Sequence record: MH051916
DNA length: 64,000 bases
Source: Enterobacteria phage vB_EcoM_IME340
Reading direction: 5' to 3' (one strand)
Shown: piece after piece, positions 1 through 64,000 of the stretch
Position numbering within the stretch: position 1 is the first letter of the stretch
How the letters are laid out: each line of letters begins with the position of its first letter
The notes under the pieces: generated by a model
Database searches by the model: none
What the model was told of the DNA's origin: nothing
The model's input: only the letters and a program-made list of their open reading frames with translations
Program-made: the position numbers and the translations under genes

Positions 1-1209
1 CATGTCTCCACCATCAATTATTCTTGCTTCTTTTTCATCTTTTGCTACGGTATAAGGATTTGCTGATAAAGCATATCTAACTAATAAACCGATAGACGGT
101 TGTAAGCTTTCTGGATCAACAACAACTTTAAATGCACCTACATGTTCAGGGTCATCTAAGTCAAGACCTTCTGTATACGGAGCATAGAAAATTGATCCAA
201 CAATTTCTTTTTCACCGATATTTTCTACTACACCAACGATTACATAATCTAATGGGCTGTTAGTATCGCAATAAAGCGGTAAACCATTAGCTAAGAACCC
301 GTAGGCATTTTGTGAAAGATATTTATCATCTTCTGGTTTATGTTTTAACCAACCTGATGCAGCAAGAATCGCAGCGGCACGAGCTGAAGCAACACAGAAC
401 GTTGCTGTATAAGTTGATTCTTTTTGGATATGCGAAACCATTTCACATACCATTCGATATAATGAACGACCAGCTTCAGGTGCAGATGCATAACTCAAAT
501 CAATGAATCCAGTATCAGTAATTCCTGTAACTTTATAGCGTTTTGATACTGTAATCAAAGACTGTAGAATATCTTTATTAATTTCATCTGCCATTTCAGT
601 TGCAAGCAAATCTTCCAAGAAATTAGGAGCATCGAATCCATTTGCTTCTAAATCTTGTGCTAATTCAACTGTGATACCAGTTTTAAGTTTACGAGATTTA
701 ACTGCGGTTTGCCATTTATTAATTTGGAATCTAGCATCAGCAATTTCGCTATCAGAGCTTTCAAATTTGCTTGTTGACGCTGCGTCAGAAAATAGGCGAA
801 CCTTTAAAAGAACAATTGCAATCTGAAGAGCTAACTCTAAGTCGCTTTCTTCAATATCAGCGAATGGAGTATCTTCTAATACTTTATAAACGATATTATT
901 ATATTTGAATAAATCGCCTTTATTGAGAGTTAATTTAGACTCTTCTGTTAATTCTGTGATTTGTTCTCGGTCTACATATCCAGCTTCGCCAGCGTAAGTA
1001 GCACCAGTTTTAAATGTAAATTCATTGTCTGGGTTAAGGTATTTGATACCATAAAAAGCAGCAACAGGTTGATTAGTTCTTTGCGTTGCTACAATGTCAG
1101 AATATATTAATTTAGTGGTAGCGCGAGTCAAAGCAACGAGATTTGGGCGACCGATTGAGTTGCTATTCGTTGTGGTTGATTCGCGCAGAAGTTCGTTGAT
1201 TTTAGCCAT
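1..1209 (-). CDS. 24: Head vertex protein gp24, C-terminus truncated by window start
   Basis: Minus-strand ORF starting at ATG ending at 1209 (MAKINELLRE...) and running off the window (reverse complement of base 1 onward reads ...ARIIDGGDM); matches recalled T4 gp24; lies downstream of gene 23 as in T4. Confidence 0.88.
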   Translation of the reverse strand, partial: MAKINELLRESTTTNSNSIGRPNLVALTRATTKLIYSDIVATQRTNQPVAAFYGIKYLNPDNEFTFKTGATYAGEAGYVDREQITELTEESKLTLNKGDLFKYNNIVYKVLEDTPFADIEESDLELALQIAIVLLKVRLFSDAASTSKFESSDSEIADARFQINKWQTAVKSRKLKTGITVELAQDLEANGFDAPNFLEDLLATEMADEINKDILQSLITVSKRYKVTGITDTGFIDLSYASAPEAGRSLYRMVCEMVSHIQKESTYTATFCVASARAAAILAASGWLKHKPEDDKYLSQNAYGFLANGLPLYCDTNSPLDYVIVGVVENIGEKEIVGSIFYAPYTEGLDLDDPEHVGAFKVVVDPESLQPSIGLLVRYALSANPYTVAKDEKEARIIDGGDM

Positions 1210-1236
1210 TGCGCTTTCCTTTTGGTTTATATGATT

Positions 1237-1244
1237 TATTTATA
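1237..1244 (-). promoter_or_regulatory. T4 late promoter TATAAATA (gene 24)
   Basis: Plus-strand tatttata = TATAAATA on minus strand, about 28 nt upstream of the gene 24 start. Confidence 0.6.
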
Positions 1245-1257
1245 CCATAAAAACAAC

Positions 1258-1280
1258 TAAAGGGACCCGAAGGTCCCTTA
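1258..1280 (-). terminator. Hairpin terminator after gene 23
   Basis: Inverted repeat gggacc-cgaa-ggtccc followed by T-run on the minus strand, immediately downstream of the gp23 stop. Confidence 0.6.
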
Positions 1281-1292
1281 AATCGTCAAAGA

Positions 1293-2858
1293 TTAGATAC
1301 CTTTAACATATACACGGCGGAAGTAAGCGTTTTTACCAAGGCTATTCAGAATAGAAGGCATACCGCTCTGGATGCGAGAAGCCGGAGCCTGAGCAGCGGA
1401 TTCTGCAAATGGGTTGATACCGATACCGTAACGAGTTTTGAATCCCATTACCGGTTGGAAGTTCTTCGGATCGGAACCACGCAGCGGAGTCAGAGCTACA
1501 TATGGAGCATAGTAAATACCAGCATCCATTTCGTTCGGACCTTTATAACCTACAGTGAAATAATCCTGTTTAGCATACTGGTCGATATATACACGGTATT
1601 TACCACCCAGAACACCAGCAAATACTGACTTGGTAGTATCAGTGTTGAAGCCGGTAGCCAGACCCTGTGCAGCATAAGAAATGCCGGTATCAACTGAAGC
1701 CAGAACGTTAACTACGTTACGGGAAGCGATAATGAAGTTACCTTCACCACGACCAGTCTGACGAGCAATTTCAACTGCTTCTTTGTCAATCTGGAACAAC
1801 AGAGCTTTAAAGGATTCACCTGCCCAGCGAGCACCACGAATATCGATTGGGTCTTGGAAGTCAAATACACCAGCTTTAGAACCCGGAGTCAGGGTCATAC
1901 CAGATTTACCAACCTGAGCTGAGTAGTTAATCCAATCAACAACTTCACGGTTGATTTCCAGCATAATTTCTGTAGCCAGAATACCAGACAGTTCAGCATC
2001 AGCATCCATACCGTGAACAGCGCGGAGGTCTTGTGCTAATTCGATAGAGTAAGCAGCTTTCAGCTGACGAGATTTAGCTTCGATAACTTGTTTATCGATA
2101 CGGAAGCCCATTTCATTCCATGGGTTATCGGTAGAACCGTTGAAACCTTCCTGAAGTTCAGCGATAGAAGTAGCCATACCTTCAGCGATTTCTACCAGTA
2201 CACCAGCTTCCATTTGTTTCTTAACTTCGGCATCTAATTTAGCAGCATCAGTCGCACCAGCATCGATTGTTACTACAGCTGAAGCTTGCAGATACACGGT
2301 ACCAGTTTCCTGGAAGAAGTGAGTATAGATATCACCTACAACGGTTTGTGTGCTAGCAGCCAGAGCTGGGAATTTCTTAGCAGCACCCTGACCAGAGAAC
2401 ATTGCATCTGGACCATACATTGGGTGGAATGCTTCTTTAGCACCGGAAGCGATTGGATCTTTACCATATACTGCGCGCAGTGCGAATACCTGGCCAGTCG
2501 GGCTGTTCATCGGCTGAACACCGCAAATATCGAAAGCAATCAGGTTAGGAATAGCACGACGTACCATACCCATAACAGCTGGGCCAATCTGAGTTACTGC
2601 GCCAGAAGTCTGACCTGCAGCGATGTTAGTAGCATTGTAACCGTGGTCACCACCGATTTCAGCTTCTGTTAAGAAAGAACCGAATGCCTGAGCAATTTTT
2701 TCGTCTTTATATTCCGGAGCTGTCTGGAAATCTTTTTCCTGGTTTTCAAAGATTTTAGCGATAATCGCTTGTTTGCTATTAGCAATTTCCGGTAAACCTT
2801 CACCTTCCAGTAATGGCTTCCATTTGTTCAAAAGTTCAGCTTTAGTTTTGATAGTCAT
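1293..2858 (-). CDS. 23: Major capsid protein gp23
   Basis: 521 aa; N-terminus MTIKTKAELLNKWKPLLEGEGLPEIANSKQAIIAKIFENQEKD matches recalled T4 gp23; canonical position. Confidence 0.97.
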   Translation of the reverse strand: MTIKTKAELLNKWKPLLEGEGLPEIANSKQAIIAKIFENQEKDFQTAPEYKDEKIAQAFGSFLTEAEIGGDHGYNATNIAAGQTSGAVTQIGPAVMGMVRRAIPNLIAFDICGVQPMNSPTGQVFALRAVYGKDPIASGAKEAFHPMYGPDAMFSGQGAAKKFPALAASTQTVVGDIYTHFFQETGTVYLQASAVVTIDAGATDAAKLDAEVKKQMEAGVLVEIAEGMATSIAELQEGFNGSTDNPWNEMGFRIDKQVIEAKSRQLKAAYSIELAQDLRAVHGMDADAELSGILATEIMLEINREVVDWINYSAQVGKSGMTLTPGSKAGVFDFQDPIDIRGARWAGESFKALLFQIDKEAVEIARQTGRGEGNFIIASRNVVNVLASVDTGISYAAQGLATGFNTDTTKSVFAGVLGGKYRVYIDQYAKQDYFTVGYKGPNEMDAGIYYAPYVALTPLRGSDPKNFQPVMGFKTRYGIGINPFAESAAQAPASRIQSGMPSILNSLGKNAYFRRVYVKGI

Positions 2859-2876
2859 TTGTGTTAACCTTTAAAA

Positions 2877-3686
2877 TTAGAAACGAGATGCGACTTTCGC
2901 ATATACACTTACAATATCTTCTGCACCCTGTGCAGCTTTATCTTCTACAGCTTCAGTGACGAAATTTAGTCCGGCTGCTTCAGTATCAGGAGTATTTATA
3001 CCCTCAGTAATAGTGCTTTCATCTTTATTAGACTTCTTCACCATTTCTACGATTGCACTCAATTTACTTGAGAATGCATCTGAATAATCCATACCTTCGA
3101 CCAGAGCAGAGACTTTTTCTTTTTGAGACTCAGTCAGATCTTTAGTACTTTCGCTCAATGCCACTTCACGCTGCACATAATTGATATATGCGTCGCGCAT
3201 ATTGAGTTCTTCGAACAGACGAGCTGATTCTTCTTTATGTTCTTGCAGCTCTTCTTCCATTTCAGCTACAACATCAACTGATTCTTCTGGAACAACAACG
3301 TTGTGTTCAACAAAGAGCTCTTTTAATCCACCAAGCATGGATTCAAACAGTTCGGCTTTGATGCCTTTATCAACTGCTAATTTATTTTCAGCGAGCCATT
3401 CTTTTGCAAGATGGTCAATGAATTTAGAAGCTTGCTCAGCGATTTTCTTCTCAGCTTTTTCTTCGGCTTCTTCTTTATTTTTTTCTACTTCTTCTTCTGC
3501 TTTTTCAGCAATTTTAGCGATATGAGATTCAGCTAATTTAACGGCGTGCTGCTTGACGGTAGCTTCGAATACAGTGCCGAAAGTTTCTTTTGCTTCCGGA
3601 GAAATATTAACTGATTCGAAAATACTATCAAGAGCAACGGAAGCATCAATTTTCTGCGCTTCGGCAATCAGTTGTTCTTTAAGCAT
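2877..3686 (-). CDS. 22: Prohead core scaffold protein gp22
   Basis: 269 aa, highly charged helical (E/K/A rich) scaffold-like protein, upstream of 23 as in T4. Confidence 0.9.
   Translation of the reverse strand: MLKEQLIAEAQKIDASVALDSIFESVNISPEAKETFGTVFEATVKQHAVKLAESHIAKIAEKAEEEVEKNKEEAEEKAEKKIAEQASKFIDHLAKEWLAENKLAVDKGIKAELFESMLGGLKELFVEHNVVVPEESVDVVAEMEEELQEHKEESARLFEELNMRDAYINYVQREVALSESTKDLTESQKEKVSALVEGMDYSDAFSSKLSAIVEMVKKSNKDESTITEGINTPDTEAAGLNFVTEAVEDKAAQGAEDIVSVYAKVASRF
2993..3000 (-). promoter_or_regulatory. T4 late promoter TATAAATA (gene 23), inside 3' end of gene 22
   Basis: Minus strand reads GGTATAAATACTCCTGAT, matching recalled P23 context. Confidence 0.6.
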
Positions 3687-3713
3687 TTTGTAGTCCTGTT
3701 GTTTAGATAATAA

Positions 3714-3721
3714 TATTTATA
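3714..3721 (-). promoter_or_regulatory. T4 late promoter TATAAATA (gene 22)
   Basis: TATAAATA on minus strand about 28 nt upstream of gp22 start, overlapping gp21 stop. Confidence 0.55.
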
Positions 3722-4355
3722 ACGCTTTTTTCATGGCCTCTGCGAGAGCCATATAGGCGTCATCGGCACTTGTATCGGCTTCCGCCGTCTGTGATTCGGT
3801 AATTTCCTTAGGAGTTACCCATGCATCTGGAGCACTTGGACCCCATACTGCATCAACACCTACAGTTAATTTGAATCCTTCGTTTACGATACGATAACCT
3901 TTATTTGTGTCAGTCAATGAACCTAATCCACGAGAAGAAACTCCTGGAATCCATCCGGCACGAATATTAGCTGCTAATTTATCTCCAGGACCATGGTCAC
4001 CTTCAATAACACGAGCTCGTCCGTATACGTCATTTCCTTTCCACCACATATCTTCTATAATGATAGCGGCTTGCATCGGGTCAACATTAGCGCGTGGAGG
4101 ATGATTTAATTCTCCGAGAGCTTGTTTAGTTAAAACTTGCTCATTAATATAGTCTTTTACCGCTTTTTCTAATATACGTTTTGGATAAAGACGTTTATTT
4201 CTATTGACGACTTCCGCTTGCATGAATATTCCTTCGATGTATAAACCCGGTTTTAAACCTAAGTCTTTTCCATCATGAGATTCAAGCATTGGCACGCCAT
4301 CAATAATTTCGCCAGGTTGACCCCAAGTTTCAATTAGTAATTGGGGTTCATTCAT
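3717..4355 (-). CDS. 21: Prohead protease gp21
   Basis: 212 aa, same length as T4 gp21; position between 68 and 22. Confidence 0.9.
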   Translation of the reverse strand: MNEPQLLIETWGQPGEIIDGVPMLESHDGKDLGLKPGLYIEGIFMQAEVVNRNKRLYPKRILEKAVKDYINEQVLTKQALGELNHPPRANVDPMQAAIIIEDMWWKGNDVYGRARVIEGDHGPGDKLAANIRAGWIPGVSSRGLGSLTDTNKGYRIVNEGFKLTVGVDAVWGPSAPDAWVTPKEITESQTAEADTSADDAYMALAEAMKKAL

Positions 4356-4780
4356 TAGCTTAATCCTAATGCTTTACGGCGTTTAAGAGCTTTTTTACGC
4401 TTACGCTGAGCACGAGATTGGCCTGCTGGATTGGCAATCTTCGTTTTGGTAGCTTTACGAGCAATTTGTCTACGTTTTGCTTTAGACAGCCCAGTGGTTT
4501 GAAATGCATTACGTTCACGCGTTTTGCGGTCTTTGGTACGTGTAATTTCACCACGGGCGGAAACATGTTTAACGATAAATTCATTTAGCGGCATATTTTC
4601 ATTAATAGAAGCTAATGCAACCGCTAAATCAGTTTCATCATCAAGCATATTCTCGACAATTGTATTTATATCGTCTTTATTTAAAGCAGAAGACAATTCG
4701 TCAAAGCGACCCTGTGCTTCAGGAATAAGTGCTTCGACATTCTCGAGAACTAATTCATGAGTTTCAGGGATCAGAAGCAT
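4355..4780 (-). CDS. 68: Prohead core protein gp68
   Basis: 141 aa, basic C-terminus; T4 order 20-67-68-21. Confidence 0.8.
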
Positions 4781-5027
4781 TATTCATCATCCTCGTCTTC
4801 GTCATCTTCGTCAGAGTCTTTGTCTTTTTTGTCGTCTTTATCATCACCATCTTCGTCTTCGTCATCATCCTCGTCTTCAGGTTCTTCACCTTCGATTAAG
4901 AAATTACGAGCGATAGCGATTTTTTCTTCTTTAATTAAATCAATCGTTCTTGCAGCCATGGCTTCAGCAAATAATTTACGAGCGGCTACGAGGTCGTTTG
5001 ATTTAATAGCTTCAATTAAACCTTCCA

Positions 5028-5028
<1 letters not shown>
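4780..5028 (-). CDS. 67: Prohead core protein gp67 (acidic)
   Basis: 82 aa with poly-acidic tail [13 protein letters not shown]...; position after gene 20. Confidence 0.8.
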
Positions 5029-6653
<1,625 letters not shown>

Positions 6654-6685
6654 TTAAGCAGGATGGGGATTTCTCCCCATTCATT

Positions 6686-7177
6686 TTATTCCCAATAATC
6701 GAGAGCGAGAGTTACTTCAAAGGTTTGGATTTCATTGTTTGAATCCCAATCTAACTGAAGTTCACCCACGTTAGTAGGCCACAGGCCTTTAATTTCGACT
6801 TCTTTTGTTACAGTTTTAGCGTCACGAGCATATTGGCGTACAATAGCACTCTTTTTATACTCTGCTGGTTTTCCACCAGTAATTTCGTTTCCTTGCCCAG
6901 CAGCAATGCTTTGCCAGTCAACAAACTTCTGGCGTGCATCATGCGCCTCATCATTCATTACTGTAATAGTCCAGTCATCGAATGTACGATCGCCTGCTAC
7001 GTTAATTTTACGGTTCATAAATCCGACTGGAATTTTTTCTACAATACCAGCTGGTAAAGCAGTGGCTTTACATTGAAACGTAAAATTTTGTCCAAGATAA
7101 GAAATTTCTACTTGGAATAAGTTAGGTCGAGCAAAATCACCAGATTCAAACGCTCGTGTTACATCATCTACAAACAT
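6686..7177 (-). CDS. 19: Tail tube protein gp19
   Basis: 163 aa, same length as T4 gp19; between 18 and 20. Confidence 0.9.
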   Translation of the reverse strand: MFVDDVTRAFESGDFARPNLFQVEISYLGQNFTFQCKATALPAGIVEKIPVGFMNRKINVAGDRTFDDWTITVMNDEAHDARQKFVDWQSIAAGQGNEITGGKPAEYKKSAIVRQYARDAKTVTKEVEIKGLWPTNVGELQLDWDSNNEIQTFEVTLALDYWE

Positions 7178-7191
7178 ATTAGCCTCTGTAG

Positions 7192-7199
7192 TATTTATA
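7192..7199 (-). promoter_or_regulatory. T4 late promoter TATAAATA (gene 19)
   Basis: TATAAATA on minus strand just upstream of gp19 start; a second copy at 7251-7258. Confidence 0.55.
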
Positions 7200-7259
7200 T
7201 CCCTATGTTTAACCTAGGGCATATAGAATTAAAGAATTAAGGATATAGTGTATTTATAT

Positions 7260-7277
7260 GGCCTGCCGAAACAGGCC
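7260..7277 (-). terminator. Hairpin after gene 18
   Basis: ggcctg-ccgaaa-caggcc inverted repeat downstream of gp18 stop. Confidence 0.5.
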
Positions 7278-7293
7278 TTTAGAATGCACCGTA

Positions 7294-9273
7294 TTAACCT
7301 GCAAGACCAGTTAACTCATCGAAATCTGCACCAGTAGCAGTTGCGACGAAATTCAAAGTAATATAATTTATACTGCGCGCCGGTTGGATGTAGAATGTTG
7401 CAACAAACTCATTTCTATCAATTACTGACGGAGTGTTATTTGTTGTATCGCAAACTACACGATATTCATAAATTCCACCGAGAGCTTTAATTCCCTGTAA
7501 GTATTGGGCAGTTTCTGTGCGGAATGATGAACGAGTAAACGCGTTGTTTAATTCGAACAAACGATATTTTGAACTACGTCCGATATTCGTTTTCAACATA
7601 TTAAACAGACGACGAACGTTAATACGATCAAATGGAGAAGGAACAGAAGTAGCTGTTTTATCACCATACAATACGTAACCATCACCACCTGTACCGGTTA
7701 CCGGATTGATAGCTTCTTGGTATAAACGGTCGCGCTGAGCCTGGCGAGTTTCAATAGCCAGTTTAATAACGTTCAAAATTTGGCCACGATTATAACCAGC
7801 TGGAGACATCCAAGTCTGAGAAACGTTATCGGTTCTTGCACATAAACCGGCAATATCAGCTGCTAATGGAACCCAGCGATTGACATCATTGTATTTGTCA
7901 TACTGATATTTGTAGTTACCATCAATTGCTGCATAGGTTGAACTGATATTAAAGTTATTATCAGTGTATGAACCTGCTGCAGTTCTCCAGTTGACTAAGT
8001 TATCAACAGCACGAGTTACAGGAATTCCAACTACAGTTTCACGCGGTGGTGAGCACAATACTAAGCAATCTTGGCGAGCATCCCCAATTGAAACGACGTG
8101 TTTTTGGACAGTAGATGCTGTTTCTAAAGATTCACCGGCACAAGAACCCGCAATAAACAACTGAACATCAACAGATTCACGGTCAGCAAAGAAGTCCCAA
8201 GCTTCCATCAAATCTCCTGCTGTTACTTCAGCATTTGATGATAATCCACCAGACAGAGTTAAAATTCCAGAGAAGCCTTCTGGCCAGTTTTGTGCAGTTG
8301 CAAAAATATATTCTGAGCCGCCTTTTGCGAAAAAGTCATCGATATAGATGTTACTATCATAAATATCTTTTTCACCACGCTTAGTTGAAAGAACAACGCT
8401 TTGAACAATAGCATCATTACGACGAACTATAATAGCGTATTGTGAATCAGTTTGTGGTCCATATCCAAACACTGCTTTGGCAGTAGATGCGCGTGTTCCG
8501 CCACCTGGATAAATTGGGAGTAATGCAGAAGCTCCTTTTGCGTAGTCAGCTTTAGATACAATTTCGATTTCAATTTTATCGCCTAACTCGCCTGGATAAA
8601 GAGCTACTACTCCTGGAATTCCATATTTTTCGAGATTTGCTTGAAATTCAACCGCTGTCACAGCAGCTTCAGCATTTTCAATTTCAGCTAATAAAATACC
8701 AGAATCAGTAATAATTTTTCCAAGAGTTATTACCGCAGCTAAACCAGAGGAAGACGAAGAAATTTCCGCAGTCCAGTTAGAACCTAGTGTTGGATATTCA
8801 CCTACTTCTTTCGCTTTAGCGATAATTTTTGCAGTAGGAATATTAATTTTCTTAATTTTTCCATCTGCGTCTACTTCAGTAATTTTACCTTCAGTTTCAA
8901 TATCATCTGAAACATATTTGACCGTGATTTTATCTCCAACCGCGTAGTTACTACCTGGGGCTGAAATAGTGTATTCAATATTACCAGCAATCGGAGATGA
9001 GTTTTTAGCGGTATCTCTATCGACAGCACGCACAACTCGCAAATCATTTCCATATTGTAAGAAATTCATTGCAGACATAAAATAATCAGCAGTTTCAGCT
9101 GTAGGTTGACCAAAAGTATTAACTAAATCTACTTCATTTGTAACCTGTTTAATCTGAAAAGCAGGACCCCACTGGAATTTACCGGCCAAAGCTGCTGTAC
9201 CAGTAGAGTTATTAACAACGGTGCTTTGAACCGTAGTTTCTTTGAGCTCAATGCCCGGAGATAATAAAGTCAT
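7294..9273 (-). CDS. 18: Tail sheath protein gp18
   Basis: 659 aa, same length as T4 gp18; position. Confidence 0.95.
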   Translation of the reverse strand: MTLLSPGIELKETTVQSTVVNNSTGTAALAGKFQWGPAFQIKQVTNEVDLVNTFGQPTAETADYFMSAMNFLQYGNDLRVVRAVDRDTAKNSSPIAGNIEYTISAPGSNYAVGDKITVKYVSDDIETEGKITEVDADGKIKKINIPTAKIIAKAKEVGEYPTLGSNWTAEISSSSSGLAAVITLGKIITDSGILLAEIENAEAAVTAVEFQANLEKYGIPGVVALYPGELGDKIEIEIVSKADYAKGASALLPIYPGGGTRASTAKAVFGYGPQTDSQYAIIVRRNDAIVQSVVLSTKRGEKDIYDSNIYIDDFFAKGGSEYIFATAQNWPEGFSGILTLSGGLSSNAEVTAGDLMEAWDFFADRESVDVQLFIAGSCAGESLETASTVQKHVVSIGDARQDCLVLCSPPRETVVGIPVTRAVDNLVNWRTAAGSYTDNNFNISSTYAAIDGNYKYQYDKYNDVNRWVPLAADIAGLCARTDNVSQTWMSPAGYNRGQILNVIKLAIETRQAQRDRLYQEAINPVTGTGGDGYVLYGDKTATSVPSPFDRINVRRLFNMLKTNIGRSSKYRLFELNNAFTRSSFRTETAQYLQGIKALGGIYEYRVVCDTTNNTPSVIDRNEFVATFYIQPARSINYITLNFVATATGADFDELTGLAG

Positions 9274-9301
9274 TTTTAATCCTCTTTAATATGCTTTAAT
9301 A

Positions 9302-12442
<3,141 letters not shown>

Positions 12443-12483
12443 GATTTCTCCTAATCTGGGCTTTAATTAGTTTATAATATTTA

Positions 12484-14185
<1,702 letters not shown>

Positions 14186-14194
14186 TTAAAATCC

Positions 14195-14213
14195 TTTGGG
14201 GCCTTGCGGCCCC
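14195..14213 (-). terminator. Hairpin terminator after wac
   Basis: ggggcc-ttgc-ggcccc inverted repeat between wac stop and gene 13 start. Confidence 0.55.
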
Positions 14214-14216
14214 ATG

Positions 14217-15674
14217 TTATGCTGGTGATAAAAAGGTAGAAAGTAGTACCCATTCGCCGTCTTTACGAACGTAAGCTTGGCCATCTTTTGGAGCTTCAGG
14301 GATATAACCTGCTTCCTGTAAAGTCTGAACATCCCCCTGTAATGAAGATACATTACTTTTAATACTACGCATTTCTTGATTAATAGAAGAAATGTTAGTT
14401 TCATTAGCTTTTATTGAATTAGTTAATCCGCGCTCTTCTACCGTTGAACCATTTGGATTTGTGCCGCTTACTAGTTTATTTAGTGCAACAACTTGGCCTT
14501 TAATTCCAGTAGTGTTATTACCAATTTCAACTTGTAAGTTTTGAACATCATTGTTCAGTCTATTAACTGAAGTTTCAACAGTTGAAACCCTATTTAAAAG
14601 AGACCCAGGAGGAGAAGGCTGACCTCCGCTAGAATCAGTTCCAACGATTTGGTTTAGCCATGAAACGTTTGCTCGTAGTCCAGATGAAGTGTTTTCACCA
14701 ACAATTCCATTTAAAAACTCAATTGATGTGGTATTATCTTTAATTCTACCTTTAATACTAGAAGGAATATCATCTGAGCCAATTGACGTTTCAATGACAG
14801 TCAATCGTTGTTTAATACCTCCGCTTTTATTTAGTTCATCATTTAAAGCTGAAACTTCTCGTGTATTAGTGTTAACATCTGTGATTATTGAAGTATTTCC
14901 TGGATATCCAATAGAAGTTTTGATAGATTTAATTTCGGAACTAAGATTAATCTGCGATTGATCTAAATTATGAACACGTGAATATATGCTTTCACTGAAT
15001 GAAGATGGTCTTTGTCCAAGTTCTTGTCTAAGATTTCCGACTTCAATTGTCAGTGAACCTACATCAGATTCAATAAATTTTTCTTCCAAATCACTTAGAC
15101 GTATTCCTTGGGAAGTTATAGCATCTGTATTATTAATGATGCGGTGCTTCATACCCGTGCTGCTATTTCCTACAACAGGAAGACCATTAATGTCTTGCCC
15201 AGCATATTGTCCTAATTCTCTTTTAATCCATAACAAATCATTTCTAATCGTTCTATAAACTGAATTTGCTTGCGAATTAAATGGACCAATATCAGAAAGA
15301 ATATTATCAACCGTAGTATTTGTGCCATTTAATATATCAGTGTGTTCATTCGTGAGTGTCTTTAAATTTGATATATCATTTTTATTAATGCTGATCTGTG
15401 ATAGCGCTTCTATATCTCCTGATACATCTAAAATGCCTTGAATGGTTTTAATATCTTCCTGAGATGTTTCAATGGCAGTTTTAAGAATTCCTACATTTTC
15501 GTCGAGAACCTCGACATTTTTAAACACGGAAACAGTTGGTCTATTCATTGACCCATCGTTTCCATACTTAGTACTAGCTCCTAATATTTCTTCACCATTT
15601 TTAATCCATGAAATACGTTCCTGACCTTCGCCAGGAACGCTATCAACAAAAGGTAACTCTTTTAATTCAATCAT
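14217..15674 (-). CDS. wac: Fibritin (whisker) Wac
   Basis: 485 aa segmented coiled coil ending in the foldon [27 protein letters not shown]. Confidence 0.92.
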
Positions 15675-15683
15675 TTGTAATCC

Positions 15684-17240
15684 TTAGTAATGAACTTTAA
15701 TAATATAGTTTAATGATATATTCCATGGTCTAGTTTCATAACCAATTAATCCTTCACGGTTTAACGTACCAAACGAATCACGAGCACCACCCATTTCAAA
15801 TCCGTCGTTAGTAAAGAACAAATGGTTGTCCCAGTCGGCGCTTCTACCATTGCCTAAATATCCACTGCCATTAGATGCGCCAAACGGTGCATAACCTCTG
15901 TTATTTCCATTTTCCCCCCAGGCACCAGCATGTTTATGGTATGACATTTGTTGTGCCTGAACACCGCCAACATGCATTCCGTCACATCCTACACCAAGTC
16001 TATCCTTCCCATAACCATCTTGTCCGCGTTGATTTAAAATATGACTGCCTGTGCCAGCTCCTCTAACAAAAAGACCTCGCATATCAGGAATACCAGGATT
16101 ATTCCAATCACCACCAAATCTTGTTCCAACTGTGTTTCTATAATCAGGAAATTGGGCACCTGAGACGGTTCCACCGTGGCACATAATCCAACCCGGAGGT
16201 GCTGAATCACCCGCAAACATCATAATAGTTCCGACTGGAACCCTTTCGGACGCATATCTTTCAGTGGCAACAGGTTGATCGCCATTTTTCCACATTCCGC
16301 CGCGTGACCAAATTCCGTTTGCTGTAAGATGGTCTAAATTTAAAGAACCATTAATAGTTTGTCCACCACGAGTATTAATTACATCTGCGTTCCATGCTAA
16401 TGCACCAGAGCTATCACCTTCAGGGGCAATACCGGCTTGCGTCGTTAATTTAACTACTCCACGCATAGAACCAGTAGCTCCTCGACCATTTAGTGTTTCA
16501 CCTGTTACTGCAACATCTCCTAAATTACTGTTAATTTCCGATTGTGTTCCTAAACGTATAACACCCTTATATTCTTGTGTTGCAACAGAATTCATAAAGG
16601 TATACGGAGAAATTGCATATCCTTCGCGGAGAGTTCCTTGACGAGTTTGCGCAACAGTAGATAATTGAACTACACCTCTCACAGATTCTGATGCAGTATC
16701 TTCGGAAGGAGCTATTTGTGAAATTAATTTTATTGCAAGTTTTTGCGTTTTTAATGGAGTCATCGCCGTAGTATCATCAACTCCAGCTAAAGCTGCAGGT
16801 GTAGATGATATTTTAATAACCCCGTTTGATGACTCAGACGAATATCTATTTTGGAACACATCGTCAGTATGGTATTTCAGTTTTTGCGGCGTTATTGATG
16901 AATTATTATCTGAGCCTTCTAATGTTTCTTCATTTGTTGAATAGCGCGTTAAACCATACTTAGTTTCAGTAGCATTTGGATACAATAGTCTTGTTGCTAA
17001 TGTAGCTGGCGTAACGATTTTAGAATTATTAGTTCCATCTAAAACCTCTTGCTCTGACGCAATCATTGCTATTCCTTTAACTTCCATAGTTGCATCAGGA
17101 ATACCGTTTACGCCGATATTACTTATTTTTGATAATGCAGACTGCACTGTCGTGACAGTGTCAGGAAAATTCGATCCTACTGGATCGAATTTAACATATT
17201 TTGATTCATTTGATACGTGCTGATATGTATTGTTACTCAT
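15684..17240 (-). CDS. 12: Short tail fiber protein gp12
   Basis: 518 aa; position between 11 and wac; T4 gp12 is slightly longer by recollection. Confidence 0.88.
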
Positions 17241-17896
17241 GCTATTCTCTCAAAATAATAAAATACCGTAGGTTGTGTGTGACTATCTAGCGTGACAGTT
17301 TGCGCACCTAATAATTGCCAAGTTCCGTATCCAGGTTTAGAAGGAGAAATTATTTCTTGTTTGAAAGTAATTCCTTTATCAGAGTATTGTTCTAAGATAT
17401 GTTCTTGGTTATCTAAATACTTAACTTGTATTTTATTTCCTATGGTAGGATGGTCTTCAAATGAATCAATTGCAATAAATTTTGCAACCATTTCCTGCAG
17501 AGCTGTTCTAACGGCACTGGTAAATTCGATTGAAGTCATTCCGTTAGTAGCTTTAACAGGAATGCCAAACATGTTAACAATAACTGGGTCACCTGGTTTG
17601 GCTGAAGTATCATTGACAGTTCCTTCAAATGACCAATAGTCTGTTTGCTGCACGCCAGTAGGAGATACGCCGCTTATATTAACTAATACAGCTCCAACTT
17701 GTTGCTCTGCCATATTTCTAACATCATTGATAGCAGATTCTACATTTGGGTCATAAAAACCTTTTGCTATTTGTGAAATTGTTACAGCGCCTACTGGCTG
17801 ATTATTCATAACCGAAATATCATTTTTCTTAGTTCTAAAACCAAGAAAATCTGCTAAGCGGGAAATAACTCCCGCTTTATTATTAAGTAAACTCAT
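17237..17896 (-). CDS. 11: Baseplate wedge protein gp11
   Basis: ORF track begins at an upstream TTG; ATG at [20 protein letters not shown] gives 219 aa matching recalled T4 gp11; start overlaps gp10 stop. Confidence 0.85.
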
Positions 17897-19701
17897 TATG
17901 CAATCCTTATCCAACGGTATACAGTAATAGACGGTTGAATATTACTAATATTAGCAGGAGGAGTATGTGAAGAGTTTGTTGTTGCGTAGTCTTCACGATA
18001 TTTTGTATATATAGGACCAGTTTCATCTGGGTCATATTGGCAACCTCCAATAATAACTGATCCGTTTTCGTCTTCAATTAAAACTCTTTCGTCGGTTTTA
18101 GTTGCAGGAAGATTTGCGTTTTCAAGTGTCACCGTTGTTGTTCCAACTGTTCCACCGGCAGTATGTGAAGGATTTCCGCTAGAATCTAAATCATTATTGT
18201 TTAAAGCAAAGTTTGGATCCGTAACATCATCATTCCATCCTACTAAAACTTGTCCTTTACCAAATAATTTCCATGAACCAAATCCCATATAAGTCACCGG
18301 ATTATTTGGATTTATAGCATTTTCATAAATTGAACCAACAGGATAAATGCTGTCGAAAATAGATGATATTGAATTATACATTCTAGTATAAGAATCAACT
18401 TTTTCAACATTTGGCCAACCGATTTTATCAAAATCTGTTAAGGCTACATCACCAGTAACTTCGGTAGATGATCCTTTGCTAACATAACGGTCATCCGTTA
18501 ATTCAATAATGTCATCTTTTTCTAAAAGAGTTCCTAAATCATTATTGAACCACGTTATAACGATTATATCACCTGATTCAAATTTTCTATCAAATAAAAG
18601 ACTGGTAGGTTTTCCATCTTCATATTCTATAGAATAATCTGTGTTTGATTCTTTCCATTCACCACCAAGAGATATACAACCTTCTCGCGTATCTGAACTA
18701 GCGCCTTCACACAAAAACAGAGGATATCCAGCGGTTCCAGCCTGCTGCTGTAAAATTCCATTAAAACGAACCTCAAGAGAATTAGGATTAATGGGTTCAC
18801 CAGGAATTAATCCAAATGCAGAAAATGGAATTGATTTCATCGCCGATAAATCAGTAACATAAATGCTTCCTTCTAAAGAAGTCTTTGATGTTAGTTTTGA
18901 ATCTAGTACTTTTATTTGGCGTCTTGTATATGAACTTCTCCATTGTGATACACCATCCATAAATGTTTCAATTTGAACGGTGTCACCAATATTACAAGGC
19001 TGTCTTAATCGAATATTAAATCCATCAAGAGGAACTAATTCGCCTTCATTTTCGCCCGGAGAGCCAAAGTCACTATTTTCGCTAAATACATCACCGTAAT
19101 ACAATTCGTTACCACGATGTTTTACTCTGATGTTATTGACATTATAACTAGTTCCATTGAAAACATCTAAAAAGTCAGTTTGTCCTTGAACTTCAACTAA
19201 AAATTCTTTGCGAGCTACATTACTAATATCTGAACTAACAATTTTGTCAATTTGTTTGTTTTTGACATATTCCCAACGTCCTGGAGCGCAATAAACGAGC
19301 TCTAAATCACTAAATTGAATATTAATTTCAACTGATGATGACGACCCTTTAATTGTATCTCCGGAAGCAGCTACTAGTGTAACTGGATTGACGTTCCATG
19401 TAGCAAATACGTCTCTAGCTCTAATTACCTTGTTGTAATCATTAACAGTTCCTTTAGGAAGTTGTAGAGTTACTCTTCCAGACGAAGTATTAATGGCATA
19501 TGATTTTCCCCATTCTGCCGTTAGTGTTTGTCCAGATGAAGCATCATAAGTTTTCCAGGCACCGGCTGAATATGGAACATCTCCATCACCAAGTTCATAA
19601 TAAAGTTCATCAAAGTTTTCATTTATTTTTATACCACCTTTACGCAGGTAGTCACCGGTACCATCATCAACAACATTACCGATATTAATATTTTGTTTCA
19701 T
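17896..19701 (-). CDS. 10: Baseplate wedge protein gp10
   Basis: 601 aa; synteny. Confidence 0.88.
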
Positions 19702-20567
19702 TATTGAGCCACCCCGATTTTCTGCGTAGCGATAACTTTAACTGCTGCTCTCATACCGACAGTTGAAGAACTTATAGTCGCCGTTACATAATTTTCTTTA
19801 ATACTAAATGCAATATTAGCGATTTCGTCTTCTTCGGTTTCATTCCCAACTCGCATGACAGCATATTCAGAAGAAATGACCGCTGAATTAACAGTATCTA
19901 CAAGAATATTTATTTCTGCCGTTTTAATTTTTCTTCCATCTACTGATTGGCATGTAACTAACAATTTAGCCATGTTATATTCAGTACGATGAAATAATGG
20001 AATGTCAACTGACCCAGATGTAGAAATATTCCATGTACCTTCGGCAGGTGATTCCTTTTGGCCAAACATACTTTCAATAGAATAATTCCAAACTGACGTA
20101 GAATTATCAGATGAAATACAACGTAAAGTAACTTTACTATATGGGCTAGTTACTACCAAATTACCCGAAACACCTTTAATTGAATCAATGGCTTGAATTG
20201 TTAAAGGATTAGTAACTGATATCGATCCGTTAGAATTAATGAATTCAACACAGTCACCGAGTTCTCCTCTTTCAATGATAACTTTAACACCAACAGTAGA
20301 GGTATCAATATCATGTCTAGTACCAACTTTCACCGGAGTTGCGTACTCTGTGATAGAATGCTTTTGATAATATCCAGTAGCATGGATAATTTGGCCGTCA
20401 GCGCCAGTACCATTTGCTACTGCCATTTTACGCTGATCGCCAAACGCGTTATAAATTGCATTAAAATCACTATTAATTTTATTACCACCGTCGAATAAGA
20501 TATCACCAGTAGAAGCGTTACCAATTTCGCCGGTATCAATCAATTTCTTTGGTTCTTGAATGAACAT
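19701..20567 (-). CDS. 9: Baseplate wedge protein gp9 (long tail fiber socket)
   Basis: 288 aa, same length as T4 gp9. Confidence 0.88.
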   Translation of the reverse strand: MFIQEPKKLIDTGEIGNASTGDILFDGGNKINSDFNAIYNAFGDQRKMAVANGTGADGQIIHATGYYQKHSITEYATPVKVGTRHDIDTSTVGVKVIIERGELGDCVEFINSNGSISVTNPLTIQAIDSIKGVSGNLVVTSPYSKVTLRCISSDNSTSVWNYSIESMFGQKESPAEGTWNISTSGSVDIPLFHRTEYNMAKLLVTCQSVDGRKIKTAEINILVDTVNSAVISSEYAVMRVGNETEEDEIANIAFSIKENYVTATISSSTVGMRAAVKVIATQKIGVAQ

Positions 20568-20591
20568 AGCGGTTTCCTTATGAGTTTATAG

Positions 20592-20599
20592 TATTTATA
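20592..20599 (-). promoter_or_regulatory. T4 late promoter TATAAATA (gene 9)
   Basis: TATAAATA on minus strand 25 nt upstream of gp9 ATG. Confidence 0.55.
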
Positions 20600-20600
20600 A

Positions 20601-20625
20601 AGAAAAAGGGAGCCCATGGGCTCCC
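20601..20625 (-). terminator. Hairpin terminator after gene 8
   Basis: gggagccc-atg-gggctccc inverted repeat with T-run on minus strand. Confidence 0.6.
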
Positions 20626-20630
20626 TTAAT

Positions 20631-21635
20631 TTAAAATGTAAACAGAATATTGATTTCTTCTGTTTGATCCATTGCCATAATAATAGGTGGCCTATTTTCC
20701 ATATAAATCATTTCGCCCGAATGCCTCATTAAATCTTCCGGATCATAGTAATCCTTTTCAGCTTTAACGTTTGGGTCATTTGGATGAACTTTAGCTTCAA
20801 GAGGATTCGTGATTATCGATATTTGTCTAAATCCTTTATTTCCTGGCAATGCAGCTTCAGGAAAATAAACTGAATCTAAGTATGCTTTAAAACGAATAGT
20901 ATTTGCCTTAACCCGGTAAATTAATCCAAAATCATCTTGCTGCCAAGTGAGGTTATCTTCATACCCCCATCTAGTCGGGTCTTCTTTTAATTCCTCGGGC
21001 CAAGGAACCACGATATATTCATTCGTGCATCTGTTTATAGATACATCAGGCGGAATCTCAAAAAGATATTCCCATACATACCCGTCTCCAGGTTCGATTG
21101 TTCCTTCCGCGTCTCCTCGACCTTCAGGAGGAGTCATTGACCTAACAGAAGGAGTCCATTTTCCACCTAGCTTAAGGCATTCATCCTTATTAGTTAAAGA
21201 CTCAATTGAGCACATTCCAGTATCAGGAACATCTAAACAACGATATACTAACCAGCCTGCGCCTGATTCGGTAGCGTTGTAAGGAGCTGAGTTACACACT
21301 ACAATATCGTTAATTCTAAATGTGTATGGATCCGGATATCTAGTATCTCCCCAATCTCGACGAGGAATAACTGCATCAAGCATAGATGGAAGAACCTTCA
21401 CGGTTCCCATCATATGAGTCCACATGTCAGTTACACCTAACACAGAATCGGTGGGATAAGGTGGGGCAAATCCCACCTCATTTTCGTTTGATGACCACGG
21501 TTCTGATCTTCCAAATGTAATAAAGATAGTGTTTTTATCCGGACCACTTCCAATTGAATTATAAAAATTCAACATTTTTTCTGTTCTAAATTTTGAAGTA
21601 ACTATCGCACGATAGATAACACTTGAATCATTCAT
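20631..21635 (-). CDS. 8: Baseplate wedge protein gp8
   Basis: 334 aa, same length as T4 gp8. Confidence 0.88.
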   Translation of the reverse strand: MNDSSVIYRAIVTSKFRTEKMLNFYNSIGSGPDKNTIFITFGRSEPWSSNENEVGFAPPYPTDSVLGVTDMWTHMMGTVKVLPSMLDAVIPRRDWGDTRYPDPYTFRINDIVVCNSAPYNATESGAGWLVYRCLDVPDTGMCSIESLTNKDECLKLGGKWTPSVRSMTPPEGRGDAEGTIEPGDGYVWEYLFEIPPDVSINRCTNEYIVVPWPEELKEDPTRWGYEDNLTWQQDDFGLIYRVKANTIRFKAYLDSVYFPEAALPGNKGFRQISIITNPLEAKVHPNDPNVKAEKDYYDPEDLMRHSGEMIYMENRPPIIMAMDQTEEINILFTF

Positions 21636-24600
21636 CTATTTTAACCTGTGTTGGATTTTCAGGGTCTCTTGGATTTCCTATATTATCTTTTAGACGTTTA
21701 TTAACTAAATCCCTAAATTGCGCAAATGTTGTTCCAGATGCATCAAATAGAGGACTCATTAATTTACGTCGTTCAGATGGCAATTGACCTTGAAATATTG
21801 AATTATTATTTTCAGCATTATAGTCATCAGGAAGAGGATATTCTACACCAGCCATTGGGCCAGGTTCATAAATTGCTTCGCCTGTTACTGAGTCATGCTC
21901 AATTTCACCGGTTGGAGTTAATTTAGCTACTCTATCAGCATATTCAGTAGGCAATCCAGAATCCCATTTATAGTTTTTGTATTTATTAATTATAGTCTCT
22001 GTATGTTTAAGAGTTAAACCGACATTAATAAACATTGTTAAAAGGGTAATTGCTATAAATCCAAATCCTACTGGATGAACAAAACGAATAACGTCAGATT
22101 TCCAGCGGGAAGAAGGTAAATTGGATTTAATTTTCATTACATAATATGATCTACTTCTATTAATATAGTCTATATTATTTTGAAGCAAATCCTTTCCTTT
22201 AACCCCGCGAATAATTTCGCCTTCGAAACTAGGGAGTCTTTCTGCTTTAACTTCTTGACCGGCAATTAATCTTCCCAAAAGATTATGAATAGTTACGGTC
22301 CATTGCAATTTGCCATTGGAATAGCTTCTTTCTATATAAGTAACATTACATCTTCCTGTAGCAGTATAAATCGTTTGTCCTACTAAATCTTCAGTCAAAG
22401 AATCAGATTGAACGATTATATCATATTCAGTACCAGCCCCAGATTCAATTTCAATTTCAACTTCTTCATTATAAAGAACTTTAAAAAGAAATTTGTATGA
22501 TGCTTCAATTCCTTTAGTAGAATAAAAATCATAGCTACGTGATTCAAAAAATCTTGCAACAGCATCACGTTTGTCAGCATTTAAATAAATGTTTCTTTTA
22601 TATATCTCTGACCACAAATATTCCCACGCATGCTCTTCTCGCGGATATTGGTTACGAATTAAATTTCGTAAATTATTATACTGAGTTCCATATCCATCAG
22701 AAAGATACTGAATATATGCTTCGCAGAATGCCTCAAAATTAGAATCCTGTAGCAAATAAGAATCAGGCATCATTGTGCCAATCAATGGTCTTAAATCAGG
22801 ATCAGCTAATCCATGCTCTTCTTCCGGGGACCAAGGAGTTTCATGCTCTTGGTTTTGTAAAAATGCTTTTAAAAATATTCCAGTTGGCTTCCAAATTATT
22901 TCAACCGTGTCTCTCACTCGATAGTTAAAATCATAGTAAGAAATTATTTCACCAGAAGATTTATAAAAAAGCATCCCAGACGCATATTTTTTAAATCCCG
23001 TGAATTTAACATTTGGCATTACTATCGTGCAATCACCATCATCCCAATATTCATGAACTAATCTATCTGGCGATGTTTCCGGAATATTTTCTATAACTTT
23101 AGTGTATTTTAAATCAGCATAAACTACTACAGCTCTATCAGAGTTGTTTATCCAACAGCGTGTGTTAGATTTTTTAGACCAGTTAAAGAATGGTTCTGCG
23201 TAGTATTTCATCGGCTGAGGTGTAAAAGTTTCCCAATCAGATTTTTCATCTGCTATAAATGCCATCATATGATAATGCTTATCAGCTAGCCATTCACGAG
23301 GAAATTCATATTTAACAGCACCGATTAACTGATACTTCACCACAGTTTCAGGGTCATTAACAACGTTATCGCTTAAAAATTTAAAATTACTAGAAGATAA
23401 AGAAACTAATTTACCGTCAGTTGACATATTCGCATACCCTGGTTGAATACGTCTTCTTTCTTCTTCAGTGTTGCCAAAAACTCTTTTCCACGTTTTTGTG
23501 TCATGATTTAAAACATATATTCCTTTATCAACAGAATCAATTATTTTTGATGTTCTAGGATTAGCATTTAATGTTTCAACTTCACCAATAATAAGAGCAA
23601 AAACTTTATCACCAATAGAATCCATTTTATAACATACTGCTTTAGGATTTCCAGTTATAGTCATCGTATCAGGTTCAAATAGCCTTTCCGAATACGTTGG
23701 AGATAATGGATCAGAATCTATAGGTGCATTACTCGTTTTTATGTATCTAACTTTGTCTCTGGCGACAACGTAAATGTAATCATCGGTGCAAGTAATAGCT
23801 TCTGCAATGCGATATACATTAGCTGGTAAAGTCGCGTAAGTGGCAAAAATTTCTACATCAAATCCTAGATGTAATTGGTCGCCAAGTTTAGCGAATGTTA
23901 TATCCTGCGAACTAAATCTGACATCATCAGCTGACCATCTAACATCAGTAGATTTGCGGCCGTAGAAAATCTTGTCGTATCCTAGAACGTATGTTGTGTT
24001 TGCAGATTGGTAATATACTGTCTTAGATAAAGGATATCCTACACGGTCATTGAAGAGCTTTACAGCTTTCCAAGTTTGTCCTTTATCATTGGATACTTTA
24101 ACTACAGGTTGATAACGCTCAAAAAGGTATAGAATCCCTTCTGATTCCATCAAATAAACTCGGTTAATATCCTTACATACTTGCTGAATAGAACCCTGTA
24201 TTTCATGATACTCATTTTCACCAATAATAAAATTACTTATTGATGAAACATCAACATATGATGGGCTAAATTGAAACGATTCATTCATCAATGCAGCCAT
24301 TATAGTGTCATTGTTAAAATTGACATAGTCAGAATTATTAAGAGTAAATTTTTCCTGAATGAATTTATTAGCTAATTGCATTTCAATCATGTTTTGAAAT
24401 GTATAAGCATTTGTAGCAAAAGTTTCAAACTCTTCAGTATAAATCCAATCAGACTGCTCAAAATCCTGCGCAGCTGTAGCTACTCTAATAATGTACGATG
24501 TCAATGGGTCGGCATCATCAAAAAAGAAGCTGTTATTTGCAGTATATCCTAAGTTAACCCATCTGTATTGATTACTCGGGAGATTTTCCCCCGAGTCTGT

Positions 24601-24726
24601 TTTTGTCTCAGCGATTTCTACAAAATAGTAGAAATTAGCACCAACGTCATCCCAGCGTACTTGCACCTGATTTGCGGATAACTTGGAAATTCTGAGACTA
24701 GTGACTGAAGGTGCTTTTACTGTCAT
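21628..24726 (-). CDS. 7: Baseplate wedge protein gp7
   Basis: 1032 aa, same length as T4 gp7. Confidence 0.9.
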   Translation of the reverse strand: MTVKAPSVTSLRISKLSANQVQVRWDDVGANFYYFVEIAETKTDSGENLPSNQYRWVNLGYTANNSFFFDDADPLTSYIIRVATAAQDFEQSDWIYTEEFETFATNAYTFQNMIEMQLANKFIQEKFTLNNSDYVNFNNDTIMAALMNESFQFSPSYVDVSSISNFIIGENEYHEIQGSIQQVCKDINRVYLMESEGILYLFERYQPVVKVSNDKGQTWKAVKLFNDRVGYPLSKTVYYQSANTTYVLGYDKIFYGRKSTDVRWSADDVRFSSQDITFAKLGDQLHLGFDVEIFATYATLPANVYRIAEAITCTDDYIYVVARDKVRYIKTSNAPIDSDPLSPTYSERLFEPDTMTITGNPKAVCYKMDSIGDKVFALIIGEVETLNANPRTSKIIDSVDKGIYVLNHDTKTWKRVFGNTEEERRRIQPGYANMSTDGKLVSLSSSNFKFLSDNVVNDPETVVKYQLIGAVKYEFPREWLADKHYHMMAFIADEKSDWETFTPQPMKYYAEPFFNWSKKSNTRCWINNSDRAVVVYADLKYTKVIENIPETSPDRLVHEYWDDGDCTIVMPNVKFTGFKKYASGMLFYKSSGEIISYYDFNYRVRDTVEIIWKPTGIFLKAFLQNQEHETPWSPEEEHGLADPDLRPLIGTMMPDSYLLQDSNFEAFCEAYIQYLSDGYGTQYNNLRNLIRNQYPREEHAWEYLWSEIYKRNIYLNADKRDAVARFFESRSYDFYSTKGIEASYKFLFKVLYNEEVEIEIESGAGTEYDIIVQSDSLTEDLVGQTIYTATGRCNVTYIERSYSNGKLQWTVTIHNLLGRLIAGQEVKAERLPSFEGEIIRGVKGKDLLQNNIDYINRSRSYYVMKIKSNLPSSRWKSDVIRFVHPVGFGFIAITLLTMFINVGLTLKHTETIINKYKNYKWDSGLPTEYADRVAKLTPTGEIEHDSVTGEAIYEPGPMAGVEYPLPDDYNAENNNSIFQGQLPSERRKLMSPLFDASGTTFAQFRDLVNKRLKDNIGNPRDPENPTQVKIDE

Positions 24727-26705
24727 TGTGATATAGGCTCCAAATCGATAGTTAAGTATTGTGGACGTAAATCATTTTCAAATACGATCAGTGAACCATC
24801 GCGTGTGAAAATAACATCGTCTATTGGATCAGAATATAGCTCAATAGTCTGAACCTCAAATTTATCGGATGTTAAATTAATTTTAGCGATATTCCAATAA
24901 ATCATGTCAGCTGGATAATTTATTTCACCGATAACATAGTATTTGTCACGTCCATCGGAACTTGCTAATTTATTAAAATCATTGCCTGTATATGGCTGAA
25001 TGTTTTCATTTTCTGTAACATCACCCGAAGCAAATGGACCAATAATAACTTTACCAATTCCTTTAGAATCTCGGTCTGTTGATACTATACGAACGTCATA
25101 TAATACATCTTCTTCTAAGCCAGTATCAGGATTTACAACCTTTCGTCCGGAATTAAATGAAAACGTATTAGATTCCATAGAACGATCTTTTATTTGATTA
25201 TTGTATTTAATACCCGCTTCAGGCGTTTTATAGAAGTTTTGTACTTCACGTACCATCTGAATTGTCGCCGATGAGCCAATAATAGAATGATCTGCATCAT
25301 CTACATATGTCAACATCTTAGATTTAGCGAAAGATGAATTAAAAATTTCTACGTCTTCGGTATAATAACGATCAATTTTATCAATTATTTGACCTTCTAG
25401 CCACTGTTCTGATTCTTGCAGCTTATTTAAAGCATATGTGACTTTTAAATTAGTCTTAACAAAAAGATAATTAGGAGAAATAATTGATGGTGTAATAGGA
25501 GCTAAATTATAATCTTTGAGATAATTTTTAATATCTTCACGTTGTACAGTAGTTAAATATAGTCCTGATTTAGGTTTAGCAGCAATAAATGCATAACCAG
25601 GCTTAGTAGAATCAGTGAAAGTCTGAACCGCTTGAATAATAGAACCGAATCTTTCTGAGACGAATGTATCATAGTCAGTCGCAGTTACGCAGCGTTGCTG
25701 GGTTTCGCGTTTAATAGTACCCAATTCGCGAATACGTTCAATATCTTCTGGGTCACCGCCGCCATCTGCCCCAACAAAATCTGGGTCATCGTTTGGGTTT
25801 TCGTTAATATTGATGACAGTTATATTTGTTAATGTATCTGCGTATGAAAATCCGACTGCACCATTCGCATCTGCACCGTTAGTACTGATGTACTCAATAA
25901 CAATCGTAGAGTTCTGGGTAGGTTTAAGACCTCCAATATAATTAGCAGTCAATGCTCCTTCTGCCGCATTAACAGAAATCTCGCCTTCACCAAAATAAAA
26001 CTCAGTATTTCCATCAATAGTTTCACGCATGTAGTAAATTGTTGATGTAGAACCAGCATGAACCATTGACTTTCTTGTCCAGTTAATCCATTCTGCTCCA
26101 TCAACGTATAGTTTAACTTGGTTTCTATCTATATTTTTGTCATAAATGATAATAGGTGTTAATTTATCATAAATGATTTCAGTTCTTACTATACGTCCTT
26201 GGGCCAATTTTAATCGTGGAAAATATTGGTTATTTTTATCACGAATAGCAATAACATCTTCGGTAGATACAAAGTTATAAGGATTAACAGAAGTATCCTT
26301 TGCATATGCTAAAAAGCGAGTACCGCGAGGAATAGTAATGTAATTTCTATTCAATGCATCTGTGCAAGTTAGCATAATTTCAGTTTGAGCAGCTGATTTT
26401 GAAGTAGGTAAATATCCATTATCTTGTGCCGCTTGAACTACTGAACTACGTAAGTTAGCAGTACGCATAAAGCTTTCATATACGGCAGCATTACCAAACT
26501 GCTGAATGTATAATGTATTATAAGCTAAAAGGTCACACAGAACGTTTAATCTTGAGCCTTCAAAATCATAATCCAAAAATTCATTTTGACCATTAAGCCA
26601 TTCAATGAGGTTTTGTTTTATTTCAGCAAATGTACCCCCGACGAATATCTCGGGAATAGCATTTGCTGTTCTTGTTAATTGATAATTTACAGGGGTATTT
26701 GCCAT
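24723..26705 (-). CDS. 6: Baseplate wedge protein gp6
   Basis: 660 aa, same length as T4 gp6. Confidence 0.9.
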   Translation of the reverse strand: MANTPVNYQLTRTANAIPEIFVGGTFAEIKQNLIEWLNGQNEFLDYDFEGSRLNVLCDLLAYNTLYIQQFGNAAVYESFMRTANLRSSVVQAAQDNGYLPTSKSAAQTEIMLTCTDALNRNYITIPRGTRFLAYAKDTSVNPYNFVSTEDVIAIRDKNNQYFPRLKLAQGRIVRTEIIYDKLTPIIIYDKNIDRNQVKLYVDGAEWINWTRKSMVHAGSTSTIYYMRETIDGNTEFYFGEGEISVNAAEGALTANYIGGLKPTQNSTIVIEYISTNGADANGAVGFSYADTLTNITVININENPNDDPDFVGADGGGDPEDIERIRELGTIKRETQQRCVTATDYDTFVSERFGSIIQAVQTFTDSTKPGYAFIAAKPKSGLYLTTVQREDIKNYLKDYNLAPITPSIISPNYLFVKTNLKVTYALNKLQESEQWLEGQIIDKIDRYYTEDVEIFNSSFAKSKMLTYVDDADHSIIGSSATIQMVREVQNFYKTPEAGIKYNNQIKDRSMESNTFSFNSGRKVVNPDTGLEEDVLYDVRIVSTDRDSKGIGKVIIGPFASGDVTENENIQPYTGNDFNKLASSDGRDKYYVIGEINYPADMIYWNIAKINLTSDKFEVQTIELYSDPIDDVIFTRDGSLIVFENDLRPQYLTIDLEPISQ

Positions 26706-26713
26706 TTTAAATC

Positions 26714-27007
26714 CTATTTAATGAATACTTTAGATGATGCCTGAGCCACAGTATCACCGCATGATATTGGATCAGCCATTTGAACAGCTTTCTTTCCAGT
26801 GACATATACCTTAGAAGTTCTAGGTTGTGTCACTCCGCCATGTGTTTCATATGGCTTTTTAATTTCTGTATGTTCTGTAATTGGATCACCTGCTACGAGA
26901 ACAGCAATCCCTCCAGTGAATACTTTACTTTGTGTAGCATTCACAACTGTTGGAGGCCACGCTTCATGGCCAGCAGTAACACACTTATCATAACTTAATC
27001 CTGACAT
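26714..27007 (-). CDS. 5.4: PAAR-repeat spike tip protein gp5.4
   Basis: 97 aa, position downstream of gene 5; size and position of T4 gp5.4. Confidence 0.82.
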
Positions 27008-27564
27008 TATTGCCTCTCATATACGTAGCTTCTCAATTTATTAGCCCAACGACTCCAATTTCCAACTATAGTTTTTGTGTAATTTTTAACAAGAGTTTTT
27101 CTTATTGGAGCTGGAGGATCGGTTGGTTCAGTAGTATCAGAAGATGACCTAGAATTACTGCCAGAACCTCCAGATTCACTTTGTTCTTGGTAGTCATATA
27201 TTAATGTTACTTCATAAGTGAATGTCTTCTGGAGGTTTTGAGGAGCTTTCCATAGATATAACTGAGTATTAGAATCAGTTGGAAGGTCTTCCCATGAAGC
27301 AGCAGTTTTAAATTCATCATCTAAACGATATTTCAATGCGTCATTTCCAAATCCAAACACAGATTCATACGTTCCATATAAATGATTTTCTTCTACTAAA
27401 ACCCCAGGAGTTTCTTCGTAACTAGTTATATTTATAGATACTAACGTTTCACCCGTTTCTAATTGAGCGGTAAAGGTGACGTCGATAGAAGAACCTTCCA
27501 TGGATTCTCCTAAATCAGCGCTCATTGGAAGTATATTAGCCAATGTCAATCCTCGATCCATCAA
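27007..27564 (-). CDS. 5.1: gp5.1-like protein
   Basis: 185 aa ORF between 5 and 5.4, overlapping the gene 5 3' end; synteny only. Confidence 0.65.
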
Positions 27565-29263
27565 TTGTGTATTGACCAGATGAAATAGAACTCATAGATG
27601 CCATTTTTTCTGTCCAATCACCACCAACGTCCCAATCAACTGTCCCAGCAACTTTCCAAGAAAGATTTCCATTTACTGTATTAGTCTGATTTCCTTCAAC
27701 TAAAGTGGTAGCATCCCCTTTAACTGTAATGTCAGCATTACCTTCAACTACAATAGTAACATTACCTTTAACTAGGATAGTTCCATTACCTTCAACTGTC
27801 TTAGTTTCATCGCCACGGACAAATATTGTGTTGCTTCCATCTATTTGGTGAAGACGATTATCCATGTTGTAATAAATTTCTGATCCACCGACGTTAGTCT
27901 TTTTATCGCCGGCTACCAAAAAATTACCGTCAGCATTTGTTATATCATACAAATTATCAACAGTTTTTCTCGTTCTTCTTCCTGATGGTGATACTTCCTC
28001 ATACGTTCCAGTCGGATGAACTAATCTGTATCGCTCTTGCCCAGGGGTATCATCAAATTCCTGAATATGACCGCTTTCAGTTTCCATTGTATGAACATAC
28101 GGATACTCACCTTTATATGAAGAAACAGGTTCTTTGAATAAAATTCTTGAATCATTCGGAATAGGAGGATCGGCCGGGTCAGAAGACTTTGCTACAGTAG
28201 CAGCCATTGCTGACAAAGACCTAGCTGGCGTTTTAACTTCAATACCGTATGATTCCAAATTACCTGTAAGAATAATCATGGTAACACGGGATGCACGGCC
28301 TTTTGTTTGTTGATACCACAATGAATCACGACCAGCTTTATATGCTTTTTCCCAATCTCCGGCTAACATAGCAGTTAACATTGTGTTAAATTTAGCTACA
28401 CCTCCAACACCCATCTGAAATGCCATATTTTCTAATGCCATTTGACGAGAACGATTAACTGCTTTCCAAACTGGGCCAACTTTAGAATGTGATTTAATGT
28501 CACGTTGCATATCAGCCAAATCGCGTTCAAATAAAGTTACCGCTTCTTCCATTGTAATAGAACCTGGATTTCCGGTAATTTCACGACCAACTTGTTTTGA
28601 TAAAACTTTATTAATTTGGGTCATATCACGAACTGGCTGCTTCATGATAAGATGACCAATACCAATTGTCGGATATCCTTCAGTATCCCAATAAACTTTT
28701 AGTCTTAATCCTTCATCACGGCGAAGCATTTCAGCCATTGACATATTTGGATTATCATCAGTTGGAATCTCTGATAGTGGTCTATCATCGGGATTTATCG
28801 CAGTATCTAAATTACTATCTTGGATAATATTAGAAGACGAATCATATCCTACTTCTCCGCCTTGGTTTAATACGTTAGTATCATTTCCTAGACGTCTAGG
28901 ATACTGACCAGTTGGGTCAGAAAATCCTTCAAGTCTATTAGGTTTTTCGCGAACTATTCCGCCATAAGTGCCAAGGACAATTCCGTTAGTTTTCCATTTG
29001 TCTAAAAAATGACCATATACTCTAGTTCCTTCTACTGGCCCTGTAACAGAACCTCCAATTCCAGACATTGCTGCAGAAGTTATCGGTTGAATAACTGACA
29101 TCCATGGCAATTTATCGGTTGGAATACCCATTACATCACCTTGTGCTCTTTGAGGCGGATGCAGACCAACCACACGAACACGAACACGACCTAATTTTAA
29201 TGGGTCCATTCTATCTTCAACAACACCAACAAACCAATTGAGGTTATTACTTATCATTTCCAT
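27536..29263 (-). CDS. 5: Baseplate hub/cell-puncturing protein gp5 with lysozyme domain
   Basis: 575 aa; MEMISNNLNWF N-terminus, internal T4-lysozyme-like segment (LRLKVYWDTEGYPTIGIGHL), C-terminal VEGN beta-helix repeats. Confidence 0.95.
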   Translation of the reverse strand: MEMISNNLNWFVGVVEDRMDPLKLGRVRVRVVGLHPPQRAQGDVMGIPTDKLPWMSVIQPITSAAMSGIGGSVTGPVEGTRVYGHFLDKWKTNGIVLGTYGGIVREKPNRLEGFSDPTGQYPRRLGNDTNVLNQGGEVGYDSSSNIIQDSNLDTAINPDDRPLSEIPTDDNPNMSMAEMLRRDEGLRLKVYWDTEGYPTIGIGHLIMKQPVRDMTQINKVLSKQVGREITGNPGSITMEEAVTLFERDLADMQRDIKSHSKVGPVWKAVNRSRQMALENMAFQMGVGGVAKFNTMLTAMLAGDWEKAYKAGRDSLWYQQTKGRASRVTMIILTGNLESYGIEVKTPARSLSAMAATVAKSSDPADPPIPNDSRILFKEPVSSYKGEYPYVHTMETESGHIQEFDDTPGQERYRLVHPTGTYEEVSPSGRRTRKTVDNLYDITNADGNFLVAGDKKTNVGGSEIYYNMDNRLHQIDGSNTIFVRGDETKTVEGNGTILVKGNVTIVVEGNADITVKGDATTLVEGNQTNTVNGNLSWKVAGTVDWDVGGDWTEKMASMSSISSGQYTIDGSRIDIG

Positions 29264-29837
29264 AAGATTTCTCCATTATACGTATAAGGTCGTTCATAAA
29301 TGAATTAATGTCTGATTTTGCTATTATTTTTATTTGACGAAGTTTTTCATTTTCAAGAACAGCAGCTTCATACGTATCGACCGCAGCAAGTGCTCCTTCA
29401 TATTGAGGATATTTTCTAGCTTTATCGCCTTTGTCATACCAAACATATGGATTATCATCGTATGATATTAAATTATAAAATTTTTCACCATTCTCATTCA
29501 CATGATATACTATTTGGTCTCCACCTACGTTTTTGTATTTTTGTATAGATGCTTGATAAGCAGCTTCTTGCGAAGTAATCCATCCATAATACGGGTCATA
29601 ATTATCATTACACATCAATAAAACCCAATACAACTGTGGATTTCCATATATAGTATTTGCTAATTCTTCGGGACGAGGTGAACCTTTAATATAATAAGTA
29701 CGTAAGCGGTATCCCGCAAGAGCACGTTTGAAATAGTCTTTATAGTTTCTAAAAATATCTGTCATAGGAATAGTCGGCGCGTTTTTATTCACCGTTTTGG
29801 CCGCATATTCAATTGGATCAAAAAATGTAAAGAGCAT
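29247..29837 (-). CDS. 53: Baseplate wedge protein gp53
   Basis: 196 aa, same length and position as T4 gp53. Confidence 0.88.
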   Translation of the reverse strand: MLFTFFDPIEYAAKTVNKNAPTIPMTDIFRNYKDYFKRALAGYRLRTYYIKGSPRPEELANTIYGNPQLYWVLLMCNDNYDPYYGWITSQEAAYQASIQKYKNVGGDQIVYHVNENGEKFYNLISYDDNPYVWYDKGDKARKYPQYEGALAAVDTYEAAVLENEKLRQIKIIAKSDINSFMNDLIRIMEKSYGNDK

Positions 29838-29850
29838 GGGCCCTCCTGTT

Positions 29851-29858
29851 TATAAATA
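29851..29858 (+). promoter_or_regulatory. T4 late promoter TATAAATA (gene 4)
   Basis: tataaata on plus strand 27 nt upstream of gp4 ATG. Confidence 0.55.
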
Positions 29859-29865
29859 TATTATC

Positions 29866-29873
29866 TATTTATA
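29866..29873 (-). promoter_or_regulatory. T4 late promoter TATAAATA (gene 53), divergent from P4
   Basis: tatttata on plus strand = TATAAATA on minus, upstream of gp53 start. Confidence 0.55.
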
Positions 29874-29884
29874 AGGAGAATCCA

Positions 29885-30337
29885 ATGGCATATTCTGGAA
29901 AATGGGTTCCTAAAAATATATCAAAGTATAGAGGTGACCCTAAAAAAATTACGTATAGATCAAATTGGGAAAAATTCTTTTTTGAATGGTTAGATAAAAA
30001 TCCAGAAATTATTGCATGGGGTAGTGAAACAGCAGTAATTCCTTATTTTTGTAATGCAGAAGGGAAAAAACGTAGATACTTCATGGATATTTGGATGAAA
30101 GATTCTTCTGGACAAGAATTTTTTATTGAAATAAAACCTAAAAAAGAAACACAACCACCAGTTAAACCCGCACATCTAACAACCGCAGCGAAGAAAAGAT
30201 TTATGAATGAAATTTATACATATTCTGTTAATACTGACAAATGGAAAGCAGCGCAATCTTTAGCTGAAAAGCGTGGAATAAAATTTAGAATTTTAACAGA
30301 AGATGGATTACGAGCTCTTGGCTTTAAGGGGGCATAA
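29885..30337 (+). CDS. 4: Head completion protein gp4
   Basis: 150 aa, same length as T4 gp4; first gene of plus-strand block. Confidence 0.88.
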
Positions 30338-31161
30338 TGGCTATTTTTCAAATAATTAATGAAAGCACTCCCCAAGTTCCAAAGGTTAAGCAATCATTAA
30401 ACGAAAAGAAATGGATTCAGATAGGTCTTGAATATAAAAAGGCCAAAGCAAAAGGAATGACAGGAAAGCAATTTGCTGAAGAAAGAGGAATCAAATACTC
30501 TACATTTACTTCAGCAATGTCAAAATATGCTTCAGGAATTAAAACGGCTGAAAAGATTCAAAAGCTTGAATCAAAACCAATGAATAAACTCAATAAGCAA
30601 GAAAGACAACTGCTTATGATAAATTCATTCAGACAAACATTGCGTGATAAAATTCGTAATGAAGGCGCAGCAATTAATAATAAAACCAGAAAGTGGTTTG
30701 CTGAAACTATTAAGCAAGTAAAAGGACATAAAGTTGTTCGCCCGCAGCCGGGGCGAATATATGCTTTTGCTTATGATGCTAAACACAAGGAAACTCTTCC
30801 TTATTGGGATAAATTTCCTTTGATAATTTACCTTGGTTTAGGTAAACATAATTTAATGTACGGATTGAACTTGCACTATATTCCACCTAAAGCTCGTCAA
30901 CAGTTTCTAGAAGAGCTTTTAAAGCAATATGCAAATACACCTACTATTACTAATAAAACGAAATTAAAAATTGATTGGAGTCAAGTGAAAGGATTTAGAG
31001 GTGCAGACCAAATGATTAAGGCATATATACCTGGTAATATTATGGGTAGCCTTGTTGAAATCGCCCCGAAAGACTGGGCGAACGTTGTGTTAATGCCACT
31101 TCAGCAGTTCGTTTCAAAAGGAAAACGTTTCTCTGCAAACAAAGTCTGGTCAAATATCTAA
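30337..31161 (+). CDS. 2: DNA end protector protein gp2
   Basis: 274 aa, same length as T4 gp2; follows gene 4. Confidence 0.88.
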
Positions 31162-31267
31162 TTCTATTATCTTCCATTCTTTTCTATTGTTTGTTCTAAT
31201 TGGAATTGAATGGAAGGGACTTAGACCCATTATACCACCAACATTTATAAAGCATTATGAGGAATAT

Positions 31268-31798
31268 ATGTCGCAAGCACTACAACAAATTTTTAACCAA
31301 GCAAATACAACTAACTTTGTAGTATCAATACCGCATAGTAATACTACATCTGCTTTTACTTTAAATGCTCAGTCAGTTCCTATTCCAGGAATTAGAATAC
31401 CTGTTACTGATACCGTGACTGGGCCGTTTGGACTAGGCAGAGCGCAACGTCCAGGAGTTACATTTGAGTACGATCCACTCATCGTGAGATTTATAGTTGA
31501 TGAAGAGCTTAAGTCGTGGATAGGAATGTATGAATGGATGCTAGGAACTAGTAACTATCTTACAGGCGAAAATACTGCCCAAAAAACAGGTCCTGAATAC
31601 ATTACGCTTTACATTTTAGATAATAGTAAAACTGAAATCGTGATGTCAATAAATTTTTATAAGCCTTGGGTTTCTGACCTGTCTGAAGTAGAATTTAGCT
31701 ACACGGAAGATTCAGACCCAGCTTTAGTATGTACAGCAACGATTCCTTATACGTATTTTCAAGTAGAAAAAGATGGCAAAATTATAGCAGAAGTTTAA
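31268..31798 (+). CDS. 3: Tail tube terminator/tail completion protein gp3
   Basis: ORF track 203 aa from upstream alternative start; ATG at MSQALQQIFNQ gives 176 aa as in T4 gp3. Confidence 0.85.
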   Translation: MSQALQQIFNQANTTNFVVSIPHSNTTSAFTLNAQSVPIPGIRIPVTDTVTGPFGLGRAQRPGVTFEYDPLIVRFIVDEELKSWIGMYEWMLGTSNYLTGENTAQKTGPEYITLYILDNSKTEIVMSINFYKPWVSDLSEVEFSYTEDSDPALVCTATIPYTYFQVEKDGKIIAEV

Positions 31799-31847
31799 TG
31801 CTTCAGTTTCATGTGTTATAATCTTAACTAAATTTGAGGAGAAACAT

Positions 31848-32572
31848 ATGAAACTAATCTTTTTAAGTGGTGTAAAGCGTAGTGGAAAAGATACTACTGC
31901 AGATTTTATCATGAATAATTATTCTGCAGTTAAATATCAACTTGCTGGTCCTATTAAAGATGCATTGGCTTATGCATGGGGTGTATTTGCAGCAAACACT
32001 GACTATCCTTGCTTAACTCGTAGAGAGTTTGAAGGAATTGACTATGATCGTGAGACTAATTTAAATCTGACTAAATTAGAAGTAATTACGATTATGGAAC
32101 AAGCATTTTGCTATCTTAATAGTAAAAGCCCAATTAAAGGCGTGTTTGTTTTTGATGACGAAGGACAAGAATCAGTTAATTCCGTAGCATTTAACAAGAT
32201 TATTGACGTTATAAATAATATTGAAGATCAATGGTCAGTCCGTCGTCTGATGCAAGCCCTAGGTACGGATTTGATTGTTAATAACTTCGACCGCATGTAT
32301 TGGGTAAAATTATTTGCTTTAGATTATCTTGATAAATTTAACTCAGGTTATGATTATTATATCGTTCCTGATACTCGTCAAGATCATGAAATGGATGCGG
32401 CTAGGGCGATGGGTGCTACAGTAATTCATGTAGTTCGTCCTGGTCAAAAATCCAATGATACTCATATTACAGAAGCTGGATTGCCAATTCGTGATGGCGA
32501 TTTAGTAATTACAAACGATGGTTCTCTTGAAGAACTTTTTTCTAAAATTAAAAATACACTAAAGGTACTATA

Positions 32573-32573
<1 letters not shown>
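31848..32573 (+). CDS. 1: Deoxynucleoside monophosphate kinase gp1
   Basis: 241 aa; MKLIFLSGVKRSGKDTTADF P-loop N-terminus matching recalled T4 gp1. Confidence 0.93.
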
Positions 32574-33270
<697 letters not shown>

Positions 33271-33283
33271 TTTCACAAAGTTA

Positions 33284-33312
33284 TTTACACGGGGTTTTAG
33301 TTGTGATACTAT
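33284..33312 (+). promoter_or_regulatory. T4 early promoter (-35 tttaca, 17 bp spacer, -10 tactat)
   Basis: Conserved early-promoter cassette followed by tatcaaaac leader and ggagaataaaATG. Confidence 0.6.
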
Positions 33313-33348
33313 TACCCTATCAAAACAAATGAGTGATTGGAGAATAAA

Positions 33349-33621
33349 ATGAAAACATTTAAAGAATTTATCAATGAAGCTACTTTTAACGAAAAAGTAA
33401 AAATTAGCAAAGCTGTCAAGACTTTGATTGCTGACATCAATTACCTATATGATATTGATTTAACTGACTATGTAACAGTTGGTAACAAACGTAACTTTTT
33501 CGTGTTTGACATCTCTGAACTTGACCAGAATCAAATTAACAACATTGAGCGTTTTGCTAATGATAAGGGTCTTCGTCATGAGTCAGCGGGTTATAAAAAA
33601 TACGCAATTTATTTAAAATGA
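33349..33621 (+). CDS. ipI: Internal protein (ipI position) with capsid-targeting sequence
   Basis: 90 aa from ATG with GGAG SD (track begins at upstream TTG); N-terminus MKTFKEFINEA is a capsid-targeting sequence (T4 internal proteins begin MKTYQEFIAEA by recollection); first gene after 57B as T4 ipI. Confidence 0.75.
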   Translation: MKTFKEFINEATFNEKVKISKAVKTLIADINYLYDIDLTDYVTVGNKRNFFVFDISELDQNQINNIERFANDKGLRHESAGYKKYAIYLK

Positions 33622-33651
33622 GTTTACTTTTAAATAGGGTTGTGGTACTAT
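33622..33651 (+). promoter_or_regulatory. T4 early promoter (-35 gtttac, -10 tactat)
   Basis: gtttac, 18 bp spacer, tggtactat. Confidence 0.6.
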
Positions 33652-33681
33652 TATCTCATCAAAATTAATTAGGAAAATAAA

Positions 33682-33990
33682 ATGAAAACATTTAAAGAAT
33701 TTATCAATGAAGCGGCTGCACCAAAGACATTCGTTATTAATACTCAAGCGAGTCTTGATGATGAGTACGCGGAGGCAATTCTGAGGTCACTTGCTAAGAA
33801 CGGCGTTGAAGTAATCGCCTCGGACTTTAAGAAAGGGGCTTCCGAGATGTTTATTTCTATAACTAAAGGATCTAAAGCTAAAATCAAATCATCATTCGGT
33901 GTTGCTCGTACCGATCAAATCGACAATCATGACTTTAAACAAACTGGTGTTAAACGGCAGAACATAATTGCATCACGCGGAATAAAATAG
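33682..33990 (+). CDS. Internal-protein-like protein with capsid-targeting sequence
   Basis: 102 aa, N-terminus MKTFKEFINEAAA (capsid-targeting sequence). Confidence 0.72.
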   Translation: MKTFKEFINEAAAPKTFVINTQASLDDEYAEAILRSLAKNGVEVIASDFKKGASEMFISITKGSKAKIKSSFGVARTDQIDNHDFKQTGVKRQNIIASRGIK

Positions 33991-34000
33991 TTTATAAACC

Positions 34001-34030
34001 GTTTACTTTTAGATGGGGTAGTGATATTAT
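34001..34030 (+). promoter_or_regulatory. T4 early promoter (-35 gtttac, -10 tattat)
   Basis: gtttac, 18 bp spacer, gtgatattat, then ggagaataaaATG. Confidence 0.55.
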
Positions 34031-34058
34031 TACCCTATCAACTACTGAGGAGAATAAA

Positions 34059-34241
34059 ATGAAACGTTGTGAATTAATTCGAAATGTTGCTATTGCAATT
34101 TCTGCTTCCGCTTTTAGTTTTTCAATGTTTGTTGGATTTATATGCGGATTATTAACTACAGCAGAAAATGTGTTTTCACTTGTAGTAGCATTTTTAATTG
34201 GTTTAATTGCTATCGTTATGGATAAAATTTCTAAAGGTTAA
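34059..34241 (+). CDS. Small membrane protein
   Basis: 60 aa, two hydrophobic helices; GGAG SD; downstream of early promoter. Confidence 0.55.
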   Translation: MKRCELIRNVAIAISASAFSFSMFVGFICGLLTTAENVFSLVVAFLIGLIAIVMDKISKG

Positions 34242-34243
34242 TA

Positions 34244-34531
34244 ATGATTCTTTATGCTAAAGTATCATCCATTGAAAATGGATATAAATATGATCAAGAA
34301 GCAACTAAAGCCTTGATTGATGATTATGGCATTTTAACGTGTTTTGAAGTTGAAAAGGTTTACATTGACCGTTCATCTTCTCAGGTTAAATTAGTTAAGG
34401 AAGACCGTAAATTTAATACAGTAAATTTTGATTTCTTTATTGAAACAGAAAAAGGTCCTCTTGAATATGATATTTTCAAGAATCCTTTGGGTCTTGAATG
34501 CATCGTAAACATGTATTATCATAAATGGTAA
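34244..34531 (+). CDS. Hypothetical protein
   Basis: 95 aa ORF tightly coupled to the preceding ORF. Confidence 0.5.
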   Translation: MILYAKVSSIENGYKYDQEATKALIDDYGILTCFEVEKVYIDRSSSQVKLVKEDRKFNTVNFDFFIETEKGPLEYDIFKNPLGLECIVNMYYHKW

Positions 34532-34628
34532 ATATGCTTTAAGAATTATTTGTTATTATTAACTCATATCGCACTGATTAATACCCTCTATCATCAAGGG
34601 TTCTTGCTTGAGAGCCTTTGTTAATAAT

Positions 34629-34701
34629 TGGGAATTAGCCAAGTTGGTAAGGCACTGGATTTTGATTCCAGGATGCAAAGGTTCGAGTCCTTTATTCCCA
34701 G
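34629..34701 (+). tRNA. tRNA-Gln (anticodon UUG)
   Basis: Cloverleaf folded by hand: acceptor tgggaat/attccca, anticodon loop ttTTGat, T-arm aaagg-ttcgagt-ccttt. Confidence 0.85.
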
Positions 34702-34702
34702 C

Positions 34703-34789
34703 GCGAGAATGGTCAAATTGGTAAAGGCACAGCACTTAAAATGCTGCGGAATGATTTCCTTGTGGGTTCGAGTCCCACTTCTCGCACCA
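34703..34789 (+). tRNA. tRNA-Leu (anticodon UAA), class II, encoded CCA
   Basis: Acceptor gcgagaa/ttctcgc, anticodon loop ctTAAaa, long variable arm, T-loop gttcgag, ends ACCA. Confidence 0.85.
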
Positions 34790-34794
34790 AATTT

Positions 34795-34868
<74 letters not shown>

Positions 34869-34878
34869 ATTTAATTTA

Positions 34879-34952
34879 CTCCGTGTAGCTCAGTTTGGTA
34901 GAGCGTCTGCTTTGGGAGCAGAATGTCGCAGGTTCAAATCCTGCCGCGGAGA
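34879..34952 (+). tRNA. tRNA-Pro (anticodon UGG)
   Basis: Acceptor ctccgtg/cgcggag, D-arm gctc-agtttggtag-agc, anticodon loop ttTGGga, T-arm gcagg-ttcaaat-cctgc. Confidence 0.85.
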
Positions 34953-34954
34953 CT

Positions 34955-35044
34955 GGAGGCGTGGCAGAGTGGTTTAATGCACCGGTCTTGAAAACCGGCA
35001 GTCGCTCCGGCGACTCATAGGTTCAAATCCTATCGCCTCCGCCA
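34955..35044 (+). tRNA. tRNA-Ser (anticodon UGA), class II
   Basis: Acceptor ggaggcg/cgcctcc, anticodon loop ctTGAaa, long variable arm, T-loop ttcaaat, encoded CCA. Confidence 0.85.
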
Positions 35045-35049
35045 GTTTT

Positions 35050-35125
35050 GCTGATTTAGCTCAGTAGGTAGAGCACCTCACTTGTAATGAGGACGTCGGC
35101 GGTTCGATTCCGTCAATCAGCACCA
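35050..35125 (+). tRNA. tRNA-Thr (anticodon UGU)
   Basis: Acceptor gctgatt/aatcagc, anticodon loop ctTGTaa, T-loop ttcgatt, encoded CCA. Confidence 0.85.
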
Positions 35126-35126
35126 A

Positions 35127-35201
35127 GGCCCTGTAGCTGGAAGGTTCAAGCAAGCGACTCATAATCGCCAGATGGTGGTTCAATTCCACCCAGGGCCACC
35201 A
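35127..35201 (+). tRNA. tRNA-Ile (anticodon CAU, presumably lysidine-modified to read AUA)
   Basis: Acceptor ggccctg/cagggcc, anticodon loop ctCATaa, T-arm ggtgg-ttcaatt-ccacc, encoded CCA; T4 tRNA-Ile is known to carry a CAU-derived anticodon. Confidence 0.75.
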
Positions 35202-35210
35202 AATTAATTT

Positions 35211-35297
35211 GGGGAGTTATCCCGTAGAGGTAGCGGTGTGGACTGTAAATTCATTGTCATTGCGACTCGGGTGGTTCGACTCCATCACTCCCCACCA
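35211..35297 (+). tRNA. Class II tRNA-like gene, probable tRNA-Tyr (anticodon GUA)
   Basis: Acceptor ggggagt/actcccc, anticodon arm gtgga-ctGTAaa-ttcat (two G-U pairs), long variable arm, T-arm ggtgg-ttcgact-ccatc, encoded CCA; D-stem has a mismatch. Confidence 0.55.
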
Positions 35298-35301
35298 ATT
35301 T

Positions 35302-35376
35302 GGATGTGTAGCTCAATGGCAGAGCGATCGCCTGTTAAGCGATTGGTTATAGGTTCGAATCCTATCACGTCCGCCA
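35302..35376 (+). tRNA. tRNA-Asn (anticodon GUU)
   Basis: Acceptor ggatgtg/cacgtcc, D-arm gctc-aatggca-gagc, anticodon arm atcgc-ctGTTaa-gcgat, T-arm atagg-ttcgaat-cctat, encoded CCA. Confidence 0.8.
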
Positions 35377-35380
35377 AATC

Positions 35381-35456
35381 CGAGGCATAGCTCAGAAGGA
35401 AGAGCAAGGACCTTCTAAGTCCTAGGTCGTAGGTTCGATCCCTACTGCCTCGACCA
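35381..35456 (+). tRNA. tRNA-Arg (anticodon UCU)
   Basis: Acceptor cgaggca/tgcctcg, D-arm gctc-agaagga-agagc, anticodon loop ctTCTaa, T-arm gtagg-ttcgatc-cctac, encoded CCA. Confidence 0.8.
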
Positions 35457-35472
35457 ATTAAGTGAGGAAAAT

Positions 35473-35823
35473 ATGAAAGGTAATGTTTATTTAGTAGTTC
35501 ATGATTTAACATTCTATTTTAATCACAATGACACTGTTATTTCTGAACGTGTAATTAATTTACTTTATCAGCATGCAGATTATGTTTATGTCGAAAACGA
35601 ATACGGTCATTGGCAATTTCTCAAAAATCGTTCATTTGGTTTAGATGGTTACGAATACTTTGAACGTAAAGACCTTTTAGATAAAATTCCATTATCTACA
35701 CAATATCAAAATCACAAGTCTTTACATAAATGTCGGCTAATTCGAAATGCTGAATCTGCTTATGAAGCAATTGATTTATGGCGTAAACGCCGTGAACAGA
35801 TTGATGCTTTAAAAGAATACTAA
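35473..35823 (+). CDS. Hypothetical protein
   Basis: 116 aa ORF starting 17 nt after tRNA-Arg with SD gaggaaaat. Confidence 0.55.
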   Translation: MKGNVYLVVHDLTFYFNHNDTVISERVINLLYQHADYVYVENEYGHWQFLKNRSFGLDGYEYFERKDLLDKIPLSTQYQNHKSLHKCRLIRNAESAYEAIDLWRKRREQIDALKEY

Positions 35824-35920
35824 GAAACCGGGTCGCTACCGGTAAGTCGTCGGACTGATGTTCCCTGGAGTATAGTTTCTCCCACAGTTTTACTGTGTTC
35901 TGATTCTTTACTATCACAGC

Positions 35921-36078
35921 AGAAACGGCGCACAGAATTATCGATTCGAGGAAATATCTTTGCCGTAAGCCGAGTAGCGTTTTTGACGGAACGTTCGGAT
36001 ATGGTCGAGATATGGCCTTTTAAAAATATTAAGTAGCGTCAACTGCTTAATAACCGGGTTCGAATCCCGGCGTTTCGT
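35921..36078 (+). ncRNA. Candidate stable small RNA (T4 species 1/2-like) with tRNA-like T-arm
   Basis: Non-coding stretch after the tRNA cluster; 5' gaaacggcg can pair with 3' cggcgtttc; internal ccggg-ttcgaat-cccgg T-arm-like hairpin; followed by terminator. Confidence 0.3.
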
Positions 36079-36130
36079 ACAAACACTTGCCTTAGCAGGT
36101 GGAACCCCGACAAGGTTGCCGCAAGGCTTA

Positions 36131-36158
36131 GCCCCGACCGAAAGGTTGGGGCTTTTTA
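36131..36158 (+). terminator. Rho-independent terminator
   Basis: gccccgacc-gaaa-ggttggggc hairpin followed by ttttt. Confidence 0.65.
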
Positions 36159-36247
36159 GTTTGAATCACATAGAGAATGCTGTTACGGATAATAACAAAG
36201 TAATAAATAATTAATAACCAACCGATAAATTATTTCAAGGATTTTAA

Positions 36248-36811
36248 ATGAAAACCTATGCCGAGTTTTTAACCGAAGCAGCAAAATTACCATCTGAAGC
36301 AGATCTTACTAAAGTATTCTTCCACTTGGACCCAAAAGACCGCGGCGATTTTCTTAAGTGGAAAGCTAAAGCTATTGAAATGTATAACATTGATAATAGT
36401 TCTTTTACGATGAGTCAAGAAAATAAATTCAATAAAGCATTTTTCAAAATTTCTAAGAAACTGGCATCTGGCGCTCAGGTTCCTAAATCTGCCTTAGCTA
36501 CTCCTGAACGTGCACCTGTCAAAATTTCTAAGAATATGTTCGACACTAAAAAATACGTTAATGCTTTGAATAAAGCTCTTGATGCATTGGATGATGCAAA
36601 GAAGGCAGCCCGTGATCTTCAAGATGTGTACACCGATTTTGATCGTAAAACTAAAGGTTCTATTTCAAATAGCGAACGCAATAGTGTAAGTGTTTATTCT
36701 GATAGTCTTGATGTTCTTGGCGATGCGTATACTGAAATTAAAAATCGTATTAACACCGCATCTAAGCTAAAAGCTGCCGCAGAAGCTATAATAACTAAAC
36801 TAGATAAATAA
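36248..36811 (+). CDS. Internal-protein-like protein with capsid-targeting sequence
   Basis: 187 aa; N-terminus MKTYAEFLTEAAK (capsid-targeting sequence); lysine-rich helical body. Confidence 0.7.
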   Translation: MKTYAEFLTEAAKLPSEADLTKVFFHLDPKDRGDFLKWKAKAIEMYNIDNSSFTMSQENKFNKAFFKISKKLASGAQVPKSALATPERAPVKISKNMFDTKKYVNALNKALDALDDAKKAARDLQDVYTDFDRKTKGSISNSERNSVSVYSDSLDVLGDAYTEIKNRINTASKLKAAAEAIITKLDK

Positions 36812-36819
36812 TTTTAAAT

Positions 36820-36846
36820 CCCTATCTAAATGATAGGGCTTTTTGG
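36820..36846 (+). terminator. Rho-independent terminator
   Basis: ccctatc-taaat-gataggg hairpin followed by ctttttgg. Confidence 0.6.
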
Positions 36847-36977
36847 TATCTAGGCCTTTCCGGGCCTCTCTAGGCATCATTTAGTTTATATCCTTTATAA
36901 TATATTATCCTACCTTTTAATTGCCCCTCCCCGCCCTAGAATTCCCCAAAACTTTTTAAAAATTTTTTCACAAAACT

Positions 36978-37007
36978 GTTTACATCCCTGTTCTTCCATG
37001 GTACTAT
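36978..37007 (+). promoter_or_regulatory. T4 early promoter with A/T-rich UP element
   Basis: aaactttttaaaaattttttcacaaaactGTTTACa, 18 bp spacer, ggTACTATacaactatcaact. Confidence 0.65.
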
Positions 37008-37051
37008 ACAACTATCAACTACTGATACAGAAAAACAACTTGGAGAATAAA

Positions 37052-37315
37052 ATGGATAATTACGGCGAACTGTTCAACTTCTTTATGAAATGTGTTTCAG
37101 AAGATTTTGGTCGTACAGTGAATGATATTAAAGTTATCGGTCCTGATCATCCGATGTTTGAAACTTACGCAGTAATGGGTAATGAAGATGGTCAGTGGTA
37201 TACTGTAAAGGTTGTGATTAACATGTTCACTGCTGAAGGTTATGTTAAACTGTCTTCTAAAGTTTACCATGATAACGATGAAATCGCAGAAGAATATTTC
37301 AATAATATGAAATAA
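37052..37315 (+). CDS. Hypothetical protein
   Basis: 87 aa from ATG (MDNYGELF) with ggagaataaaATG; the track ORF began upstream across the promoter. Confidence 0.55.
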   Translation: MDNYGELFNFFMKCVSEDFGRTVNDIKVIGPDHPMFETYAVMGNEDGQWYTVKVVINMFTAEGYVKLSSKVYHDNDEIAEEYFNNMK

Positions 37316-37383
37316 TTGTGTACAAACACCAAGGACGGTGTTATTATAGACTTATCAAAACAAATACAGAAACGGAGAAATAA

Positions 37384-37560
37384 ATGACTACTTTAATTAT
37401 TTGGTTTGACGAAAATGAAGAAACATACTGCGTGAACATTGGCGAAAGCCCAATGCCAGAATTTGAATCTTCGGATAAAAACTCGGTTGTATCTTGGGCT
37501 GAAGGTTATAAAGCAGCAAAAGGCGATGTTGAAATAGTTTACAAACTATCCGGAGTATAA
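37384..37560 (+). CDS. Small hypothetical protein
   Basis: 58 aa ORF (MTTLIIWFDENEETYC...) with GGAG SD, below the track's size threshold. Confidence 0.4.
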   Translation: MTTLIIWFDENEETYCVNIGESPMPEFESSDKNSVVSWAEGYKAAKGDVEIVYKLSGV

Positions 37561-37603
37561 TACTTTCATGGATTTTAAATCTTAATTAACCTAAGGAAAT
37601 ACT

Positions 37604-38197
37604 ATGAACACACTGAAGAAAATTGTTGAGTTTATTCGCACTAAACTTGGTTCTGCTATGGCTAAAAATCTATCTGTTGAAGAACAGTATACTGCCGCAG
37701 CAGCAAAACTGCTTGATAAAATTAAAGACCTAAAAACTGCTTCTGTTAAATCTATTAATGAAGAAAAACGTATTCGTGAACTTATTGTTGAAAAGAATAA
37801 ACAGGCTGAATCAAAAGAGCGTGAAATTCGCAAGCTTCTTTCCGAAGGTCAAGATGTAACAATGCATGCTAAACTCGGTTTGCTATATCGTCGAACAGCT
37901 GAACAGCTGACTACTAAAGCTGATGGTTATGCTGAAATGCGAATTGAAATCGCTAAGAAAGTAGTTGAGTTAGATGATGCTCGCCAAGAACTTGCAGTTA
38001 AATTGGAATATATCCGTGAAACTCGTGCAGCAAATGCCCTTGGAATTAGTACTGCTGATGATGTAGTTGAAATTGCAGCACTGACTAAGGTTGATATTGA
38101 AGATACTCTTGCTCGAGTTGAAACCTTTAATGGTAATATTTCTGGGGTTGAAACTACCTCTGCCGATGTTCAGGAATATATTAATTCTCTGAAATAA
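37604..38197 (+). CDS. Coiled-coil protein (possibly PspA/IM30-like)
   Basis: 197 aa, almost entirely heptad-rich helix; weak resemblance to PspA organisation. Confidence 0.6.
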
Positions 38198-38202
38198 TGA
38201 TA

Positions 38203-38218
38203 AGGGGCTTCGGCCCCT
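38203..38218 (+). terminator. Hairpin (possible terminator or RNA stabilizer)
   Basis: aggggc-ttcg-gcccct tetraloop hairpin right after stop. Confidence 0.45.
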
Positions 38219-38238
38219 ATTACTTGGAGTAAATAGGA

Positions 38239-38847
38239 ATGAAAATGCAAAGTGATTTCAATTCAATGTTTGAAGAGTTCCAAAGACAGATTGATGTTCC
38301 AGACCAATTACTACATGCTCTTAAACGCATGGCAGAAGGACGTAATTATTATTGGGGTTCTTCATATGAAACTGATGAAAGTCTTTCTGGAAGATTTTCT
38401 AGAGGTAAAAAGTCTTTAATACGTCCTGGAATACTTATTAACAGTATTGAATCAATTCATTCATTGACATGTGATTTTGATGTTGAATTTACTGATTTTG
38501 TTTCTCCTGAATGGACGGTCTGTTATTTAAACGACGATTTTGATTATCTTGGTGTTTATAGTTTAAGTGACGCATGGTTTAAACGTAATTTACAAAAGTC
38601 AAATTTATTCTATATTGATACTACAGTAAAATTTCAGGGAAAGAAATATTTCTTTACTCTTATAGTTGATTCTGAAACGAAGCATGAAAATAAACGTATT
38701 CTTAGTAAAAGAAATATCTTGAATATTGTTGATGATCTTTTTGATAAATTAGTGGAAAATCCTAATTTTGAAAGTGATTTATTACTAGAAAAATTTGTGA
38801 AGGAATGCAGAGAATATGTCAAAGCCATCAATGTATCTTCCAAGTAA
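38239..38847 (+). CDS. Hypothetical protein
   Basis: 202 aa ORF with SD gagtaaatagg. Confidence 0.6.
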   Translation: MKMQSDFNSMFEEFQRQIDVPDQLLHALKRMAEGRNYYWGSSYETDESLSGRFSRGKKSLIRPGILINSIESIHSLTCDFDVEFTDFVSPEWTVCYLNDDFDYLGVYSLSDAWFKRNLQKSNLFYIDTTVKFQGKKYFFTLIVDSETKHENKRILSKRNILNIVDDLFDKLVENPNFESDLLLEKFVKECREYVKAINVSSK

Positions 38848-39208
38848 ACCGTTGAAGTATGAATTAAAGCGCCAGCTAATTTCTACTGATGTATTAATAG
38901 GTCCTGTTATACTTATATCATTTGTAATTCTATTGATTATTGGAGGTGTTTTAGATGTTATGACTGATATTGATTCTGGCGAAATACTTGTGTTAATGCT
39001 AATTCTTCCATTGGTAGTTCCACTTTTATTAGTACCCGTAAATTGGGTAGGATACTGGTATCAAGGAAGACATTATCGTAAACGCGTACGTGATTGGAAA
39101 GCACAGTGTAAAAAGATTAAAAAGGAACATCAGCTTAAACTTGCTGCGTATGAATTTGATGAAATTATGAAATTTGTTAAGGAATCACGATGCAAAAGCC
39201 AAAACTAA
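38816..39208 (+). CDS. Membrane protein
   Basis: 130 aa; two hydrophobic segments then basic cytoplasmic tail; overlaps neighbours. Confidence 0.55.
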   Translation: MSKPSMYLPSKPLKYELKRQLISTDVLIGPVILISFVILLIIGGVLDVMTDIDSGEILVLMLILPLVVPLLLVPVNWVGYWYQGRHYRKRVRDWKAQCKKIKKEHQLKLAAYEFDEIMKFVKESRCKSQN

Positions 39209-39533
39209 ATAAAGTCAAATATTCGTTTCCTGAGTCATTTTTAATTTTTGCTGTGGCGTTGGCTGCAGCTCTTGCGGGTAGTCTTTTTGGATTGTTAATT
39301 GACTGTCTTATTTTAAACATCGACGGCACAGTAAATATAACAGAAGTTTGGAGTGAACTTCGCTATACTAAAATTATTTCATTATTTTCATTCTTTGGTA
39401 CCATGTTATATTTTCATTATGATAATTTTAAAATAAATTGGCAAAGAAAAAAAGATTACAAAATACAATTAAAAGAATATAATAGCTACATGTCTTATAT
39501 TGAAAATGAATCAATGAAAGAGTTTGTGAGTGA

Positions 39534-39552
<19 letters not shown>
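39190..39552 (+). CDS. Membrane protein
   Basis: 120 aa; two predicted transmembrane helices. Confidence 0.55.
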
Positions 39553-40795
<1,243 letters not shown>

Positions 40796-40796
40796 T

Positions 40797-40826
40797 GTTT
40801 ACTTCCTCCAAGGACTTTGATACTAT
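40797..40826 (+). promoter_or_regulatory. T4 early promoter (gtttac / tactat)
   Basis: gtttac, 18 bp spacer, tgatactatacattcatcaacta. Confidence 0.6.
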
Positions 40827-40853
40827 ACATTCATCAACTACTTGGAGGAAATT

Positions 40854-41267
40854 ATGACTCGTATCAATTTAACACTTGTTTCTGAACTGACCGACCAACA
40901 TCTTATGGCTGAGTATCGTGAATTACCACGCGTATTTGGTGCAGTCCGTAAACATGTTCAAAACGGTAAACGTGTAAAGGATTTTAAAATCTCTCCAACA
41001 TTTATCTTAGGCACAGGTCACGTAACATTCTTTTATGACAAACTCGAATTTTTACGTTTACGTCAAATCGAGCTAATCGCTGAATGCTTGAAACGTGGTT
41101 TCAAAATCAAGGACACGACTGTCCAGGATATTTCCGACATCCCTGTCGAATTTCGTAATAATTATGTCCCGTCCGAAGCGTCCATTGCGATAAGTCAAGC
41201 TCGCTTAGATGAAAAAATTGCTCAACGCCCTACTTGGTACAAATACTATGGTAAATCAATTTACTAA
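40854..41267 (+). CDS. denV: Endonuclease V (pyrimidine dimer glycosylase) DenV
   Basis: ATG at [31 protein letters not shown], matching recalled T4 endo V; the track ORF began 4 codons upstream. Confidence 0.93.
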
Positions 41268-41273
41268 GGAAAA

Positions 41274-41534
41274 ATGAAAATGTATCAAGAATTTATCGCT
41301 GAAGCAGATGCCAAAGGCCCCAAATTTAAAGTTAAAGCTTTCGTTGGTGATGCCGAAGATTTTGGCTCATTAAAACGTAATGGGTATTTTTTCTTAGGTG
41401 GTGATGGTAAAGAAATCAACACCTATGCAAAACGTAGTGAAATTGCTTATGTTGCTGCAAGTCCTAAAGTAGATGTTGACGATATTGGATACGATTTTAA
41501 CAACTTCGGAATTATTTCTGGCGGTGAAGCTTAA
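41274..41534 (+). CDS. Internal-protein-like protein with capsid-targeting sequence
   Basis: 86 aa; N-terminus MKMYQEFIAEA. Confidence 0.7.
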   Translation: MKMYQEFIAEADAKGPKFKVKAFVGDAEDFGSLKRNGYFFLGGDGKEINTYAKRSEIAYVAASPKVDVDDIGYDFNNFGIISGGEA

Positions 41535-41537
41535 ACG

Positions 41538-41568
41538 GTTTACGCTTAAGTATTAATATGGTATAATT
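41538..41568 (+). promoter_or_regulatory. T4 early promoter (gtttac / tataat)
   Basis: gtttac, ~19 bp spacer, ggtataattactctatcaaaac. Confidence 0.55.
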
Positions 41569-41597
41569 ACTCTATCAAAACAAACAAGGAAACAAAA

Positions 41598-41912
41598 ATG
41601 AAAACATATAAAGAATTTATTGCAGAATCCGCCAACCAACGCGTTGAAGGTGGTTATATTTGGATTGAACAAGTTGAGCCACCGAGCCGCACTTCTACAG
41701 GTAAATGGAAAATTACTGTTGATGGTCCTGGTGGTAAACGTAGGACTCTTAAAGAAATTAATGGGTACTATGAAGAAGCTCTTTCGGATGCAGGAACTTA
41801 CATGATGCAAATCATGATTAAAAACCCTGAAAACCGTTTTGCAGCTAAAGTCTTCCGACGCATCGGTAATAAACTTTATGACGCATACTCTAAAAACTTC
41901 CCTAAAGAATAA
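41598..41912 (+). CDS. Internal protein, ipII-like size
   Basis: 104 aa; N-terminus MKTYKEFIAESA (capsid-targeting sequence). Confidence 0.72.
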   Translation: MKTYKEFIAESANQRVEGGYIWIEQVEPPSRTSTGKWKITVDGPGGKRRTLKEINGYYEEALSDAGTYMMQIMIKNPENRFAAKVFRRIGNKLYDAYSKNFPKE

Positions 41913-41938
41913 CATGAATTAAAACAATAGGAACAAAA

Positions 41939-42517
41939 ATGAAAACGTATCAAGAATTTATTGCTGAAGCTTCTGTAGTAAAGGCCAAAGGCATTAATAA
42001 GGACGAGTGGAACTATCGTGGTGGAAACGGCTTTGACCCTAAAACAGCCCCTATTGAACGATACTTAGCTACAAAAGCTTCCGATTTTAAAGCTTTCGCT
42101 TGGGAAGGACTTCGCTGGCGTACCGATTTAAATATTGAAGTTGACGGACTTAAATTTGCTCATATTGAAGATGTTGTTGCTAGTAACTTAGACGCAGCTT
42201 TTGTTAAAGCCGACAGTGATCTTCGTCGCTGGAATTTAAAACTGTTCTCTAAACAAAAAGGCCCGAAGTTTGTGCCTAAAGCCGGTAAATGGGTCATTGA
42301 TAATAAATTAGCTAAGGCTGTCAACTACGCTGGTCTTGAATTCGCCAAGCACAAATCATCATGGAAAGGTCTTGATGCAATGGCTTTCCGTAAAGAATTT
42401 GCCGATGTTATGGCTAAAGGCGGCTTTAAGGCAGAAATAGATACCTCTAAAGGTACGTTTAAGGACGCTAATGTTCAGTACGCTTACGCCGTTGCTAATG
42501 CAGCCCGTGGTAATTAA
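41939..42517 (+). CDS. Internal protein, ipIII-like size
   Basis: 192 aa; N-terminus MKTYQEFIAEAS, identical over the first 11 residues to the capsid-targeting sequence recalled for T4 internal proteins. Confidence 0.75.
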   Translation: MKTYQEFIAEASVVKAKGINKDEWNYRGGNGFDPKTAPIERYLATKASDFKAFAWEGLRWRTDLNIEVDGLKFAHIEDVVASNLDAAFVKADSDLRRWNLKLFSKQKGPKFVPKAGKWVIDNKLAKAVNYAGLEFAKHKSSWKGLDAMAFRKEFADVMAKGGFKAEIDTSKGTFKDANVQYAYAVANAARGN

Positions 42518-42694
42518 TAAGGCCGATACTTAGGCCTATTTACATTCAAATAACATGGGAACAACCTGGACCTCATGATTCTATGAGGGATTCCCGCCAA
42601 CCTGTAATAAGGTCGAGCCCAAGTGCGGTAATGGGTAAATACAGAAATGGACAATTCACGCGCCATGGAATGGCCCAAATTTAGAGAGAATAAA

Positions 42695-43237
42695 ATGAGA
42701 ACATTTTTAACTGGTCCTTATCTATCCCTGATGAATGCTTTTACACACCATTCTGATGCTAGAGTAGAAGAAATTTGTAATAGTGGATTTTATGTACCTG
42801 ATTCGCCACATTTATTTAAAGAATACTGCACACTTCGATTAGATGGTGGACGTCAATCCGGTAAATCAACTGCAGTAACTAATTTTGCCGCTAATTGGTT
42901 GTATGACGGTGGAACAGTTATTGTTCTTTCTAATACTTCAGCTTACGCTAAAATTTCTGCGGGCCACATTAAAAAAGAATTTTCACGCTATTCTAATGAT
43001 GATATTCGATTCCGTTTATTTACTGATTCTGTCCGTAGTTTTGTTGGTAATAGAGGTAGCAAGTTCAGAGGTTTATCGCTTTCGCGGATTTTGTATATAA
43101 TCGATGAGCCTGTTAAATCTCCTGATATGGATAAAATTTACGATATTCATATTGAAACTGTGCAATACTGCTGCAATAGTAAATGTTGCATTGGTGGTAT
43201 TACTCGTCCACAGTTTTTCGTAATTGGAATGCAATGA
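42695..43237 (+). CDS. P-loop NTPase
   Basis: Walker A GGRQSGKST and Walker B-like ILYIIDEP; start placed at MRTFLTG with gagagaataaaATG (track ORF began 16 codons upstream). Confidence 0.6.
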   Translation: MRTFLTGPYLSLMNAFTHHSDARVEEICNSGFYVPDSPHLFKEYCTLRLDGGRQSGKSTAVTNFAANWLYDGGTVIVLSNTSAYAKISAGHIKKEFSRYSNDDIRFRLFTDSVRSFVGNRGSKFRGLSLSRILYIIDEPVKSPDMDKIYDIHIETVQYCCNSKCCIGGITRPQFFVIGMQ

Positions 43238-43563
43238 TGACAGATACGCAACTTTTCGAATATCTTTATTTTTCGCCAAAAACTATTAAAAATAAATTGG
43301 TGAATCATTTTGAAATTTTGGCAAATAACAACGTCTTGAGCGAATTTTATCCTAAGCAATACAAATTACAAAAAGGCGTATTCAAAGGATGCAGAGTTTT
43401 GTGTACTGCTCCTAATGCAAGATTAATGAATAAAATTCCATATTTTACCATGGAATTTATTGATGGACCTTTTAAAGGACTAATCACCCAAAGTTTAATG
43501 GCATATGATTCTGAGCCATTTTTAATTAAAGAACAATCTTGGATAAATTTATTTTCTAATTGA
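43234..43563 (+). CDS. Hypothetical protein
   Basis: 109 aa from ATG overlapping the previous stop (ATGATGA). Confidence 0.5.
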   Translation: MMTDTQLFEYLYFSPKTIKNKLVNHFEILANNNVLSEFYPKQYKLQKGVFKGCRVLCTAPNARLMNKIPYFTMEFIDGPFKGLITQSLMAYDSEPFLIKEQSWINLFSN

Positions 43564-43569
43564 GGTTAT

Positions 43570-43932
43570 ATGAAAGCATATCAAATTCTTGAAGGCACGC
43601 ATAAAGGTACTATTTATTTTGAAGATGGTATTCAAGCACGAATTATTGTCTCTAAAACTTTTAAAGATGACTCTTTTGTAGACCCAGAAATTTTCTATGG
43701 TTTGCATGCCCGTGAAATTGAAATTGAAACACAACCTACAGTTAAAATTGAAGGTGGTCAACACCTGAACGTTAACGTTCTGCGTCGTGAAACTCTGGAA
43801 GATGCAGTTAAGCATCCGGAAAAATATCCGCAGCTGACCATCCGTGTATCCGGATATGCAGTTCGCTTTAACTCTCTGACTCCGGAACAGCAACGCGACG
43901 TTATTGCTCGTACCTTTACTGAGAGTTTGTAA
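43570..43932 (+). CDS. Autonomous glycyl-radical cofactor, GrcA/YfiD-like (T4 Y06I family)
   Basis: 120 aa; C-terminal [24 protein letters not shown] glycyl-radical motif. Confidence 0.85.
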
Positions 43933-44153
43933 TGGCAAAGATAATTATTGAAGGTTCTGAAGATGTGCTAAATGCTTTCGCCGAGTGGTTTAGTAATTCA
44001 GGCGAACAGCAATTTAATGAAGCGTGGAACATGGGTGATATTAGTGGAATTTATCCTACGACAGAAATTTCTGTTCAAGGATATGGAATTCATGAACCTA
44101 TTCGTTTAGTTGAATATGATTTGGGAACAGGTGAGGAAGTAAAATATGATTGA
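43932..44153 (+). CDS. Hypothetical protein
   Basis: 73 aa ORF, start overlaps the preceding stop. Confidence 0.5.
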   Translation: MAKIIIEGSEDVLNAFAEWFSNSGEQQFNEAWNMGDISGIYPTTEISVQGYGIHEPIRLVEYDLGTGEEVKYD

Positions 44154-44412
44154 AGACATTAAAGGTTATAAGCCACATACTGACGATAAAATCAGTAAAG
44201 TGAATGCTATCAAAGACGCTGAAGTTCGTTTAGGACTTATCTTTGATGCTTTATACGATGAATTCTGGGAAGCACTAGATAATTGTGAAGACTGTGAATT
44301 CGCGAAGAATTATGCTGAAAGCCTCGATCAGTTAACTATTGCTAAAACGAAACTCAAAGAAGCCAGTATGTGGGCTTGTCGTGCTGTGTTCCAACCAGAG
44401 GAAAAATATTAA
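44146..44412 (+). CDS. Hypothetical small helical protein (vs.4 position)
   Basis: 88 aa; coupled to neighbours. Confidence 0.5.
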
Positions 44413-44690
44413 TGGCTCAATTAAGCGCAGGGTTTGGTTATGAGTATTATACTGCCCCTCGTCGTGTATCTGTTGCTCCTAAGAAAATTCAAAGTCTTGA
44501 TGACTTCCAGGAAGTAGTTCGTAAAGCTTTCCAGGACTATGCGAGTTATCTTAAAGAAGATTCACAGGACTGTCTCGAAGAAGATGAAATTGCTTACTAT
44601 GAGCAGCGTCTTGAACAGCTCAAAAACCTACATGAGGTTCGTGCAGAAGTTACAAAGTCTATGAATAAATTGATTAGATTTAAAGAATAA
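44412..44690 (+). CDS. Hypothetical small protein
   Basis: 92 aa from ATG at MAQLSAGF overlapping the preceding stop. Confidence 0.5.
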
Positions 44691-44693
44691 CTG

Positions 44694-44723
44694 TTTACTT
44701 TTCCTCTTGACTGTGGTATAATT
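44694..44723 (+). promoter_or_regulatory. T4 early promoter (gtttac / tataat)
   Basis: gtttac, 18 bp spacer, tgtggTATAATttttctatcag, then gaggagaataacATG. Confidence 0.65.
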
Positions 44724-44749
44724 TTTCTATCAGTTAAGAGGAGAATAAC

Positions 44750-45211
44750 ATGACTATCAACACAGAAGTTTTTATCCGTCGAAATAAGCTTCGTCGTCAC
44801 TTTGAGTCGGAGTTTCGTCAAATTAACAATGAGATTCATGAGGCATCAAAAGCAGCAGGAGTCTCATCGTTTCATCTAAAATATTCTCAACATCTTCTTG
44901 ATCGTGCAATTCAACGGGAGATTGATGAGACATATGTTTTTGAATTATTCCACAAAATAAAAGACCATGTTTTAGAAGTTAATGAATTCCTGAGTATGCC
45001 TCCGCGTCCTGACATTGATGAGGATTTTATTGATGGAGTTGAATATCGCCCTGGACGTTTAGAAATTACAGATGGAAATCTTTGGCTTGGATTTACGGTT
45101 TGTAAGCCTAATGAGAAGTTCAAAAACCCGTCACTTCAATGCAGGATGGCAATTATCAACAGTCGTCGTTTACCAGGAAAGGCTTCTAAAGCAGTAATTA
45201 AAACTCAATGA
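44750..45211 (+). CDS. regB: Site-specific endoribonuclease RegB
   Basis: 153 aa, same length as T4 RegB; basic N-terminus; expected position between vs genes and denV side. Confidence 0.8.
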   Translation: MTINTEVFIRRNKLRRHFESEFRQINNEIHEASKAAGVSSFHLKYSQHLLDRAIQREIDETYVFELFHKIKDHVLEVNEFLSMPPRPDIDEDFIDGVEYRPGRLEITDGNLWLGFTVCKPNEKFKNPSLQCRMAIINSRRLPGKASKAVIKTQ

Positions 45212-45218
45212 GGTAAGC

Positions 45219-45764
45219 ATGAGAAAAGCACTACTCGCTGGTCTATTGGCCATTTCAATGATGGCACATAGCTCCGAGCATACTTTCAGTAATGTCCAAC
45301 TCGATAACATGCGTTACGCATATCAATTCGGGGAACAATTTTCTAAGGATGGAAAATATAAAACACACAAAAATATCCACAAGAGTGGATTAGGTCATAT
45401 AATGGCTGCTATTTTATGGCAAGAAAGCTCTGCCGGAGTTAATTTAAAATCTAAACCAAAGCATCATGCCTATGGAATGTTCCAAAATTATTTGCCGACC
45501 ATGCGAGCAAGAGTTAAGGAACTTGGTTATAATATGACCGATGCTGAAATAAAAAGAATGTTGAATAAACGGTCCAATTCAGCTTCCTGGGCGTACATTG
45601 AACTTTCTTATTGGTTAAATATACATAAGGGCGATATAAGAAAGGCAATATCCTCTTATAATTCGGGATGGAATGTTAAAGCAGGTTCTAAATATGCTTC
45701 TGAAGTCCTAGAAAAGGCTAACTACCTTAAAAATAATAAACTGTTGGAAATAGTAAATGACTAA
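45219..45764 (+). CDS. Secreted lytic-transglycosylase-like protein (T4 vs.1 position)
   Basis: 181 aa; signal peptide MRKALLAGLLAISMMAHS; SLT-like motifs ILWQESS, YGMFQNY, SSYNSGWN. Confidence 0.7.
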   Translation: MRKALLAGLLAISMMAHSSEHTFSNVQLDNMRYAYQFGEQFSKDGKYKTHKNIHKSGLGHIMAAILWQESSAGVNLKSKPKHHAYGMFQNYLPTMRARVKELGYNMTDAEIKRMLNKRSNSASWAYIELSYWLNIHKGDIRKAISSYNSGWNVKAGSKYASEVLEKANYLKNNKLLEIVND

Positions 45765-46104
45765 AATTTTGGTTTTATGTATAGGATTAATTTCATTTTC
45801 TGCTTATGCGTCAGCAGATACATCATATACTGAAATTAGGGAGTATGTGAACCGCACTGCAGCGGATTATTGTGGGAAAAATAAAGCATGCCAAGCTGAA
45901 TTTGCGCAGAAATTAATATATGCATATAAAGACGGAGAAAGAGATAAATCAAGCAGATACAAAAACGATACATTATTAAAACGATATGCTAAAAAGTGGA
46001 ATACCCTAGAATGTTCAGTTGCGGAGGAAAAAGATAAAGCCGCTTGTCATTCAATGGTTGACCGTTTAGTAGATTCTTATAATCGAGGATTGAGTACTAG
46101 ATGA
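45757..46104 (+). CDS. vs: Valyl-tRNA synthetase modifier-like secreted protein
   Basis: 115 aa with signal peptide, same length and position as T4 vs. Confidence 0.6.
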   Translation: MTKILVLCIGLISFSAYASADTSYTEIREYVNRTAADYCGKNKACQAEFAQKLIYAYKDGERDKSSRYKNDTLLKRYAKKWNTLECSVAEEKDKAACHSMVDRLVDSYNRGLSTR

Positions 46105-46580
46105 TTGTAAAATATATCAAGGGCGATATTGTCGCCCTCTTTCTTGAAGGTAATATTATTGCGCACGGGTGTAACTGTTTTCATACAATGGGCAGTGGTG
46201 TAGCTGGTCAATTAGCAAGAGCCTATCCCAAAATTTTAGAAATAGATAAAACCACTACTGAGTACGGTTCTCGTGATAAATTAGGCGATATGTCTATTGT
46301 TTTTAAACATAAACCTAATGGGTTTGGCATATGTTATAACTTGTATACGCAATACGAACCAGGTCCTAATCTTGATTATGGTGCTTTAGTAAACTGCATG
46401 ATAGAATTAAATCTACAGGCAGAAACCCTTTTGTTTAAACCGGTAATTTACATTCCACGCATAGGTTGTGGTATTGCTGGCGGCGATTGGGATAAGGTTT
46501 CTAAATTAATCGACATGTTTACTCCTGATATTGATTTAATAGTGGTGGATTATGAAAGTACATTACCCACATCCGTTTGA
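46101..46580 (+). CDS. Macro-domain (ADP-ribose binding/processing) protein
   Basis: 159 aa; macro signatures IKGDIV...NIIAHGCNCFHTMGSGVAGQLARAYP and IPRIGCGIAGGDW. Confidence 0.75.
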   Translation: MIVKYIKGDIVALFLEGNIIAHGCNCFHTMGSGVAGQLARAYPKILEIDKTTTEYGSRDKLGDMSIVFKHKPNGFGICYNLYTQYEPGPNLDYGALVNCMIELNLQAETLLFKPVIYIPRIGCGIAGGDWDKVSKLIDMFTPDIDLIVVDYESTLPTSV

Positions 46581-46764
46581 TCCTAAAAACAAAGCAGTAA
46601 TTATTCGTCAATGGGAACGCATTTGCCGTACTAAATGTCCAATTAATAGTCCACATGATGTAGATAAAGACTACATTGGAACATTCGTTGAATATACATT
46701 TATTGATAAGAAAGGTCGTAAACAGCATGTAGAAGAATACTGCGTAAAGGTGACATGGTTATGA
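46552..46764 (+). CDS. Hypothetical protein
   Basis: 70 aa ORF overlapping neighbours. Confidence 0.45.
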   Translation: MKVHYPHPFDPKNKAVIIRQWERICRTKCPINSPHDVDKDYIGTFVEYTFIDKKGRKQHVEEYCVKVTWL

Positions 46765-46967
46765 GCCAAACTAGTATTCTTAAAAATGCCCACTGTGAAA
46801 AGTGTAAGTGGCCGGTTGTTTTTGCTTTATGTAACGATGAAATGGCTTGTGATTTCGATTATTGGTGCTATTGTTCTAATAAAGGATGCATCAATCATAA
46901 AGGTGAAGGATTTTATTCGGGATTTTATCCTTATCCAGATTTCGTTAAAGAAGGTAAACCGAAATGA
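46755..46967 (+). CDS. Cysteine-rich small protein (possible zinc binding)
   Basis: 70 aa with CEKCKW...CNDEMACDFDYWCYCSNKGC. Confidence 0.5.
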   Translation: MVMSQTSILKNAHCEKCKWPVVFALCNDEMACDFDYWCYCSNKGCINHKGEGFYSGFYPYPDFVKEGKPK

Positions 46968-47137
46968 ATAGTTCTGAGTTACAATATGAAGTGTTACGTG
47001 AACTTGATAATTTAATTGAACTCGCTGTTAATAAAGGTTTTGCCATTGGAATTGGTCAAAAAGATACTGATCATTTAACTGTGGAAATATTTAAGCAAAA
47101 GCGAATTATTTTAAAACTTCTGGAAATTAATATATGA
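46964..47137 (+). CDS. Small hypothetical protein
   Basis: 57 aa ORF (MNSSELQYEVLRELDNLIELAVNKGF...) overlapping the previous stop. Confidence 0.4.
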   Translation: MNSSELQYEVLRELDNLIELAVNKGFAIGIGQKDTDHLTVEIFKQKRIILKLLEINI

Positions 47138-47319
47138 GCCTAAGCAAAGAACAAAAAGACAAACTCTTTTCTCTTATCCACGAAATTATGGATAAAAATA
47201 GTGAATTGGAAAAAGTTTGTAATGAATGCGGTCCTTTTAGCGCAAATGAATATGAAGAACTTTCCAAAGAATTTGATAATAAAGAACAAGAACTCATTGA
47301 TTATATAAATTCCTTATGA
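47134..47319 (+). CDS. Small helical protein, ~60 aa paralog family member
   Basis: 61 aa; shares the pattern EQK..LF.L..EI...G...YEEL with five other ORFs. Confidence 0.5.
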   Translation: MSLSKEQKDKLFSLIHEIMDKNSELEKVCNECGPFSANEYEELSKEFDNKEQELIDYINSL

Positions 47320-47504
47320 TTACTCGCGAACAAAAGAACGAAATATTATTTTTAGTTGGTGAAATTATTAGTTTAGAAAAGGATTTGTCTTTTGAAATAT
47401 CTTCTGAATATGGAGATGCCGAAACATATTACGAATTAGTAAAATCTATCGATAAAGCTGAAAATGATTTAGAAACATATTTAGAAAATTTAACTAAGGA
47501 CTAA
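47316..47504 (+). CDS. Small helical protein, ~60 aa paralog family member
   Basis: 62 aa; paralog of 47134-47319. Confidence 0.5.
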   Translation: MITREQKNEILFLVGEIISLEKDLSFEISSEYGDAETYYELVKSIDKAENDLETYLENLTKD

Positions 47505-47505
47505 G

Positions 47506-48087
47506 ATGGCGAGTTTAATTTTTACTTATGCAGCAATGAATGCTGGAAAATCTGCTTCTCTTTTGACTGCTGCGCATAATTATAAAGAACGTGGAATGAG
47601 TGTATTAGTTCTTAAGCCTGCTATTGATACTCGCGATTCTGTCTGTGAAGTCGTTTCTCGCATTGGAATTAAACAGGAAGCGAATATTATTACAGATGAT
47701 ATGGATATTTTCGAGTTCTATAAATGGGCTGAAGCACAAAAAGATATTCATTGCGTATTTGTAGATGAAGCCCAGTTTTTAAAAACTGAACAAGTGCATC
47801 AATTGAGTCGAATTGTTGATACATATAATGTTCCTGTTATGGCTTATGGATTAAGGACTGATTTCGCTGGAAAATTGTTTGAAGGTTCTAAAGAACTTTT
47901 AGCGATTGCAGATAAACTTATTGAACTAAAGGCAGTTTGTCATTGCGGCAAAAAAGCGATTATGACAGCTCGATTGATGGAAGATGGAACACCAGTTAAA
48001 GAAGGTAATCAAATCTGTATTGGTGATGAAATTTATGTTTCTTTGTGTAGAAAACACTGGAACGAATTAACTAAAAAGCTCGGTTAG
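47506..48087 (+). CDS. tk: Thymidine kinase
   Basis: 193 aa; P-loop MNAGKSASLL and zinc-ribbon cysteines CHCGKKA...C; same length as T4 Tk. Confidence 0.95.
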   Translation: MASLIFTYAAMNAGKSASLLTAAHNYKERGMSVLVLKPAIDTRDSVCEVVSRIGIKQEANIITDDMDIFEFYKWAEAQKDIHCVFVDEAQFLKTEQVHQLSRIVDTYNVPVMAYGLRTDFAGKLFEGSKELLAIADKLIELKAVCHCGKKAIMTARLMEDGTPVKEGNQICIGDEIYVSLCRKHWNELTKKLG

Positions 48088-48129
48088 TGCAAAAGTTATA
48101 AATAGGTTTATCTAACTAAAGGGGTATAT

Positions 48130-48342
48130 ATGCTACAATTAACTGAAAAGCAACTTCGCAATCTTACTGTGCTTCAATTAGATGAAATTCGTAGGGAAGT
48201 TGGAAATATCATTTCAGCTTTGCGTCGAGAAGTATCACTCAACCAATCTCCGGCAGACTATACTAGATTGCGAAATTTTGAAAAATACCTTGATAAAGTT
48301 AAGGCCGTGCATCGGCATAAAGTAAATACAGGACAAAAATGA
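48130..48342 (+). CDS. Hypothetical small protein
   Basis: 70 aa ORF between tk and rI. Confidence 0.5.
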
Positions 48343-48354
48343 TAGGAGGCCTTT

Positions 48355-48648
48355 ATGGCCTTAAAAGCAACGGCACTTTTTGCCACGCTAGGATTGTCAT
48401 TTGTTTTATCTCCATCGATTGAAGCGAATGTCGATCCTCATTTTGATAAATTTATGGAATCTGGTATTAGGCACGTTTATACACTTTTTGAAAATAAAAG
48501 CGTAGAATCGTCTGAACAATTCTATAGTTTTATGAGAACGACCTATAAAAATGACCCGTGCTCTTCTGATTTTGAATGTATAGAACGAGGCGCGGAGATG
48601 GCACAATCATACGCTAGAATTATGAACATTAAATTGGAGACTGAATGA
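48355..48648 (+). CDS. rI: Lysis inhibition regulator (antiholin) RI
   Basis: 97 aa with N-terminal signal-anchor-release segment; same length and position as T4 RI. Confidence 0.78.
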   Translation: MALKATALFATLGLSFVLSPSIEANVDPHFDKFMESGIRHVYTLFENKSVESSEQFYSFMRTTYKNDPCSSDFECIERGAEMAQSYARIMNIKLETE

Positions 48649-49031
48649 AATTCAGCGACTTTTCACAAAGTGGAAAACCTTCAAAGGCAGATGAATACTT
48701 AGGTTTATTAATGGCTGCACAAGCTTATTTTCATTCTGCACATTTTGAAACTAAAAGTTATGCTAGACACAAAGCATACGATTTTATTTTCTCCGAGTTG
48801 CCAGATTTAATTGATAAATTTGGTGAGCAATATTTGGGGTATTCTGGTAGAAAATACACACCTTCAATTCCAGATGCCAGTAAACTTCCTACCGACACAA
48901 TTAAAATGATTGATCGCATACTAGACCAATCTAACAGCATTTATAAAGAAATGCCTCCAGCCATCCAAAGCACGATAGATGATATTACTGGAATGTTTTA
49001 CCAGAGTAAGTATCTTCTTTCCCTCGAATAA
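48645..49031 (+). CDS. Hypothetical protein (T4 rI.-1 position)
   Basis: 128 aa, stop-start overlap with rI. Confidence 0.6.
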
Positions 49032-49035
49032 CATT

Positions 49036-49059
49036 AGTCTCCTTCGGGAGACTTTTTTC
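49036..49059 (+). terminator. Rho-independent terminator
   Basis: agtctcc-ttcg-ggagact hairpin followed by tttttt. Confidence 0.75.
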
Positions 49060-49068
49060 ATTTTACCG

Positions 49069-49098
49069 GTTTACTTTCCGTTTGAGCTGTGGTACTAT
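49069..49098 (+). promoter_or_regulatory. T4 early promoter (gtttac / tactat)
   Basis: gtttac, 18 bp spacer, tgtggTACTATacaactatc, then gaggagaacatcATG. Confidence 0.65.
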
Positions 49099-49126
49099 AC
49101 AACTATCGGATAAAGAGGAGAACATC

Positions 49127-49315
49127 ATGAAAATTGAAGCACTCAATCAAGAAGGAAATATCTACGTCATCATTAACGGTGATTTTTTCGTCGACATGGA
49201 TGAAGTTACCAGTGAAGAACTTGAAGAACTTCTTAAGAAACGTTATGATATGTGTGATGAAGCTGCAACTCATATGGCGTGTGCAATATTCTCTCTTTCA
49301 TATGTGGTGGAATAA
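49127..49315 (+). CDS. Small acidic protein
   Basis: 62 aa from ATG at MKIEALNQ with GAGGAG SD. Confidence 0.5.
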
Positions 49316-49518
49316 TGATTAGTATCGAACAAGCAGATAAAATTAAAGAATTGGTAGCTTTAATTCGCAAAGCAGATGAGGAACTTAGTGACTTTGCTTG
49401 GTTTTCGGCAGGCATTGCAAATAAAGGTATTGAAGAATTTGAAGCTAAAGTTGATAATGCTGTAGAAGCTTTAGATATGTTTCTTGATGAAATTATCGAT
49501 CACAATACGAGAGTTTAA
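49315..49518 (+). CDS. Small helical protein, ~60 aa paralog family member
   Basis: 67 aa from ATG at [17 protein letters not shown]. Confidence 0.5.
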   Translation: MISIEQADKIKELVALIRKADEELSDFAWFSAGIANKGIEEFEAKVDNAVEALDMFLDEIIDHNTRV

Positions 49519-49520
49519 GT

Positions 49521-49715
49521 ATGCTGACACACGAACAGTTTGAAAAAATCATTAAATTAGCACGTGATGTTGAAATAGATTCATATCAATTAGCAGTTGA
49601 GCATTGTGAAGGATATTCATACGAAGGTATAGCAGCAGCTAAAAGAGATTTGGATAAATCTAAAGCTAAGTTAGTTCAATATCTTGAAATGATTAGGTGG
49701 AATAATGAAAACTGA
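49521..49715 (+). CDS. Small helical protein, ~60 aa paralog family member
   Basis: 64 aa (MLTHEQFEKIIKLARDV...). Confidence 0.5.
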   Translation: MLTHEQFEKIIKLARDVEIDSYQLAVEHCEGYSYEGIAAAKRDLDKSKAKLVQYLEMIRWNNEN

Positions 49716-49878
49716 AAAGCAGATGTTTTTAATGAAGCTAATTGAAGAATATGCTAATGCAGTTTCTGACTATGAGTGTTCTTCTCGTGAAAGGGGTATA
49801 GCTTTCGCAAAAGAAGAAATGAAAATCATGGTTGATGCTCACACAAAGCTTCAGAATTTTATTGAAAACGTCATTTAA
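49705..49878 (+). CDS. Small helical protein, ~60 aa paralog family member
   Basis: 57 aa ORF (MKTEKQMFLMKLIEEYANAV...) overlapping the previous stop; below the track threshold. Confidence 0.45.
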   Translation: MKTEKQMFLMKLIEEYANAVSDYECSSRERGIAFAKEEMKIMVDAHTKLQNFIENVI

Positions 49879-49880
49879 CG

Positions 49881-49910
49881 GTTTACAAGTTGGCAAGGTT
49901 ATGGTATAGT
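49881..49910 (+). promoter_or_regulatory. T4 early promoter (gtttac / tatagt)
   Basis: gtttac, 18 bp spacer, tggTATAGT. Confidence 0.55.
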
Positions 49911-49938
49911 AATCTTGTCAACTGCTAAGGAGAAGAGA

Positions 49939-50043
49939 ATGAAAATTTTGTTTGTTGTGTATGTGATGATTCAATATAATTACCCAATGTTTACGTATAA
50001 TTTGGTGAACAACATTATTGATATTATTCAAAGGAGTATGTAA
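49939..50043 (+). CDS. Very small hydrophobic ORF
   Basis: 34 aa (MKILFVVYVMIQYNYPMF...) with aaggagaagagaATG directly after the promoter. Confidence 0.3.
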   Translation: MKILFVVYVMIQYNYPMFTYNLVNNIIDIIQRSM

Positions 50044-50228
50044 TGACAAGTGAGCAGGCTTTTAAATTAAGAGAATTAATTGAGACGTATAGTAGAGCTG
50101 TTCATACATCAACAATTATTGATGAATCAGCTTTCTCCGGACATGCTAACAAGATTAAATACAAAACTCTTATGGAAGAAGCTAAAGTAAATCTTGATTC
50201 TTATATTGAAACTTTAATTGGTAAATAA
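50043..50228 (+). CDS. Small helical protein, ~60 aa paralog family member
   Basis: 61 aa (MTSEQAFKLRELIETYSRAV...). Confidence 0.5.
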   Translation: MTSEQAFKLRELIETYSRAVHTSTIIDESAFSGHANKIKYKTLMEEAKVNLDSYIETLIGK

Positions 50229-50229
50229 T

Positions 50230-50772
50230 ATGAAAGCTGTAATTGAAACAACTGATTTGTTCGGTGACCTGGTTATCGAAAAACGTGATAATGTATACGT
50301 TCTGACGCAGGAAGACGATAATATTACTATTCTTCCTATGGAACTGGCTGCGATTTTATCTTATGCTCCCTCAGGAGTTACCGGTGTAACTAATATTACA
50401 GGCGACCTCCAAGTTCGTTTTTATCGTGGCCTTTACGGCGGTAATATTGAAACTGAATTTATGTGTCTTTCTATCAACAATTGGGCAACATTCGTTACCA
50501 AGGTGAAAGAATTCTTGGAATCTGAAACAATCGAAACACCCGAAAAGGCTAAACTTCAATGGGCTAAAGATCGCGGTGCTAGCATTATTAATCCAGTAGC
50601 TGCAAATTATACTACGACTTTGGATGTCAAGACTTCTTATGAAGATGGCGATGTCGTACTTGTTCGCCAAATTGATGATTCTCGAGCACATATTGTCACA
50701 TTTACCAAAGACGAAGCTATTGCACTAAAGACTTATCTTGATTCTGTCATTCCAACTATGATTTCAAAGTGA
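50230..50772 (+). CDS. Hypothetical protein, tandem paralog 1
   Basis: 180 aa from ATG at MKAVIETTD; C-terminus KDEAIALKTYLDSVIPTM resembles the next ORF. Confidence 0.6.
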   Translation: MKAVIETTDLFGDLVIEKRDNVYVLTQEDDNITILPMELAAILSYAPSGVTGVTNITGDLQVRFYRGLYGGNIETEFMCLSINNWATFVTKVKEFLESETIETPEKAKLQWAKDRGASIINPVAANYTTTLDVKTSYEDGDVVLVRQIDDSRAHIVTFTKDEAIALKTYLDSVIPTMISK

Positions 50773-50778
50773 GGAAAT

Positions 50779-51300
50779 ATGTTTATTTCAAGTGGAAGTG
50801 GTTTAATTCGCGTTGAATTTAAAAATGACATCTTTCTTATTCAAGGAGATGATATTATTAAAATGAGTTATGACGAAATCAAGAAAATTTGTCATGCTCT
50901 TGAAAGTCATGGAAAAGTGAACGCTGTTATTGATATTGGCGATTTATGGGTGACACTTTATGAAGTATCCGAAGGATTTAACATTGAAGATGAAAATAAC
51001 ATTTTAGCTATTGATAAAAGAACTGATTTGTTTGATGTATTAAAAGCCTATGAGCAGTCAAATGGCGGAAGAAAAGCTGTATTGATTTATCAAAAACCGC
51101 ATTCATGTGGAACTGCTTCAATCATTTCAAATATTGAAGGCGAAGTTGATACTTATATGTGTGTTTTAAAAGCTGGTGGTGACCGTCATCCGGATTTTAT
51201 TTCTATTCGTCAAAACAATGAAGAAATTTCATTGTCAAAATCAGAAGCTGAAGCTATGATTAAGTATTTAACAACCGTTACGCCTTCAATGAAAGGATAA
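50779..51300 (+). CDS. Hypothetical protein, tandem paralog 2
   Basis: 173 aa; C-terminus KSEAEAMIKYLTTVTPSM resembles the previous ORF. Confidence 0.6.
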   Translation: MFISSGSGLIRVEFKNDIFLIQGDDIIKMSYDEIKKICHALESHGKVNAVIDIGDLWVTLYEVSEGFNIEDENNILAIDKRTDLFDVLKAYEQSNGGRKAVLIYQKPHSCGTASIISNIEGEVDTYMCVLKAGGDRHPDFISIRQNNEEISLSKSEAEAMIKYLTTVTPSMKG

Positions 51301-51302
51301 TT

Positions 51303-51764
51303 ATGATTATTAATGAAAACTCTTGGCACTATAAATTATTCAAATTGTTTAACGATGAATGGCAACGACCTAAGACACTATGCGCATATTTTTGGTCTAT
51401 TGCCATACCTACATTTTTCGTTTCTATTTTTGGGTGTGCTATACTCGTAGGGTTAACAATTATTTGTGCAGAAAGCCTACAACGTTGGCTTATTTTCGGT
51501 AGTTTATGGACTCTTCTTCCATCGGCATTTATACTTGCGCTTTTGGTTGTTTTACTTATTATCGGTTCATTTGTTATTCCTGCACATTTGCGTGAAAAAT
51601 ATAAAGATTATAAATGGAAAAAGGATTATGCTTTACACGTAGAAAATATTGATAGGGCGTATAAAGGTTTACCTCCTATTCAACCCAAGAAATCGATTAT
51701 CGTTGAATTTTTAAAAGCTCGTAAAGCTAAAGTATGTCCTGTTATTGAATATAAGGCTGAATGA
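51303..51764 (+). CDS. Membrane protein
   Basis: 153 aa with two long hydrophobic helices. Confidence 0.6.
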   Translation: MIINENSWHYKLFKLFNDEWQRPKTLCAYFWSIAIPTFFVSIFGCAILVGLTIICAESLQRWLIFGSLWTLLPSAFILALLVVLLIIGSFVIPAHLREKYKDYKWKKDYALHVENIDRAYKGLPPIQPKKSIIVEFLKARKAKVCPVIEYKAE

Positions 51765-52774
51765 TGAAAACAGTAATGAAAAGCTATTTTGGTAGTCATC
51801 TTTATGGAATTTCTACTCCAGAATCTGATGTAGATTTTAAAGAAATCTTTGTTCCTCCTGCTCGCGATATTCTTATTGGAAACGTCAAAGAGCACATGAG
51901 TAAAAACACTAACAACACATCATCTAAAAACACTAAAGATGATATTGACCATGAACTATACAGTCTTAAGTATTTCTTTAAATTAGCAGCAGATGGTGAA
52001 ACTGTAGCATTGGATATGCTTCACACTCCACCTGAACTAGTGGTTAAATCTGATTTGCCTGATGTGTGGAAGTTTATTCAAGACAACCGTTCTCGTTTTT
52101 ATACGACTAACATGAAATCCTATTTAGGATATGTCCGCAAGCAAGCTTCTAAATATGGTGTTAAGGGTTCTCGTTTGGCCGCATTGCGTGATGTATTGAA
52201 AGTAGTTAATCAAATCCCCGATCAGTGGGTTGATTACCGAGAAGATGGAACACAAGGACAACGTCGTACTAAAATTGCAGATATTAAACACCGTCTTCCA
52301 GAAAACGAATTCTGCGAATGGGTATTTCATAATCATGAGAAAACAGGCCCGCAAACGTTCTATACTGTGTTGGGTCGTAAATATCAGACAACGCTTTCTC
52401 TTATTGAGCTTAAGCAGTCTTTGAATAAACTTGATGCTGAATATGGTGAACGCGCTCGTAAGGCTGAAGCTAATGAGGGCATTGACTGGAAAGCTCTGAG
52501 TCATGCTTGCCGTGGTGGACTCCAACTATTGGAAATTTACAAAACTGGTGACTTAGTCTATCCACTTCAAGACGCTCCATTTATTCTCGACGTGAAGTTG
52601 GGTAAACATCCATTTAAAACTGTTCAAGAGTTTTTGGAAGATGTGGTCGATCAAGTAGAAGCAGCATCCATTGAAGCTTCTAAGAACGGTATGCAGCAAA
52701 AAGTAGACATGGGTTTCTGGGATGACTTCCTTGAGAGGGTTTATCTTGAAAACCACCGAAGTTATTATAAATGA
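51761..52774 (+). CDS. Pol-beta superfamily nucleotidyltransferase
   Basis: 337 aa; N-terminal signature GSHLYGISTPESDVD (G-S-x9-SD-x-D), later acidic residues, helical C-terminal domain. Confidence 0.7.
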   Translation: MMKTVMKSYFGSHLYGISTPESDVDFKEIFVPPARDILIGNVKEHMSKNTNNTSSKNTKDDIDHELYSLKYFFKLAADGETVALDMLHTPPELVVKSDLPDVWKFIQDNRSRFYTTNMKSYLGYVRKQASKYGVKGSRLAALRDVLKVVNQIPDQWVDYREDGTQGQRRTKIADIKHRLPENEFCEWVFHNHEKTGPQTFYTVLGRKYQTTLSLIELKQSLNKLDAEYGERARKAEANEGIDWKALSHACRGGLQLLEIYKTGDLVYPLQDAPFILDVKLGKHPFKTVQEFLEDVVDQVEAASIEASKNGMQQKVDMGFWDDFLERVYLENHRSYYK

Positions 52775-52776
52775 TA

Positions 52777-52802
52777 GGGAGCCTTCGGGCTCCCTTTTTT
52801 AT
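52777..52802 (+). terminator. Rho-independent terminator
   Basis: gggagcc-ttcg-ggctccc hairpin followed by tttttt. Confidence 0.75.
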
Positions 52803-52825
52803 TTCAAAATTTTTTTCACAAAACG

Positions 52826-52855
52826 GTTTACAAGCATAAAGCTTTATGGTACTAT
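52826..52855 (+). promoter_or_regulatory. T4 early promoter with UP element
   Basis: aaaatttttttcacaaaacgGTTTACa, 18 bp spacer, tggTACTATacaactatcaact, then ggagaataaaATG. Confidence 0.65.
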
Positions 52856-52889
52856 ACAACTATCAACTGATACGGATTTGGAGAATAAA

Positions 52890-53858
52890 ATGAAAACTGT
52901 AACTATCAATAAGGGTATCTACTTCGGTAAAGAAATCTCTGGAACTTTTGAGCTCTTAGGCGAATGGTTCCCAGATAATGCTCCGGTAGATGCACAAGGA
53001 GATGGTAAAGTTTTTGTTGAAATTGACGGTAAACGTCGCGGTGTTTGGGTTTACAAATCAGATATTTCATATGATGGTGTAAAAGTTGAAGAAGTTAAAG
53101 AATCGTATGAAGATATGAAAACCCGCATTAATAAAAGATTTAATGTTATGGGAATGATGACGAATGGTATTATTAATGGAAATATTCGTTCATTAATTAT
53201 CTCTGGCGCAGCAGGTATTGGTAAAACGTATTCTTTAGATAAAGCTTTAAATAAAGCAAATGATAATGGATACATTGAATATAAAAGCATTAATGGTAAA
53301 ATCTCTGGTATTGGTCTTTATGAGCAGCTTTGGAATAATCGTGAAGAGAATTCTGTCCTTTTGATTGATGATGTGGATGTTTTTTCTGATATGGACATTC
53401 TTAATCTTCTGAAAGCTGCTCTGGACACTGGAGAGACCCGTAAAGTCTGCTGGAGCACTGCATCTTCTTACTTAGAAGAAAAAGGCATTGACCGTGAGTT
53501 TGAATTTAAAGGAACGATTGTTTTTATCACAAACGTTGACATTGACCGCGAATTAGACCGTGGTACTAAACTTGCCCCACACTTACAAGCATTAGTGTCA
53601 CGCTCAGTTTATTTGGATTTGGGTGTTCACACTAATGAAGAAATTATGGTCAGGGTTGAAGATGTTATTCTTTCAACTGACATGATGCAAAAGCGCGGTC
53701 TTTCTGATGAAGAAACTTATAAAGCATTATCATGGATGAAAGTTAATGTTAATCGTTTACGCAATGTTTCACTGCGTACTGCTCTTTATCTTGCTGACTT
53801 TATTATGACCGACAAAAACGGTTGGGAAGAAATTGCTGAGGTTACTCTTCTGAAATAA
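52890..53858 (+). CDS. AAA+ ATPase
   Basis: 322 aa from ATG at MKTVTINK; Walker A SGAAGIGKT, Walker B VLLIDDVD. Confidence 0.72.
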   Translation: MKTVTINKGIYFGKEISGTFELLGEWFPDNAPVDAQGDGKVFVEIDGKRRGVWVYKSDISYDGVKVEEVKESYEDMKTRINKRFNVMGMMTNGIINGNIRSLIISGAAGIGKTYSLDKALNKANDNGYIEYKSINGKISGIGLYEQLWNNREENSVLLIDDVDVFSDMDILNLLKAALDTGETRKVCWSTASSYLEEKGIDREFEFKGTIVFITNVDIDRELDRGTKLAPHLQALVSRSVYLDLGVHTNEEIMVRVEDVILSTDMMQKRGLSDEETYKALSWMKVNVNRLRNVSLRTALYLADFIMTDKNGWEEIAEVTLLK

Positions 53859-53959
53859 TTCATAAGAGGACTTCTATGACAAAAAGGCAGTTCAGAAATA
53901 GATTATATGGACTGCCATTAAAAAGATGACTAGAATTAAACTGGTAAATGGAGGTAGTG

Positions 53960-54262
53960 ATGTTATACTCAAAGGCTCGTGAAATTTACGAAACTAAGAT
54001 TAAAGAAGCTGTATTTCAATTTGCAACGACAATGCGATGGACAAATGACTGGGAGTATTCAAAAAATCATAAGAAGCCCATGGTGACAAGAAAGGCTCAC
54101 ATGTTAGTGTTAATAGACCGTGAGCAGATTAAAGCCCGAGAAGCCCTCCAGAATCATAAAAAGGCTGCCTTTGAATGGTTTATGGATAACACTGCTCCCG
54201 AGACTAAGAAAGCAGTGAGCGCATGGTTCAGTGGAAAAAATTGTGAAAGAAGTTTCTTTTAG
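53960..54262 (+). CDS. Hypothetical protein
   Basis: 100 aa from ATG at MLYSKAREIY with GGAGG SD. Confidence 0.5.
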   Translation: MLYSKAREIYETKIKEAVFQFATTMRWTNDWEYSKNHKKPMVTRKAHMLVLIDREQIKAREALQNHKKAAFEWFMDNTAPETKKAVSAWFSGKNCERSFF

Positions 54263-54264
54263 TG

Positions 54265-54294
54265 GTTTACAAGACTGTTCCTCTGTGGTACTAT
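54265..54294 (+). promoter_or_regulatory. T4 early promoter (gtttac / tactat)
   Basis: gtttac, 18 bp spacer, tgtggTACTATacaactatcaactac. Confidence 0.65.
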
Positions 54295-54322
54295 ACAACT
54301 ATCAACTACGGAGGAACACAAA

Positions 54323-54850
54323 ATGAACGCTAAAGATATTTTCAACTTGGTAAATTACAACGATGGTAAATTTAAATCTGAAGCACAAAGTAAGTTCTTT
54401 AATGACATCTCAATCGGAGGTGAAATCACTGTTGATGGAGGACAAATTTACAAATCCCGTTGGAATTGGATCGTTATTATCGATGAGATTGGTATTGTAG
54501 AAATTTACAAGAATACGAATAAAAATCGTACATTACACTGGTCTCGTGATACTAACGAACAGTACAAAAAGGATAAAGCATCTAAATTATCTCGTGTAAC
54601 TCAAGAAGATATTGAGTTCATCAAGAAAGATATTTTAATGTATGATAATTTAATTGCTGAAGAGCAAGCTGTTATTGATAAATTTGACGAGATTAAAGCT
54701 TCTCGTGAAATTCCTGATTTTATGAAAGAATCAGTGAATGAACGATACACTCTCATTTCAGAGCGTATTGAAACTTACAAAAAGCAAAGAGCTGAACGCC
54801 AAAATACTCTTCGGAAGTTTGAAGAACGGTTAAAGACGGTACTCGCATAA
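54323..54850 (+). CDS. Hypothetical protein with C-terminal coiled coil
   Basis: 175 aa; SD ggaggaacacaaaATG. Confidence 0.6.
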   Translation: MNAKDIFNLVNYNDGKFKSEAQSKFFNDISIGGEITVDGGQIYKSRWNWIVIIDEIGIVEIYKNTNKNRTLHWSRDTNEQYKKDKASKLSRVTQEDIEFIKKDILMYDNLIAEEQAVIDKFDEIKASREIPDFMKESVNERYTLISERIETYKKQRAERQNTLRKFEERLKTVLA

Positions 54851-54905
54851 CCGCTTTATACCAAGGATGGTATAATGGTTCTAAGCCCTTTTAATTGAGA
54901 TTATT

Positions 54906-55313
54906 ATGAAACAGTTGATAATTAAAAGATTGAATTTATTGATATGTTGTTTATGTGTAGTAGTTGCATACGGTTATTACGCAATTAATGATTATATGCA
55001 CTATAAAGATTATGATGTTACTGTAGTTAATACTATTACAGGAACACAAGGAAAAGGGTCTAGTTTATCGTTTATTGCCGTATATGAACTCAAAGACGGT
55101 TATAGATTTAGTGAATATATTTCCCCAGAGATGTATTCTTCAATAGAAAAAGGTGATAATATTACTGTAAGTTTACGTCCTTTCGACGTAAAACAGACAC
55201 TGTTTGATAATATTATTTGGTTCTTTGGGATGGTATTAGTTCAATCTGTGTGTGGTGCTTACGTAGTCTGTTCCATCTTATTCTGTATATTTAGTAAAAT
55301 TGAAATTGAGTGA
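54906..55313 (+). CDS. Membrane protein
   Basis: 135 aa; N-terminal and C-terminal transmembrane helices flanking a soluble domain. Confidence 0.6.
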   Translation: MKQLIIKRLNLLICCLCVVVAYGYYAINDYMHYKDYDVTVVNTITGTQGKGSSLSFIAVYELKDGYRFSEYISPEMYSSIEKGDNITVSLRPFDVKQTLFDNIIWFFGMVLVQSVCGAYVVCSILFCIFSKIEIE

Positions 55314-55320
55314 GGAAAAT

Positions 55321-56211
55321 ATGTCAGTCGTAATTAATAATGTCAATGCAGTAATTAAATCTTTAGTTAATAAAAAAATGATGAATGAATGGACTGTATT
55401 TCGTCGTGGAGAGCCAGATAAATTTTTTCATAGATTTAACCCAACTTTGGATTTGAATGTTATTGACAGAGATGTTCATGCCGAAATTTTAGATAAGTTT
55501 AAAGTTGATATTGGCTTTGGATTAGAAAAACATTTACAGCGAACAAATGGGTCTGGAATGAGTTTATCTAATCGCATTATGAAAGCCCTTAATAAAATTG
55601 GAGCGTTGTCTCGTATTAATGCGAGTGAAATCCTTCGTAATTATAATAAAGGATATGACCTTTATGGTCGACTAATGCCGAAATTATCATTCGATCAAAT
55701 GATAGCGGATTTGTGGGAAAATCAACGACGATTATTAGCATTAGGCGCTCGATTAGCTAAAGGTCTAGATAAACAAATGATTTTTAAGACCAATAATACA
55801 GAAGACCTTAAATGCTTTAAATTTAGTATTCGTGGAGATGATTATTACATCAGAGCTCGCTCTACAGATTATGTTAATATGGGGCATCATCTCTGTTTGG
55901 CTTTTGAAGTTTTAAAAGAAGCTGGAACATTAGAATATTCATCTGGTGCAAAATGCCCTATTGGTTCAAGTTGTATTTTAATTTATCGCCCGGATGAATC
56001 CAGTTCAACTAAATTGCCTACGAAACCTGTACCAGTTCGTAGTAACGAAAAACATTCTGAACAAATTGATTATTTTAATAAACAGATTGAAGAGCTGAAT
56101 ATTTCTATTCAACAATATGACGATGAAATTTTCAGACTATCTGGATTGAGTAGTAAAGCTAAATCTGAGCGTGAAAAGTTAATTAAAATTGTTGATTTAC
56201 TTAAATCTTAA
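55321..56211 (+). CDS. Paralog family protein A (variable N-domain, conserved C-terminal coiled coil)
   Basis: 296 aa from ATG at MSVVINN (track began at upstream TTG); C-terminal KPV linker plus coiled coil shared with the next three ORFs. Confidence 0.62.
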   Translation: MSVVINNVNAVIKSLVNKKMMNEWTVFRRGEPDKFFHRFNPTLDLNVIDRDVHAEILDKFKVDIGFGLEKHLQRTNGSGMSLSNRIMKALNKIGALSRINASEILRNYNKGYDLYGRLMPKLSFDQMIADLWENQRRLLALGARLAKGLDKQMIFKTNNTEDLKCFKFSIRGDDYYIRARSTDYVNMGHHLCLAFEVLKEAGTLEYSSGAKCPIGSSCILIYRPDESSSTKLPTKPVPVRSNEKHSEQIDYFNKQIEELNISIQQYDDEIFRLSGLSSKAKSEREKLIKIVDLLKS

Positions 56212-56219
56212 GGAACACT

Positions 56220-57248
56220 ATGAAAACTCGTTCTCAAATTGAAGATATGGTTCGTAACGCTAGCGATACTCGTGATGTTATGACATTTTTGTGTGAAAAT
56301 AATTTAGATTTTGATAAAGTTAATCGTGCTATTCATCACTTTAAATATCTGAATAGCAGTGAATGGGTGCGTAATTTTAGTAAAGCAGGGTATATTACGC
56401 AAATGACTGCTCGTGAGCAGCTCACCGATTTCTGTAAAACTATTGATTATAAAAATCCTCTATTTGTTCAAGGCGTTGGTCAAAGTAAGGTCAATTTATC
56501 ATCTGGATTTTTCAATCCAAATCATTATCGTATTGAATGGAGATTTATTGCTCTGTTCCGTAGACAATTAAAGCAAATTTTATCAACTGCGAGTCGATTA
56601 AAAGGTTCTGATATTAACTTAAAGAATCTGAAATTTGATGGTTATACTCTTCAGATGGAAGTAAGACCATTAAAAGAAAATAATAGAACCGCACGAATTA
56701 GCTTTAAACCTAATACAAAAAATTCTCTTTCAATTTGTGAATGCCTTAAATCACAGTTGACAGAAGCATTTAAGTATATGGATGTTGTTGCTGGTGTTCA
56801 GTCTAAGATTTCAAAGCATTTCGAACGATTTAAATTAGACACAACAACATATGAACTTGATATGATCGTTTCATTTAAATACGATTTTTTGAGAAAGGAT
56901 GAAGTCACGCAAGAGAAAAAGCAGGAAGTGCAAGATAACTTAAATTTAAATTTATCCAATTACTCATCAAACGATCCTAAATTTTGGATGTATAGTTCAG
57001 GTAATAAGGATGCATGGAAATTCAATAAAGTGAATTTTCTTCCTGTTGAAAATCCGAGTCTTAAACCTGTTGAAAAATGGCATGCTGATGCGATTGAGAA
57101 GTCTATCAAGGCAGTAGATGATGAACTCGTTAAAGCAACTAATGAAGTGTTAGAAGCTGAAAAGATGTTAGAAAAAGCTCAAGAAAAAGTCAAAAATCTC
57201 ACGAAGCAACGTTCTAAACTGAACAATGCACTAAATGCACTGAACTAG
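56220..57248 (+). CDS. Paralog family protein B
   Basis: 342 aa; shares the W..F...L...A..L core motif and C-terminal coiled coil with A, C and D. Confidence 0.62.
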   Translation: MKTRSQIEDMVRNASDTRDVMTFLCENNLDFDKVNRAIHHFKYLNSSEWVRNFSKAGYITQMTAREQLTDFCKTIDYKNPLFVQGVGQSKVNLSSGFFNPNHYRIEWRFIALFRRQLKQILSTASRLKGSDINLKNLKFDGYTLQMEVRPLKENNRTARISFKPNTKNSLSICECLKSQLTEAFKYMDVVAGVQSKISKHFERFKLDTTTYELDMIVSFKYDFLRKDEVTQEKKQEVQDNLNLNLSNYSSNDPKFWMYSSGNKDAWKFNKVNFLPVENPSLKPVEKWHADAIEKSIKAVDDELVKATNEVLEAEKMLEKAQEKVKNLTKQRSKLNNALNALN

Positions 57249-57278
57249 TTTACTTTACCACAAGGATGTGGTATAATG
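57249..57278 (+). promoter_or_regulatory. T4 early promoter (gtttac / tataat)
   Basis: gtttac, 18 bp spacer, tgtggTATAAT, then gaggagattaatATG. Confidence 0.6.
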
Positions 57279-57305
57279 TTCTTACTTTCTACTGAGGAGA
57301 TTAAT

Positions 57306-58307
57306 ATGACTCGTAACGAATATATCAAATCATTCAACAGCGTTATTGATGATAAAGCTATACCGATGTTTGGCCAAAATAGCGTTATTTCCATTATCAA
57401 TCAATGGCTCAATAGTGTTGACGCAAGTATTGTTTCTTCTGTTAAATTTATTCATGAAATTCGTAAAATTTCTAGCCGTGTAGATAAAGATGTTATCAAG
57501 AAAGCCTTTAAAGAGTCTCGTCTTCTTTCATATTTGGTTAATCGGGATATTCTTGGTAATTTTGGGAAAGAAATTAAACGAACCAAAGATGTAGTAGGAT
57601 ATAATTGGTTCGGTGATGTTAATTCTTATCATCTTAATGTCAAAGAAGACCCCGAGAATATTTTTACTCGTCGTTGGATTAGTAATTTCAGACTTTTCAA
57701 AGGACAGATTCTAAAATCAGCTTCTAAATTATGTTATGGCGATTATCGTCAAATTCATCCTTTGGCTTCTGATATGATTATCATAAAAGAATATGAACTT
57801 GATAAAAATAAAGTATCTATTTTTGTGAATTATGGATTTTTTACACCAGAAACTAATCAAAAGAACATTAATAAATTTTTCTCAATTGCTAGCACTATAA
57901 CTCGTCAATTAGAGACTGCACTACTTTGTATGGAAACGGTAGAAAATATTCATACTTATCCTTTTAAGAATATGTGCGGTTGGGAAGGATATAAAATTGT
58001 AGTTAGTCTTCGTGAAGTGAAATGTGCTTATTCACCGACTGATAAAGAAATTTACCAACAAAAATGTGATGAAATTGTGAATACTCCTAAAGAAGAAACT
58101 ACACTTGAGGAACTAATGGATAATCTTGATGATTCGCCTGAACCCGTAGAAATTCGTCCAGAAGTTATTGCACTAGAAAAAGCTTATAAAGAAGCTCTAG
58201 AAATTTCTAATAAAGCGCAGAAAGAATATGAGCAGGCTAAAAGGATTTGGGAAGAATCTGTTAATCGCCTTGATCGTTTAGAACAAGCTTTACAGTTAAT
58301 TAAGTAA
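57306..58307 (+). CDS. Paralog family protein C
   Basis: 333 aa from ATG at MTRNEY; C-terminal coiled coil. Confidence 0.62.
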   Translation: MTRNEYIKSFNSVIDDKAIPMFGQNSVISIINQWLNSVDASIVSSVKFIHEIRKISSRVDKDVIKKAFKESRLLSYLVNRDILGNFGKEIKRTKDVVGYNWFGDVNSYHLNVKEDPENIFTRRWISNFRLFKGQILKSASKLCYGDYRQIHPLASDMIIIKEYELDKNKVSIFVNYGFFTPETNQKNINKFFSIASTITRQLETALLCMETVENIHTYPFKNMCGWEGYKIVVSLREVKCAYSPTDKEIYQQKCDEIVNTPKEETTLEELMDNLDDSPEPVEIRPEVIALEKAYKEALEISNKAQKEYEQAKRIWEESVNRLDRLEQALQLIK

Positions 58308-58359
58308 TTTAAAGCCAAGGATGGCTCGGAGTATAAATCATTAACCAAGTGAGAAGAAC

Positions 58360-59289
58360 ATGAAAACTCGTAAACATTATATTGATTATTTTGATAGTCT
58401 TATTACTAAACACCGTAATTATCAAATCGGGCACAGAGCAGTAATCAATAATATTCTTCGTGATTTCCTTCAATATGTTGGCCAAGAAAATCATATCTGT
58501 AAAGATACACAGAACGCTTATTCTCATTCGTTGGGCAATTTGCTTGAATGGTTTAAACGTTCTCGTATGTTATCTTCTACTGTAGCTCGCGATAACATTA
58601 AAAACTTTATGAAGCCGAGCTTTATTAAATCTGAGACATCTATAACTGATTTGGTTGAATTTACTATTGTTAACGATGTTAAAAAGACTCATTTGGCTGA
58701 TTGGTTATCTACCATTCCTGAAACTAAATTTGCTGATAAATTTGCTTGTCAATTCAATGACCAAGTGAATATGCTTTTTAAGCATGCTCGCAAACTGTTT
58801 ACTGCGGGCGATGACCGTACAAATACAGTTCATGTTAAGGACTGGGTTATTGCTGATGAAGTAACACACAAGCCAGGTGGTTCATCAGTATTAATTAATA
58901 TCCAGGTTCCTTATTATTACTCACGTAATCTCGGCACCATGACAGCTAGAGAAATTAATAAGCACAACAAAACTATTCGTTCGTTATCTTATAAACTTCG
59001 CATGATGTTAAAAATCATGGACGTAGTAGAAATGTATGACGAAACCGAAAATAATGGTTCAATGTTATACAGTTCACGTATTCTAATTAAACTGAAGAAC
59101 CCTAATACATATAAGCCAGTTGTAAAAGAACCTAAAGTAGAAAAGGTTGATAACCTGAGCGAAGAACGCGAATATCTCAATGCTCGTTTGATTGAAGTTG
59201 AAGCCCAGATTGCCGAACACACCAAATTGTTAAAAGCTCTTAATGCAAAAGCAAATGGTTTACGCAATGCTATTGAGGTATTGAAATGA
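58360..59289 (+). CDS. Paralog family protein D
   Basis: 309 aa; C-terminal coiled coil. Confidence 0.62.
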   Translation: MKTRKHYIDYFDSLITKHRNYQIGHRAVINNILRDFLQYVGQENHICKDTQNAYSHSLGNLLEWFKRSRMLSSTVARDNIKNFMKPSFIKSETSITDLVEFTIVNDVKKTHLADWLSTIPETKFADKFACQFNDQVNMLFKHARKLFTAGDDRTNTVHVKDWVIADEVTHKPGGSSVLINIQVPYYYSRNLGTMTAREINKHNKTIRSLSYKLRMMLKIMDVVEMYDETENNGSMLYSSRILIKLKNPNTYKPVVKEPKVEKVDNLSEEREYLNARLIEVEAQIAEHTKLLKALNAKANGLRNAIEVLK

Positions 59290-59603
59290 AAAAGCGTCTA
59301 TTAGAAGATATTGCAGCTTCAAGTAATTCCAGTCTAATTAAAATTATTATGGCTGGTGAAGAAGACGATCTGGAAATGCGTGGAAAGATTCATGGTTGCG
59401 ATGATTTAGACTTTAAACCTCCAGCCTGGGATGCCATTATGGTTATGGTTGAACGCCGCGAAAGGGCTTCTAAAAACGTTCCTAATTGCCCTGAATGTGG
59501 AACTGAACAGGTTCAATTAATTCATTGGCAGACTAGTAATCTTCGTTATAAATGCCGTCATTGCAAACATCGATTTGAGAGAGAAGAAAATGACCAAGCG
59601 TAA
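59286..59603 (+). CDS. Zinc-ribbon protein
   Basis: 105 aa with CPECG...CRHCKH C4 motif. Confidence 0.6.
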
Positions 59604-59832
59604 AGAATATATGGAGATTGCTGAAAAAGCAGTCCGTGAATTAGCAATAGCTTATTATAATGAACACGGTAAATTTCCTGATAGATACAGCGTGCTTAAA
59701 TCTGCTTTAACTCGTTCATATAAAAATATGCTATCAGAAGTAAGTGATATTATATACAAATATAAAGAACAAACTGGCCAAAGTCTTGATTATGACGAGA
59801 CTTTTAAACAAGTACTAGGAATTAAGGAATAA
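59590..59832 (+). CDS. Hypothetical protein
   Basis: 80 aa from ATG at MTKRKEY. Confidence 0.45.
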
Positions 59833-59833
59833 T

Positions 59834-60097
59834 ATGTTTAAAGTATATGGTTATGATAGCAACATCCATAAATGTGTGTATTGCGATAATGCAAAACGTC
59901 TTTTGACTGTGAAGAAACAGCCGTTTGAATTTATCAACATTATGCCGGAAAAAGGTGTTTTTGATGATGAGAAAATTGCTGAGCTTCTGACTAAACTAGG
60001 TCGTGATACTCAAATCGGATTGACGATGCCTCAGGTATTTGCTCCTGATGGAAGTCATATTGGTGGATTTGACCAATTGCGGGAATACTTTAAATGA
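59834..60097 (+). CDS. nrdC: Glutaredoxin/thioredoxin NrdC
   Basis: 87 aa; MFKVYGYDSNIHKCVYCDNAKRLL with CVYC active site, matching recalled T4 NrdC. Confidence 0.93.
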   Translation: MFKVYGYDSNIHKCVYCDNAKRLLTVKKQPFEFINIMPEKGVFDDEKIAELLTKLGRDTQIGLTMPQVFAPDGSHIGGFDQLREYFK

Positions 60098-60309
60098 TGC
60101 TCGAAGGAACTGATTATATCCATGACTACCGCGGAAGCGCGGTATATGTTGGTGATGAGGTTGCAGTTTATTATGGGTATGGAACTTTGATGACAGCAAA
60201 GGTTATTCAAATTAAAAATGGCCGCGCTAAACTTGAAGTTTATTATTCTAATGGTGAAAAGTCTATTTCTAAATGGAAATATGGCGATTGCATGGTTAAA
60301 CTGGGGTAA
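60094..60309 (+). CDS. Hypothetical protein
   Basis: 71 aa ORF coupled to nrdC. Confidence 0.5.
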   Translation: MMLEGTDYIHDYRGSAVYVGDEVAVYYGYGTLMTAKVIQIKNGRAKLEVYYSNGEKSISKWKYGDCMVKLG

Positions 60310-60311
60310 AT

Positions 60312-60620
60312 ATGATTTACGATGTTGATGCAGTTTTGAGCGAAATAATCGAAGACCATGATGCATTTTCAGAAAATTATGATTTCGATTTTTCGGATTA
60401 TCTTAAACCTGTCGAAATAGAAGACTGGGTGCAAGACGGTAAATGTCAATATCGTCAGTGTGTTTATTTTAGTCCAAAACATAATGTACATGTTTCCGTA
60501 AATGAATGCCGTTCAGGTTCTTATCATTCTGACTGGTATTATGCAGTTCCTACTGTTGAACTAGTCGAACCTCGAGAACGTGTAGTAACTCAGACAATAC
60601 GAGAATGGATTACGCTATAA
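60312..60620 (+). CDS. Hypothetical protein
   Basis: 102 aa ORF. Confidence 0.5.
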   Translation: MIYDVDAVLSEIIEDHDAFSENYDFDFSDYLKPVEIEDWVQDGKCQYRQCVYFSPKHNVHVSVNECRSGSYHSDWYYAVPTVELVEPRERVVTQTIREWITL

Positions 60621-60743
60621 AACCCTGGTGGGCGGCTAGATGGGAAACTGTAGAGCCAGAGCCGGAAGAATCGGTTTACACTGATGAAGAAACAGTATAT
60701 AATGAACCTACAATAAATGACATAATTGATATGGAGATGGGAC

Positions 60744-61190
60744 ATGATTACAGTAGATAAGTGGTTTAGAATTAATCGTGCTGATAAAGAGCTGTGTAAT
60801 TACTGGCCAGAACTTAGTGCAGGTACTGTCTTTAAAGTTCGTGAACTTGTAAAAGAATGTGAAGATGATATAGAACCTGATACTGGAATTATTGAAATTG
60901 AACTTTCTGATGGAAAGATTATTAACATCTACGATAAGCCAATTACGTATTGGTGCTTATGGAATACTGAATCAGTAGAAAATGGCGAAATTGAAGAAGT
61001 TGTAGAACGAGTTGATCAAGCTATTCATAAACCTAAAGCCGCTTTTCAAGGTGAACGTATTTCATATGCATTAGCTAAATTAGCTGCGCAAGAAAATAAC
61101 GATGGTTATGAAGGAAATTTGATGCAAGCTGCGGCAGAATATATTGAATGGCTTGAAACTCAAATTTCTTTTTCTGACCGAGCGTTTTAA
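60744..61190 (+). CDS. Hypothetical acidic protein (T4 pin region)
   Basis: 148 aa from ATG at MITVDKWF (track began at upstream TTG); lies between nrdC and 49 where T4 carries pin, but identity not verified. Confidence 0.5.
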   Translation: MITVDKWFRINRADKELCNYWPELSAGTVFKVRELVKECEDDIEPDTGIIEIELSDGKIINIYDKPITYWCLWNTESVENGEIEEVVERVDQAIHKPKAAFQGERISYALAKLAAQENNDGYEGNLMQAAAEYIEWLETQISFSDRAF

Positions 61191-61366
61191 TGAAAACTGA
61201 ATTGGTTTATACTGAAAAGTTAAATGGTGGTAAGGTTTGGAAACTTTTTATTAAAGGAAGTCCTACCGACTCTAATATGACCACTTGTGTAGGAACTTAT
61301 TCTCGTCCTACTAAAAAGATGATTCGGCAATATAAGCGATTGCATCGAATGTTTTACAATACTTGA
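61190..61366 (+). CDS. Small basic protein
   Basis: 58 aa ORF (MKTELVYTEKLNGGKVWKLFIKGSPTD...) overlapping the previous stop. Confidence 0.4.
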   Translation: MKTELVYTEKLNGGKVWKLFIKGSPTDSNMTTCVGTYSRPTKKMIRQYKRLHRMFYNT

Positions 61367-61377
61367 AAATAATAAAT

Positions 61378-61407
61378 ACCCTTATCTATTTAAGGTAAGG
61401 GTTTATT
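61378..61407 (+). terminator. Hairpin upstream of gene 49
   Basis: accctta ... taagggt inverted repeat followed by ttatt. Confidence 0.4.
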
Positions 61408-61881
61408 ATGTTATTGACTGGCAAATTATACAAAGAAGAAAAACAGAAATTTTATGATGCACAAAACGGTAAATGCTTAATTTGCCAACGAGAATTAAAT
61501 CCTGATGTTCAAGCTAATCACCTTGACCATGACCATGAATTAAATGGACCGAAAGCTGGAAAGGTACGTGGATTGCTTTGTAATCTATGCAATGCTGCGG
61601 AAGGTCAAATGAAGCATAAATTTAATCGTTCTGGCTTAAAGGGACAAGGTGTTGATTATCTTGAATGGTTAGAAAATTTACTTACTTATTTAAAATCCGA
61701 TTACACCCAAAATAATATTCACCCTAACTTTGTTGGAGATAAATCAAAGGAATTTTCTCGTTTAGGAAAAGAGGAAATGATGGCTGAGATGCTTCAAAGA
61801 GGATTTGAATATAATGAATCTGACACTAAAACACAATTAATAGCTTCATTTAAGAAGCAGCTTAGAAAGAGTTTAAAATGA
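61408..61881 (+). CDS. 49: Endonuclease VII (Holliday junction resolvase) gp49
   Basis: 157 aa; MLLTGKLYKEEKQKFYDAQNGKCLICQREL...HLDHDHELNGPKAGKVRGLLCNLCN zinc/His-Cys motif, matching recalled T4 endo VII. Confidence 0.93.
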   Translation: MLLTGKLYKEEKQKFYDAQNGKCLICQRELNPDVQANHLDHDHELNGPKAGKVRGLLCNLCNAAEGQMKHKFNRSGLKGQGVDYLEWLENLLTYLKSDYTQNNIHPNFVGDKSKEFSRLGKEEMMAEMLQRGFEYNESDTKTQLIASFKKQLRKSLK

Positions 61882-63695
61882 CAATTGAAAAAGAAATTGA
61901 AGGATTAATTCATAAAACTAATAAAGACCTTTTAAACGAGAATGCTAATAAAGATTCTCGTGTTTTTCCAACTCAACGGGACCTTATGGCTGGTATTGTG
62001 TCTAAACACATTGCCAAAAATATGGTCCCGTCTTTTATTATGAAAGCGCATGAAAGCGGAATTATCCATTTCCATGATATTGATTATTCTCCTGCTCTTC
62101 CATTTACTAATTGCTGTTTAGTAGATTTAAAAGGAATGCTTGAGAACGGATTTAAGCTCGGTAATGCACAGATTGAAACTCCTAAATCAATTGGCGTTGC
62201 TACTGCAATTATGGCACAAATTACTGCACAGGTTGCTTCTCATCAATATGGCGGAACGACTTTTGCGAATGTAGATAAAGTCCTTTCTCCTTATGTTAAA
62301 CGCACCTATGCAAAACATATTGAGGACGCGGAAAAATGGCAAATCGCTGATGCATTGAATTATGCCCAATCTAAAACAGAAAAAGACGTATACGATGCAT
62401 TCCAAGCTTATGAATATGAAGTAAATACTCTCTTTAGTTCAAACGGACAAACGCCCTTTGTAACAATTACATTTGGCACGGGAACTGACTGGACCGAACG
62501 AATGATTCAGAAAGCAATTCTGAAAAATCGTATTAAAGGTCTTGGTCGTGATGGGATAACTCCTATTTTCCCTAAACTTGTCATGTTCGTTGAAGAAGGT
62601 GTTAATCTTTATAAAGACGATCCGAATTATGATATTAAGCAGCTTGCTTTAGAGTGCGCAAGCAAAAGAATGTATCCTGACATCATTTCGGCTAAGAACA
62701 ATAAAGCTATCACCGGTTCATCTATTCCTGTTTCTCCAATGGGTTGCCGTAGTTTCTTGGGCGTATGGAAAGATTCGACTGGTAATGAAATTCTTGATGG
62801 ACGTAATAATCTTGGTGTTGTAACACTGAATCTTCCTCGCATTGCGCTAGATTCTTATATTGGAACACAGTTCAATGAACAGAAATTTGCCGAATTGTTC
62901 AATGAGCGAATGGATTTATGTTTTGAAGCATTGATGTGTAGAATTAGTTCCTTAAAAGGAGTTAAAGCTACTGTTGCTCCTATTCTTTACCAAGAAGGTG
63001 CATTCGGGGTTCGTCTTAAACCTGATGACGATATAATTGAGTTATTTAAAAACGGTAGAAGTTCAGTGTCCTTAGGATACATTGGTATTCACGAATTGAA
63101 TATTCTTGTCGGTCGTGATATTGGACAAGAAATTTTAACTAAAATGAATGCTCATCTTAAGCAGTGGACTGAAAGAACTGGTTTTGCTTTTAGCTTGTAT
63201 TCTACTCCTGCTGAAAACCTGTGCTATCGCTTCTGTAAACTTGATACCGAAAAATATGGAAGTGTAAAAGATGTTACCGATAAAGGCTGGTACACTAACA
63301 GTTTCCATGTTTCAGTAGAAGAAAATATTACTCCGTTTGAAAAGATTTCTCGCGAAGCCCCATATCATTTCATCGCGACAGGCGGTCACATTTCTTATGT
63401 TGAACTTCCTGATATGAAAAATAACCTAAAAGGCCTTGAGGCTGTATGGGATTATGCTGCACAACATTTAGATTATTTTGGCGTTAATATGCCAGTAGAT
63501 AAATGTTTTACGTGTGGAAGTACCCATGAAATGACTCCTACTGAAAACGGATTTGTTTGTTCTATTTGTGGAGAAACTGATCCTAAAAAGATGAACACAA
63601 TAAGAAGAACATGTGGCTATTTGGGAAATCCGAATGAACGCGGATTTAATCTTGGCAAAAATAAAGAAATCATGCATAGGGTTAAACACCAATGA
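61878..63695 (+). CDS. nrdD: Anaerobic ribonucleoside-triphosphate reductase NrdD
   Basis: 605 aa uninterrupted; C-terminal zinc ribbon CFTCGSTHEM...CSICGE and glycyl-radical motif RRTCGYLG. Confidence 0.95.
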   Translation: MTIEKEIEGLIHKTNKDLLNENANKDSRVFPTQRDLMAGIVSKHIAKNMVPSFIMKAHESGIIHFHDIDYSPALPFTNCCLVDLKGMLENGFKLGNAQIETPKSIGVATAIMAQITAQVASHQYGGTTFANVDKVLSPYVKRTYAKHIEDAEKWQIADALNYAQSKTEKDVYDAFQAYEYEVNTLFSSNGQTPFVTITFGTGTDWTERMIQKAILKNRIKGLGRDGITPIFPKLVMFVEEGVNLYKDDPNYDIKQLALECASKRMYPDIISAKNNKAITGSSIPVSPMGCRSFLGVWKDSTGNEILDGRNNLGVVTLNLPRIALDSYIGTQFNEQKFAELFNERMDLCFEALMCRISSLKGVKATVAPILYQEGAFGVRLKPDDDIIELFKNGRSSVSLGYIGIHELNILVGRDIGQEILTKMNAHLKQWTERTGFAFSLYSTPAENLCYRFCKLDTEKYGSVKDVTDKGWYTNSFHVSVEENITPFEKISREAPYHFIATGGHISYVELPDMKNNLKGLEAVWDYAAQHLDYFGVNMPVDKCFTCGSTHEMTPTENGFVCSICGETDPKKMNTIRRTCGYLGNPNERGFNLGKNKEIMHRVKHQ

Positions 63696-64000
63696 ATTAC
63701 GATAGATTTTATCCCTGCGATTTTGTGAATGGCCCTGGATGCAGGGTCGTTCTTTTCGTTACAGGTTGTTTGCATAAATGTGAAGGGTGTTATAATAAAT
63801 CAACATGGAATGCTAGAAATGGCGTTCCATTCACTGGTGAAACACTAGAACAATTAATTGAATGTTTGAATAATGATTATATAGAAGGATTAACTATAAC
63901 TGGAGGAGACCCTCTTTATCCTGATAACCGAGATGATGTTCATTGCATTGTTCAAACGGTAAAAAATCTTTATCCGAATAAAAGCATTTGGTTGTGGACA
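63692..64000 (+). CDS. nrdG: Anaerobic RNR activating enzyme NrdG (radical SAM), truncated by window end
   Basis: Start overlaps nrdD stop; CLHKCEGCYN radical-SAM CxxxCxxC cluster motif; ORF runs to window end. Confidence 0.88.
   Translation, partial: MNYDRFYPCDFVNGPGCRVVLFVTGCLHKCEGCYNKSTWNARNGVPFTGETLEQLIECLNNDYIEGLTITGGDPLYPDNRDDVHCIVQTVKNLYPNKSIWLWT

Follow-up and report, generated by a model that had tools for sequence, protein, structure and literature searches.

Twelve recurrent cassettes in the accessory region of a T4-like coliphage as probable early promoters and occasional crossover points

Twelve copies of a compact regulatory module are spread through the accessory region of the phage analysed here, and we consider it highly probable (about 85%) that they serve this T4-like phage as sigma-70-dependent early promoters, each joined to a short 5′ leader and to the Shine-Dalgarno (SD) sequence and start codon of the gene that opens an early transcription unit, with a secondary role as a dispersed repeat family that occasionally provides crossover points. 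The phage is a Tequatrovirus, a T4-like coliphage with ~96% identity to G4498 and HMD-9. The window (the whole stretch of 64,000 nucleotides that was analysed) is oriented in reverse to the T4 map, and its cassette region corresponds to the T4 ipI-to-nrdC arm. The cassettes as a whole are real, ordinary and already known: both T4 early promoters and promoter-early stem-loops (PeSLs) were in print before (Arbiol 2010, Comeau 2014, Repoila 1994), and gene swapping mediated by such cassettes is an earlier published finding as well.

Promoter elements and their positions

All twelve cassettes carry (G/A)TTTAC, TGn, TAnnnT and the start region cTATCAa, always on the coding strand (Table 1). The distance from TTTACn to TAnnnT is exactly 17 bp in every copy, TG stands at -15/-14 in 12/12, and the -10 element is TACTAT, TATAAT, TATTAT or TATAGT. 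The initial annotation had found all of these sites, placing nine of the -35 hexamers exactly and three off by one (33284 for 33283, 44694 for 44693 and 57249 for 57248). The pattern GTTTAC-N15-21-TANNAT occurs 13 times in the window against 1.8 expected, a count reached by 0 of 100 shuffles, and in a weight-matrix scan the 12 copies score 13-41 bits leave-one-out, against a null maximum of 12.2. Matches to the matrix are exclusively on the + strand, with none in positions 1-33000; the scan adds two weak copies, at 37318 and 60674, and the left edge of the former coincides with an indel boundary at 37315. Since a generic sigma-70 scan of the window showed no enrichment (73 found, 73.2 expected), the signal is specific to the T4-type consensus.

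Table 1. Early-promoter cassettes and related features of the window.
Feature	Coordinates	Strand	Elements	Gene or context
Cassette 1	33258..33351	+	-35 ATTTAC 33283-33288; -10 TACTAT 33307-33312; SD GGAGAATAAAA 33339-33349; ATG 33349	internal head protein, starts MKTFKEFINE
Cassette 2	33597..33684	+	-35 GTTTAC 33622; -10 TACTAT 33646-33651; ATG 33682	second internal head protein, same targeting peptide as cassette 1 gene
Cassette 3	33976..34061	+	-35 34001; -10 TATTAT 34025-34030; SD GGAGAATAAAA 34049; ATG 34059	trna.4 orthologue
Terminator-like hairpin	36820..36838	+		~140 nt upstream of cassette 4; coincides with indel boundary 36820-36836
Cassette 4	36953..37054	+	-35 36978; -10 TACTAT 37002-37007; leader AUCAACUACUGAUAC...; SD GGAGAATAAAA 37042; ATG 37052	e.8
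Weak extra copy	37293..37386	+	GTGTAC 37318; -10 TATTAT 37342-37347; ATG 37384; 22.9 bits	
Cassette 5	40772..40856	+	-35 40797; -10 TACTAT 40821-40826; ATG 40854	denV, pyrimidine-dimer glycosylase
Cassette 6	41513..41600	+	-35 41538; -10 TATAAT 41562-41567; ATG 41598	gene with targeting peptide MKTYKEFIAE
Cassette 7	44668..44752	+	-35 44693; -10 TATAAT 44717-44722; SD GGAGAATAACA; ATG 44750	regB
Cassette 8 with terminator hairpin 49036-49053	49036..49129	+	-35 49069; -10 TACTAT 49093-49098; ATG 49127	mobD.5 orthologue
Cassette 9	49856..49941	+	-35 49881; -10 TATAGT 49905-49910; ATG 49939	mobD.2 orthologue
Cassette 10 with terminator hairpin 52776-52795	52776..52892	+	-35 52826; -10 TACTAT 52850-52855; SD GGAGAATAAAA 52880; ATG 52890	nrdC.10
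Cassette 11	54240..54325	+	-35 54265; -10 TACTAT 54289-54294; ATG 54323	nrdC.8
MotA-box middle promoter	54853..54876	+	GCTTTA-N12-TATAAT	same as T4 sequence upstream of nrdC.7
Cassette 12	57223..57308	+	-35 57248; -10 TATAAT 57272-57277; ATG 57306	nrdC.4
Weak promoter-like site, status uncertain	60674..60703	+	GTTTAC-N18-TATAAT without TGn; 14.9 bits	region orthologous to T4 pin

The early-promoter interpretation offered in the initial annotation agrees with both lines of evidence on which promoter identity rests, consensus and orthology. The cassettes fit the published T4 consensus and sit at orthologous T4 sites, upstream of ipI, trna.4, e.8, regB, mobD.5, mobD.2, nrdC.10, nrdC.8 and nrdC.4; the regB promoter is named a typical early promoter in the T4 literature, and 16 T4 promoters outside the region show the same module, cTATCAa start region included. 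Liebig & Rueger in 1989 and Miller et al. in 2003 reportedly described T4 early promoters as being of a sigma-70 'UP/-35/TGn/-10' type. The T4 sequence records carry no annotated promoter features, and a genome-wide T4 start-site map was not found in the literature searched; the transcription starts given here, like RegB cleavage below, are predictions. Unmodified host RNA polymerase would contact four elements at once (A/T-rich UP, GTTTAC -35, TGn and -10) and begin transcription ~7 nt past the -10, with the A in the conserved start region cTATCAa, producing unstructured leaders of 21-38 nt with an AUCA 5′ start.

A further site, at 54853-54876, had been described as a truncated copy. We rejected it as an early promoter, its GCTTTA-N12-TATAAT arrangement being that of a different class: it is the MotA-dependent middle promoter PnrdC.7, whose T4 start site (53325) is among the identified T4 middle promoters. 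It is identical to its T4 counterpart, although the base preceding GCTT is C where the MotA consensus has T.

The leader and the first codons

At least 9 of the 12 cassette genes have GGAG in the SD, compared with 8 of 54 other genes (p=1e-4). Inspection by eye raises this to 10 of the 12 leaders, with two lacking it, because the start codon of the gene at 57248 had been misplaced in the lower count. The ribosome-binding site (RBS) of four leaders is GGAGAAUAAAA, the consensus of strong RegB/S1 cleavage sites. GGAGAATAAAA equals the 11-nt consensus GG*AGRAYARAA of Durand et al. 2006, as given in the review by Uzan & Miller 2010 (PMC3014915), and occurs only in cassettes: GGAGRAYARAA has four exact matches in 64 kb, all four in cassettes and directly before the ATG. 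RegB requires an unstructured target according to the literature on this nuclease, and folding of the leaders gave no minimum free energy below -2.1 kcal/mol. The leader sequence that drives early translation is thus also the likely place at which the phage's own RegB nuclease would end it.

Is the module then primarily an RNA signal? It is possible, if doubtful, that the transcribed part AUCAACUACUGAUACGGAUUUGGAGAAUAAAAUG owes its conservation chiefly to a function in the RNA, as a target of RegB/S1 and a region for translation initiation, and that promoter strength and recombination come second to this. The confinement of the 11-nt site to cassettes, the GGAG enrichment and the unstructured leaders would all be consistent with this. 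However, the full site is present in only 4/12 copies and GGAG itself is not universal, a search of Rfam matched no family, and the best-kept positions across the cassettes (-35, TGn and -10) are untranscribed.

The cassettes had also been credited with the MKT starts of accessory genes. ATGAAAAC (MKT) is found in four of the twelve, and the comparison of cassette genes with other genes (4/12 vs 8/54, p=0.21) does not bear this out; the internal-protein targeting peptide MK(T/M)(Y/F)xEF(I/L)xE is present in seven genes, four of which are without a cassette. MKT starts derive mainly from the internal-protein (ip) capsid-targeting sequence and not from the cassettes.

Repeat structure and gene exchange

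The copies are less alike than the initial annotation, which called them near-identical, had suggested. Ungapped over 85 nt, mean pairwise identity is 46% (range 32-69%), the longest exact string between copy pairs has a median of 10 nt and a maximum of 24 nt inside promoter sequence, and exact runs >20 nt are common to only three or four copies. The sub-motifs, too, are rarer than was claimed, TATACAACTATCAACT being exact in three copies only (two further copies have 3 mismatches) and GGAGAATAAAATG present in four. Identical repeats of 40-70 bp, proposed as homology for modular exchange, do not occur within the window; a 38-nt exact run common to the 33283 and 33622 copies consists of RBS and coding sequence, and the sequence shared at resolved crossovers is 10-48 nt.

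Further identities link the cassettes to T4. Cassette 4 and the T4 imm.1 promoter have a 41-nt exact run in common, cassette 10 and the T4 promoter at 146875 one of 54 nt, spacer included, and cassette 12 has exactly the same spacer as the T4 promoter at 2458. Non-orthologous promoters are connected by exact runs of 32-54 nt and by spacers identical at 14/14 positions (null P<=5e-5 per pair), sub-families share even non-functional spacers with T4 promoters 90 kb away, and one exact 22-mer lies upstream of at least seven unrelated genes, with six copies in one genome. For the seven cassettes away from the ip loci, comparison with nine relatives over 46 nt gave 0-3 differences in almost every case and 4-6 mismatches in four exceptions; the 46-nt core of the regB cassette has 0-1 mismatches in 9/9.

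Several indels against relatives have their junctions in cassettes. In T6 the stop codon of e is joined to the regB promoter within TGTTTACTTT, which makes cassette 7 the right-hand boundary of the T6 deletion; G4498 has an extra ip gene between two cassettes, of which cassette 3 of the window is a chimera with a 48-nt overlap; and HMD-9 has a 604-nt insertion at cassette 10 with a terminator and promoter on each side, 'deletion' and 'insertion' being used here for junctions at which the direction of the event cannot be told. Additionally, the bodies of ip genes are exchanged, from where the capsid-targeting sequence ends (breaks at 33369-33384 and 41626-41627) up to the next cassette (34001-34021). 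Of 55 breakpoint clusters, 11 fall in cassettes, which make up 6.2% of the sequence (P=4.6e-4). Nevertheless, in the nine-genome test breaks were no more frequent at cassette junctions than at the remaining gene junctions (8/12 vs 30/64, p=0.35), also with tRNA junctions excluded (vs 21/53, p=0.11) or against other junctions with a spacer >=25 nt (vs 6/11, p=0.68), and most indels end outside cassettes, at RBS microhomology, a terminator repeat or a homing-endonuclease insertion.

Such counts would be expected if the cassettes were promoters only, kept alike by selection for promoters that bind RNA polymerase strongly and having no special role in recombination, and if indels ended at them because viable indels must end between genes. 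The low mean identity and the many indels ending at RBS microhomology or promoterless terminators point the same way. We nonetheless consider this unlikely, as it leaves aside the chimeric cassettes found exactly at indel junctions, the identical spacers and long exact runs between non-orthologous promoters, neither of which promoter function needs, and the published inverse-PCR evidence of recombination between such cassettes in RB49/phi1, with mini-circles (Arbiol et al. 2010 PMC2839356). These mini-circles, the extension of the PeSL model to the PST/T4 pair (Comeau 2014 PMC4122927), the inserted HMD-9 gene with its two flanking terminators and promoters, and the recurrence of the module with its spacer at unrelated loci could also suggest mobile units, in which PeSL cassettes excise together with the flanked gene as mini-circles, re-insert at other cassettes, spread genes and homogenise each other. 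This appears quite improbable: a significant hairpin lies directly upstream of only 2/12 cassettes and a convincing stem-loop is found at only 2-3, the seven non-ip cassettes keep their position in 9/9 relatives, and ordinary homologous or microhomology recombination accounts for the junctions equally well. In our preferred reading, of early promoters that are secondarily a repeat family, the cassettes would occasionally serve as crossovers for gene deletion, insertion or replacement, most clearly at the ip loci. Of the modular exchange anticipated in the initial annotation, what is shown is a set of individual recombination events at cassettes rather than a general rule.

Comparison with known systems

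The agreement with the strong RegB/S1 site is exact in the four leaders that carry it immediately 5′ of the ATG, and the leader of regB itself has GGAGAATAACA; in contrast, eight cassettes have GGAG only or none, and all sites here are predicted. At the polymorphic ip loci of T-even phages (Repoila et al. 1994, as cited in Comeau 2014 PMC4122927), with the capsid targeting sequence of Mullaney & Black 1996 (as reviewed in PMC9026906), the 5′ regulatory region and a ~10-residue targeting peptide are likewise kept while the gene body is exchanged, although this phage has targeting-peptide genes beyond those with an early-promoter cassette.

PeSLs (Arbiol et al. 2010 PMC2839356; Comeau, Arbiol & Krisch 2014 PMC4122927) are similarly composite regulatory cassettes in hyperplastic regions, with the PST/T4 consensus TTTACW-N17-TAYWAT, followed 3′-terminally by an SD and a start codon; they too contain indel junctions and flank genes in pairs, and cassette 8 has the full PeSL arrangement. 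They differ in the upstream stem-loop, convincing at few copies here, and in breakpoints, which show no excess here over other gene junctions; mini-circles, reported for RB49/phi1, cannot be seen in sequence alone. The closest match is to the T4 early promoters, with GTTTAC at -36..-31, TGn, -10 and UP element (Nolan 2006 PMC1524935; Hinton 2010 PMC2988021): position of the -35, 17-bp spacing, TGn, TAnnnT, A/T-rich upstream sequence and conserved start region are all the same, and nothing substantive differs in the cassettes, read here from their sequence, apart from the phage's own set of ip-locus promoters with one ATTTAC copy.

Probable early promoters of the ipI-to-nrdC arm

All twelve sites at which the initial annotation had noticed a cassette (a T4-type early promoter with a short leader, ribosome-binding site and ATG, named here by the start of its -35 element) do exist, three of the coordinates (33284, 44694 and 57249) having been one base off (Table). 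The motif GTTTAC-N15-21-TANNAT occurs 13 times in the window against 1.8 expected, a count that none of 100 shuffles reached, and 11 of these 13 matches are the sites noticed initially, the twelfth (33283) carrying ATTTAC. Aligned on the -35 element, all twelve copies keep one register, (G/A)TTTAC, 14 nt and nTGnTAnnnT, with 17 bp between the hexamers, the extended -10 TG at -15/-14 and TA...T throughout; the T4 consensus GTTTAC (-36 to -31) is exact in 11 of them. A conserved cTATCAa follows 4–5 nt past the -10, and each copy ends in a Shine-Dalgarno (SD) sequence and start codon, as expected of the promoter half of a PeSL (promoter-early stem-loop) cassette. Enrichment of A+T in the UP region (24 nt 5' of the -35) is modest, the mean being 0.73 where background is 0.65 (sd of individual 24-mers 0.10), and four copies do not exceed background; we accepted it as a T4 UP element, and several copies share the motif TTTCACAAA(A/G) there. 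In leave-one-out weight-matrix scoring the twelve cassettes reached 13–41 bits against a null maximum of 12.2, and the only other matches in the 64 kb are two weak copies. All matches lie on the + strand and there are none in the late-gene half (1-33000). A generic sigma-70 scan of the window found 73 promoter-like sites against 73.2 expected and did not single out the cassettes, so the signal is that of the specific T4-type consensus.

The best matches among the 1,239 phage records returned by megablast for 33000-57500 were the Escherichia phages vB_EcoM_G4498 (G4498 below), HMD-9 and UFV13 (~96% identity over 92–95% of the query), all Tequatrovirus. Comparison with the T4 records places the window in the opposite orientation to the T4 map and the cassettes in the arm that runs from ipI to the tRNA cluster, e, the internal protein (ip) genes, denV, vs, regB, tk, rI and mobD to the nrdC.x genes, which is among the classical non-essential, early-transcribed, "hyperplastic" arms of T-even genomes. 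Consensus, spacing, TGn, strand (always the coding one) and orthology to T4 sites, regB included, agree in identifying the cassettes as probable T4 early promoters, as had been proposed. These have been described as GTTTAC at -36 to -31 with an A-rich UP region and a sigma-70 -10 (Nolan 2006, PMC1524935) and as "uber" UP/-35/TGn/-10 promoters with additional consensus regions (Hinton 2010, PMC2988021), and the cassettes also agree with the PST/T4 PeSL promoter consensus (Comeau 2014, PMC4122927). Each of nine relatives compared (T4, G4498, HMD-9, JoYop, Shfl2, VIPECOOM01, RB14, T6 and RB51) has 12–15 such sites in the orthologous arm, those of T4 lying upstream of ipI, trna.4, e.8, ipIII, regB, mobD.5, mobD.2, nrdC.10, nrdC.8 and nrdC.4. 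Outside the ip loci there are seven cassettes, which differ at 0–3 of 46 nt in nearly all nine relatives (four exceptions have 4–6 mismatches), and the five at ip loci appear and disappear together with the ip genes. Since 16 further T4 promoters outside this arm carry the same module, start region included, the "leader" motif belongs to a genome-wide early-promoter consensus and is no local repeat. The T4 GenBank/RefSeq records annotate no promoter features in the arm and the literature searched gave no genome-wide T4 transcription-start map; in IME340, unmodified host RNA polymerase is predicted to start transcription at each cassette within the first minute of infection.

The copies are far less alike than the term near-identical had implied: over 85 ungapped nt the mean pairwise identity is 46% (range 32–69%) and the median length of the longest common exact string is 10 nt. 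Within promoter sequence the maximum is 24 nt (36978 with 54265), while a 38-nt run common to 33283 and 33622 consists of ribosome-binding site and coding sequence. Only three copies have TATACAACTATCAACT without a mismatch, and four have GGAGAATAAAATG.

Some further features of the window were noted. The tRNA cluster holds ten genes against eight in T4 and lacks segB; tRNA content varies across all the relatives, some of which have homing endonucleases inserted. nrdD has no intron in the window, T4 having 1,035 extra nt (the I-TevII intron), and ~600 nt matching T4 mobC are missing as well. The nrdC.10 orthologue gave weak Pfam matches to AAA/STAND NTPases, all below gathering cut-offs (E ~1e-4).

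Table. Coordinates of cassettes and other features in the window
Feature	Position	Particulars
Cassette	33283	
Cassette	33622	
Cassette	34001	
Cassette	36978	hairpin 140 nt upstream
Cassette	40797	
Cassette	41538	
Cassette	44693	regB behind it; leader carries GGAGAATAACA
Cassette	49069	stem-loop 49036-49053 (z = -2.5)
Cassette	49881	
Cassette	52826	stem-loop 52776-52795 (z = -3.9); palindromic ATAAAGCTTTAT inside spacer (52832-52849)
Cassette	54265	
Cassette	57248	leader 22 nt, nrdC.4 orthologue start 57306; palindromic TACCACAAGGATGTGGTA across spacer and extended -10 (57256-57273), also at T4 2458
Weak matrix match	37318	22.9 bits
Weak matrix match	60674	14.9 bits
Exact GGAGRAYARAA	33339, 34049, 37042, 52880	in cassettes, directly before ATG
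Targeting-peptide genes	33349, 33682, 40514, 41274, 41939	
Targeting-peptide gene	36248-36811	phrog_2280, function unknown; MKTYAEFLTEAA
Targeting-peptide gene	41598-41912	phrog_3966, function unknown; MKTYKEFIAESA
Predicted middle promoter	54853-54876	GCTTTA-N12-TATAAT
tRNA cluster	34629-35456	Gln, Leu, Gly, Pro, Ser, Thr, Met-CAU, Tyr, Asn, Arg
ip-body swap boundaries	33369-33384, 41626-41627	targeting-peptide end
ip-body swap boundary	34001-34021	next cassette
Absent from T6	40511-44691	ip genes, denV, vs.3-vs.8 orthologues
Terminator-promoter unit	52776-52855	site of HMD-9 insertion
trna.3 junction	34232-34244	13-nt overlap
e.2 junction	39523-39552	30-nt overlap
Terminator hairpin	36127-36166	AGCCCCGACCGAAAGGTTGGGGCTTTTT, strong
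Empty homing endonuclease site	53839-53875	seg-like
nrdC.10 orthologue	52890-53858	
nrdD intron and mobC absences	62413-62416, 63692-63712	

Leaders, start regions and a middle promoter

With a start 7 nt past the -10, 11 of the 12 transcripts would begin with A and 10 with AUCA. The leaders are 21–38 nt long and essentially unstructured (MFE >= -2.1 kcal/mol), and an Rfam search of the leaders and the region returned tRNAs only and no known RNA family. What, then, keeps the ribosome-binding segment alike? At least 9 of the 12 cassette genes (10 by eye) have GGAG in the SD region, compared with 8 of the remaining 54 (p=1e-4), and the recurrent GGAGAATAAAA matches exactly the motif GG*AGRAYARAA, given as the strong intergenic RegB/S1 cleavage consensus of Durand 2006 in the review by Uzan & Miller (2010, PMC3014915). 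The full site in an unstructured initiation region is present in 4 of the 12 cassettes only, and these four are the only exact copies in the window. The regB gene itself follows a cassette, and RegB cuts its own SD sequence (Uzan & Miller 2010, PMC3014915). Given these exact sites and the self-cutting regB leader, conservation of the segment would be better explained by RegB shut-off of early translation than by recombination, and RegB is predicted to cleave cassette leaders of IME340.

The cassettes had also been held to explain why accessory genes here start with MKT. This causal claim is wrong, since among the 66 protein genes modelled at 33000-61500, 12 of which start with MKT, such starts are found in 4 of 12 cassette genes and 8 of 54 others (p=0.21), and since four of the seven genes that share the N-terminus MK(T/M)(Y/F)xEF(I/L)xE have no cassette. 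In T4 internal proteins the first ten residues suffice for head packaging and are removed by the gp21 protease, the targeting propeptide being defined as ~10 N-terminal residues resembling MKTYQEFIAE with Glu last (PMC9026906). All seven genes encode such a peptide and five match PHROG families of internal head/virion proteins; by this resemblance the peptide is the one that targets T4 internal proteins to the capsid. Cassettes 33283 and 33622 precede genes with the same targeting peptide, which is why the repeat runs on into coding sequence there. The products of the two function-unknown genes that begin with it may be further injected head proteins.

What had been taken for a truncated cassette at 54853-54876 belongs to another promoter class. 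We defined middle promoters by a MotA box (t)GCTTtA centred near -30, a gap of 11–13 nt, TAtaAT and orthology to a mapped T4 promoter. The site has its MotA box at the correct distance from the -10 and is identical to the T4 sequence upstream of nrdC.7, where PnrdC.7, an identified MotA-dependent middle promoter, has its start at 53325 and thus 23 nt ahead of the ATG. With the geometry of PnrdC.7, it is by all these marks a MotA-type middle promoter; the MotA box and the identity to T4 led us to reject a decayed early promoter.

Gene exchange at cassettes and at other junctions

For the proposal that the cassettes provide homology for modular exchange, we chained blastn alignments of the window with the nine relatives and collected every indel or replacement boundary of >=30 nt. 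Several events do fall in cassettes. In T6, which lacks about 4 kb of the arm, e ends in its stop codon, TGTTTACTTT comes next and the regB promoter after that. At this position behind e, T4 carries the ipIII promoter, which places the T6 crossover within 10 nt around the -35. In G4498 two cassettes enclose an additional ip gene of 225 nt, and cassette 34001 combines the spacer of the upstream G4498 copy with the leader of the downstream one, with a 48-nt overlap. HMD-9 carries a 604-nt insertion containing a 486-nt gene, with a terminator hairpin and promoter on each side, where the window has a single terminator-promoter unit and an overlap of 17 nt in the T-tract; this accessory gene was apparently acquired as a cassette. 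It is annotated as an RNA polymerase ADP-ribosylase (HMD-9 24761-25246). The ip bodies are swapped from the end of the targeting peptide to the next cassette, a replacement pattern attributed to Repoila et al. 1994 where cited in Comeau 2014 (PMC4122927).

Breakpoint clusters are enriched in cassettes relative to random positions, with 11 of 55 inside 6.2% of the sequence (binomial P=4.6e-4). Gene junctions are the fairer control, and by it cassettes do not stand out: breakpoints hit 8 of 12 cassette junctions against 30 of 64 others (p=0.35), 21 of 53 once tRNA junctions are set aside (p=0.11) and 6 of 11 with a spacer of >=25 nt (p=0.68), so that a preference for cassette junctions is not significant. 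Many indels end outside cassettes, in ribosome-binding-site microhomology, at a repeated terminator hairpin or at a seg-like homing endonuclease insertion. Thus trna.3 (~400 nt), present in all nine relatives, and e.2 (455 nt), missing also from G4498 and present in eight relatives, are absent from the window, both with junctions in similar stop/RBS/ATG stretches (e.g. TGCAGGAAATTAAAATGA) and no promoter involved. HMD-9, VIPECOOM01 and RB51 each have two copies of the hairpin at 36127-36166, one on either side of an additional 474-nt gene that is paralogous to the targeting-peptide gene at 36248; the RB51 record itself annotates a '34 bp imperfect direct repeat' at this locus, and the arrangement is that of terminator-to-terminator recombination. 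Between nrdC.10 and nrdC.9, JoYop, VIPECOOM01, RB14, T6 and RB51 have an insertion of 722–732 nt at the site of the seg-like homing endonuclease gene, which is empty in the window. Promoters are one among several types of short regulatory punctuation used as crossover points. Cassette-mediated exchange is borne out at the ip loci and in individual events, without an excess over other junctions, and the crossovers used 10–48 nt and not identical repeats of 40–70 bp. T4 recombination reportedly drops steeply below ~50 bp of homology (Singer et al. 1982), which fits short cassette repeats acting only rarely.

The pattern noticed initially is real; its main lines were rightly recognised, its details overstated, and it was known before. 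T4 early promoters, the capsid targeting sequence, PnrdC.7, the RegB/S1 site and the proposal that cassettes mediate shuffling, ip loci included, have each been published. Current understanding is unchanged, as the promoters are textbook knowledge and proposals that they serve as substrates for recombination date from 1994 and 2010. The main use is in annotation: the analysis marks the early transcription units of IME340 and the accessory genes probably expressed in the first minutes of infection, predicts which mRNAs are likely to be switched off by RegB, and shows the places at which T-even phages exchange anti-defence genes, for example those of the injected internal proteins.

A possible repeat family and the PeSL cassettes

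The sequence common to some cassettes exceeds what promoter function needs, which suggests a repeat family and not only a consensus. Compared with non-orthologous T4 promoters, 52826 shares a 54-nt exact run and 14/14 spacer positions with 146875 (upstream of frd.3), 57248 a 32-nt run and 14/14 with 2458, and 36978 a 41-nt run and 11/14 with 27080 (imm.1); a spacer identity of >=13/14 has a null probability of 5e-5 per pair. The exact 22-mer TGGTACTATACAACTATCAACT has 21 sites in IMG/VR, six of them in one 169,650-bp genome, and precedes at least seven unrelated genes (the e.8, nrdC.10, nrdC.8, imm.1, motA and denB orthologues and one ndd-region gene). Its sub-family often also shares an upstream part of terminator, T-tract and AAAAATTTTTTCACAAAAC, which argues for a ~100-nt module copied or homogenised between loci. 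From the 14/14 spacers, the 32–54 nt exact runs (up to 90 kb apart in T4) and the 22-mer, we would give a chance of roughly one in three that the cassettes are a genome-wide repeat family kept alike by ongoing copy-and-paste, beyond the resemblance that selection drives. Copying might proceed through gene conversion, or cassette-bounded genes might be excised and re-inserted; if copying does occur, with measurable exchange rates, T-even phages would capture genes chiefly at their early promoters.

This idea has been published as the PeSL hypothesis, and novelty would lie only in demonstrating it quantitatively. In comparison with PeSL, the stem-loop half is convincing at only two window cassettes, 49069 and 52826; one more hairpin lies farther upstream of 36978, the other nine cassettes have no upstream hairpin exceeding shuffles, and a universal upstream stem-loop was rejected. 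PST-type PeSL stems are themselves weak and variable (Comeau 2014, PMC4122927). The PeSL association with indels is seen at sequence level at three junctions and in the ip-body swaps, enriched over random positions and not over gene junctions. In RB49/phi1, mini-circles are bounded by PeSL cassettes (Arbiol 2010, PMC2839356), and by analogy those of IME340 might form such circles when neighbouring cassettes recombine. A copied module of ~100 nt fits the "mobile regulatory cassette" proposed for these elements and extended to PST/T4 (Arbiol 2010; Comeau 2014).

Follow-up and report, generated by a model that had tools for sequence, protein, structure and literature searches.

Two spare-part proteins have been validated biochemically so far, according to PMC8683613: YfiD (GrcA) of Escherichia coli and the Y06I protein of phage T4. 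With reference to Wagner et al. 2001, both are described there as ~14-kDa proteins that restore pyruvate formate-lyase (PFL) after cleavage by O2, once a glycyl radical has been installed on them by the PFL activase (PFL-AE). In YfiD, the N-terminal half is reported to give way to the structured radical domain at residue 60/61; residues 61–127 duplicate residues 693–759 of PFL, while residues 1–60, which are disordered in solution by NMR, are important for binding to cleaved PFL and for radical installation (PMC8683613). On the phage side, the T4 gene vs.6 is listed as UniProt P13316; its RNA belongs to the early class, and the protein, which was detected during infection, to the middle class (PMC9697503, supplementary files 4 and 6). 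It was present in all six T4-like genomes compared by Nolan et al. 2006 (PMC1524935).

How does the locus under study compare? The window is a 64,000-nt stretch of Enterobacteria phage vB_EcoM_IME340 (MH051916), a Tequatrovirus whose identity to vB_EcoM-UFV13 and similar phages is about 96% across 20 kb. In the ORF listing, an ATG-initiated reading frame of 120 codons plus stop occupies 43570–43932 on the + strand. A GAGG Shine-Dalgarno sequence, read from the sequence at 43562–43565 (+), lies 4 nt 5′ of the ATG and overlaps the TGA stop of vs.7. At the other end, the TAA stop at 43930–43932 overlaps the ATG of vs.5 at 43932 (ORF 43932–44153, +). Scanning the surroundings of the gene for promoters and terminators gave signals at background level only. 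Judged by sequence and gene order, the gene at 43570–43932 is the ortholog of T4 vs.6. The two proteins are 98.3% identical, and the T4 gene has the same length, the same neighbors and the same mosaic relationship to E. coli grcA; it differs from the window copy in two N-terminal substitutions (D33E and T54P) and at gene positions 285 and 336, where the window has the other E. coli grcA allele. In nucleotide sequence, the window gene is 98.6% identical to many T4-type (Tequatrovirus) genomes, and matches of high DNA identity extend over at least 80% of its length in 717 phage records. The order vs.8-vs.7-vs.6-vs.5-vs.4-vs.3-regB is common to the window and RB51, where the RefSeq name of the gene is GrcA, and its placement between vs.7 and vs.5, upstream of regB, is also kept in Mosig-, Jiaoda- and Karamvirus. 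The match to PHROG 1209 is full length (E 1.5e-62), residues 1–120 aligning with profile positions 1–121 of 121. By the UniProt entry name of P13316, T4 vs.6 is the protein known as Y06I. Consistent with this, the T4 genome records contain a single match to the window protein. The claim that the gene encodes a YfiD/GrcA-type spare part of the kind described for T4 Y06I thus finds support both in the 98.3% orthology and in what PMC8683613 relates of Wagner et al. 2001.

The naming of this family in databases is uneven. PHROGs v4 labels PHROG 1209 as being of “unknown function” despite the 2001 biochemistry on its T4 member, and GenBank names for vs.6 include “hypothetical protein,” “pyruvate formate-lyase,” “glycerol dehydratase radical” and “2-ketobutyrate formate-lyase.” The contig that encodes an NCBI protein called “GrcA [Escherichia coli]” is 167,969 bp long and evidently belongs to a T4-like phage, which makes the label unreliable. 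Since the family is widespread and yet of “unknown function” in PHROGs, its annotation could be improved.

The domain evidence leads, well outside the range of chance, to the same family as YfiD (TIGR04365/IPR011140). The original prediction, of a 120-aa product with a glycyl-radical signature, was borne out by a match to the Pfam Gly_radical domain (PF01228) at residues 60–101 (E 2.2e-18; 67.1 bits against a cut-off of 22.2) and to the YfiD NMR structure 6OWR (E 1e-41). The string that it quoted as the C-terminus does occur in the protein, but the chain actually ends in ARTFTESL. Alignment to E. coli GrcA and to the C-terminus of PflB had been proposed as a check and went in favor of the assignment: residues 61–120 of vs.6 are identical to GrcA 68–127 at 60 of 60 positions, PFL residues 697–759 are matched without gaps over 63 residues (E 5e-26), and the radical loop is conserved. 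The predicted radical glycine is Gly95, the G of RVSGYAV (codon at 43852–43854, +), which corresponds to GrcA Gly102 and PflB Gly734 in the alignments to 6OWR and PFL. It is invariant in 85 homologs, and all 40 family-invariant residues are kept in vs.6. Like vs.6, E. coli GrcA (YfiD, 6OWR) is a stand-alone protein of about 14 kDa, although its 5′ half lacks the phage codon usage seen in vs.6. PflB, whose C-terminal radical domain (697–759) has the same radical loop, carries in addition a 690-residue catalytic barrel that is missing from vs.6. In both the NCBIfam and the PDB rankings, GrcA comes first and formate acetyltransferase is placed before the other glycyl-radical families, with NrdD in neither list. 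The protein has no match to the NRDD model, and its radical loop reads RVSGYAV rather than RRTCGY.

The N-terminal half is another matter. The first 58 or so residues are probably the phage lineage's own form of the N-terminal half of GrcA, with 12 of 39 residues (about 31%) identical to E. coli GrcA, 7 residues fewer and DNA similarity at background; the positions common to the 85 homologs are Q5, I6, R24, K29, D34 and P56. Because this half has diverged, the score on the GrcA equivalog model (NCBIfam TIGR04365) is only 154.5 bits, below the cut-off of 170, with the match covering residues 20–120 only; E. coli GrcA scores 234 bits on the same model. Since the cut-off is missed, the gene is filed as an ortholog of T4 vs.6 rather than as a GrcA equivalog, that is, as a phage branch of the GrcA family predicted to work like GrcA. 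The short forms GrcA2 and GrcA3 (NCBIfam NF008341 and NF038360) have the C-terminal radical domain in common with vs.6, but their models are about 80 positions long and align to its C-terminal 60 residues only; the scores are 93 and 106 bits, where 145 and 158 would be required.

An AlphaFold2 (AF2) run with an 85-sequence alignment predicts that residues 1–50 of vs.6 form a small β-rich domain (pLDDT about 92), followed by a low-confidence linker at residues 57–69 and then by the expected strand-loop-strand-helix radical domain. An equivalent N-terminal β-rich domain is predicted by AF2 for Salmonella GrcA; it would therefore be a feature of the family and not a phage novelty. The predicted fold is at odds with the disorder seen by NMR in YfiD, and may be one that is adopted on binding.

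Taken with the in vitro activity reported for the T4 protein, the identity, synteny and domain content found here make it very likely that vs.6 is an autonomous glycyl-radical cofactor, with the predicted role of a spare part for host PflB. On this model, oxygen would destroy the Gly734 radical of PflB and cut the chain at that point, and the C-terminal domain of vs.6 would take the place of the lost piece, whereupon the host radical-SAM activase PflA would install a radical on Gly95. The restored PFL would again convert pyruvate to acetyl-CoA, yielding ATP via acetate, and formate. What the phage would presumably gain is sustained energy and formate when it infects under micro-aerobic or anaerobic conditions; formate is, in addition, the reductant of the phage NrdD. 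An infection phenotype for a vs.6 mutant did not turn up in the literature search.

The gene and its function were thus already known, and to find it in a T4-type phage is no surprise; what the original prediction overlooked is that the 3′ half of the gene is host DNA almost to the letter. From 43748 to 43925 (+), a 178-nt tract encoding the glycyl-radical domain (GrcA residues 68–127) is 98.9% identical to E. coli grcA, with two mismatches and an exact run of 145 nt at 43748–43892. T4 vs.6 has an exact run of 178 nt with the grcA allele of E. coli SK1144, the sole differences between its 3′ half and that allele being two bases in the last two sense codons. The transition is abrupt. Over codons 61–120, the gene agrees with E. 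coli grcA at 176 of 180 nt, compared with 58 of 117 nt in the alignable part of codons 22–60 (Fisher p 2e-24), and no DNA relatedness to the E. coli grcA sequence is seen 5′ of 43748 or 3′ of 43925, including past the stop. The AT-rich, phage-type 5′ half (43570–43747, +; codons 1–59, comprising the diverged N-terminal domain and linker) has about 50% nucleotide identity to E. coli grcA in its alignable part and a GC3 of 0.15; GC3 is 0.41 in the tail, close to the 0.43 of the E. coli grcA tail. The left junction falls at codon 60/61, equivalent to GrcA residue 67/68 and a few residues inside the structured domain. The mosaic marks the GrcA domain boundary in the DNA itself. The right junction is located just 5′ of the vs.6 stop codon, where the sequence is again of phage type (43926–43934, +; ending TTTGTAATG, with mismatches at 43926 and 43927 and the overlap of the vs.6 stop with the vs.5 start).

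Which host gene supplied this DNA? pflB encodes the same domain, but as a DNA donor it was rejected: it is only about 80% identical over the tract, compared to about 98% for grcA, and grcA is therefore the donor. When the whole 64-kb window was compared by megablast with 5,426 complete E. coli genomes, the vs.6 tract was the sole stretch shared with the species, and it matched every one of the 5,426. The same comparison brought up a 53-nt segment at 52792–52844 that is 96% identical to an unannotated site in one of the 5,426 genomes (BE104). In this mosaic, recombination of a virulent T-even phage with the chromosome of its host has left a clean natural trace, and the 64 kb contain no other. 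A literature search found no paper describing either the mosaic or the tracking of the host by this gene, Wagner et al. 2001 and the T4 genome review lying beyond its reach. The host-identical 3′ half may accordingly be an unreported evolutionary addition to a gene whose identity it leaves unchanged.

Such a degree of identity to host DNA is unusual, and could in principle reflect an error of assembly or contamination, although nothing beyond the identity itself speaks for this. The mosaic is found in hundreds of independently sequenced genomes, including the T4 sequence X04567 from the 1980s, as well as in IMG/VR contigs, and in all records the junctions preserve the reading frame and have the same position. 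An artefact is thus vanishingly improbable.

The direction of transfer can be read from the two halves of the gene. Over the 60 codons of the tail, dS between phage and E. coli is 0.10 and dN is 0; for comparison, bacterial grcA tails diverge in step with their species, dS being 1.0 between E. coli and Salmonella and 0.64 between E. coli and a Klebsiella MAG. The heads are related among phages, with DNA identities of 89% to Mosigvirus and 73–75% to Jiaoda-, Karam- and Winklervirus, and have evolved under purifying selection (dN/dS about 0.2 among phages). With heads that are related between phages and a tail that is near to E. coli, vs.6 is therefore an old phage gene with a recent host tail.

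A second case is provided by the Klebsiella phage Shinkou, a Jiaodavirus, in which GC3 is 0.19 in the head and 0.60 in the tail. The identity of this tail to K. pneumoniae grcA is 93.2%, and its first 119 nt contain one mismatch. The probable donor is judged from a single K. pneumoniae sequence (CP125156.1), while the recorded host of Shinkou is K. aerogenes. At the 19 tail sites that separate the grcA genes of E. coli and K. pneumoniae, the window, T4 and one Mosigvirus have the E. coli state at 19 of 19 and a second Mosigvirus at 18; Shinkou has the Klebsiella state at 16 of the 19, the first 16 consecutively. Against bacterial references from 80 species, among them neither K. pneumoniae nor K. 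aerogenes, the best identity of the Jiaodavirus tail was only 88.7%. The reference CP125156.1, a 5.37-Mb K. pneumoniae chromosome, is listed as a plasmid in PLSDB. In all likelihood, then, the 3′ half of vs.6 is a gene-conversion tract from the host chromosome within an older phage homolog, and there have been at least two independent host-to-phage conversions. Each of these would have come from the host genus of the phage itself and would have used a common left junction.

There is a hint of a further exchange as well. At gene positions 285 and 336 (43854 and 43905), A and T are found in the window alone among 11 T4/Mosig-type vs.6 sequences, and these are exactly the two sites in the tract that separate UMNK88-type from SK1144-type alleles of E. 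coli grcA. This is suggestive, but only suggestive, of a further conversion event in the window’s own lineage. A plausible mechanism is offered by the biology of T4, in which a patch of homology could let degraded host DNA recombine with the genome of the phage. Intragenic recombination between phage and host has been described for host-derived metabolic genes of cyanophages, such as psbA. There, too, a host protein subject to damage and turnover in infection has a copy in a virulent phage, and patches of the gene are exchanged with the copy of the host. In vs.6, on the other hand, the exchange comprises one sharply bounded domain, with identity reaching 100% over 178 nt, and the protein is a repair part, not the enzyme itself.

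Not all phages follow this pattern. The tails of Karam- and Winklervirus are AT-rich and about 70–78% identical to bacterial grcA tails, and look like the unconverted state; those of Slopek- and Pseudotevenvirus are intermediate. In the T5-like and jumbo-phage homologs, no recent host identity was found in the tail. Host tracking was consequently rejected as a general rule, since tails in several phages are 70–85% identical to any bacterial grcA without a preference for their own host. This group includes Citrobacter phage CfP1, Kosakonia phage Kc304, Karamvirus, Slopekvirus, T5-like and jumbo phages and the RB49-like E. coli phage vB_Eco_SAP.

Why would a phage replace one half of its gene with that of its host? 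In the most far-reaching reading, vs.6 is a chimera that tracks its host: the old N-terminal adaptor is kept, and the plug domain is repeatedly overwritten by the grcA of the current host, with selection keeping the plug matched to host PflB and PflA and thereby securing ATP and a supply of formate to the phage NrdD. This is possible, but can be proposed only tentatively. The protein of the tail is almost invariant, so conversion alters two residues at most between the E. coli and Klebsiella types, and Karam-, Winkler- and T5-like phages and vB_Eco_SAP retain the gene with tails that are only about 70–80% identical to bacterial grcA. The host-like 3′ half might then be a passive by-product of recombination at a patch of homology, conferring no advantage of host matching, in a gene that may itself be dispensable. 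That explanation is rather unlikely, though worth serious consideration. It addresses the origin of the tract and not the function of the protein, and is in that respect compatible with the role of a spare part for PFL; moreover, the two residues that do differ between the hosts (LEDAVKH in E. coli, LLDAVEH in Klebsiella) follow the host in the phages examined.

The mosaic bears on the sign of the interaction with PFL as well. A protein with a host-identical plug and a phage-specific N-terminal half, kept under purifying selection and corresponding to the part that governs binding and activation in YfiD, could act as a decoy that mimics the radical domain of the host, titrating PflA or occupying PflB so as to shut down or redirect fermentation. 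Both activation and blockade are compatible with the computations presented here. An inhibitor, however, would have no need of the radical glycine or of the 40 family-invariant residues, all of which vs.6 retains, and the T4 protein is reported to restore PFL activity, as related in PMC8683613. There is thus only a slim chance that vs.6 is a decoy, and the repair of host PFL is the preferred function.

If PFL is repaired, what is gained by the phage? The original prediction linked the gene to nrdD and nrdG at 61878–64000 and to their RRTCGYLG motif, and both genes are indeed there, so that the pairing with vs.6 in the window is real. nrdD (61878–63695, +) encodes an anaerobic (class III) ribonucleotide reductase of 605 aa, with matches to Pfam NRDD (E 8e-171) and Gly_radical and with RRTCGYLG near its end. 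It is followed by nrdG (63692–64000, +), encoding the radical-SAM activase of NrdD, of which only the 5′ part is included before the window ends (Fer4_12, E 3e-31; Radical_SAM, E 3e-7). The nrdD gene is uninterrupted in the window; in some close relatives, the tblastn match is split by a homing endonuclease, an insertion that is absent here. The reductant of class III ribonucleotide reductases is formate (PMC4493059), making NrdD a possible consumer of the formate produced by PFL.

Homologs of vs.6 occur in 1,590 of 50,697 phage records, among T4-like, T5-like, jumbo and Aeromonas phages, and NrdD occurs in 2,921 phage records. In every grcA-bearing lineage inspected, nrdD is present as well: T4-like, T5-like (with slur09 in both lists), jumbo and Aeromonas. 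The homolog is found between or beside nrdD and nrdG in jumbo enterobacterial phages (Salmonella phage PHA46, Yersinia phage fHe-Yen9-04 and relatives) and in some Aeromonas phages (PX29 and relatives). An operon with nrdDG was rejected as a general rule, as adjacency is seen in only 5 of 80 IMG/VR loci. In T4-like and T5-like phages, over 10 kb separate the vs.6 homolog from nrdD, and clustering is limited to those 5 of 80 loci; the link through formate is therefore circumstantial. It is nevertheless reasonable to suppose that the phage may protect PFL for energy and for the delivery of formate to its own NrdD.

The adjacency seen in PHA46, fHe-Yen9-04 and PX29 would also be in keeping with the idea that vs.6 served the anaerobic ribonucleotide reductase of the phage directly, as a spare radical part for NrdD or as a substrate of NrdG, and not PFL at all. 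A role in nucleotide metabolism was in fact guessed by Nolan et al. 2006 (PMC1524935) from the shared Gly_radical domain. However, the C-terminal 60 residues of vs.6 are those of GrcA and are close to PflB 697–759, including RVSGYAVRF, and NrdD is absent from the NCBIfam and PDB rankings. Since the sequence of the radical loop in NrdD is different (RRTCGYLG), direct repair of NrdD by vs.6 is unlikely; in addition, the T4 protein is reported in PMC8683613 to work with PFL and PFL-AE. A direct function in the reductase is accordingly very improbable, and vs.6 would more plausibly serve NrdD at one remove, through PFL.

Some other features of the window deserve mention. Upstream in the same gene series, vs.8 (42647–43237) encodes a protein of 196 aa with a weak match to the ATPase region of the large terminase (phrog_2, E 3.7e-6) and a P-loop-like motif, GGRQSGKST. 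Ten tRNA genes, for Gln, Leu, Gly, Pro, Ser, Thr, Met(CAT), Tyr, Asn and Arg, are found at 34629–35456. From about 35046 onward, the region of the tRNA cluster is 80–90% identical to some 240 records of non-mobilizable plasmids, mostly from E. coli, the best match being a 137.5-kb E. coli “plasmid.” These records may be genomes of phages or phage-plasmids.

Follow-up and report, generated by a model that had tools for sequence, protein, structure and literature searches.

The stretch of DNA analysed here (the window) is 64,000 nucleotides of Enterobacteria phage vB_EcoM_IME340 (sequence record MH051916), whose genome is of the Tequatrovirus (T4-like) type, and the block in question is syntenic with vs.6-vs.5-vs.4-vs.3-regB of T4 (Table 1). 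From e to tk, the T4 proteins fall on the window in the same order, and most of the genes, including vs.7, vs.6, vs.4, vs.3, regB, vs.1 and vs, are 95-100% identical to their T4 counterparts. When a 1.3-kb query across the block was searched, 817 phage records were matched, 491 of them at 95-99% identity; these 491 are, with few exceptions, Tequatrovirus phages that infect Escherichia or Shigella, and the best nucleotide match was Shigella phage SP21535 (98.7%).

Table 1. Genes and features of the vs.6-regB block (positions counted from the first nucleotide of the window)
Feature	Position	Strand	Basis or remark
vs.6, GrcA-like glycyl-radical cofactor gene, 120 aa	43570-43932	+	Pfam Gly_radical PF01228, E 2.2e-18; 97.5% identical to T4 Vs.6
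vs.5, 73 aa, acidic, pI about 4.1	43932-44153	+	orphan protein; 8-nt overlap with vs.4
vs.4, assigned as acb2, 88 aa, predicted cyclic-dinucleotide sponge (anti-CBASS protein 2)	44146-44412	+	PDB 7UQ2, NP_049728, PF24729
vs.3, assigned as tadIV-1, 92 aa, predicted N7-cADPR sponge (type IV Thoeris anti-defence protein 1)	44412-44690	+	PDB 9WIW, T4 Vs.3
promoter-like site (TTTACT, 17 nt, TG-TATAAT)	44694-44722	+	consensus scan, 10/12 matches, extended -10
regB endoribonuclease	44750-45211	+	Pfam REGB_T4, E 1e-68; 98.7% identical to T4 RegB

Three small ORFs of 73, 88 and 92 aa had been described between the GrcA-like gene and regB, and we found all of them on the plus strand, with both flanking genes confirmed by Pfam. 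Their proposed translational coupling is borne out by the junctions: the vs.4 stop and the vs.3 start have a common TAATG, vs.5 and vs.4 overlap by 8 nt (ATGATTGA), and the vs.6 stop and the vs.5 start also have a common TAATG, with a 1-nt overlap. A GAGG-type Shine-Dalgarno sequence lies 8-11 nt upstream of each start, that of vs.5 being weaker (GAGAG). The ORF lister gave the 92-aa gene as a 106-aa ORF started by GTG at 44370; T4 and the crystallised homologue of the 92-aa protein start instead at the in-frame ATG, position 44412 here. Since the 92-aa gene starts at this ATG and the 73-aa gene lies upstream, the interval given in the original prediction (44146-44690) holds for the 88-aa and 92-aa genes only, and the 73-aa gene falls just ahead of it. 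We regard the three ORFs as real genes and not as chance frames, because there are solved proteins that match the 88-aa product (PDB 7UQ2, E 9e-56) and the 92-aa product (PDB 9WIW, E 4.5e-37), and because the 73-aa product occurs in its entire length in 985 phage records, all of them with Straboviridae-type hosts.

Between vs.3 and regB there is a gap of 59 nt, and the promoter-like site sits in this gap, where the coupled vs.6-vs.3 block ends; it is a pattern match only, and the total of such sites in the region is not above the shuffled expectation. An Rfam scan of the whole window returned the tRNA cluster alone and no RNA element in the block. This cluster consists of nine tRNA genes at 34629-35453 on the plus strand (Rfam tRNA, 59-74 bits); T4 is usually credited with eight tRNAs. 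The RegB cleavage motif GGAG is absent from 43500-44739, that is, from the vs.6-vs.3 block, and the first GGAG after 43500 is at 44740, inside the Shine-Dalgarno sequence of regB itself. Avoidance of RegB sites in the coupled block was considered and rejected, because a sequence of this composition should contain about two such motifs by chance (a rough estimate), and their absence is not significant.

According to the original prediction, a homologue of T4 Vs.4/Acb2 may be among the three ORFs, and comparison with T4 Vs.4 and with the Acb2 structures identified the 88-aa ORF as this homologue, while the 73-aa ORF had no similarity to Acb2. The 88-aa protein is identical to PDB 7UQ2 (molecule 'Vs.4') at 86 of 88 positions and 97% identical to T4 Vs.4 (NP_049728), which has the same length and the same position between vs.5 and vs.3, the differences being three conservative substitutions in the window protein (E13D, E14D, G17S). 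On the Pfam family PF24729 (Acb2_Tad1_hairpin), it scored 70.6 bits (E 1.2e-19), above the cut-off of 27 bits. Acb2 of phage PaMx33 (p26; PDB 8H2J, 8IXZ) belongs to the same family but was matched marginally (E about 0.09); in the alignment with p26, its essential pair Y11/K26 falls on Y8/K23 of the 88-aa protein. The ligand contacts Y8, K23 and F82 of T4 Acb2 are all present, and Y37, A57, L60, D61, T64 and T68 are conserved. Judged by the family match and by the N-terminal Tyr/Lys pair plus F82, the 88-aa ORF is the Vs.4/Acb2 orthologue.

Previous studies found T4 Vs.4 genetically as an anti-CBASS factor which binds cGAMP and which crystallised as a hexamer with three cGAMP. For T4 Acb2 the KD for 3',3'-cGAMP is about 84 nM, and its dinucleotide spectrum is the same as that of PaMx33 Acb2. 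However, PaMx33 Acb2 also binds cyclic trinucleotides via R67/T74, whereas T4 Acb2 binds neither cA3 nor cAAG, for which the proposed cause is a pocket narrowed by Y37, A57, L60, D61 and T64. Because the contact and pocket-narrowing residues are shared with T4 Acb2, we expect the 88-aa protein to bind cyclic dinucleotides and not cA3 or, as in T4 Acb2, any other cyclic trinucleotide. Being 97-98% identical to the T4 protein that was crystallised as a hexamer, it would most likely form an interlocked hexamer with three cyclic dinucleotides (3',3'-cGAMP and related CDNs) trapped at the dimer interfaces, where Y8 would contribute pi-stacking and K23 salt bridges (the role of K23 is taken from its equivalence to PaMx33 K26, and the roles of Y8 and F82 from the T4 mutants Y8A and F82C). 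Such a sponge would keep the free signal under the level that activates CBASS effectors. Further, Panoptes is triggered when Acb2 binds the decoy 2',3'-c-di-AMP, and this triggering is weakened by Y8A and by the escaper mutation F82C; in Panoptes hosts, where sequestration of the decoy is sensed, the Acb2 of this phage would accordingly be predicted to be a liability.

A second point was missed in the original prediction: the neighbouring 92-aa ORF (Vs.3) is also a member of a characterised sponge family, TadIV-1, which captures a different signal. The 92-aa protein matched TadIV-1 of phage UPEC07 (PDB 9WIW) over its full length, and it is 96% identical to T4 Vs.3, with which it shares the 92-aa length, the long form and the position directly upstream of regB; the four substitutions in the window protein (N38K, R45S, T64E, S81T) all lie outside the validated residues. 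R17, R18, K24 and K25 are kept, and the 9-residue loop insertion of UPEC07 TadIV-1 is absent from the window protein, as it is from the T4 protein. The equivalent of UPEC07 K34 is T4 K24 in the published work (PMC13243611) and K25 in our HMMER alignment, one residue off; since both lysines are present, the mismatch leaves the conclusion unchanged. With the family match, a length of more than 80 aa with an N-terminal flexible region, and R17/R18/K24, the 92-aa ORF is, on this comparison, the Vs.3/TadIV-1 orthologue.

The study that deposited 9WIW as apo TadIV-1 of UPEC07 (PMC13243611, Nat Commun, April 2026) established T4 Vs.3 as TadIV-1 and found vs.3 to be both necessary and sufficient for T4 to overcome type IV Thoeris. 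According to this study, TadIV-1 sequesters N7-cADPR and does not degrade it (KD about 216 nM, apparently specific for N7-cADPR), and it is a dimer of two-helix hairpins with a fold unlike all other sponges and a pocket formed by a disordered N-terminal loop, in which R17, R18 and K24 are important in the T4 protein. In the same study the Straboviridae homologues fell into two classes, a long one of about 90 aa that is active and a short one of about 70 aa that is not, and the 92-aa protein has the length of the active homologues. By analogy, the window protein is most likely a dimer of two-helix hairpins in which N7-cADPR would be bound by the flexible N-terminal loop (R17, R18, K24) of one subunit together with helix alpha1 of its partner, and this capture would keep type IV Thoeris from activating its caspase-like effector.

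Taken together, it is very probable that Acb2 and TadIV-1, both functional as sponges, are encoded at 44146-44690. The two genes are orthologues of the T4 genes, their frames are intact and coupled, and the residues with mutational support are conserved. Their oligomeric state, ligand binding and defence phenotypes are inferred from the published work on T4, UPEC07 and PaMx33 and would be expected to follow it.

The remaining gene of the group, vs.5, differs between the window and the T4 reference. T4 reference Vs.5 (NP_049729) is the same gene and has the same first 17 residues, but it diverges thereafter and ends at 58 aa instead of the 73 aa found in the window and in all other T4 records checked. 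In the reference NC_000866, vs.5 (6382-6558) has one base missing (alignment column 82), which shifts the frame after codon 17, while the DNA is otherwise about 95% identical to that of the window. Among the T4 records checked, the deleted version is carried by X04567, AF158101.6 and NC_000866.4 only; nine other T4/T4T records span one extra base, eight at 98.8% identity and KJ477685.1 at 97.6%. In the resequenced T4 genome MT984581, vs.5 has 222 nt and an 8-nt overlap with vs.4, as in the window, and its product is identical to the window protein at 71 of 73 residues. The 58-aa Vs.5 of the T4 reference is thus very probably a legacy sequencing error. This annotation may be part of the reason why Vs.5 has been overlooked, and screens based on the reference coordinates may then have tested a truncated protein.

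Vs.5 itself had no match in PDB, Pfam or NCBIfam (in NCBIfam, the 88-aa and 92-aa proteins likewise lacked a usable match), and it belongs to phrog_1986, a family without an assigned function. An exhaustive profile search with Vs.5 against 1.84 billion representatives found a handful of small relatives only, which share the motifs F..WFSNSGEQ and, at the C-terminus, VEYD..T.EE; long hits (895-1839 aa), each made up of 5-10 short stretches, were set aside as apparent repeat or low-complexity matches. A literature search on vs.5 returned nothing but clinical papers using 'vs.'. The structure model built from 11 close homologues was not used (pLDDT 57.6), and with distant relatives added the AlphaFold model reached pLDDT 89.6 and pTM 0.70. 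In this model Vs.5 is predicted to have an α+β fold, in which residues 10-33 form one long helix that packs against a beta hairpin. The description of the three ORFs as helical consequently suits Vs.4 and Vs.3, as their solved structures demonstrate, but not Vs.5, with its predicted helix plus hairpin.

One alternative concerns this protein and is compatible with the two-sponge explanation: all three ORFs may form an anti-defence cassette in which Vs.5 is a third inhibitor or sponge. The overlap of vs.5 with acb2 by 8 nt and the TAATG it shares with vs.6 are consistent with such a cassette, as are its full-length conservation in Straboviridae records, the small size and acidity of the protein, and a confidently predicted fold which has no significant match among solved structures. 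Vs.5 would be co-translated with the two sponges, and its position ahead of them is suggestive; gene packing like that at vs.5-vs.3 is, to our knowledge, universal in T4 early regions. No sequence or fold similarity was found between Vs.5 and the sponges Tad1, Tad2, Acb2, Acb4, sequestin, lockin and TadIV-1, and when Vs.3 to Vs.8 of T4 were expressed singly, type IV Thoeris was inhibited by Vs.3 only (PMC13243611). We consider a three-gene cassette unlikely on this evidence; as a tentative suggestion, Vs.5 could be the third protein of the block to act against defence, with a fold not seen before.

Another alternative is that the two orthologues have decayed in function in this phage through inactivating substitutions. 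The three changes in Acb2 do lie in the N-terminal ligand-binding arm, between Y8 and K23, and TadIV-1 carries four, but each difference from T4 in the two proteins is either a conservative exchange (E to D, G to S, S to T) or outside the validated residues, no frame is broken, every residue with mutational support is conserved, and TadIV-1 of UPEC07 is active though far more divergent, including its insertion. Decay is therefore very unlikely, and the reading of both genes as functional sponges is retained.

The last alternative, a single sponge (the 88-aa protein as Acb2, with the 92-aa ORF coding for some unrelated helical protein or for one of the endoribonuclease/RegB-domain type), can draw on the molecule name 'Endoribonuclease' of PDB 9WIW and on the RegB-domain annotation of neighbours in some phage records, but it is scarcely credible, since Pfam gave no REGB_T4 match for the 92-aa protein and PMC13243611 describes 9WIW as apo TadIV-1, by which N7-cADPR is sequestered and not cleaved. 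In the records of phages HY01 and PEC04 (hits H14-H16), the gene or genes in the block are called 'endoribonuclease RegB domain-containing protein', and the hit table does not say which of them is meant. The sole Pfam hit of the 92-aa protein was Tex_N, below threshold (E 0.021). A RegB-related nuclease was ruled out for Vs.3 by the missing REGB_T4 match and by the deposition paper, and the RegB/endoribonuclease label appears to be a carry-over from the adjacent regB.

Both sponges have already been characterised in T4, Acb2 in 2023 and TadIV-1 in 2026, and since the proteins of the window are 96-97% identical orthologues of these T4 proteins, the finding as such is already known. In the public records of close relatives, however, all three genes are called 'hypothetical protein' or, wrongly, 'RegB domain-containing', and naming of acb2 and tadIV-1 is due. 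By analogy with T4, we predict that a phage with acb2 and tadIV-1 would be resistant to cGAMP-type CBASS and type IV Thoeris and sensitive to Panoptes, a profile that would be relevant when T4-like phages are picked for therapy.

Several differences from T4 were observed elsewhere in the window. Between the lysozyme gene e and vs.8 (40027-42517), the gene order is unlike that of T4: denV (40854-41264, 91% identical to T4) lies between e and ipIII and not beside vs.8, and no match to T4 ipII was found, small ORFs of 86 and 104 aa being present at the internal-protein locus. At vs.8 (42583-43237), T4 Vs.8 was matched in two frames, with 42583-42678 corresponding to a near-N-terminal part and 42647-43234 to the remainder (83% identical), which indicates that vs.8 is frameshifted or differently started here; in a close relative it is annotated as a shorter product of 180 aa. 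Downstream of the block, the Tk.4 macro-domain protein (46101-46580; Pfam Macro, E 6.2e-08) is 58% identical to T4 Tk.4, while its neighbours are 94-100% identical. This allele of an ADP-ribose-related domain, which lies close to the sponge genes, is thus locally divergent.

Follow-up and report, generated by a model that had tools for sequence, protein, structure and literature searches.

A macrodomain gene between vs and tk.3 of phage vB_EcoM_IME340: orthologue of T4 tk.4 (adfM) and probable counter-defence enzyme against DarT2

A 159-aa protein encoded between vs and tk.3 in the Enterobacteria phage vB_EcoM_IME340 is, by synteny and homology, the orthologue of T4 Tk.4, which has been renamed AdfM. 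Taken as a whole, our reading is that this protein probably counteracts the host factor DarT2 by hydrolysing thymidine-linked ADP-ribose in the way of the macrodomain SCO6735. The anti-DarTG2 function as such is already published for the T4 orthologue, and the finding is thus correct and not new. To the published T4 work we add an apparently lysine-free, glutamine-type active site, the distinction from the DarG-like AdfM of phage PhiKZ and a cassette-like exchange of alleles. All positions refer to the stretch of 64,000 nucleotides of this phage (sequence record MH051916) that was analysed, here called the window.

Genomic setting and macro fold

The window belongs to a Tequatrovirus. Over the 5 kb surrounding the macro gene, it shares 97–98% identity with the Escherichia phages ECP52 and vB_EcoM_G4507, and in 485 phage records the match extends over at least 80% of this 5-kb stretch. 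A preliminary description had placed a 159-aa macro-domain open reading frame (ORF) between vs and tk homologues on the strength of two motifs. Its location (Table 1) and both motifs were confirmed, with KGDIVALFLEGNIIAHGCNCFHTMGSGVAGQLA occupying residues 7–39 and IPRIGCGIAGG residues 118–128. Homologues of regB, vs.1 and vs lie upstream, those of tk.3, tk.2, tk.1, tk, rI.1 and rI downstream. This is the gene order of T4, where the place of the macro ORF is taken by tk.4 with the annotation "phosphatase; contains A1pp phosphatase motif", and a macro gene is likewise found between vs and tk.3 in T4, G4507, IME537 and UGJNEcP4.

The start codon of the macro ORF and the stop codon of vs overlap (ATGA), an arrangement suggesting that the two genes are co-transcribed and translationally coupled, and a Shine-Dalgarno-like GAGGA is found 11 nt 5' of the start. 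At its other end, the final 29 nt of the ORF are overlapped by the tk.3 homologue. The hairpin inside the gene has an RNA folding energy of −14.2 kcal/mol (z −2.3). In phage ECML-123-2, a rho-independent terminator is annotated at the corresponding site. The hairpin may represent a terminator, or an attenuator between vs and tk.4. A promoter scan was uninformative, as 20 sites were found versus 22.6 expected. Further downstream, a 370-bp insertion relative to T4 separates the tk.3 and tk.2 homologues and contains two small ORFs, and the tk.2 and tk.1 homologues are tandem paralogues assigned to the same PHROG.

Table 1. Features at and around the macro gene in the window
Feature	Coordinates	Strand	Description
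vs homologue (valyl-tRNA synthetase modifier)	45757..46104	+	99% identical to T4 Vs; upstream neighbour
tk.4/adfM homologue	46101..46580	+	ATG start; 159 aa; single-domain macrodomain
Key residues of the 159-aa protein			H22, N25, G31-S-G33 loop, Q84, P119-RIGCGIAGG-128 phosphate loop
Hairpin	46120..46138	+	Terminator scan; GC-rich, 8 bp, T-rich tail; 20 nt inside the 5' end of the macro ORF
Divergent cassette	46130..46580	+	Sliding-window identity to T4; identity matrix over four phages
tk.3 homologue	46552..46764	+	94% identical to T4 Tk.3; PHROG 2008; downstream neighbour
Small ORF in insertion	46755-46967		70 aa; Cys-rich, CxxC-type; PHROG 2306
Insertion relative to T4	46766-47135
Small ORF in insertion	46964-47137		57 aa; PHROG 3452
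tk.2 homologue	47134-47319		PHROG 653
tk.1 homologue	47316-47504		PHROG 653
tk homologue	47506-48087		99.5% identical to T4 Tk

The macro signature of the protein, proposed in the preliminary description from its motifs, is far beyond chance. The Pfam Macro profile PF01661 matched with 33.1 bits (cut-off 22, E=6.2e-8) over positions 2–117 of its 118, and PHROG 335 matched with E=1.6e-71. Structure prediction had been named as a check on the macro fold. A single-sequence AlphaFold2 model was unusable (pLDDT 37.4) and was replaced by a run on an alignment of 103 sequences, which returned a three-layer alpha/beta macro fold with a pLDDT of 94.2 and a pTM of 0.89. Foldseek matched this model to TARG1, BT1257, Poa1p and DarG in the PDB, each with a probability of 1.0. 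The high confidence of the model together with these matches therefore identifies the protein as a macrodomain of the ALC1-like class. Its glycine-rich loops MGSGVAG and GCGIAGG are aligned to the loops that contact the ligand in solved complexes, and the protein is predicted to bind ADP-ribose. Its full-length alignment with T4 Tk.4 is gapless and shows 58% identity over 155 aa (E=4e-70), while the closest solved relatives by sequence are SCO6735 and Bacteroides BT1257 (E about 2e-10 to 5e-19).

Published AdfM functions and the predicted reaction

The function of the T4 orthologue was described in a preprint of November 2025, in which a T4 transposon library was screened by HIDEN-SEQ on a host expressing DarTG2 (bioRxiv 10.1101/2025.11.20.689424). 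The single significant hit was tk.4, and its clean knockout rendered T4 sensitive to DarTG2; wild-type and knockout phages were also plated on an empty-vector control. The gene was consequently renamed adfM, for anti-DarT factor, macrodomain. Removal of ADP-ribose from DNA by T4 AdfM was inferred by these authors and not demonstrated, and the need for the gene on DarTG2 hosts was demonstrated only for the T4 allele (10.1101/2025.11.20.689424). Apart from this preprint, we found no literature on the biochemistry of Tk.4. The name AdfM was also given independently, in a 2026 Cell Reports paper, to gp104 of phage PhiKZ, which strips DarT2-installed ADP-ribose from an oligonucleotide in vitro and whose N23A variant shows reduced activity (PMC13309987). 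Reversal of DarT-type DNA ADP-ribosylation, one of several roles considered in the preliminary description, is thus supported by the DarTG2-sensitive knockout of the syntenic T4 gene, to which the allele described here is 58% identical.

For the comparison of catalytic sites, sequences were taken from PDB alignments, those of TARG1 and Poa1p being identical to the PDB chains. A first MAFFT alignment was gapped at the catalytic column, and we used an L-INS-i alignment to which family members had been added. In this alignment, Gln84 of the phage protein (motif NLYTQ) falls into one column with Gln85 of SCO6735, Lys80 of DarG and Lys84 of TARG1; Asn25 aligns with Asn27 of SCO6735 and Asn23 of PhiKZ AdfM, and His22 with His24 of SCO6735. 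H22, N25 and Q84 are invariant in the 103 family members. As judged from the aligned residues, the active-site pattern is lysine-free and of the SCO6735/BT1257 type, not DarG-like.

SCO6735 cleaves the thymidine-ADP-ribose that DarT forms on DNA, at a higher rate than either DarG or TARG1, and rescues DarT toxicity (Hloušek-Kasun et al., PMC9411070). Its Q85A variant is inactive and N27S nearly so, and a water-initiated mechanism which does not involve lysine was proposed by the authors (PMC9411070). By analogy, T4-type AdfM is predicted to be a hydrolase acting on thymidine-linked ADP-ribose in single-stranded DNA. It would be expressed from the pre-replicative gene cluster as a counter-defence enzyme. 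Host DarT2 would ADP-ribosylate thymidines of single-stranded phage DNA (DarT2 proteins are reported to modify the second T of TNTC), and the macrodomain would most likely bind the ADP-ribose and hydrolyse the thymine–ribose bond, so that replicable DNA is restored. The chemistry would probably be independent of lysine, as in SCO6735, rather than rely on a catalytic lysine as in DarG and TARG1: Gln84, held by Asn25, would position the distal ribose, and cleavage would be started by an ordered water. Two differences from SCO6735 concern residues that position DNA. Its Lys34 is replaced by Ser32 in the phage protein, and its mobile loop, which is five residues longer than that of DarG and TARG1 and carries Lys89, is 5–6 residues longer than the loop following Gln84 in the phage protein, which is without this lysine. 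The absence of both lysines would count against the same activity on DNA, as would the weak scores to DarG profiles and the 58% identity to the T4 protein. We infer that the 58%-identical allele should have the same activity as T4 Tk.4 and that catalysis rather than binding should protect the phage.

Alternative explanations

Protection could instead come mainly from binding, either by blocking of DarT2 or by shielding of the modified DNA, but this is unlikely. Such a mechanism would have precedents, because SCO6735 inhibits DarT by direct interaction too, and inhibition of DarT in vitro persists in the catalytically dead variants SCO6735 Q85A, DarG K80A and TARG1 K84A, SCO6735 being the strongest (PMC9411070). 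A hypervariable cassette in a backbone that is 94–100% conserved would also fit a protein–protein interface engaged in an arms race. However, the invariant H22, N25 and Q84 and the glycine loops are active-site residues and not a surface patch, and because the invariant residues are catalytic, DarT2 binding is less likely as the main mechanism. The 159-aa protein is moreover a single domain without the separate DarT-binding domain of DarG, and mutation of the catalytic site lowers the activity of PhiKZ AdfM. By analogy to SCO6735, DarT2 binding is plausible as a contribution to protection. We also give little credence to the view that the substrate is a soluble ADP-ribose derivative, e.g. ADP-ribose-1''-phosphate, O-acetyl-ADP-ribose or an ADP-ribose-based immune signal, and that the DarTG2 phenotype of T4 is indirect or allele-specific. 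This view would fit the common annotation as "phosphatase" and the deposition of yeast Poa1p as an ADP-ribose-1''-phosphate phosphatase, but Poa1p has a serine and not a glutamine at the key position, the Gln-type SCO6735 is a proven DNA de-ADP-ribosylase, and the sole known genetic phenotype of the orthologue is DarTG2-specific. Degradation of Thoeris-type signals likewise received no support from the analysis.

Highly improbable, finally, is a reversal of protein or RNA ADP-ribosylation, be it by trimming of the marks set by Alt, ModA and ModB or by undoing the action of a host ADP-ribosyltransferase toxin. T4-like phages do bring their own ADP-ribosyltransferases, but Alt, ModA and ModB modify arginine, and tk.4 scored only with DarTG2 present; the tuning of these marks suggested in the preliminary description is therefore unlikely. 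The solved relatives of the Gln-type subclass act on Glu/Asp esters and on nucleic-acid ADP-ribose, and we know of no ALC1-like macrodomain that cleaves Arg-ADP-ribose. A role on proteins would find support in SCO6735 and TARG1, which remove Glu/Asp-linked protein ADP-ribose as well (PMC9411070), and in MavL, reported as an arginine-specific macrodomain (PMC10951314).

With hydrolysis of DarT2-made thymidine-ADP-ribose as the preferred reading, tk.4/adfM would explain the resistance of T-even phages to DarTG2 and illustrate an enzymatic phage counter to DNA ADP-ribosylation, as already published for T4.

Exchange of alleles and relation to known macrodomains

Nucleotide identity to T4 amounts to 95–100% in the flanks and falls to 33–78% within the divergent cassette, the drop being confined to the macro gene. 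At the protein level, RegB, Vs.1, Vs, Tk.3, Tk.2, Tk.1, Tk and rI are 94–100% identical to their T4 counterparts. The macro allele is 74% identical to the copy of the Dhakavirus UGJNEcP4 versus 58% to the alleles of T4 and IME537, whereas the flanking regB, vs.1, vs and tk are 97–100% identical to T4 and IME537 and only 46–70% to UGJNEcP4. IME537, itself a Tequatrovirus, carries the exact T4 tk.4 allele. Since the allele is nearer to the Dhakavirus copy than to that of T4 and the flanks show the opposite, the gene behaves as an exchanged cassette, and its discordance with the flanking sequences indicates an exchange between genera. Both versions are widespread: the window allele occurs in 317 phage database records at an identity of at least 90%, and the T4 allele in 224 records at this level and in a further 159 at 80–90%. 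T4 Tk.4 shares with the 159-aa protein the locus, the length class, PHROG 335 and all family-invariant residues, the phage protein described here having four additional residues at the C-terminus.

As all catalytic-site residues are retained, the function is probably conserved across alleles. Such exchange suggests that selection acts on an anti-defence locus, and the variation of the cassette could reflect an ongoing arms race in which alleles are tuned to DarT2 variants, bind the toxin directly or escape a host sensor of AdfM. Alleles swapped between phage genera could set the DarT2 specificity or the host range; mechanism and allele exchange both bear on how the sensitivity of phages to DarTG systems is predicted, for instance in the choice of therapy phages.

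Relatives of the phage protein with 34–43% identity are encoded in at least 565 stretches of species-representative bacterial and archaeal genomes. The best 80 of these loci encode single-domain proteins, mostly of about 150 aa, with an NxYTQ motif. This stand-alone family with the signature HGCNC...NxYTQ is bacterial with few archaeal members and, among the best 80 loci, common in Rhodobacteraceae, Desulfobacterales and Verrucomicrobia. A tblastn search for DarT2 in flanks of up to 5 kb per side of these 80 loci returned chance matches only (E>2), with the limited sensitivity of a single query from P. aeruginosa (PMC13309987). Clustering of the neighbours at the same loci gave no family common beyond closely related taxa. 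An origin as an orphan antitoxin was rejected on these grounds, namely no DarT2 (one query) and no conserved neighbour beside the 80 bacterial homologues. As the stand-alone relatives at these 80 loci showed neither DarT2 nor a neighbour common beyond closely related taxa, T4-type AdfM appears to be a recruited stand-alone macrodomain and not an orphaned DarG.

Among the macrodomains of known structure, SCO6735 and BT1257 (PDB codes 5e3b and 2fg1/2afc) are about 25–29% identical to the 159-aa protein; they are cellular proteins, whereas the latter is phage-encoded. The Lys84/Asp125 dyad of human TARG1/OARD1 is absent from the phage protein, which has Gln84 and Ala126 at the aligned positions. 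Yeast Poa1p carries a serine in the Gln84 column as well as a long insertion; of its residues probed by deposited mutants, His23 corresponds to H22 and is conserved, Ser30 corresponds to T29, and Phe152 corresponds to A126 and is not conserved.

DarG of T. aquaticus and M. tuberculosis (PDB codes 5m31 and 5m3i) is characterised by a catalytic lysine in an FPTK motif and a C-terminal DarT-binding domain, both of which are absent from the 159-aa protein. DarG profiles matched this protein with 27.8 bits (NCBIfam NF048014, cut-off 250) and 27.7 bits (PADLOC), and T4 Tk.4 with 30–36 bits, versus 133–138 bits for PhiKZ gp104. Membership in DarG was rejected for the phage protein because of the weak profile scores and the lack of Lys80, of the second domain and of a darT partner. 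PhiKZ gp104 has the FPTK lysine and resembles DarG, whereas T4 Tk.4 is of the Gln type; profile scores and FPTK difference therefore assign the two phage AdfM proteins to different macrodomain subclasses. We tentatively propose, while regarding it as somewhat short of likely, that T4-type AdfM arose by independent recruitment of a stand-alone, lysine-free bacterial Gln-type macrodomain rather than by capture of DarG and now circulates as an exchangeable cassette. If this is true, erasers directed against DarT2 evolved in phages at least twice and from different macrodomain subclasses, DarG-like in PhiKZ gp104 and Gln-type in T4 Tk.4.

What the first reader, a model, noticed from the sequence alone, without database searches (positions are those of the whole stretch)
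47134..50228. Dispersed family of about six ~60 aa helical paralogs
ORFs at 47134, 47316, 49315, 49521, 49705 and 50043 (57-67 aa) share a recognisable pattern: N-terminal [ST]xEQxxK[LI]xxL[IV], a central Gly, then EEL / Y[IL]ExL near the C-terminus. Otherwise they are divergent. 46964 and 48130 may be further members. Repeated duplication and divergence of a tiny helical protein flanking tk and rI suggests a family under diversifying selection, such as small inhibitors of host proteins.
Basis: seen in the sequence. Interest (0 to 1): 0.6.

Follow-up and report, generated by a model that had tools for sequence, protein, structure and literature searches.

The report
Six small helical-hairpin paralogs (DUF7438)
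A T4-like phage carries six real, diverged copies of a 57-67 residue two-helix protein made early in infection; the family is already catalogued as Pfam DUF7438, and its function is still unknown.

Summary
The window is a Tequatrovirus (T4-like phage). The six ORFs are T4 genes Tk.2, Tk.1, MobD.4, MobD.3 and MobD.2a, plus an ORF that T4 lacks (RB18ORF101). All six match Pfam DUF7438 (PF24219) over their full length at 52-69 bits, against a cut-off of 25.

The similarity is not due to composition. It survives pairwise shuffles, leave-one-out HMMs and a cross-subgroup HMM. The two tentative extra members, 46964 (RB32ORF109c) and 48130 (rI.1), are not members, and neither are MobD.5 or MobD.2.

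AlphaFold predicts an antiparallel two-helix hairpin (pLDDT 90). The conserved positions are the hydrophobic core plus an N-terminal T-x-E-Q motif. Most members are acidic.

The family is narrow. An exhaustive search of 1.84 billion representative proteins gave 39 hits, and the sampled contexts are all T4-like phages. Copy number varies between genomes (2-6) through loss, truncation, hybrid genes and loop indels.

Orthologues are under purifying selection (dN/dS about 0.05-0.4), so diversifying selection is not supported. Published T4 omics data detect MobD.3, MobD.4, Tk.1 and Tk.2 as proteins from early transcripts.

My best guess, which is inference only, is that these are oligomerising acidic hairpins that bind host or phage partners early in infection.

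Interest is modest.

The parts
47134..47319 (+). Tk.2 orthologue, 61 aa, DUF7438 member. Its ATG overlaps the stop codon of the upstream ORF (ATGA).
   Evidence: Pfam PF24219 68.6 bits; phrog_653; identified from the RB18 and T4 annotation; AF2 hairpin with helices 5-30 and 37-60, pLDDT 90
47316..47504 (+). Tk.1 orthologue, 62 aa, DUF7438 member. It lies in tandem with Tk.2 and overlaps it (ATGA).
   Evidence: PF24219 55.6 bits; Smith-Waterman z=9.5 against Tk.2; absent from several Tequatroviruses
49315..49518 (+). MobD.4 orthologue, 67 aa, the long-loop form. DUF7438 member.
   Evidence: PF24219 61.6 bits; loop-length variants of 60-67 aa in other phages
49521..49715 (+). MobD.3 orthologue, 64 aa, DUF7438 member
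   Evidence: PF24219 56.8 bits; phrog_653
49705..49878 (+). MobD.2a orthologue, 57 aa and full length here (truncated to 38 aa in T4). DUF7438 member.
   Evidence: PF24219 52.4 bits; phrog_2758; 15.5 bits from the cross-subgroup HMM, reached by 0 of 1000 shuffles; T4 truncation
50043..50228 (+). 'RB18ORF101' type, 61 aa, DUF7438 member. Absent from T4, HY01 and JE01. Mislabelled 'helicase loader' in public records.
   Evidence: PF24219 56.9 bits; phrog_4859, with cross-hits to phrog_653 at E 4.7e-5; 27.0 bits from the cross-subgroup HMM
49036..49059 (+). Intrinsic-terminator-like hairpin plus T run after rI.-1. It separates the tk-rI unit from the MobD.5-MobD.2a unit.
   Evidence: Terminator scan; sequence
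49070..49098 (+). T4-early-type promoter-like element (TTTACT, 17 nt spacer with TGG, TACTAT) upstream of MobD.5, MobD.4, MobD.3 and MobD.2a
   Evidence: Read directly from the sequence. It did not pass the consensus scan. T4 early promoters are of the -35/TGn/-10 type (PMC2988021).
49882..49910 (+). T4-early-type promoter-like element (TTTACA, 17 nt spacer with TGG, TATAGT) upstream of MobD.2, ORF101 and MobD.1
   Evidence: Promoter scan, 10 of 12 matches with TG; sequence

Best explanation
The six ORFs are paralogous members of the T4-like-phage family Pfam DUF7438. Each is an independently translated protein of 57-67 residues, expressed early and mostly acidic, that folds into an antiparallel two-helix hairpin.

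Shown here:
- They are homologous to one another.
- They are predicted with high confidence to be hairpins.
- They evolve under purifying selection.
- Their copy number changes between genomes by duplication, loss, unequal crossover and loop indels.

Shown by others: in T4, four of them are detected as proteins made from early transcripts.

Inferred mechanism: the conserved hydrophobic half near the termini (I/L11, L14, I/V15, hydrophobic 18, with L54, Y/F57, L/I58, L/I61) and the T-x-E-Q cap form a common scaffold. That scaffold probably self-associates into a Rop-like four-helix bundle, as homo- or hetero-dimers. The polar, fast-evolving, indel-prone half near the loop would give each paralog its own binding specificity for a host or phage protein during the first minutes of infection. 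On this view they are dispensable accessory modulators.

I put confidence in the identity (family and fold) at about 0.95. Confidence in the binding-module mechanism is about 0.35.
For: - Family membership: Pfam DUF7438 at 52-69 bits against a cut-off of 25; shuffle, leave-one-out and cross-subgroup tests; PHROG cross-hits.
- Fold: AF2 pLDDT 90.2, helices 5-30 and 37-60. The best fold matches are generic hairpins that oligomerise, such as Rop, CsoR/FrmR and ZraP. In BFVD the best matches are uncharacterised 55-61 aa proteins of other T4-like phages.
- Conservation: a heptad-like core pattern plus T-x-E-Q; median family pI 4.4.
- Real genes: dN/dS 0.05-0.41; Shine-Dalgarno sites or ATGA coupling; in T4, MobD.3 and MobD.4 are classed as early RNA and early protein, and Tk.1 and Tk.2 as early RNA and middle protein (PMC9697503 Suppl. 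S2 and S4).
- Early expression: early-type promoter-like elements at 49070-49098 and 49882-49910.
- Faster, indel-prone tip: tip against base dN/dS is 0.35 against 0.15 for Tk.2 and 0.30 against 0.07 for MobD.4; loop variants and the divergent 'Tk.2b' allele differ mainly in the centre.
- Accessory character: 2-6 copies per genome, truncations in T4 and JE01, ORF101 missing from T4, HY01 and JE01, and hybrid Tk.2/Tk.1 genes.
- Neighbourhood: Acb2/Tad1 (Vs.4) and a macro-domain gene lie in the same early region; T4 nrdC.5, in the neighbouring early region, counters Dsr1 (PMC9391042).
Against: - No partner, phenotype or structure exists for any member. No paper in the searched library names DUF7438, mobD.3 or mobD.4.
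- A hairpin is too simple a fold for structural matches to carry functional meaning; every Foldseek E-value against the PDB is 0.47 or worse.
- The faster tip may reflect relaxed constraint on a loop rather than specificity. MobD.3 and MobD.2a show no tip-versus-base difference.
- The T-x-E-Q motif could be only a helix cap.
Confidence: 0.4

Rival explanations
1. They are specifically counter-defence proteins. Each paralog would inhibit or act as a decoy for a different bacterial anti-phage system, and copy-number variation would reflect the defence repertoires of different hosts.
For: - The proteins are early-expressed, small and acidic, and vary in presence between phages.
- The same early region encodes Acb2/Tad1, and the neighbouring T4 early region holds the anti-Dsr1 gene nrdC.5 (PMC9391042).
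Against: - There is no similarity to any known anti-defence family. Acb2 hairpin: hhalign 0.3%. Nothing found in the PDB.
- Orthologues are strongly conserved across hosts (Escherichia, Shigella, Yersinia, Salmonella, Citrobacter) with dN/dS below 0.4, which is not the arms-race signature.
Confidence: 0.2
2. They serve a phage-internal role, for example as small adaptor or regulatory subunits of phage complexes (nucleotide metabolism around Tk, lysis-inhibition proteins rI, rI.1 and rI.-1, or early transcription), rather than acting on the host.
For: - Synteny with tk and rI is conserved in Tequatrovirus, Mosigvirus and Citrobacter phage Ursula.
- Purifying selection acts on the orthologues.
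- The neighbour MobD.1 matches Pfam 'y05I-like putative transcription factor' domains.
Against: - T4 gene order rarely predicts function.
- Members are lost or truncated in viable phages (T4 mobD.2a; no Tk.1 in Sf22, F1, HY01, JE01 and PYPS2T), which argues against a core role.
Confidence: 0.15
3. They are Rop-like nucleic-acid-binding four-helix bundles that regulate RNA.
For: They have the same size and hairpin architecture as Rop. A Rop mutant aligns with TM 0.82-0.87 (rank 42).
Against: - Five of the six have pI 4.2-5.3 with net charge -2 to -10; ORF101 has pI 6.1 and net charge -1. The family median pI is 4.4, and no conserved basic surface is seen.
- The Foldseek E-value for Rop is 3.2 and there is no sequence similarity.
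Confidence: 0.04
4. The resemblance is an artefact of composition (AT-rich genome, helix-favouring residues), or the ORFs are not functional genes.
For: The proteins are short, helical and low in complexity. GC content is only 27-33% in this stretch.
Against: - Shuffle controls fail to reach the observed scores.
- A curated Pfam model matches at 2-3 times its cut-off.
- dN/dS is well below 1.
- Four T4 orthologues have been detected as proteins.
Confidence: 0.01

Closest known systems
Pfam PF24219 (DUF7438); PHROGs phrog_653, phrog_2758 and phrog_4859
   Same: All six ORFs are full-length members above the curated cut-off. The family has the same length (57 profile positions) and the same T4-like phage distribution.
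   Different: Nothing differs, so this is the family. PHROGs splits it into three groups. Neither resource assigns a credible function. The phrog_4859 label 'helicase loader' has no support here.
Rop/ROM (ColE1 repressor of primer), and other hairpins that pair into four-helix bundles (CsoR/FrmR, the DHp domains of histidine kinases)
   Same: A helix-loop-helix hairpin of about 60 residues with a heptad-like hydrophobic core. Structural superposition gives TM 0.8-0.87.
   Different: No sequence relationship (Foldseek E-values of 0.9 or worse; PDB profile search best E 0.11). The proteins are acidic rather than RNA-binding. Dimerisation is untested.
Acb2/Tad1 hairpin domain (T4 Vs.4), encoded about 2.7 kb upstream at 44146-44412
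   Same: A small helical-hairpin early protein of T4-like phages in the same transcription region.
   Different: The profile comparison gives 0.3% probability, and there is no Pfam cross-hit. It is not homologous at any detectable level.
RB32ORF109c / phrog_3452 (46964-47137) and rI.1 / PF26904 (48130-48342)
   Same: Neighbouring early ORFs of 57-70 aa. ORF109c is also predicted to be a two-helix hairpin (pLDDT 83.5) and is translationally coupled to Tk.2.
   Different: No sequence or profile similarity (hhalign 0.6% and 3.2%). The fold hits for ORF109c do not overlap those of the Tk.2 model.

Membership tests
Pfam DUF7438 (PF24219) | Full-length match to the family HMM above the gathering score (25 bits) | tested here: met
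   The six ORFs score 52.4-68.6 bits and cover profile positions 1-57. ORFs 46964, 48130, 49127 and 49939 give no match.
Pfam DUF7438 (PF24219) | Homology that does not depend on the member itself being in the model | tested here: met
   Leave-one-out HMMs give 12.5-27.4 bits, reached by 0-1 of 500 shuffles. The cross-subgroup HMM gives ORF101 27.0 bits and MobD.2a 15.5 bits, reached by 0 of 1000 shuffles. PHROG cross-hits: ORF101 to phrog_653 at E 4.7e-5, MobD.4 to phrog_4859 at E 7.8e-6.
Pfam DUF7438 (PF24219) | Single-domain protein of about 55-67 aa from T4-like phages (Straboviridae) | tested here: met
   There are 110 clusters at 90% identity, all orthologues of the six and mostly on contigs of about 165-170 kb. 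The exhaustive search gave 39 representatives, nearly all about 60 aa. Members are present in Mosigvirus and in Citrobacter phage Ursula.
Rop-like four-helix-bundle dimers | Antiparallel helix-loop-helix monomer | tested here: met
   The AF2 model has helices 5-30 and 37-60 with pLDDT 90. TM to a Rop mutant is 0.82-0.87.
Rop-like four-helix-bundle dimers | Homodimerisation into a four-helix bundle | not testable with these tools
Rop-like four-helix-bundle dimers | Sequence homology to Rop, or RNA binding | tested here: not met
   Foldseek E 3.2, no PDB sequence or profile hit, and acidic pI.
Armadillo repeat | Three-helix repeat of about 42 residues with a significant per-repeat match | tested here: not met
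   MobD.4 alone hits designed ARM proteins at whole-sequence E 1e-8, but no single stretch passes. Smith-Waterman z is 7.3 for MobD.4 and 1.0 or below for the other five. A Gumbel estimate gives P of about 5e-5, which over 177,635 sequences is E of about 10. The family model (AF2 of Tk.2) has two helices, not three.
Acb2/Tad1 hairpin domain (PF24729) | Match to the family profile or sequence | tested here: not met
   No Pfam hit at E up to 1. hhalign against the window's own Acb2 gives 0.3%.
'Helicase loader' (label of phrog_4859 in public records) | Similarity to a helicase-loading protein family | tested here: not met
   Pfam and NCBIfam scans of ORF101 return only DUF7438. The label appears to be an annotation artefact.
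'Molybdopterin-guanine dinucleotide biosynthesis protein MobD' (RefSeq label) | Similarity to Mob proteins of molybdenum-cofactor synthesis | tested here: not met
   There is no such Pfam or NCBIfam match. In T4, 'mobD' is the name of a homing endonuclease gene, and the label is a wrong expansion of that gene name.

The most novel reading that the evidence does not exclude
The six hairpins could form a combinatorial system. A conserved 'base' would mediate homo- and hetero-oligomerisation, or docking on one common partner. The variable loop-proximal 'tips' would recognise different host targets, for example defence proteins. Phages would then tune host range by gaining, losing, recombining (Tk.2/Tk.1 hybrids) and re-looping (MobD.4 indels) the copies.
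Probability: 0.12. Interest if true: 0.6.

Novelty: already known. Interest (0 to 1): 0.3.

Why it matters
About half of T4's genes still have no known function, and many are tiny early ORFs like these. One scaffold has been kept in up to six copies, conserved across Tequatrovirus and Mosigvirus and present in a more distant Straboviridae phage, and it is translated early. That makes it a compact target for functional work: a deletion series, pull-downs and multimer modelling. If the copies prove to be host- or defence-directed binders, this would add a multi-copy module to the T4 takeover or counter-defence toolkit. As it stands, the finding mainly confirms an existing database family. It also corrects misleading public labels ('helicase loader', 'molybdopterin... 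MobD').

Tried and rejected
1. ORF 46964 (RB32ORF109c) as a member. It scores 0.4 bits against the six-member HMM and 0.6% in hhalign. It is predicted to be a hairpin, but its fold hits differ from those of the Tk.2 model. Rejected.

2. rI.1 (48130) as a member. It scores 1.5 bits and 3.2% in hhalign, and it has its own Pfam family, PF26904. Rejected.

3. MobD.5 and MobD.2 as members. They give no Pfam or HMM signal. Rejected.

4. Armadillo-repeat lead from a PDB sequence search with MobD.4. The score is inflated by summing over identical repeats, the match is at chance level for the database size, it is seen for only one paralog, and the family model (AF2 of Tk.2) has two helices. Rejected.

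5. Relationship to the nearby Acb2/Tad1 hairpin. hhalign gives 0.3%. Rejected.

6. Specific structural homologues in the PDB or BFVD. Only generic hairpins and uncharacterised T4-like phage proteins were found.

7. Literature on function. Searches for DUF7438, mobD.x, accession numbers, T4 ORFan toxicity screens and interactome studies found nothing about these genes beyond expression classes.

8. Linked homodimer AlphaFold run.

9. Additional members elsewhere in the window. None were found.

10. Informative domain fusions. Only two apparent read-through or assembly chimeras turned up, P0048 and P0083.

11. hhalign between narrow orthologue-group profiles. It gave only moderate probabilities (43-79% within subgroups, below 5% between subgroups). 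I relied on the HMM and shuffle tests to link the subgroups.


Full report
**Identity of the region**

The stretch 46900-50300 is 97-98% identical to many Tequatrovirus genomes, including AV119, RB18, RB27 and T6. In all, 548 phage records match it. The + strand of the window corresponds to the T4 early-gene strand.

I mapped the ORFs using the RB18 and T4 annotations:

| Window start | Gene |
|---|---|
| 46964 | RB32ORF109c |
| 47134 | Tk.2 |
| 47316 | Tk.1 |
| 47506 | tk |
| 48130 | rI.1 |
| 48355 | rI |
| 48645 | rI.-1 |
| 49127 | MobD.5 |
| 49315 | MobD.4 |
| 49521 | MobD.3 |
| 49705 | MobD.2a |
| 49939 | MobD.2 |
| 50043 | 'RB18ORF101' (absent from T4) |
| 50230 | MobD.1 |

Yes. All six named ORFs match one curated Pfam model, DUF7438 (PF24219). 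The matches run from end to end at 52-69 bits, against a gathering cut-off of 25. ORFs 46964, 48130, 49127 and 49939 do not match.

Pfam's seed alignment may already contain these proteins, so I ran tests that do not depend on Pfam.

- Pairwise Smith-Waterman scores against 1000 shuffles form a connected graph with z from 3.5 to 9.5.
- Leave-one-out HMMs built from five of the window's copies score the sixth at 12.5-27.4 bits, and 0-1 of 500 shuffles reach that score.
- An HMM built from 38 family sequences, excluding everything of the MobD.2a or ORF101 type, still scores ORF101 at 27.0 bits and MobD.2a at 15.5 bits. No shuffle out of 1000 reaches either.
- PHROGs splits the six into three groups, but there are significant cross-hits between the groups.
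- hhalign between narrow orthologue-group profiles is only moderate: 43-79% within subgroups and below 5% between them. The link between subgroups therefore rests on the HMM tests and the PHROG cross-hits.

The frequencies are T/S4 95%, E6 91%, Q7 88%, I/L11 100%, L14 93%, central G 51%, L54 93%, Y/F57 100% and L/I61 96%.

**The tentative extra members**

ORF109c and rI.1 are not members. Their scores against the six-member HMM are at shuffle level. Profile-profile probabilities are 0.6% and 3.2%. rI.1 has its own Pfam family, PF26904.

ORF109c is also predicted to be a two-helix hairpin (pLDDT 83.5). Its structural neighbours are unrelated to those of the Tk.2 model. At most it is a structural analogue.

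No other member occurs anywhere in the 64 kb window.

**What the proteins look like**

AlphaFold2, run on Tk.2 with a 29-sequence family alignment, gives a confident antiparallel hairpin: pLDDT 90.2, helices 5-30 and 37-60.

The conserved columns follow a heptad-like hydrophobic pattern on both helices. The only strongly conserved polar residues are T-x-E-Q at the start of helix 1 and E/D59 near the C-terminus. In a hairpin, both of these lie at the open, termini end.

The hydrophobic stripe is wider at that end (L11 F12 L14 I15 I18 M19 and L54 I55 Y57 I58 L61 in Tk.2). The half near the loop is polar and variable.

Most members are acidic, with a family median pI of 4.4. Among the window's copies, pI runs from 4.2 to 6.1.

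Fold searches return only generic hairpins: Rop, CsoR/FrmR, ZraP and DHp domains. All E-values against the PDB are 0.47 or worse. Against viral models, the best hits are uncharacterised 55-61 aa proteins from other T4-like genera.

A PDB sequence hit of MobD.4 to designed Armadillo repeats turned out to be inflated by summing over identical repeats. It is at chance level for the database size, and it is absent for the other five paralogs.

**Distribution and dynamics**

A word-indexed search of 5.8 billion proteins found 110 clusters. All of them are close orthologues of the six, and most lie on contigs of about 165-170 kb. An exhaustive HMM search of 1.84 billion representatives found only 39 hits. 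Nearly all are about 60 aa, and two are spurious repeat proteins.

Copy number varies between phages:

| Phage | Copies | Notes |
|---|---|---|
| this window, T6, RB18, RB14 | 6 | |
| T4 | 5 | mobD.2a truncated to 38 aa; no ORF101 |
| slur08 | 5 | |
| Sf22, F1, PYPS2T | 5 | single 'Tk.2b' upstream of tk; no Tk.1 |
| HY01, JE01 | 4 | 'Tk.2b'; no Tk.1 and no ORF101; MobD.2a truncated in JE01 |
| Mosigvirus PNJ-9 | 4 | two before tk, two after rI |
| Citrobacter phage Ursula | 2 | tandem, at the syntenic site before tk |

Upstream of tk there are two haplotypes. One is the Tk.2 plus Tk.1 pair. The other is a single divergent 'Tk.2b' gene.

Hybrid genes with a Tk.2 N-terminus and a Tk.1 C-terminus exist (P0050, P0097). 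They suggest unequal crossover between the tandem copies. MobD.4 occurs with loops that give total lengths of 60, 62, 63, 65 and 67 aa.

**Selection**

Nei-Gojobori dN/dS was computed over 12 loci.

| Gene | dN/dS |
|---|---|
| Tk.2 | 0.21-0.24 |
| MobD.4 | 0.17 |
| MobD.3 | 0.05-0.16 |
| MobD.2a | 0.12-0.14 |
| ORF101 | 0.33-0.41 (few substitutions) |
| tk (neighbour) | 0.02-0.06 |
| rI (neighbour) | 0.11-0.16 |
| tk.4 (neighbour) | 0.21-0.24 |
| MobD.1 (neighbour) | 0.36-0.38 |

I also split each protein into a loop-proximal 'tip' and a termini-proximal 'base'. The tip evolves faster in Tk.2 (0.35 against 0.15) and in MobD.4 (0.30 against 0.07). It does not in MobD.3 or MobD.2a, and it is never above 1 where there are enough substitutions to judge.

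So these are functional genes under purifying selection. Gene-wide diversifying selection is not supported. Site-specific positive selection in the loop has not been excluded.

**Expression**

After rI.-1 there is a terminator-like hairpin at 49036-49059.

Two promoter-like elements of the T4 early type (-35 / TGn / -10) follow:
- 49070-49098, upstream of MobD.5, MobD.4, MobD.3 and MobD.2a.
- 49882-49910, upstream of MobD.2, ORF101 and MobD.1.

The second was found by the consensus scan. The first I read from the sequence, and it did not pass the scan. The promoter architecture follows PMC2988021.

The genes are tightly packed, with Shine-Dalgarno sites or ATGA overlaps.

In T4, a time-resolved omics study classifies mobD.3 and mobD.4 as early RNA and early protein, and tk.1 and tk.2 as early RNA and middle protein. 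At least four orthologues are therefore translated (PMC9697503, Suppl. S2 and S4).

**Context**

The same early region of the window encodes Acb2/Tad1 (Vs.4, 44146-44412), RegB, an SLT-domain protein and the Tk.4 macro-domain protein. In T4, the neighbouring early gene nrdC.5 counters the Dsr1 defence system (PMC9391042).

This makes a host-directed or counter-defence role plausible, but it is only circumstantial. DUF7438 shows no detectable relationship to Acb2.

**Mechanism: what is shown and what is inferred**

Shown here: the six are homologous, they are predicted to be hairpins, they are under purifying selection, and their copy number is plastic. Early transcription and translation are shown for the T4 orthologues by published omics data.

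Inferred: the conserved hydrophobic end near the termini probably drives self-association into a four-helix bundle. This rests on analogy with Rop-type hairpins, and on a hydrophobic stripe wider than a two-helix hairpin needs. The variable tip would provide partner specificity for each paralog. The partners are unknown.

The rival readings, with the probabilities I assign, are:
- dedicated counter-defence proteins (0.2);
- phage-internal adaptors (0.15);
- Rop-like RNA binders (0.04, disfavoured by the acidity);
- an artefact of composition (refuted).

**Comparison with what is known, and novelty**

The family is exactly Pfam DUF7438 and PHROGs 653, 2758 and 4859. The paralogy is therefore already recorded, though no function is.

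The public labels 'helicase loader' and 'molybdopterin-guanine dinucleotide biosynthesis protein MobD' on these ORFs have no support.

No paper in the searchable library discusses the family.

**Verdict**

Interest is modest (0.3).

Noticed in passing
window 50230-50772 and 50779-51300: MobD.1 and the next ORF (RB32ORF097c type) are adjacent paralogs, 29% identical with E 2e-8. MobD.1 matches the Pfam T4_y05I_N and T4_y05I_C domains ('putative transcription factor'). This is a second tandem duplication directly downstream of the hairpin cluster.
   Followed up: partly
window 46101-46580: The Tk.4 macro-domain gene is of the 159 aa allele type found in Sf22, F1, HY01 and JE01. Its similarity-score ratio to the 155 aa allele of T4, T6, RB18 and RB14 is only about 0.58. 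The region is therefore an allelic mosaic.
   Followed up: partly
window 44146-44412: This ORF encodes an Acb2/Tad1 hairpin-domain protein (PF24729, 70.6 bits), which from memory is the T4 Vs.4 anti-CBASS sponge family. It lies 2.7 kb upstream of Tk.2. RegB (44750-45211), an SLT-domain protein (45219-45764) and a glycyl-radical domain ORF (43570-43932) are nearby.
   Followed up: partly
window 46964-47137: RB32ORF109c (phrog_3452) is predicted to be a two-helix hairpin of similar size and is translationally coupled to Tk.2, but shows no detectable homology to DUF7438. T4 has no ORF at this position. Ursula has a homologue at the same position, and slur08 and Sf22 carry a divergent allele.
   Followed up: yes
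L006, L008-L012 (slur08, Sf22, F1, HY01, JE01, PYPS2T), upstream of tk; proteins P0050 and P0097: There are two haplotypes upstream of tk: the Tk.2 plus Tk.1 pair, or a single divergent 'Tk.2b' that differs mainly in the loop-proximal half. Separately, hybrid genes with a Tk.2 N-terminus and a Tk.1 C-terminus exist, which looks like unequal crossover between the tandem paralogs.
   Followed up: partly
L005 (Mosigvirus PNJ-9) 3793-4372 compared with 4374-5195: In PNJ-9, Tk.3, Tk.2 and Tk.1 are 96-99% similar in score to the Tequatrovirus proteins, with almost no synonymous divergence for Tk.1. The adjacent tk (0.81) and rI.1 (0.60) are diverged. This suggests recent exchange of this block between genera.
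   Followed up: no
public records AP018814.1, NC_054900.1, NC_000866.4 and others, aligned to window 46964-50772: Misleading product names are attached to these small ORFs: 'helicase loader' (ORF101), 'molybdopterin-guanine dinucleotide biosynthesis protein MobD' (MobD.4, and in some records MobD.3, MobD.5 or MobD.1), and 'rI antiholin', 'kilA anti-repressor' and 'tail assembly protein'. None is supported by the Pfam or NCBIfam scans.
   Followed up: yes
L003 (T4) 5550-5666 on the minus strand; L011 (JE01) 4107-4238: MobD.2a is truncated in T4 (38 aa) and in JE01 (43 aa) but full length (57 aa) in this window and most relatives. The T4 reference therefore probably carries a decayed copy.
   Followed up: partly
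window 49315-49518: MobD.4 alone shows an unexpectedly good local alignment to the designed Armadillo-repeat consensus (Smith-Waterman z=7.3). I judge it to be chance at database scale, and the other five paralogs do not share it.
   Followed up: yes
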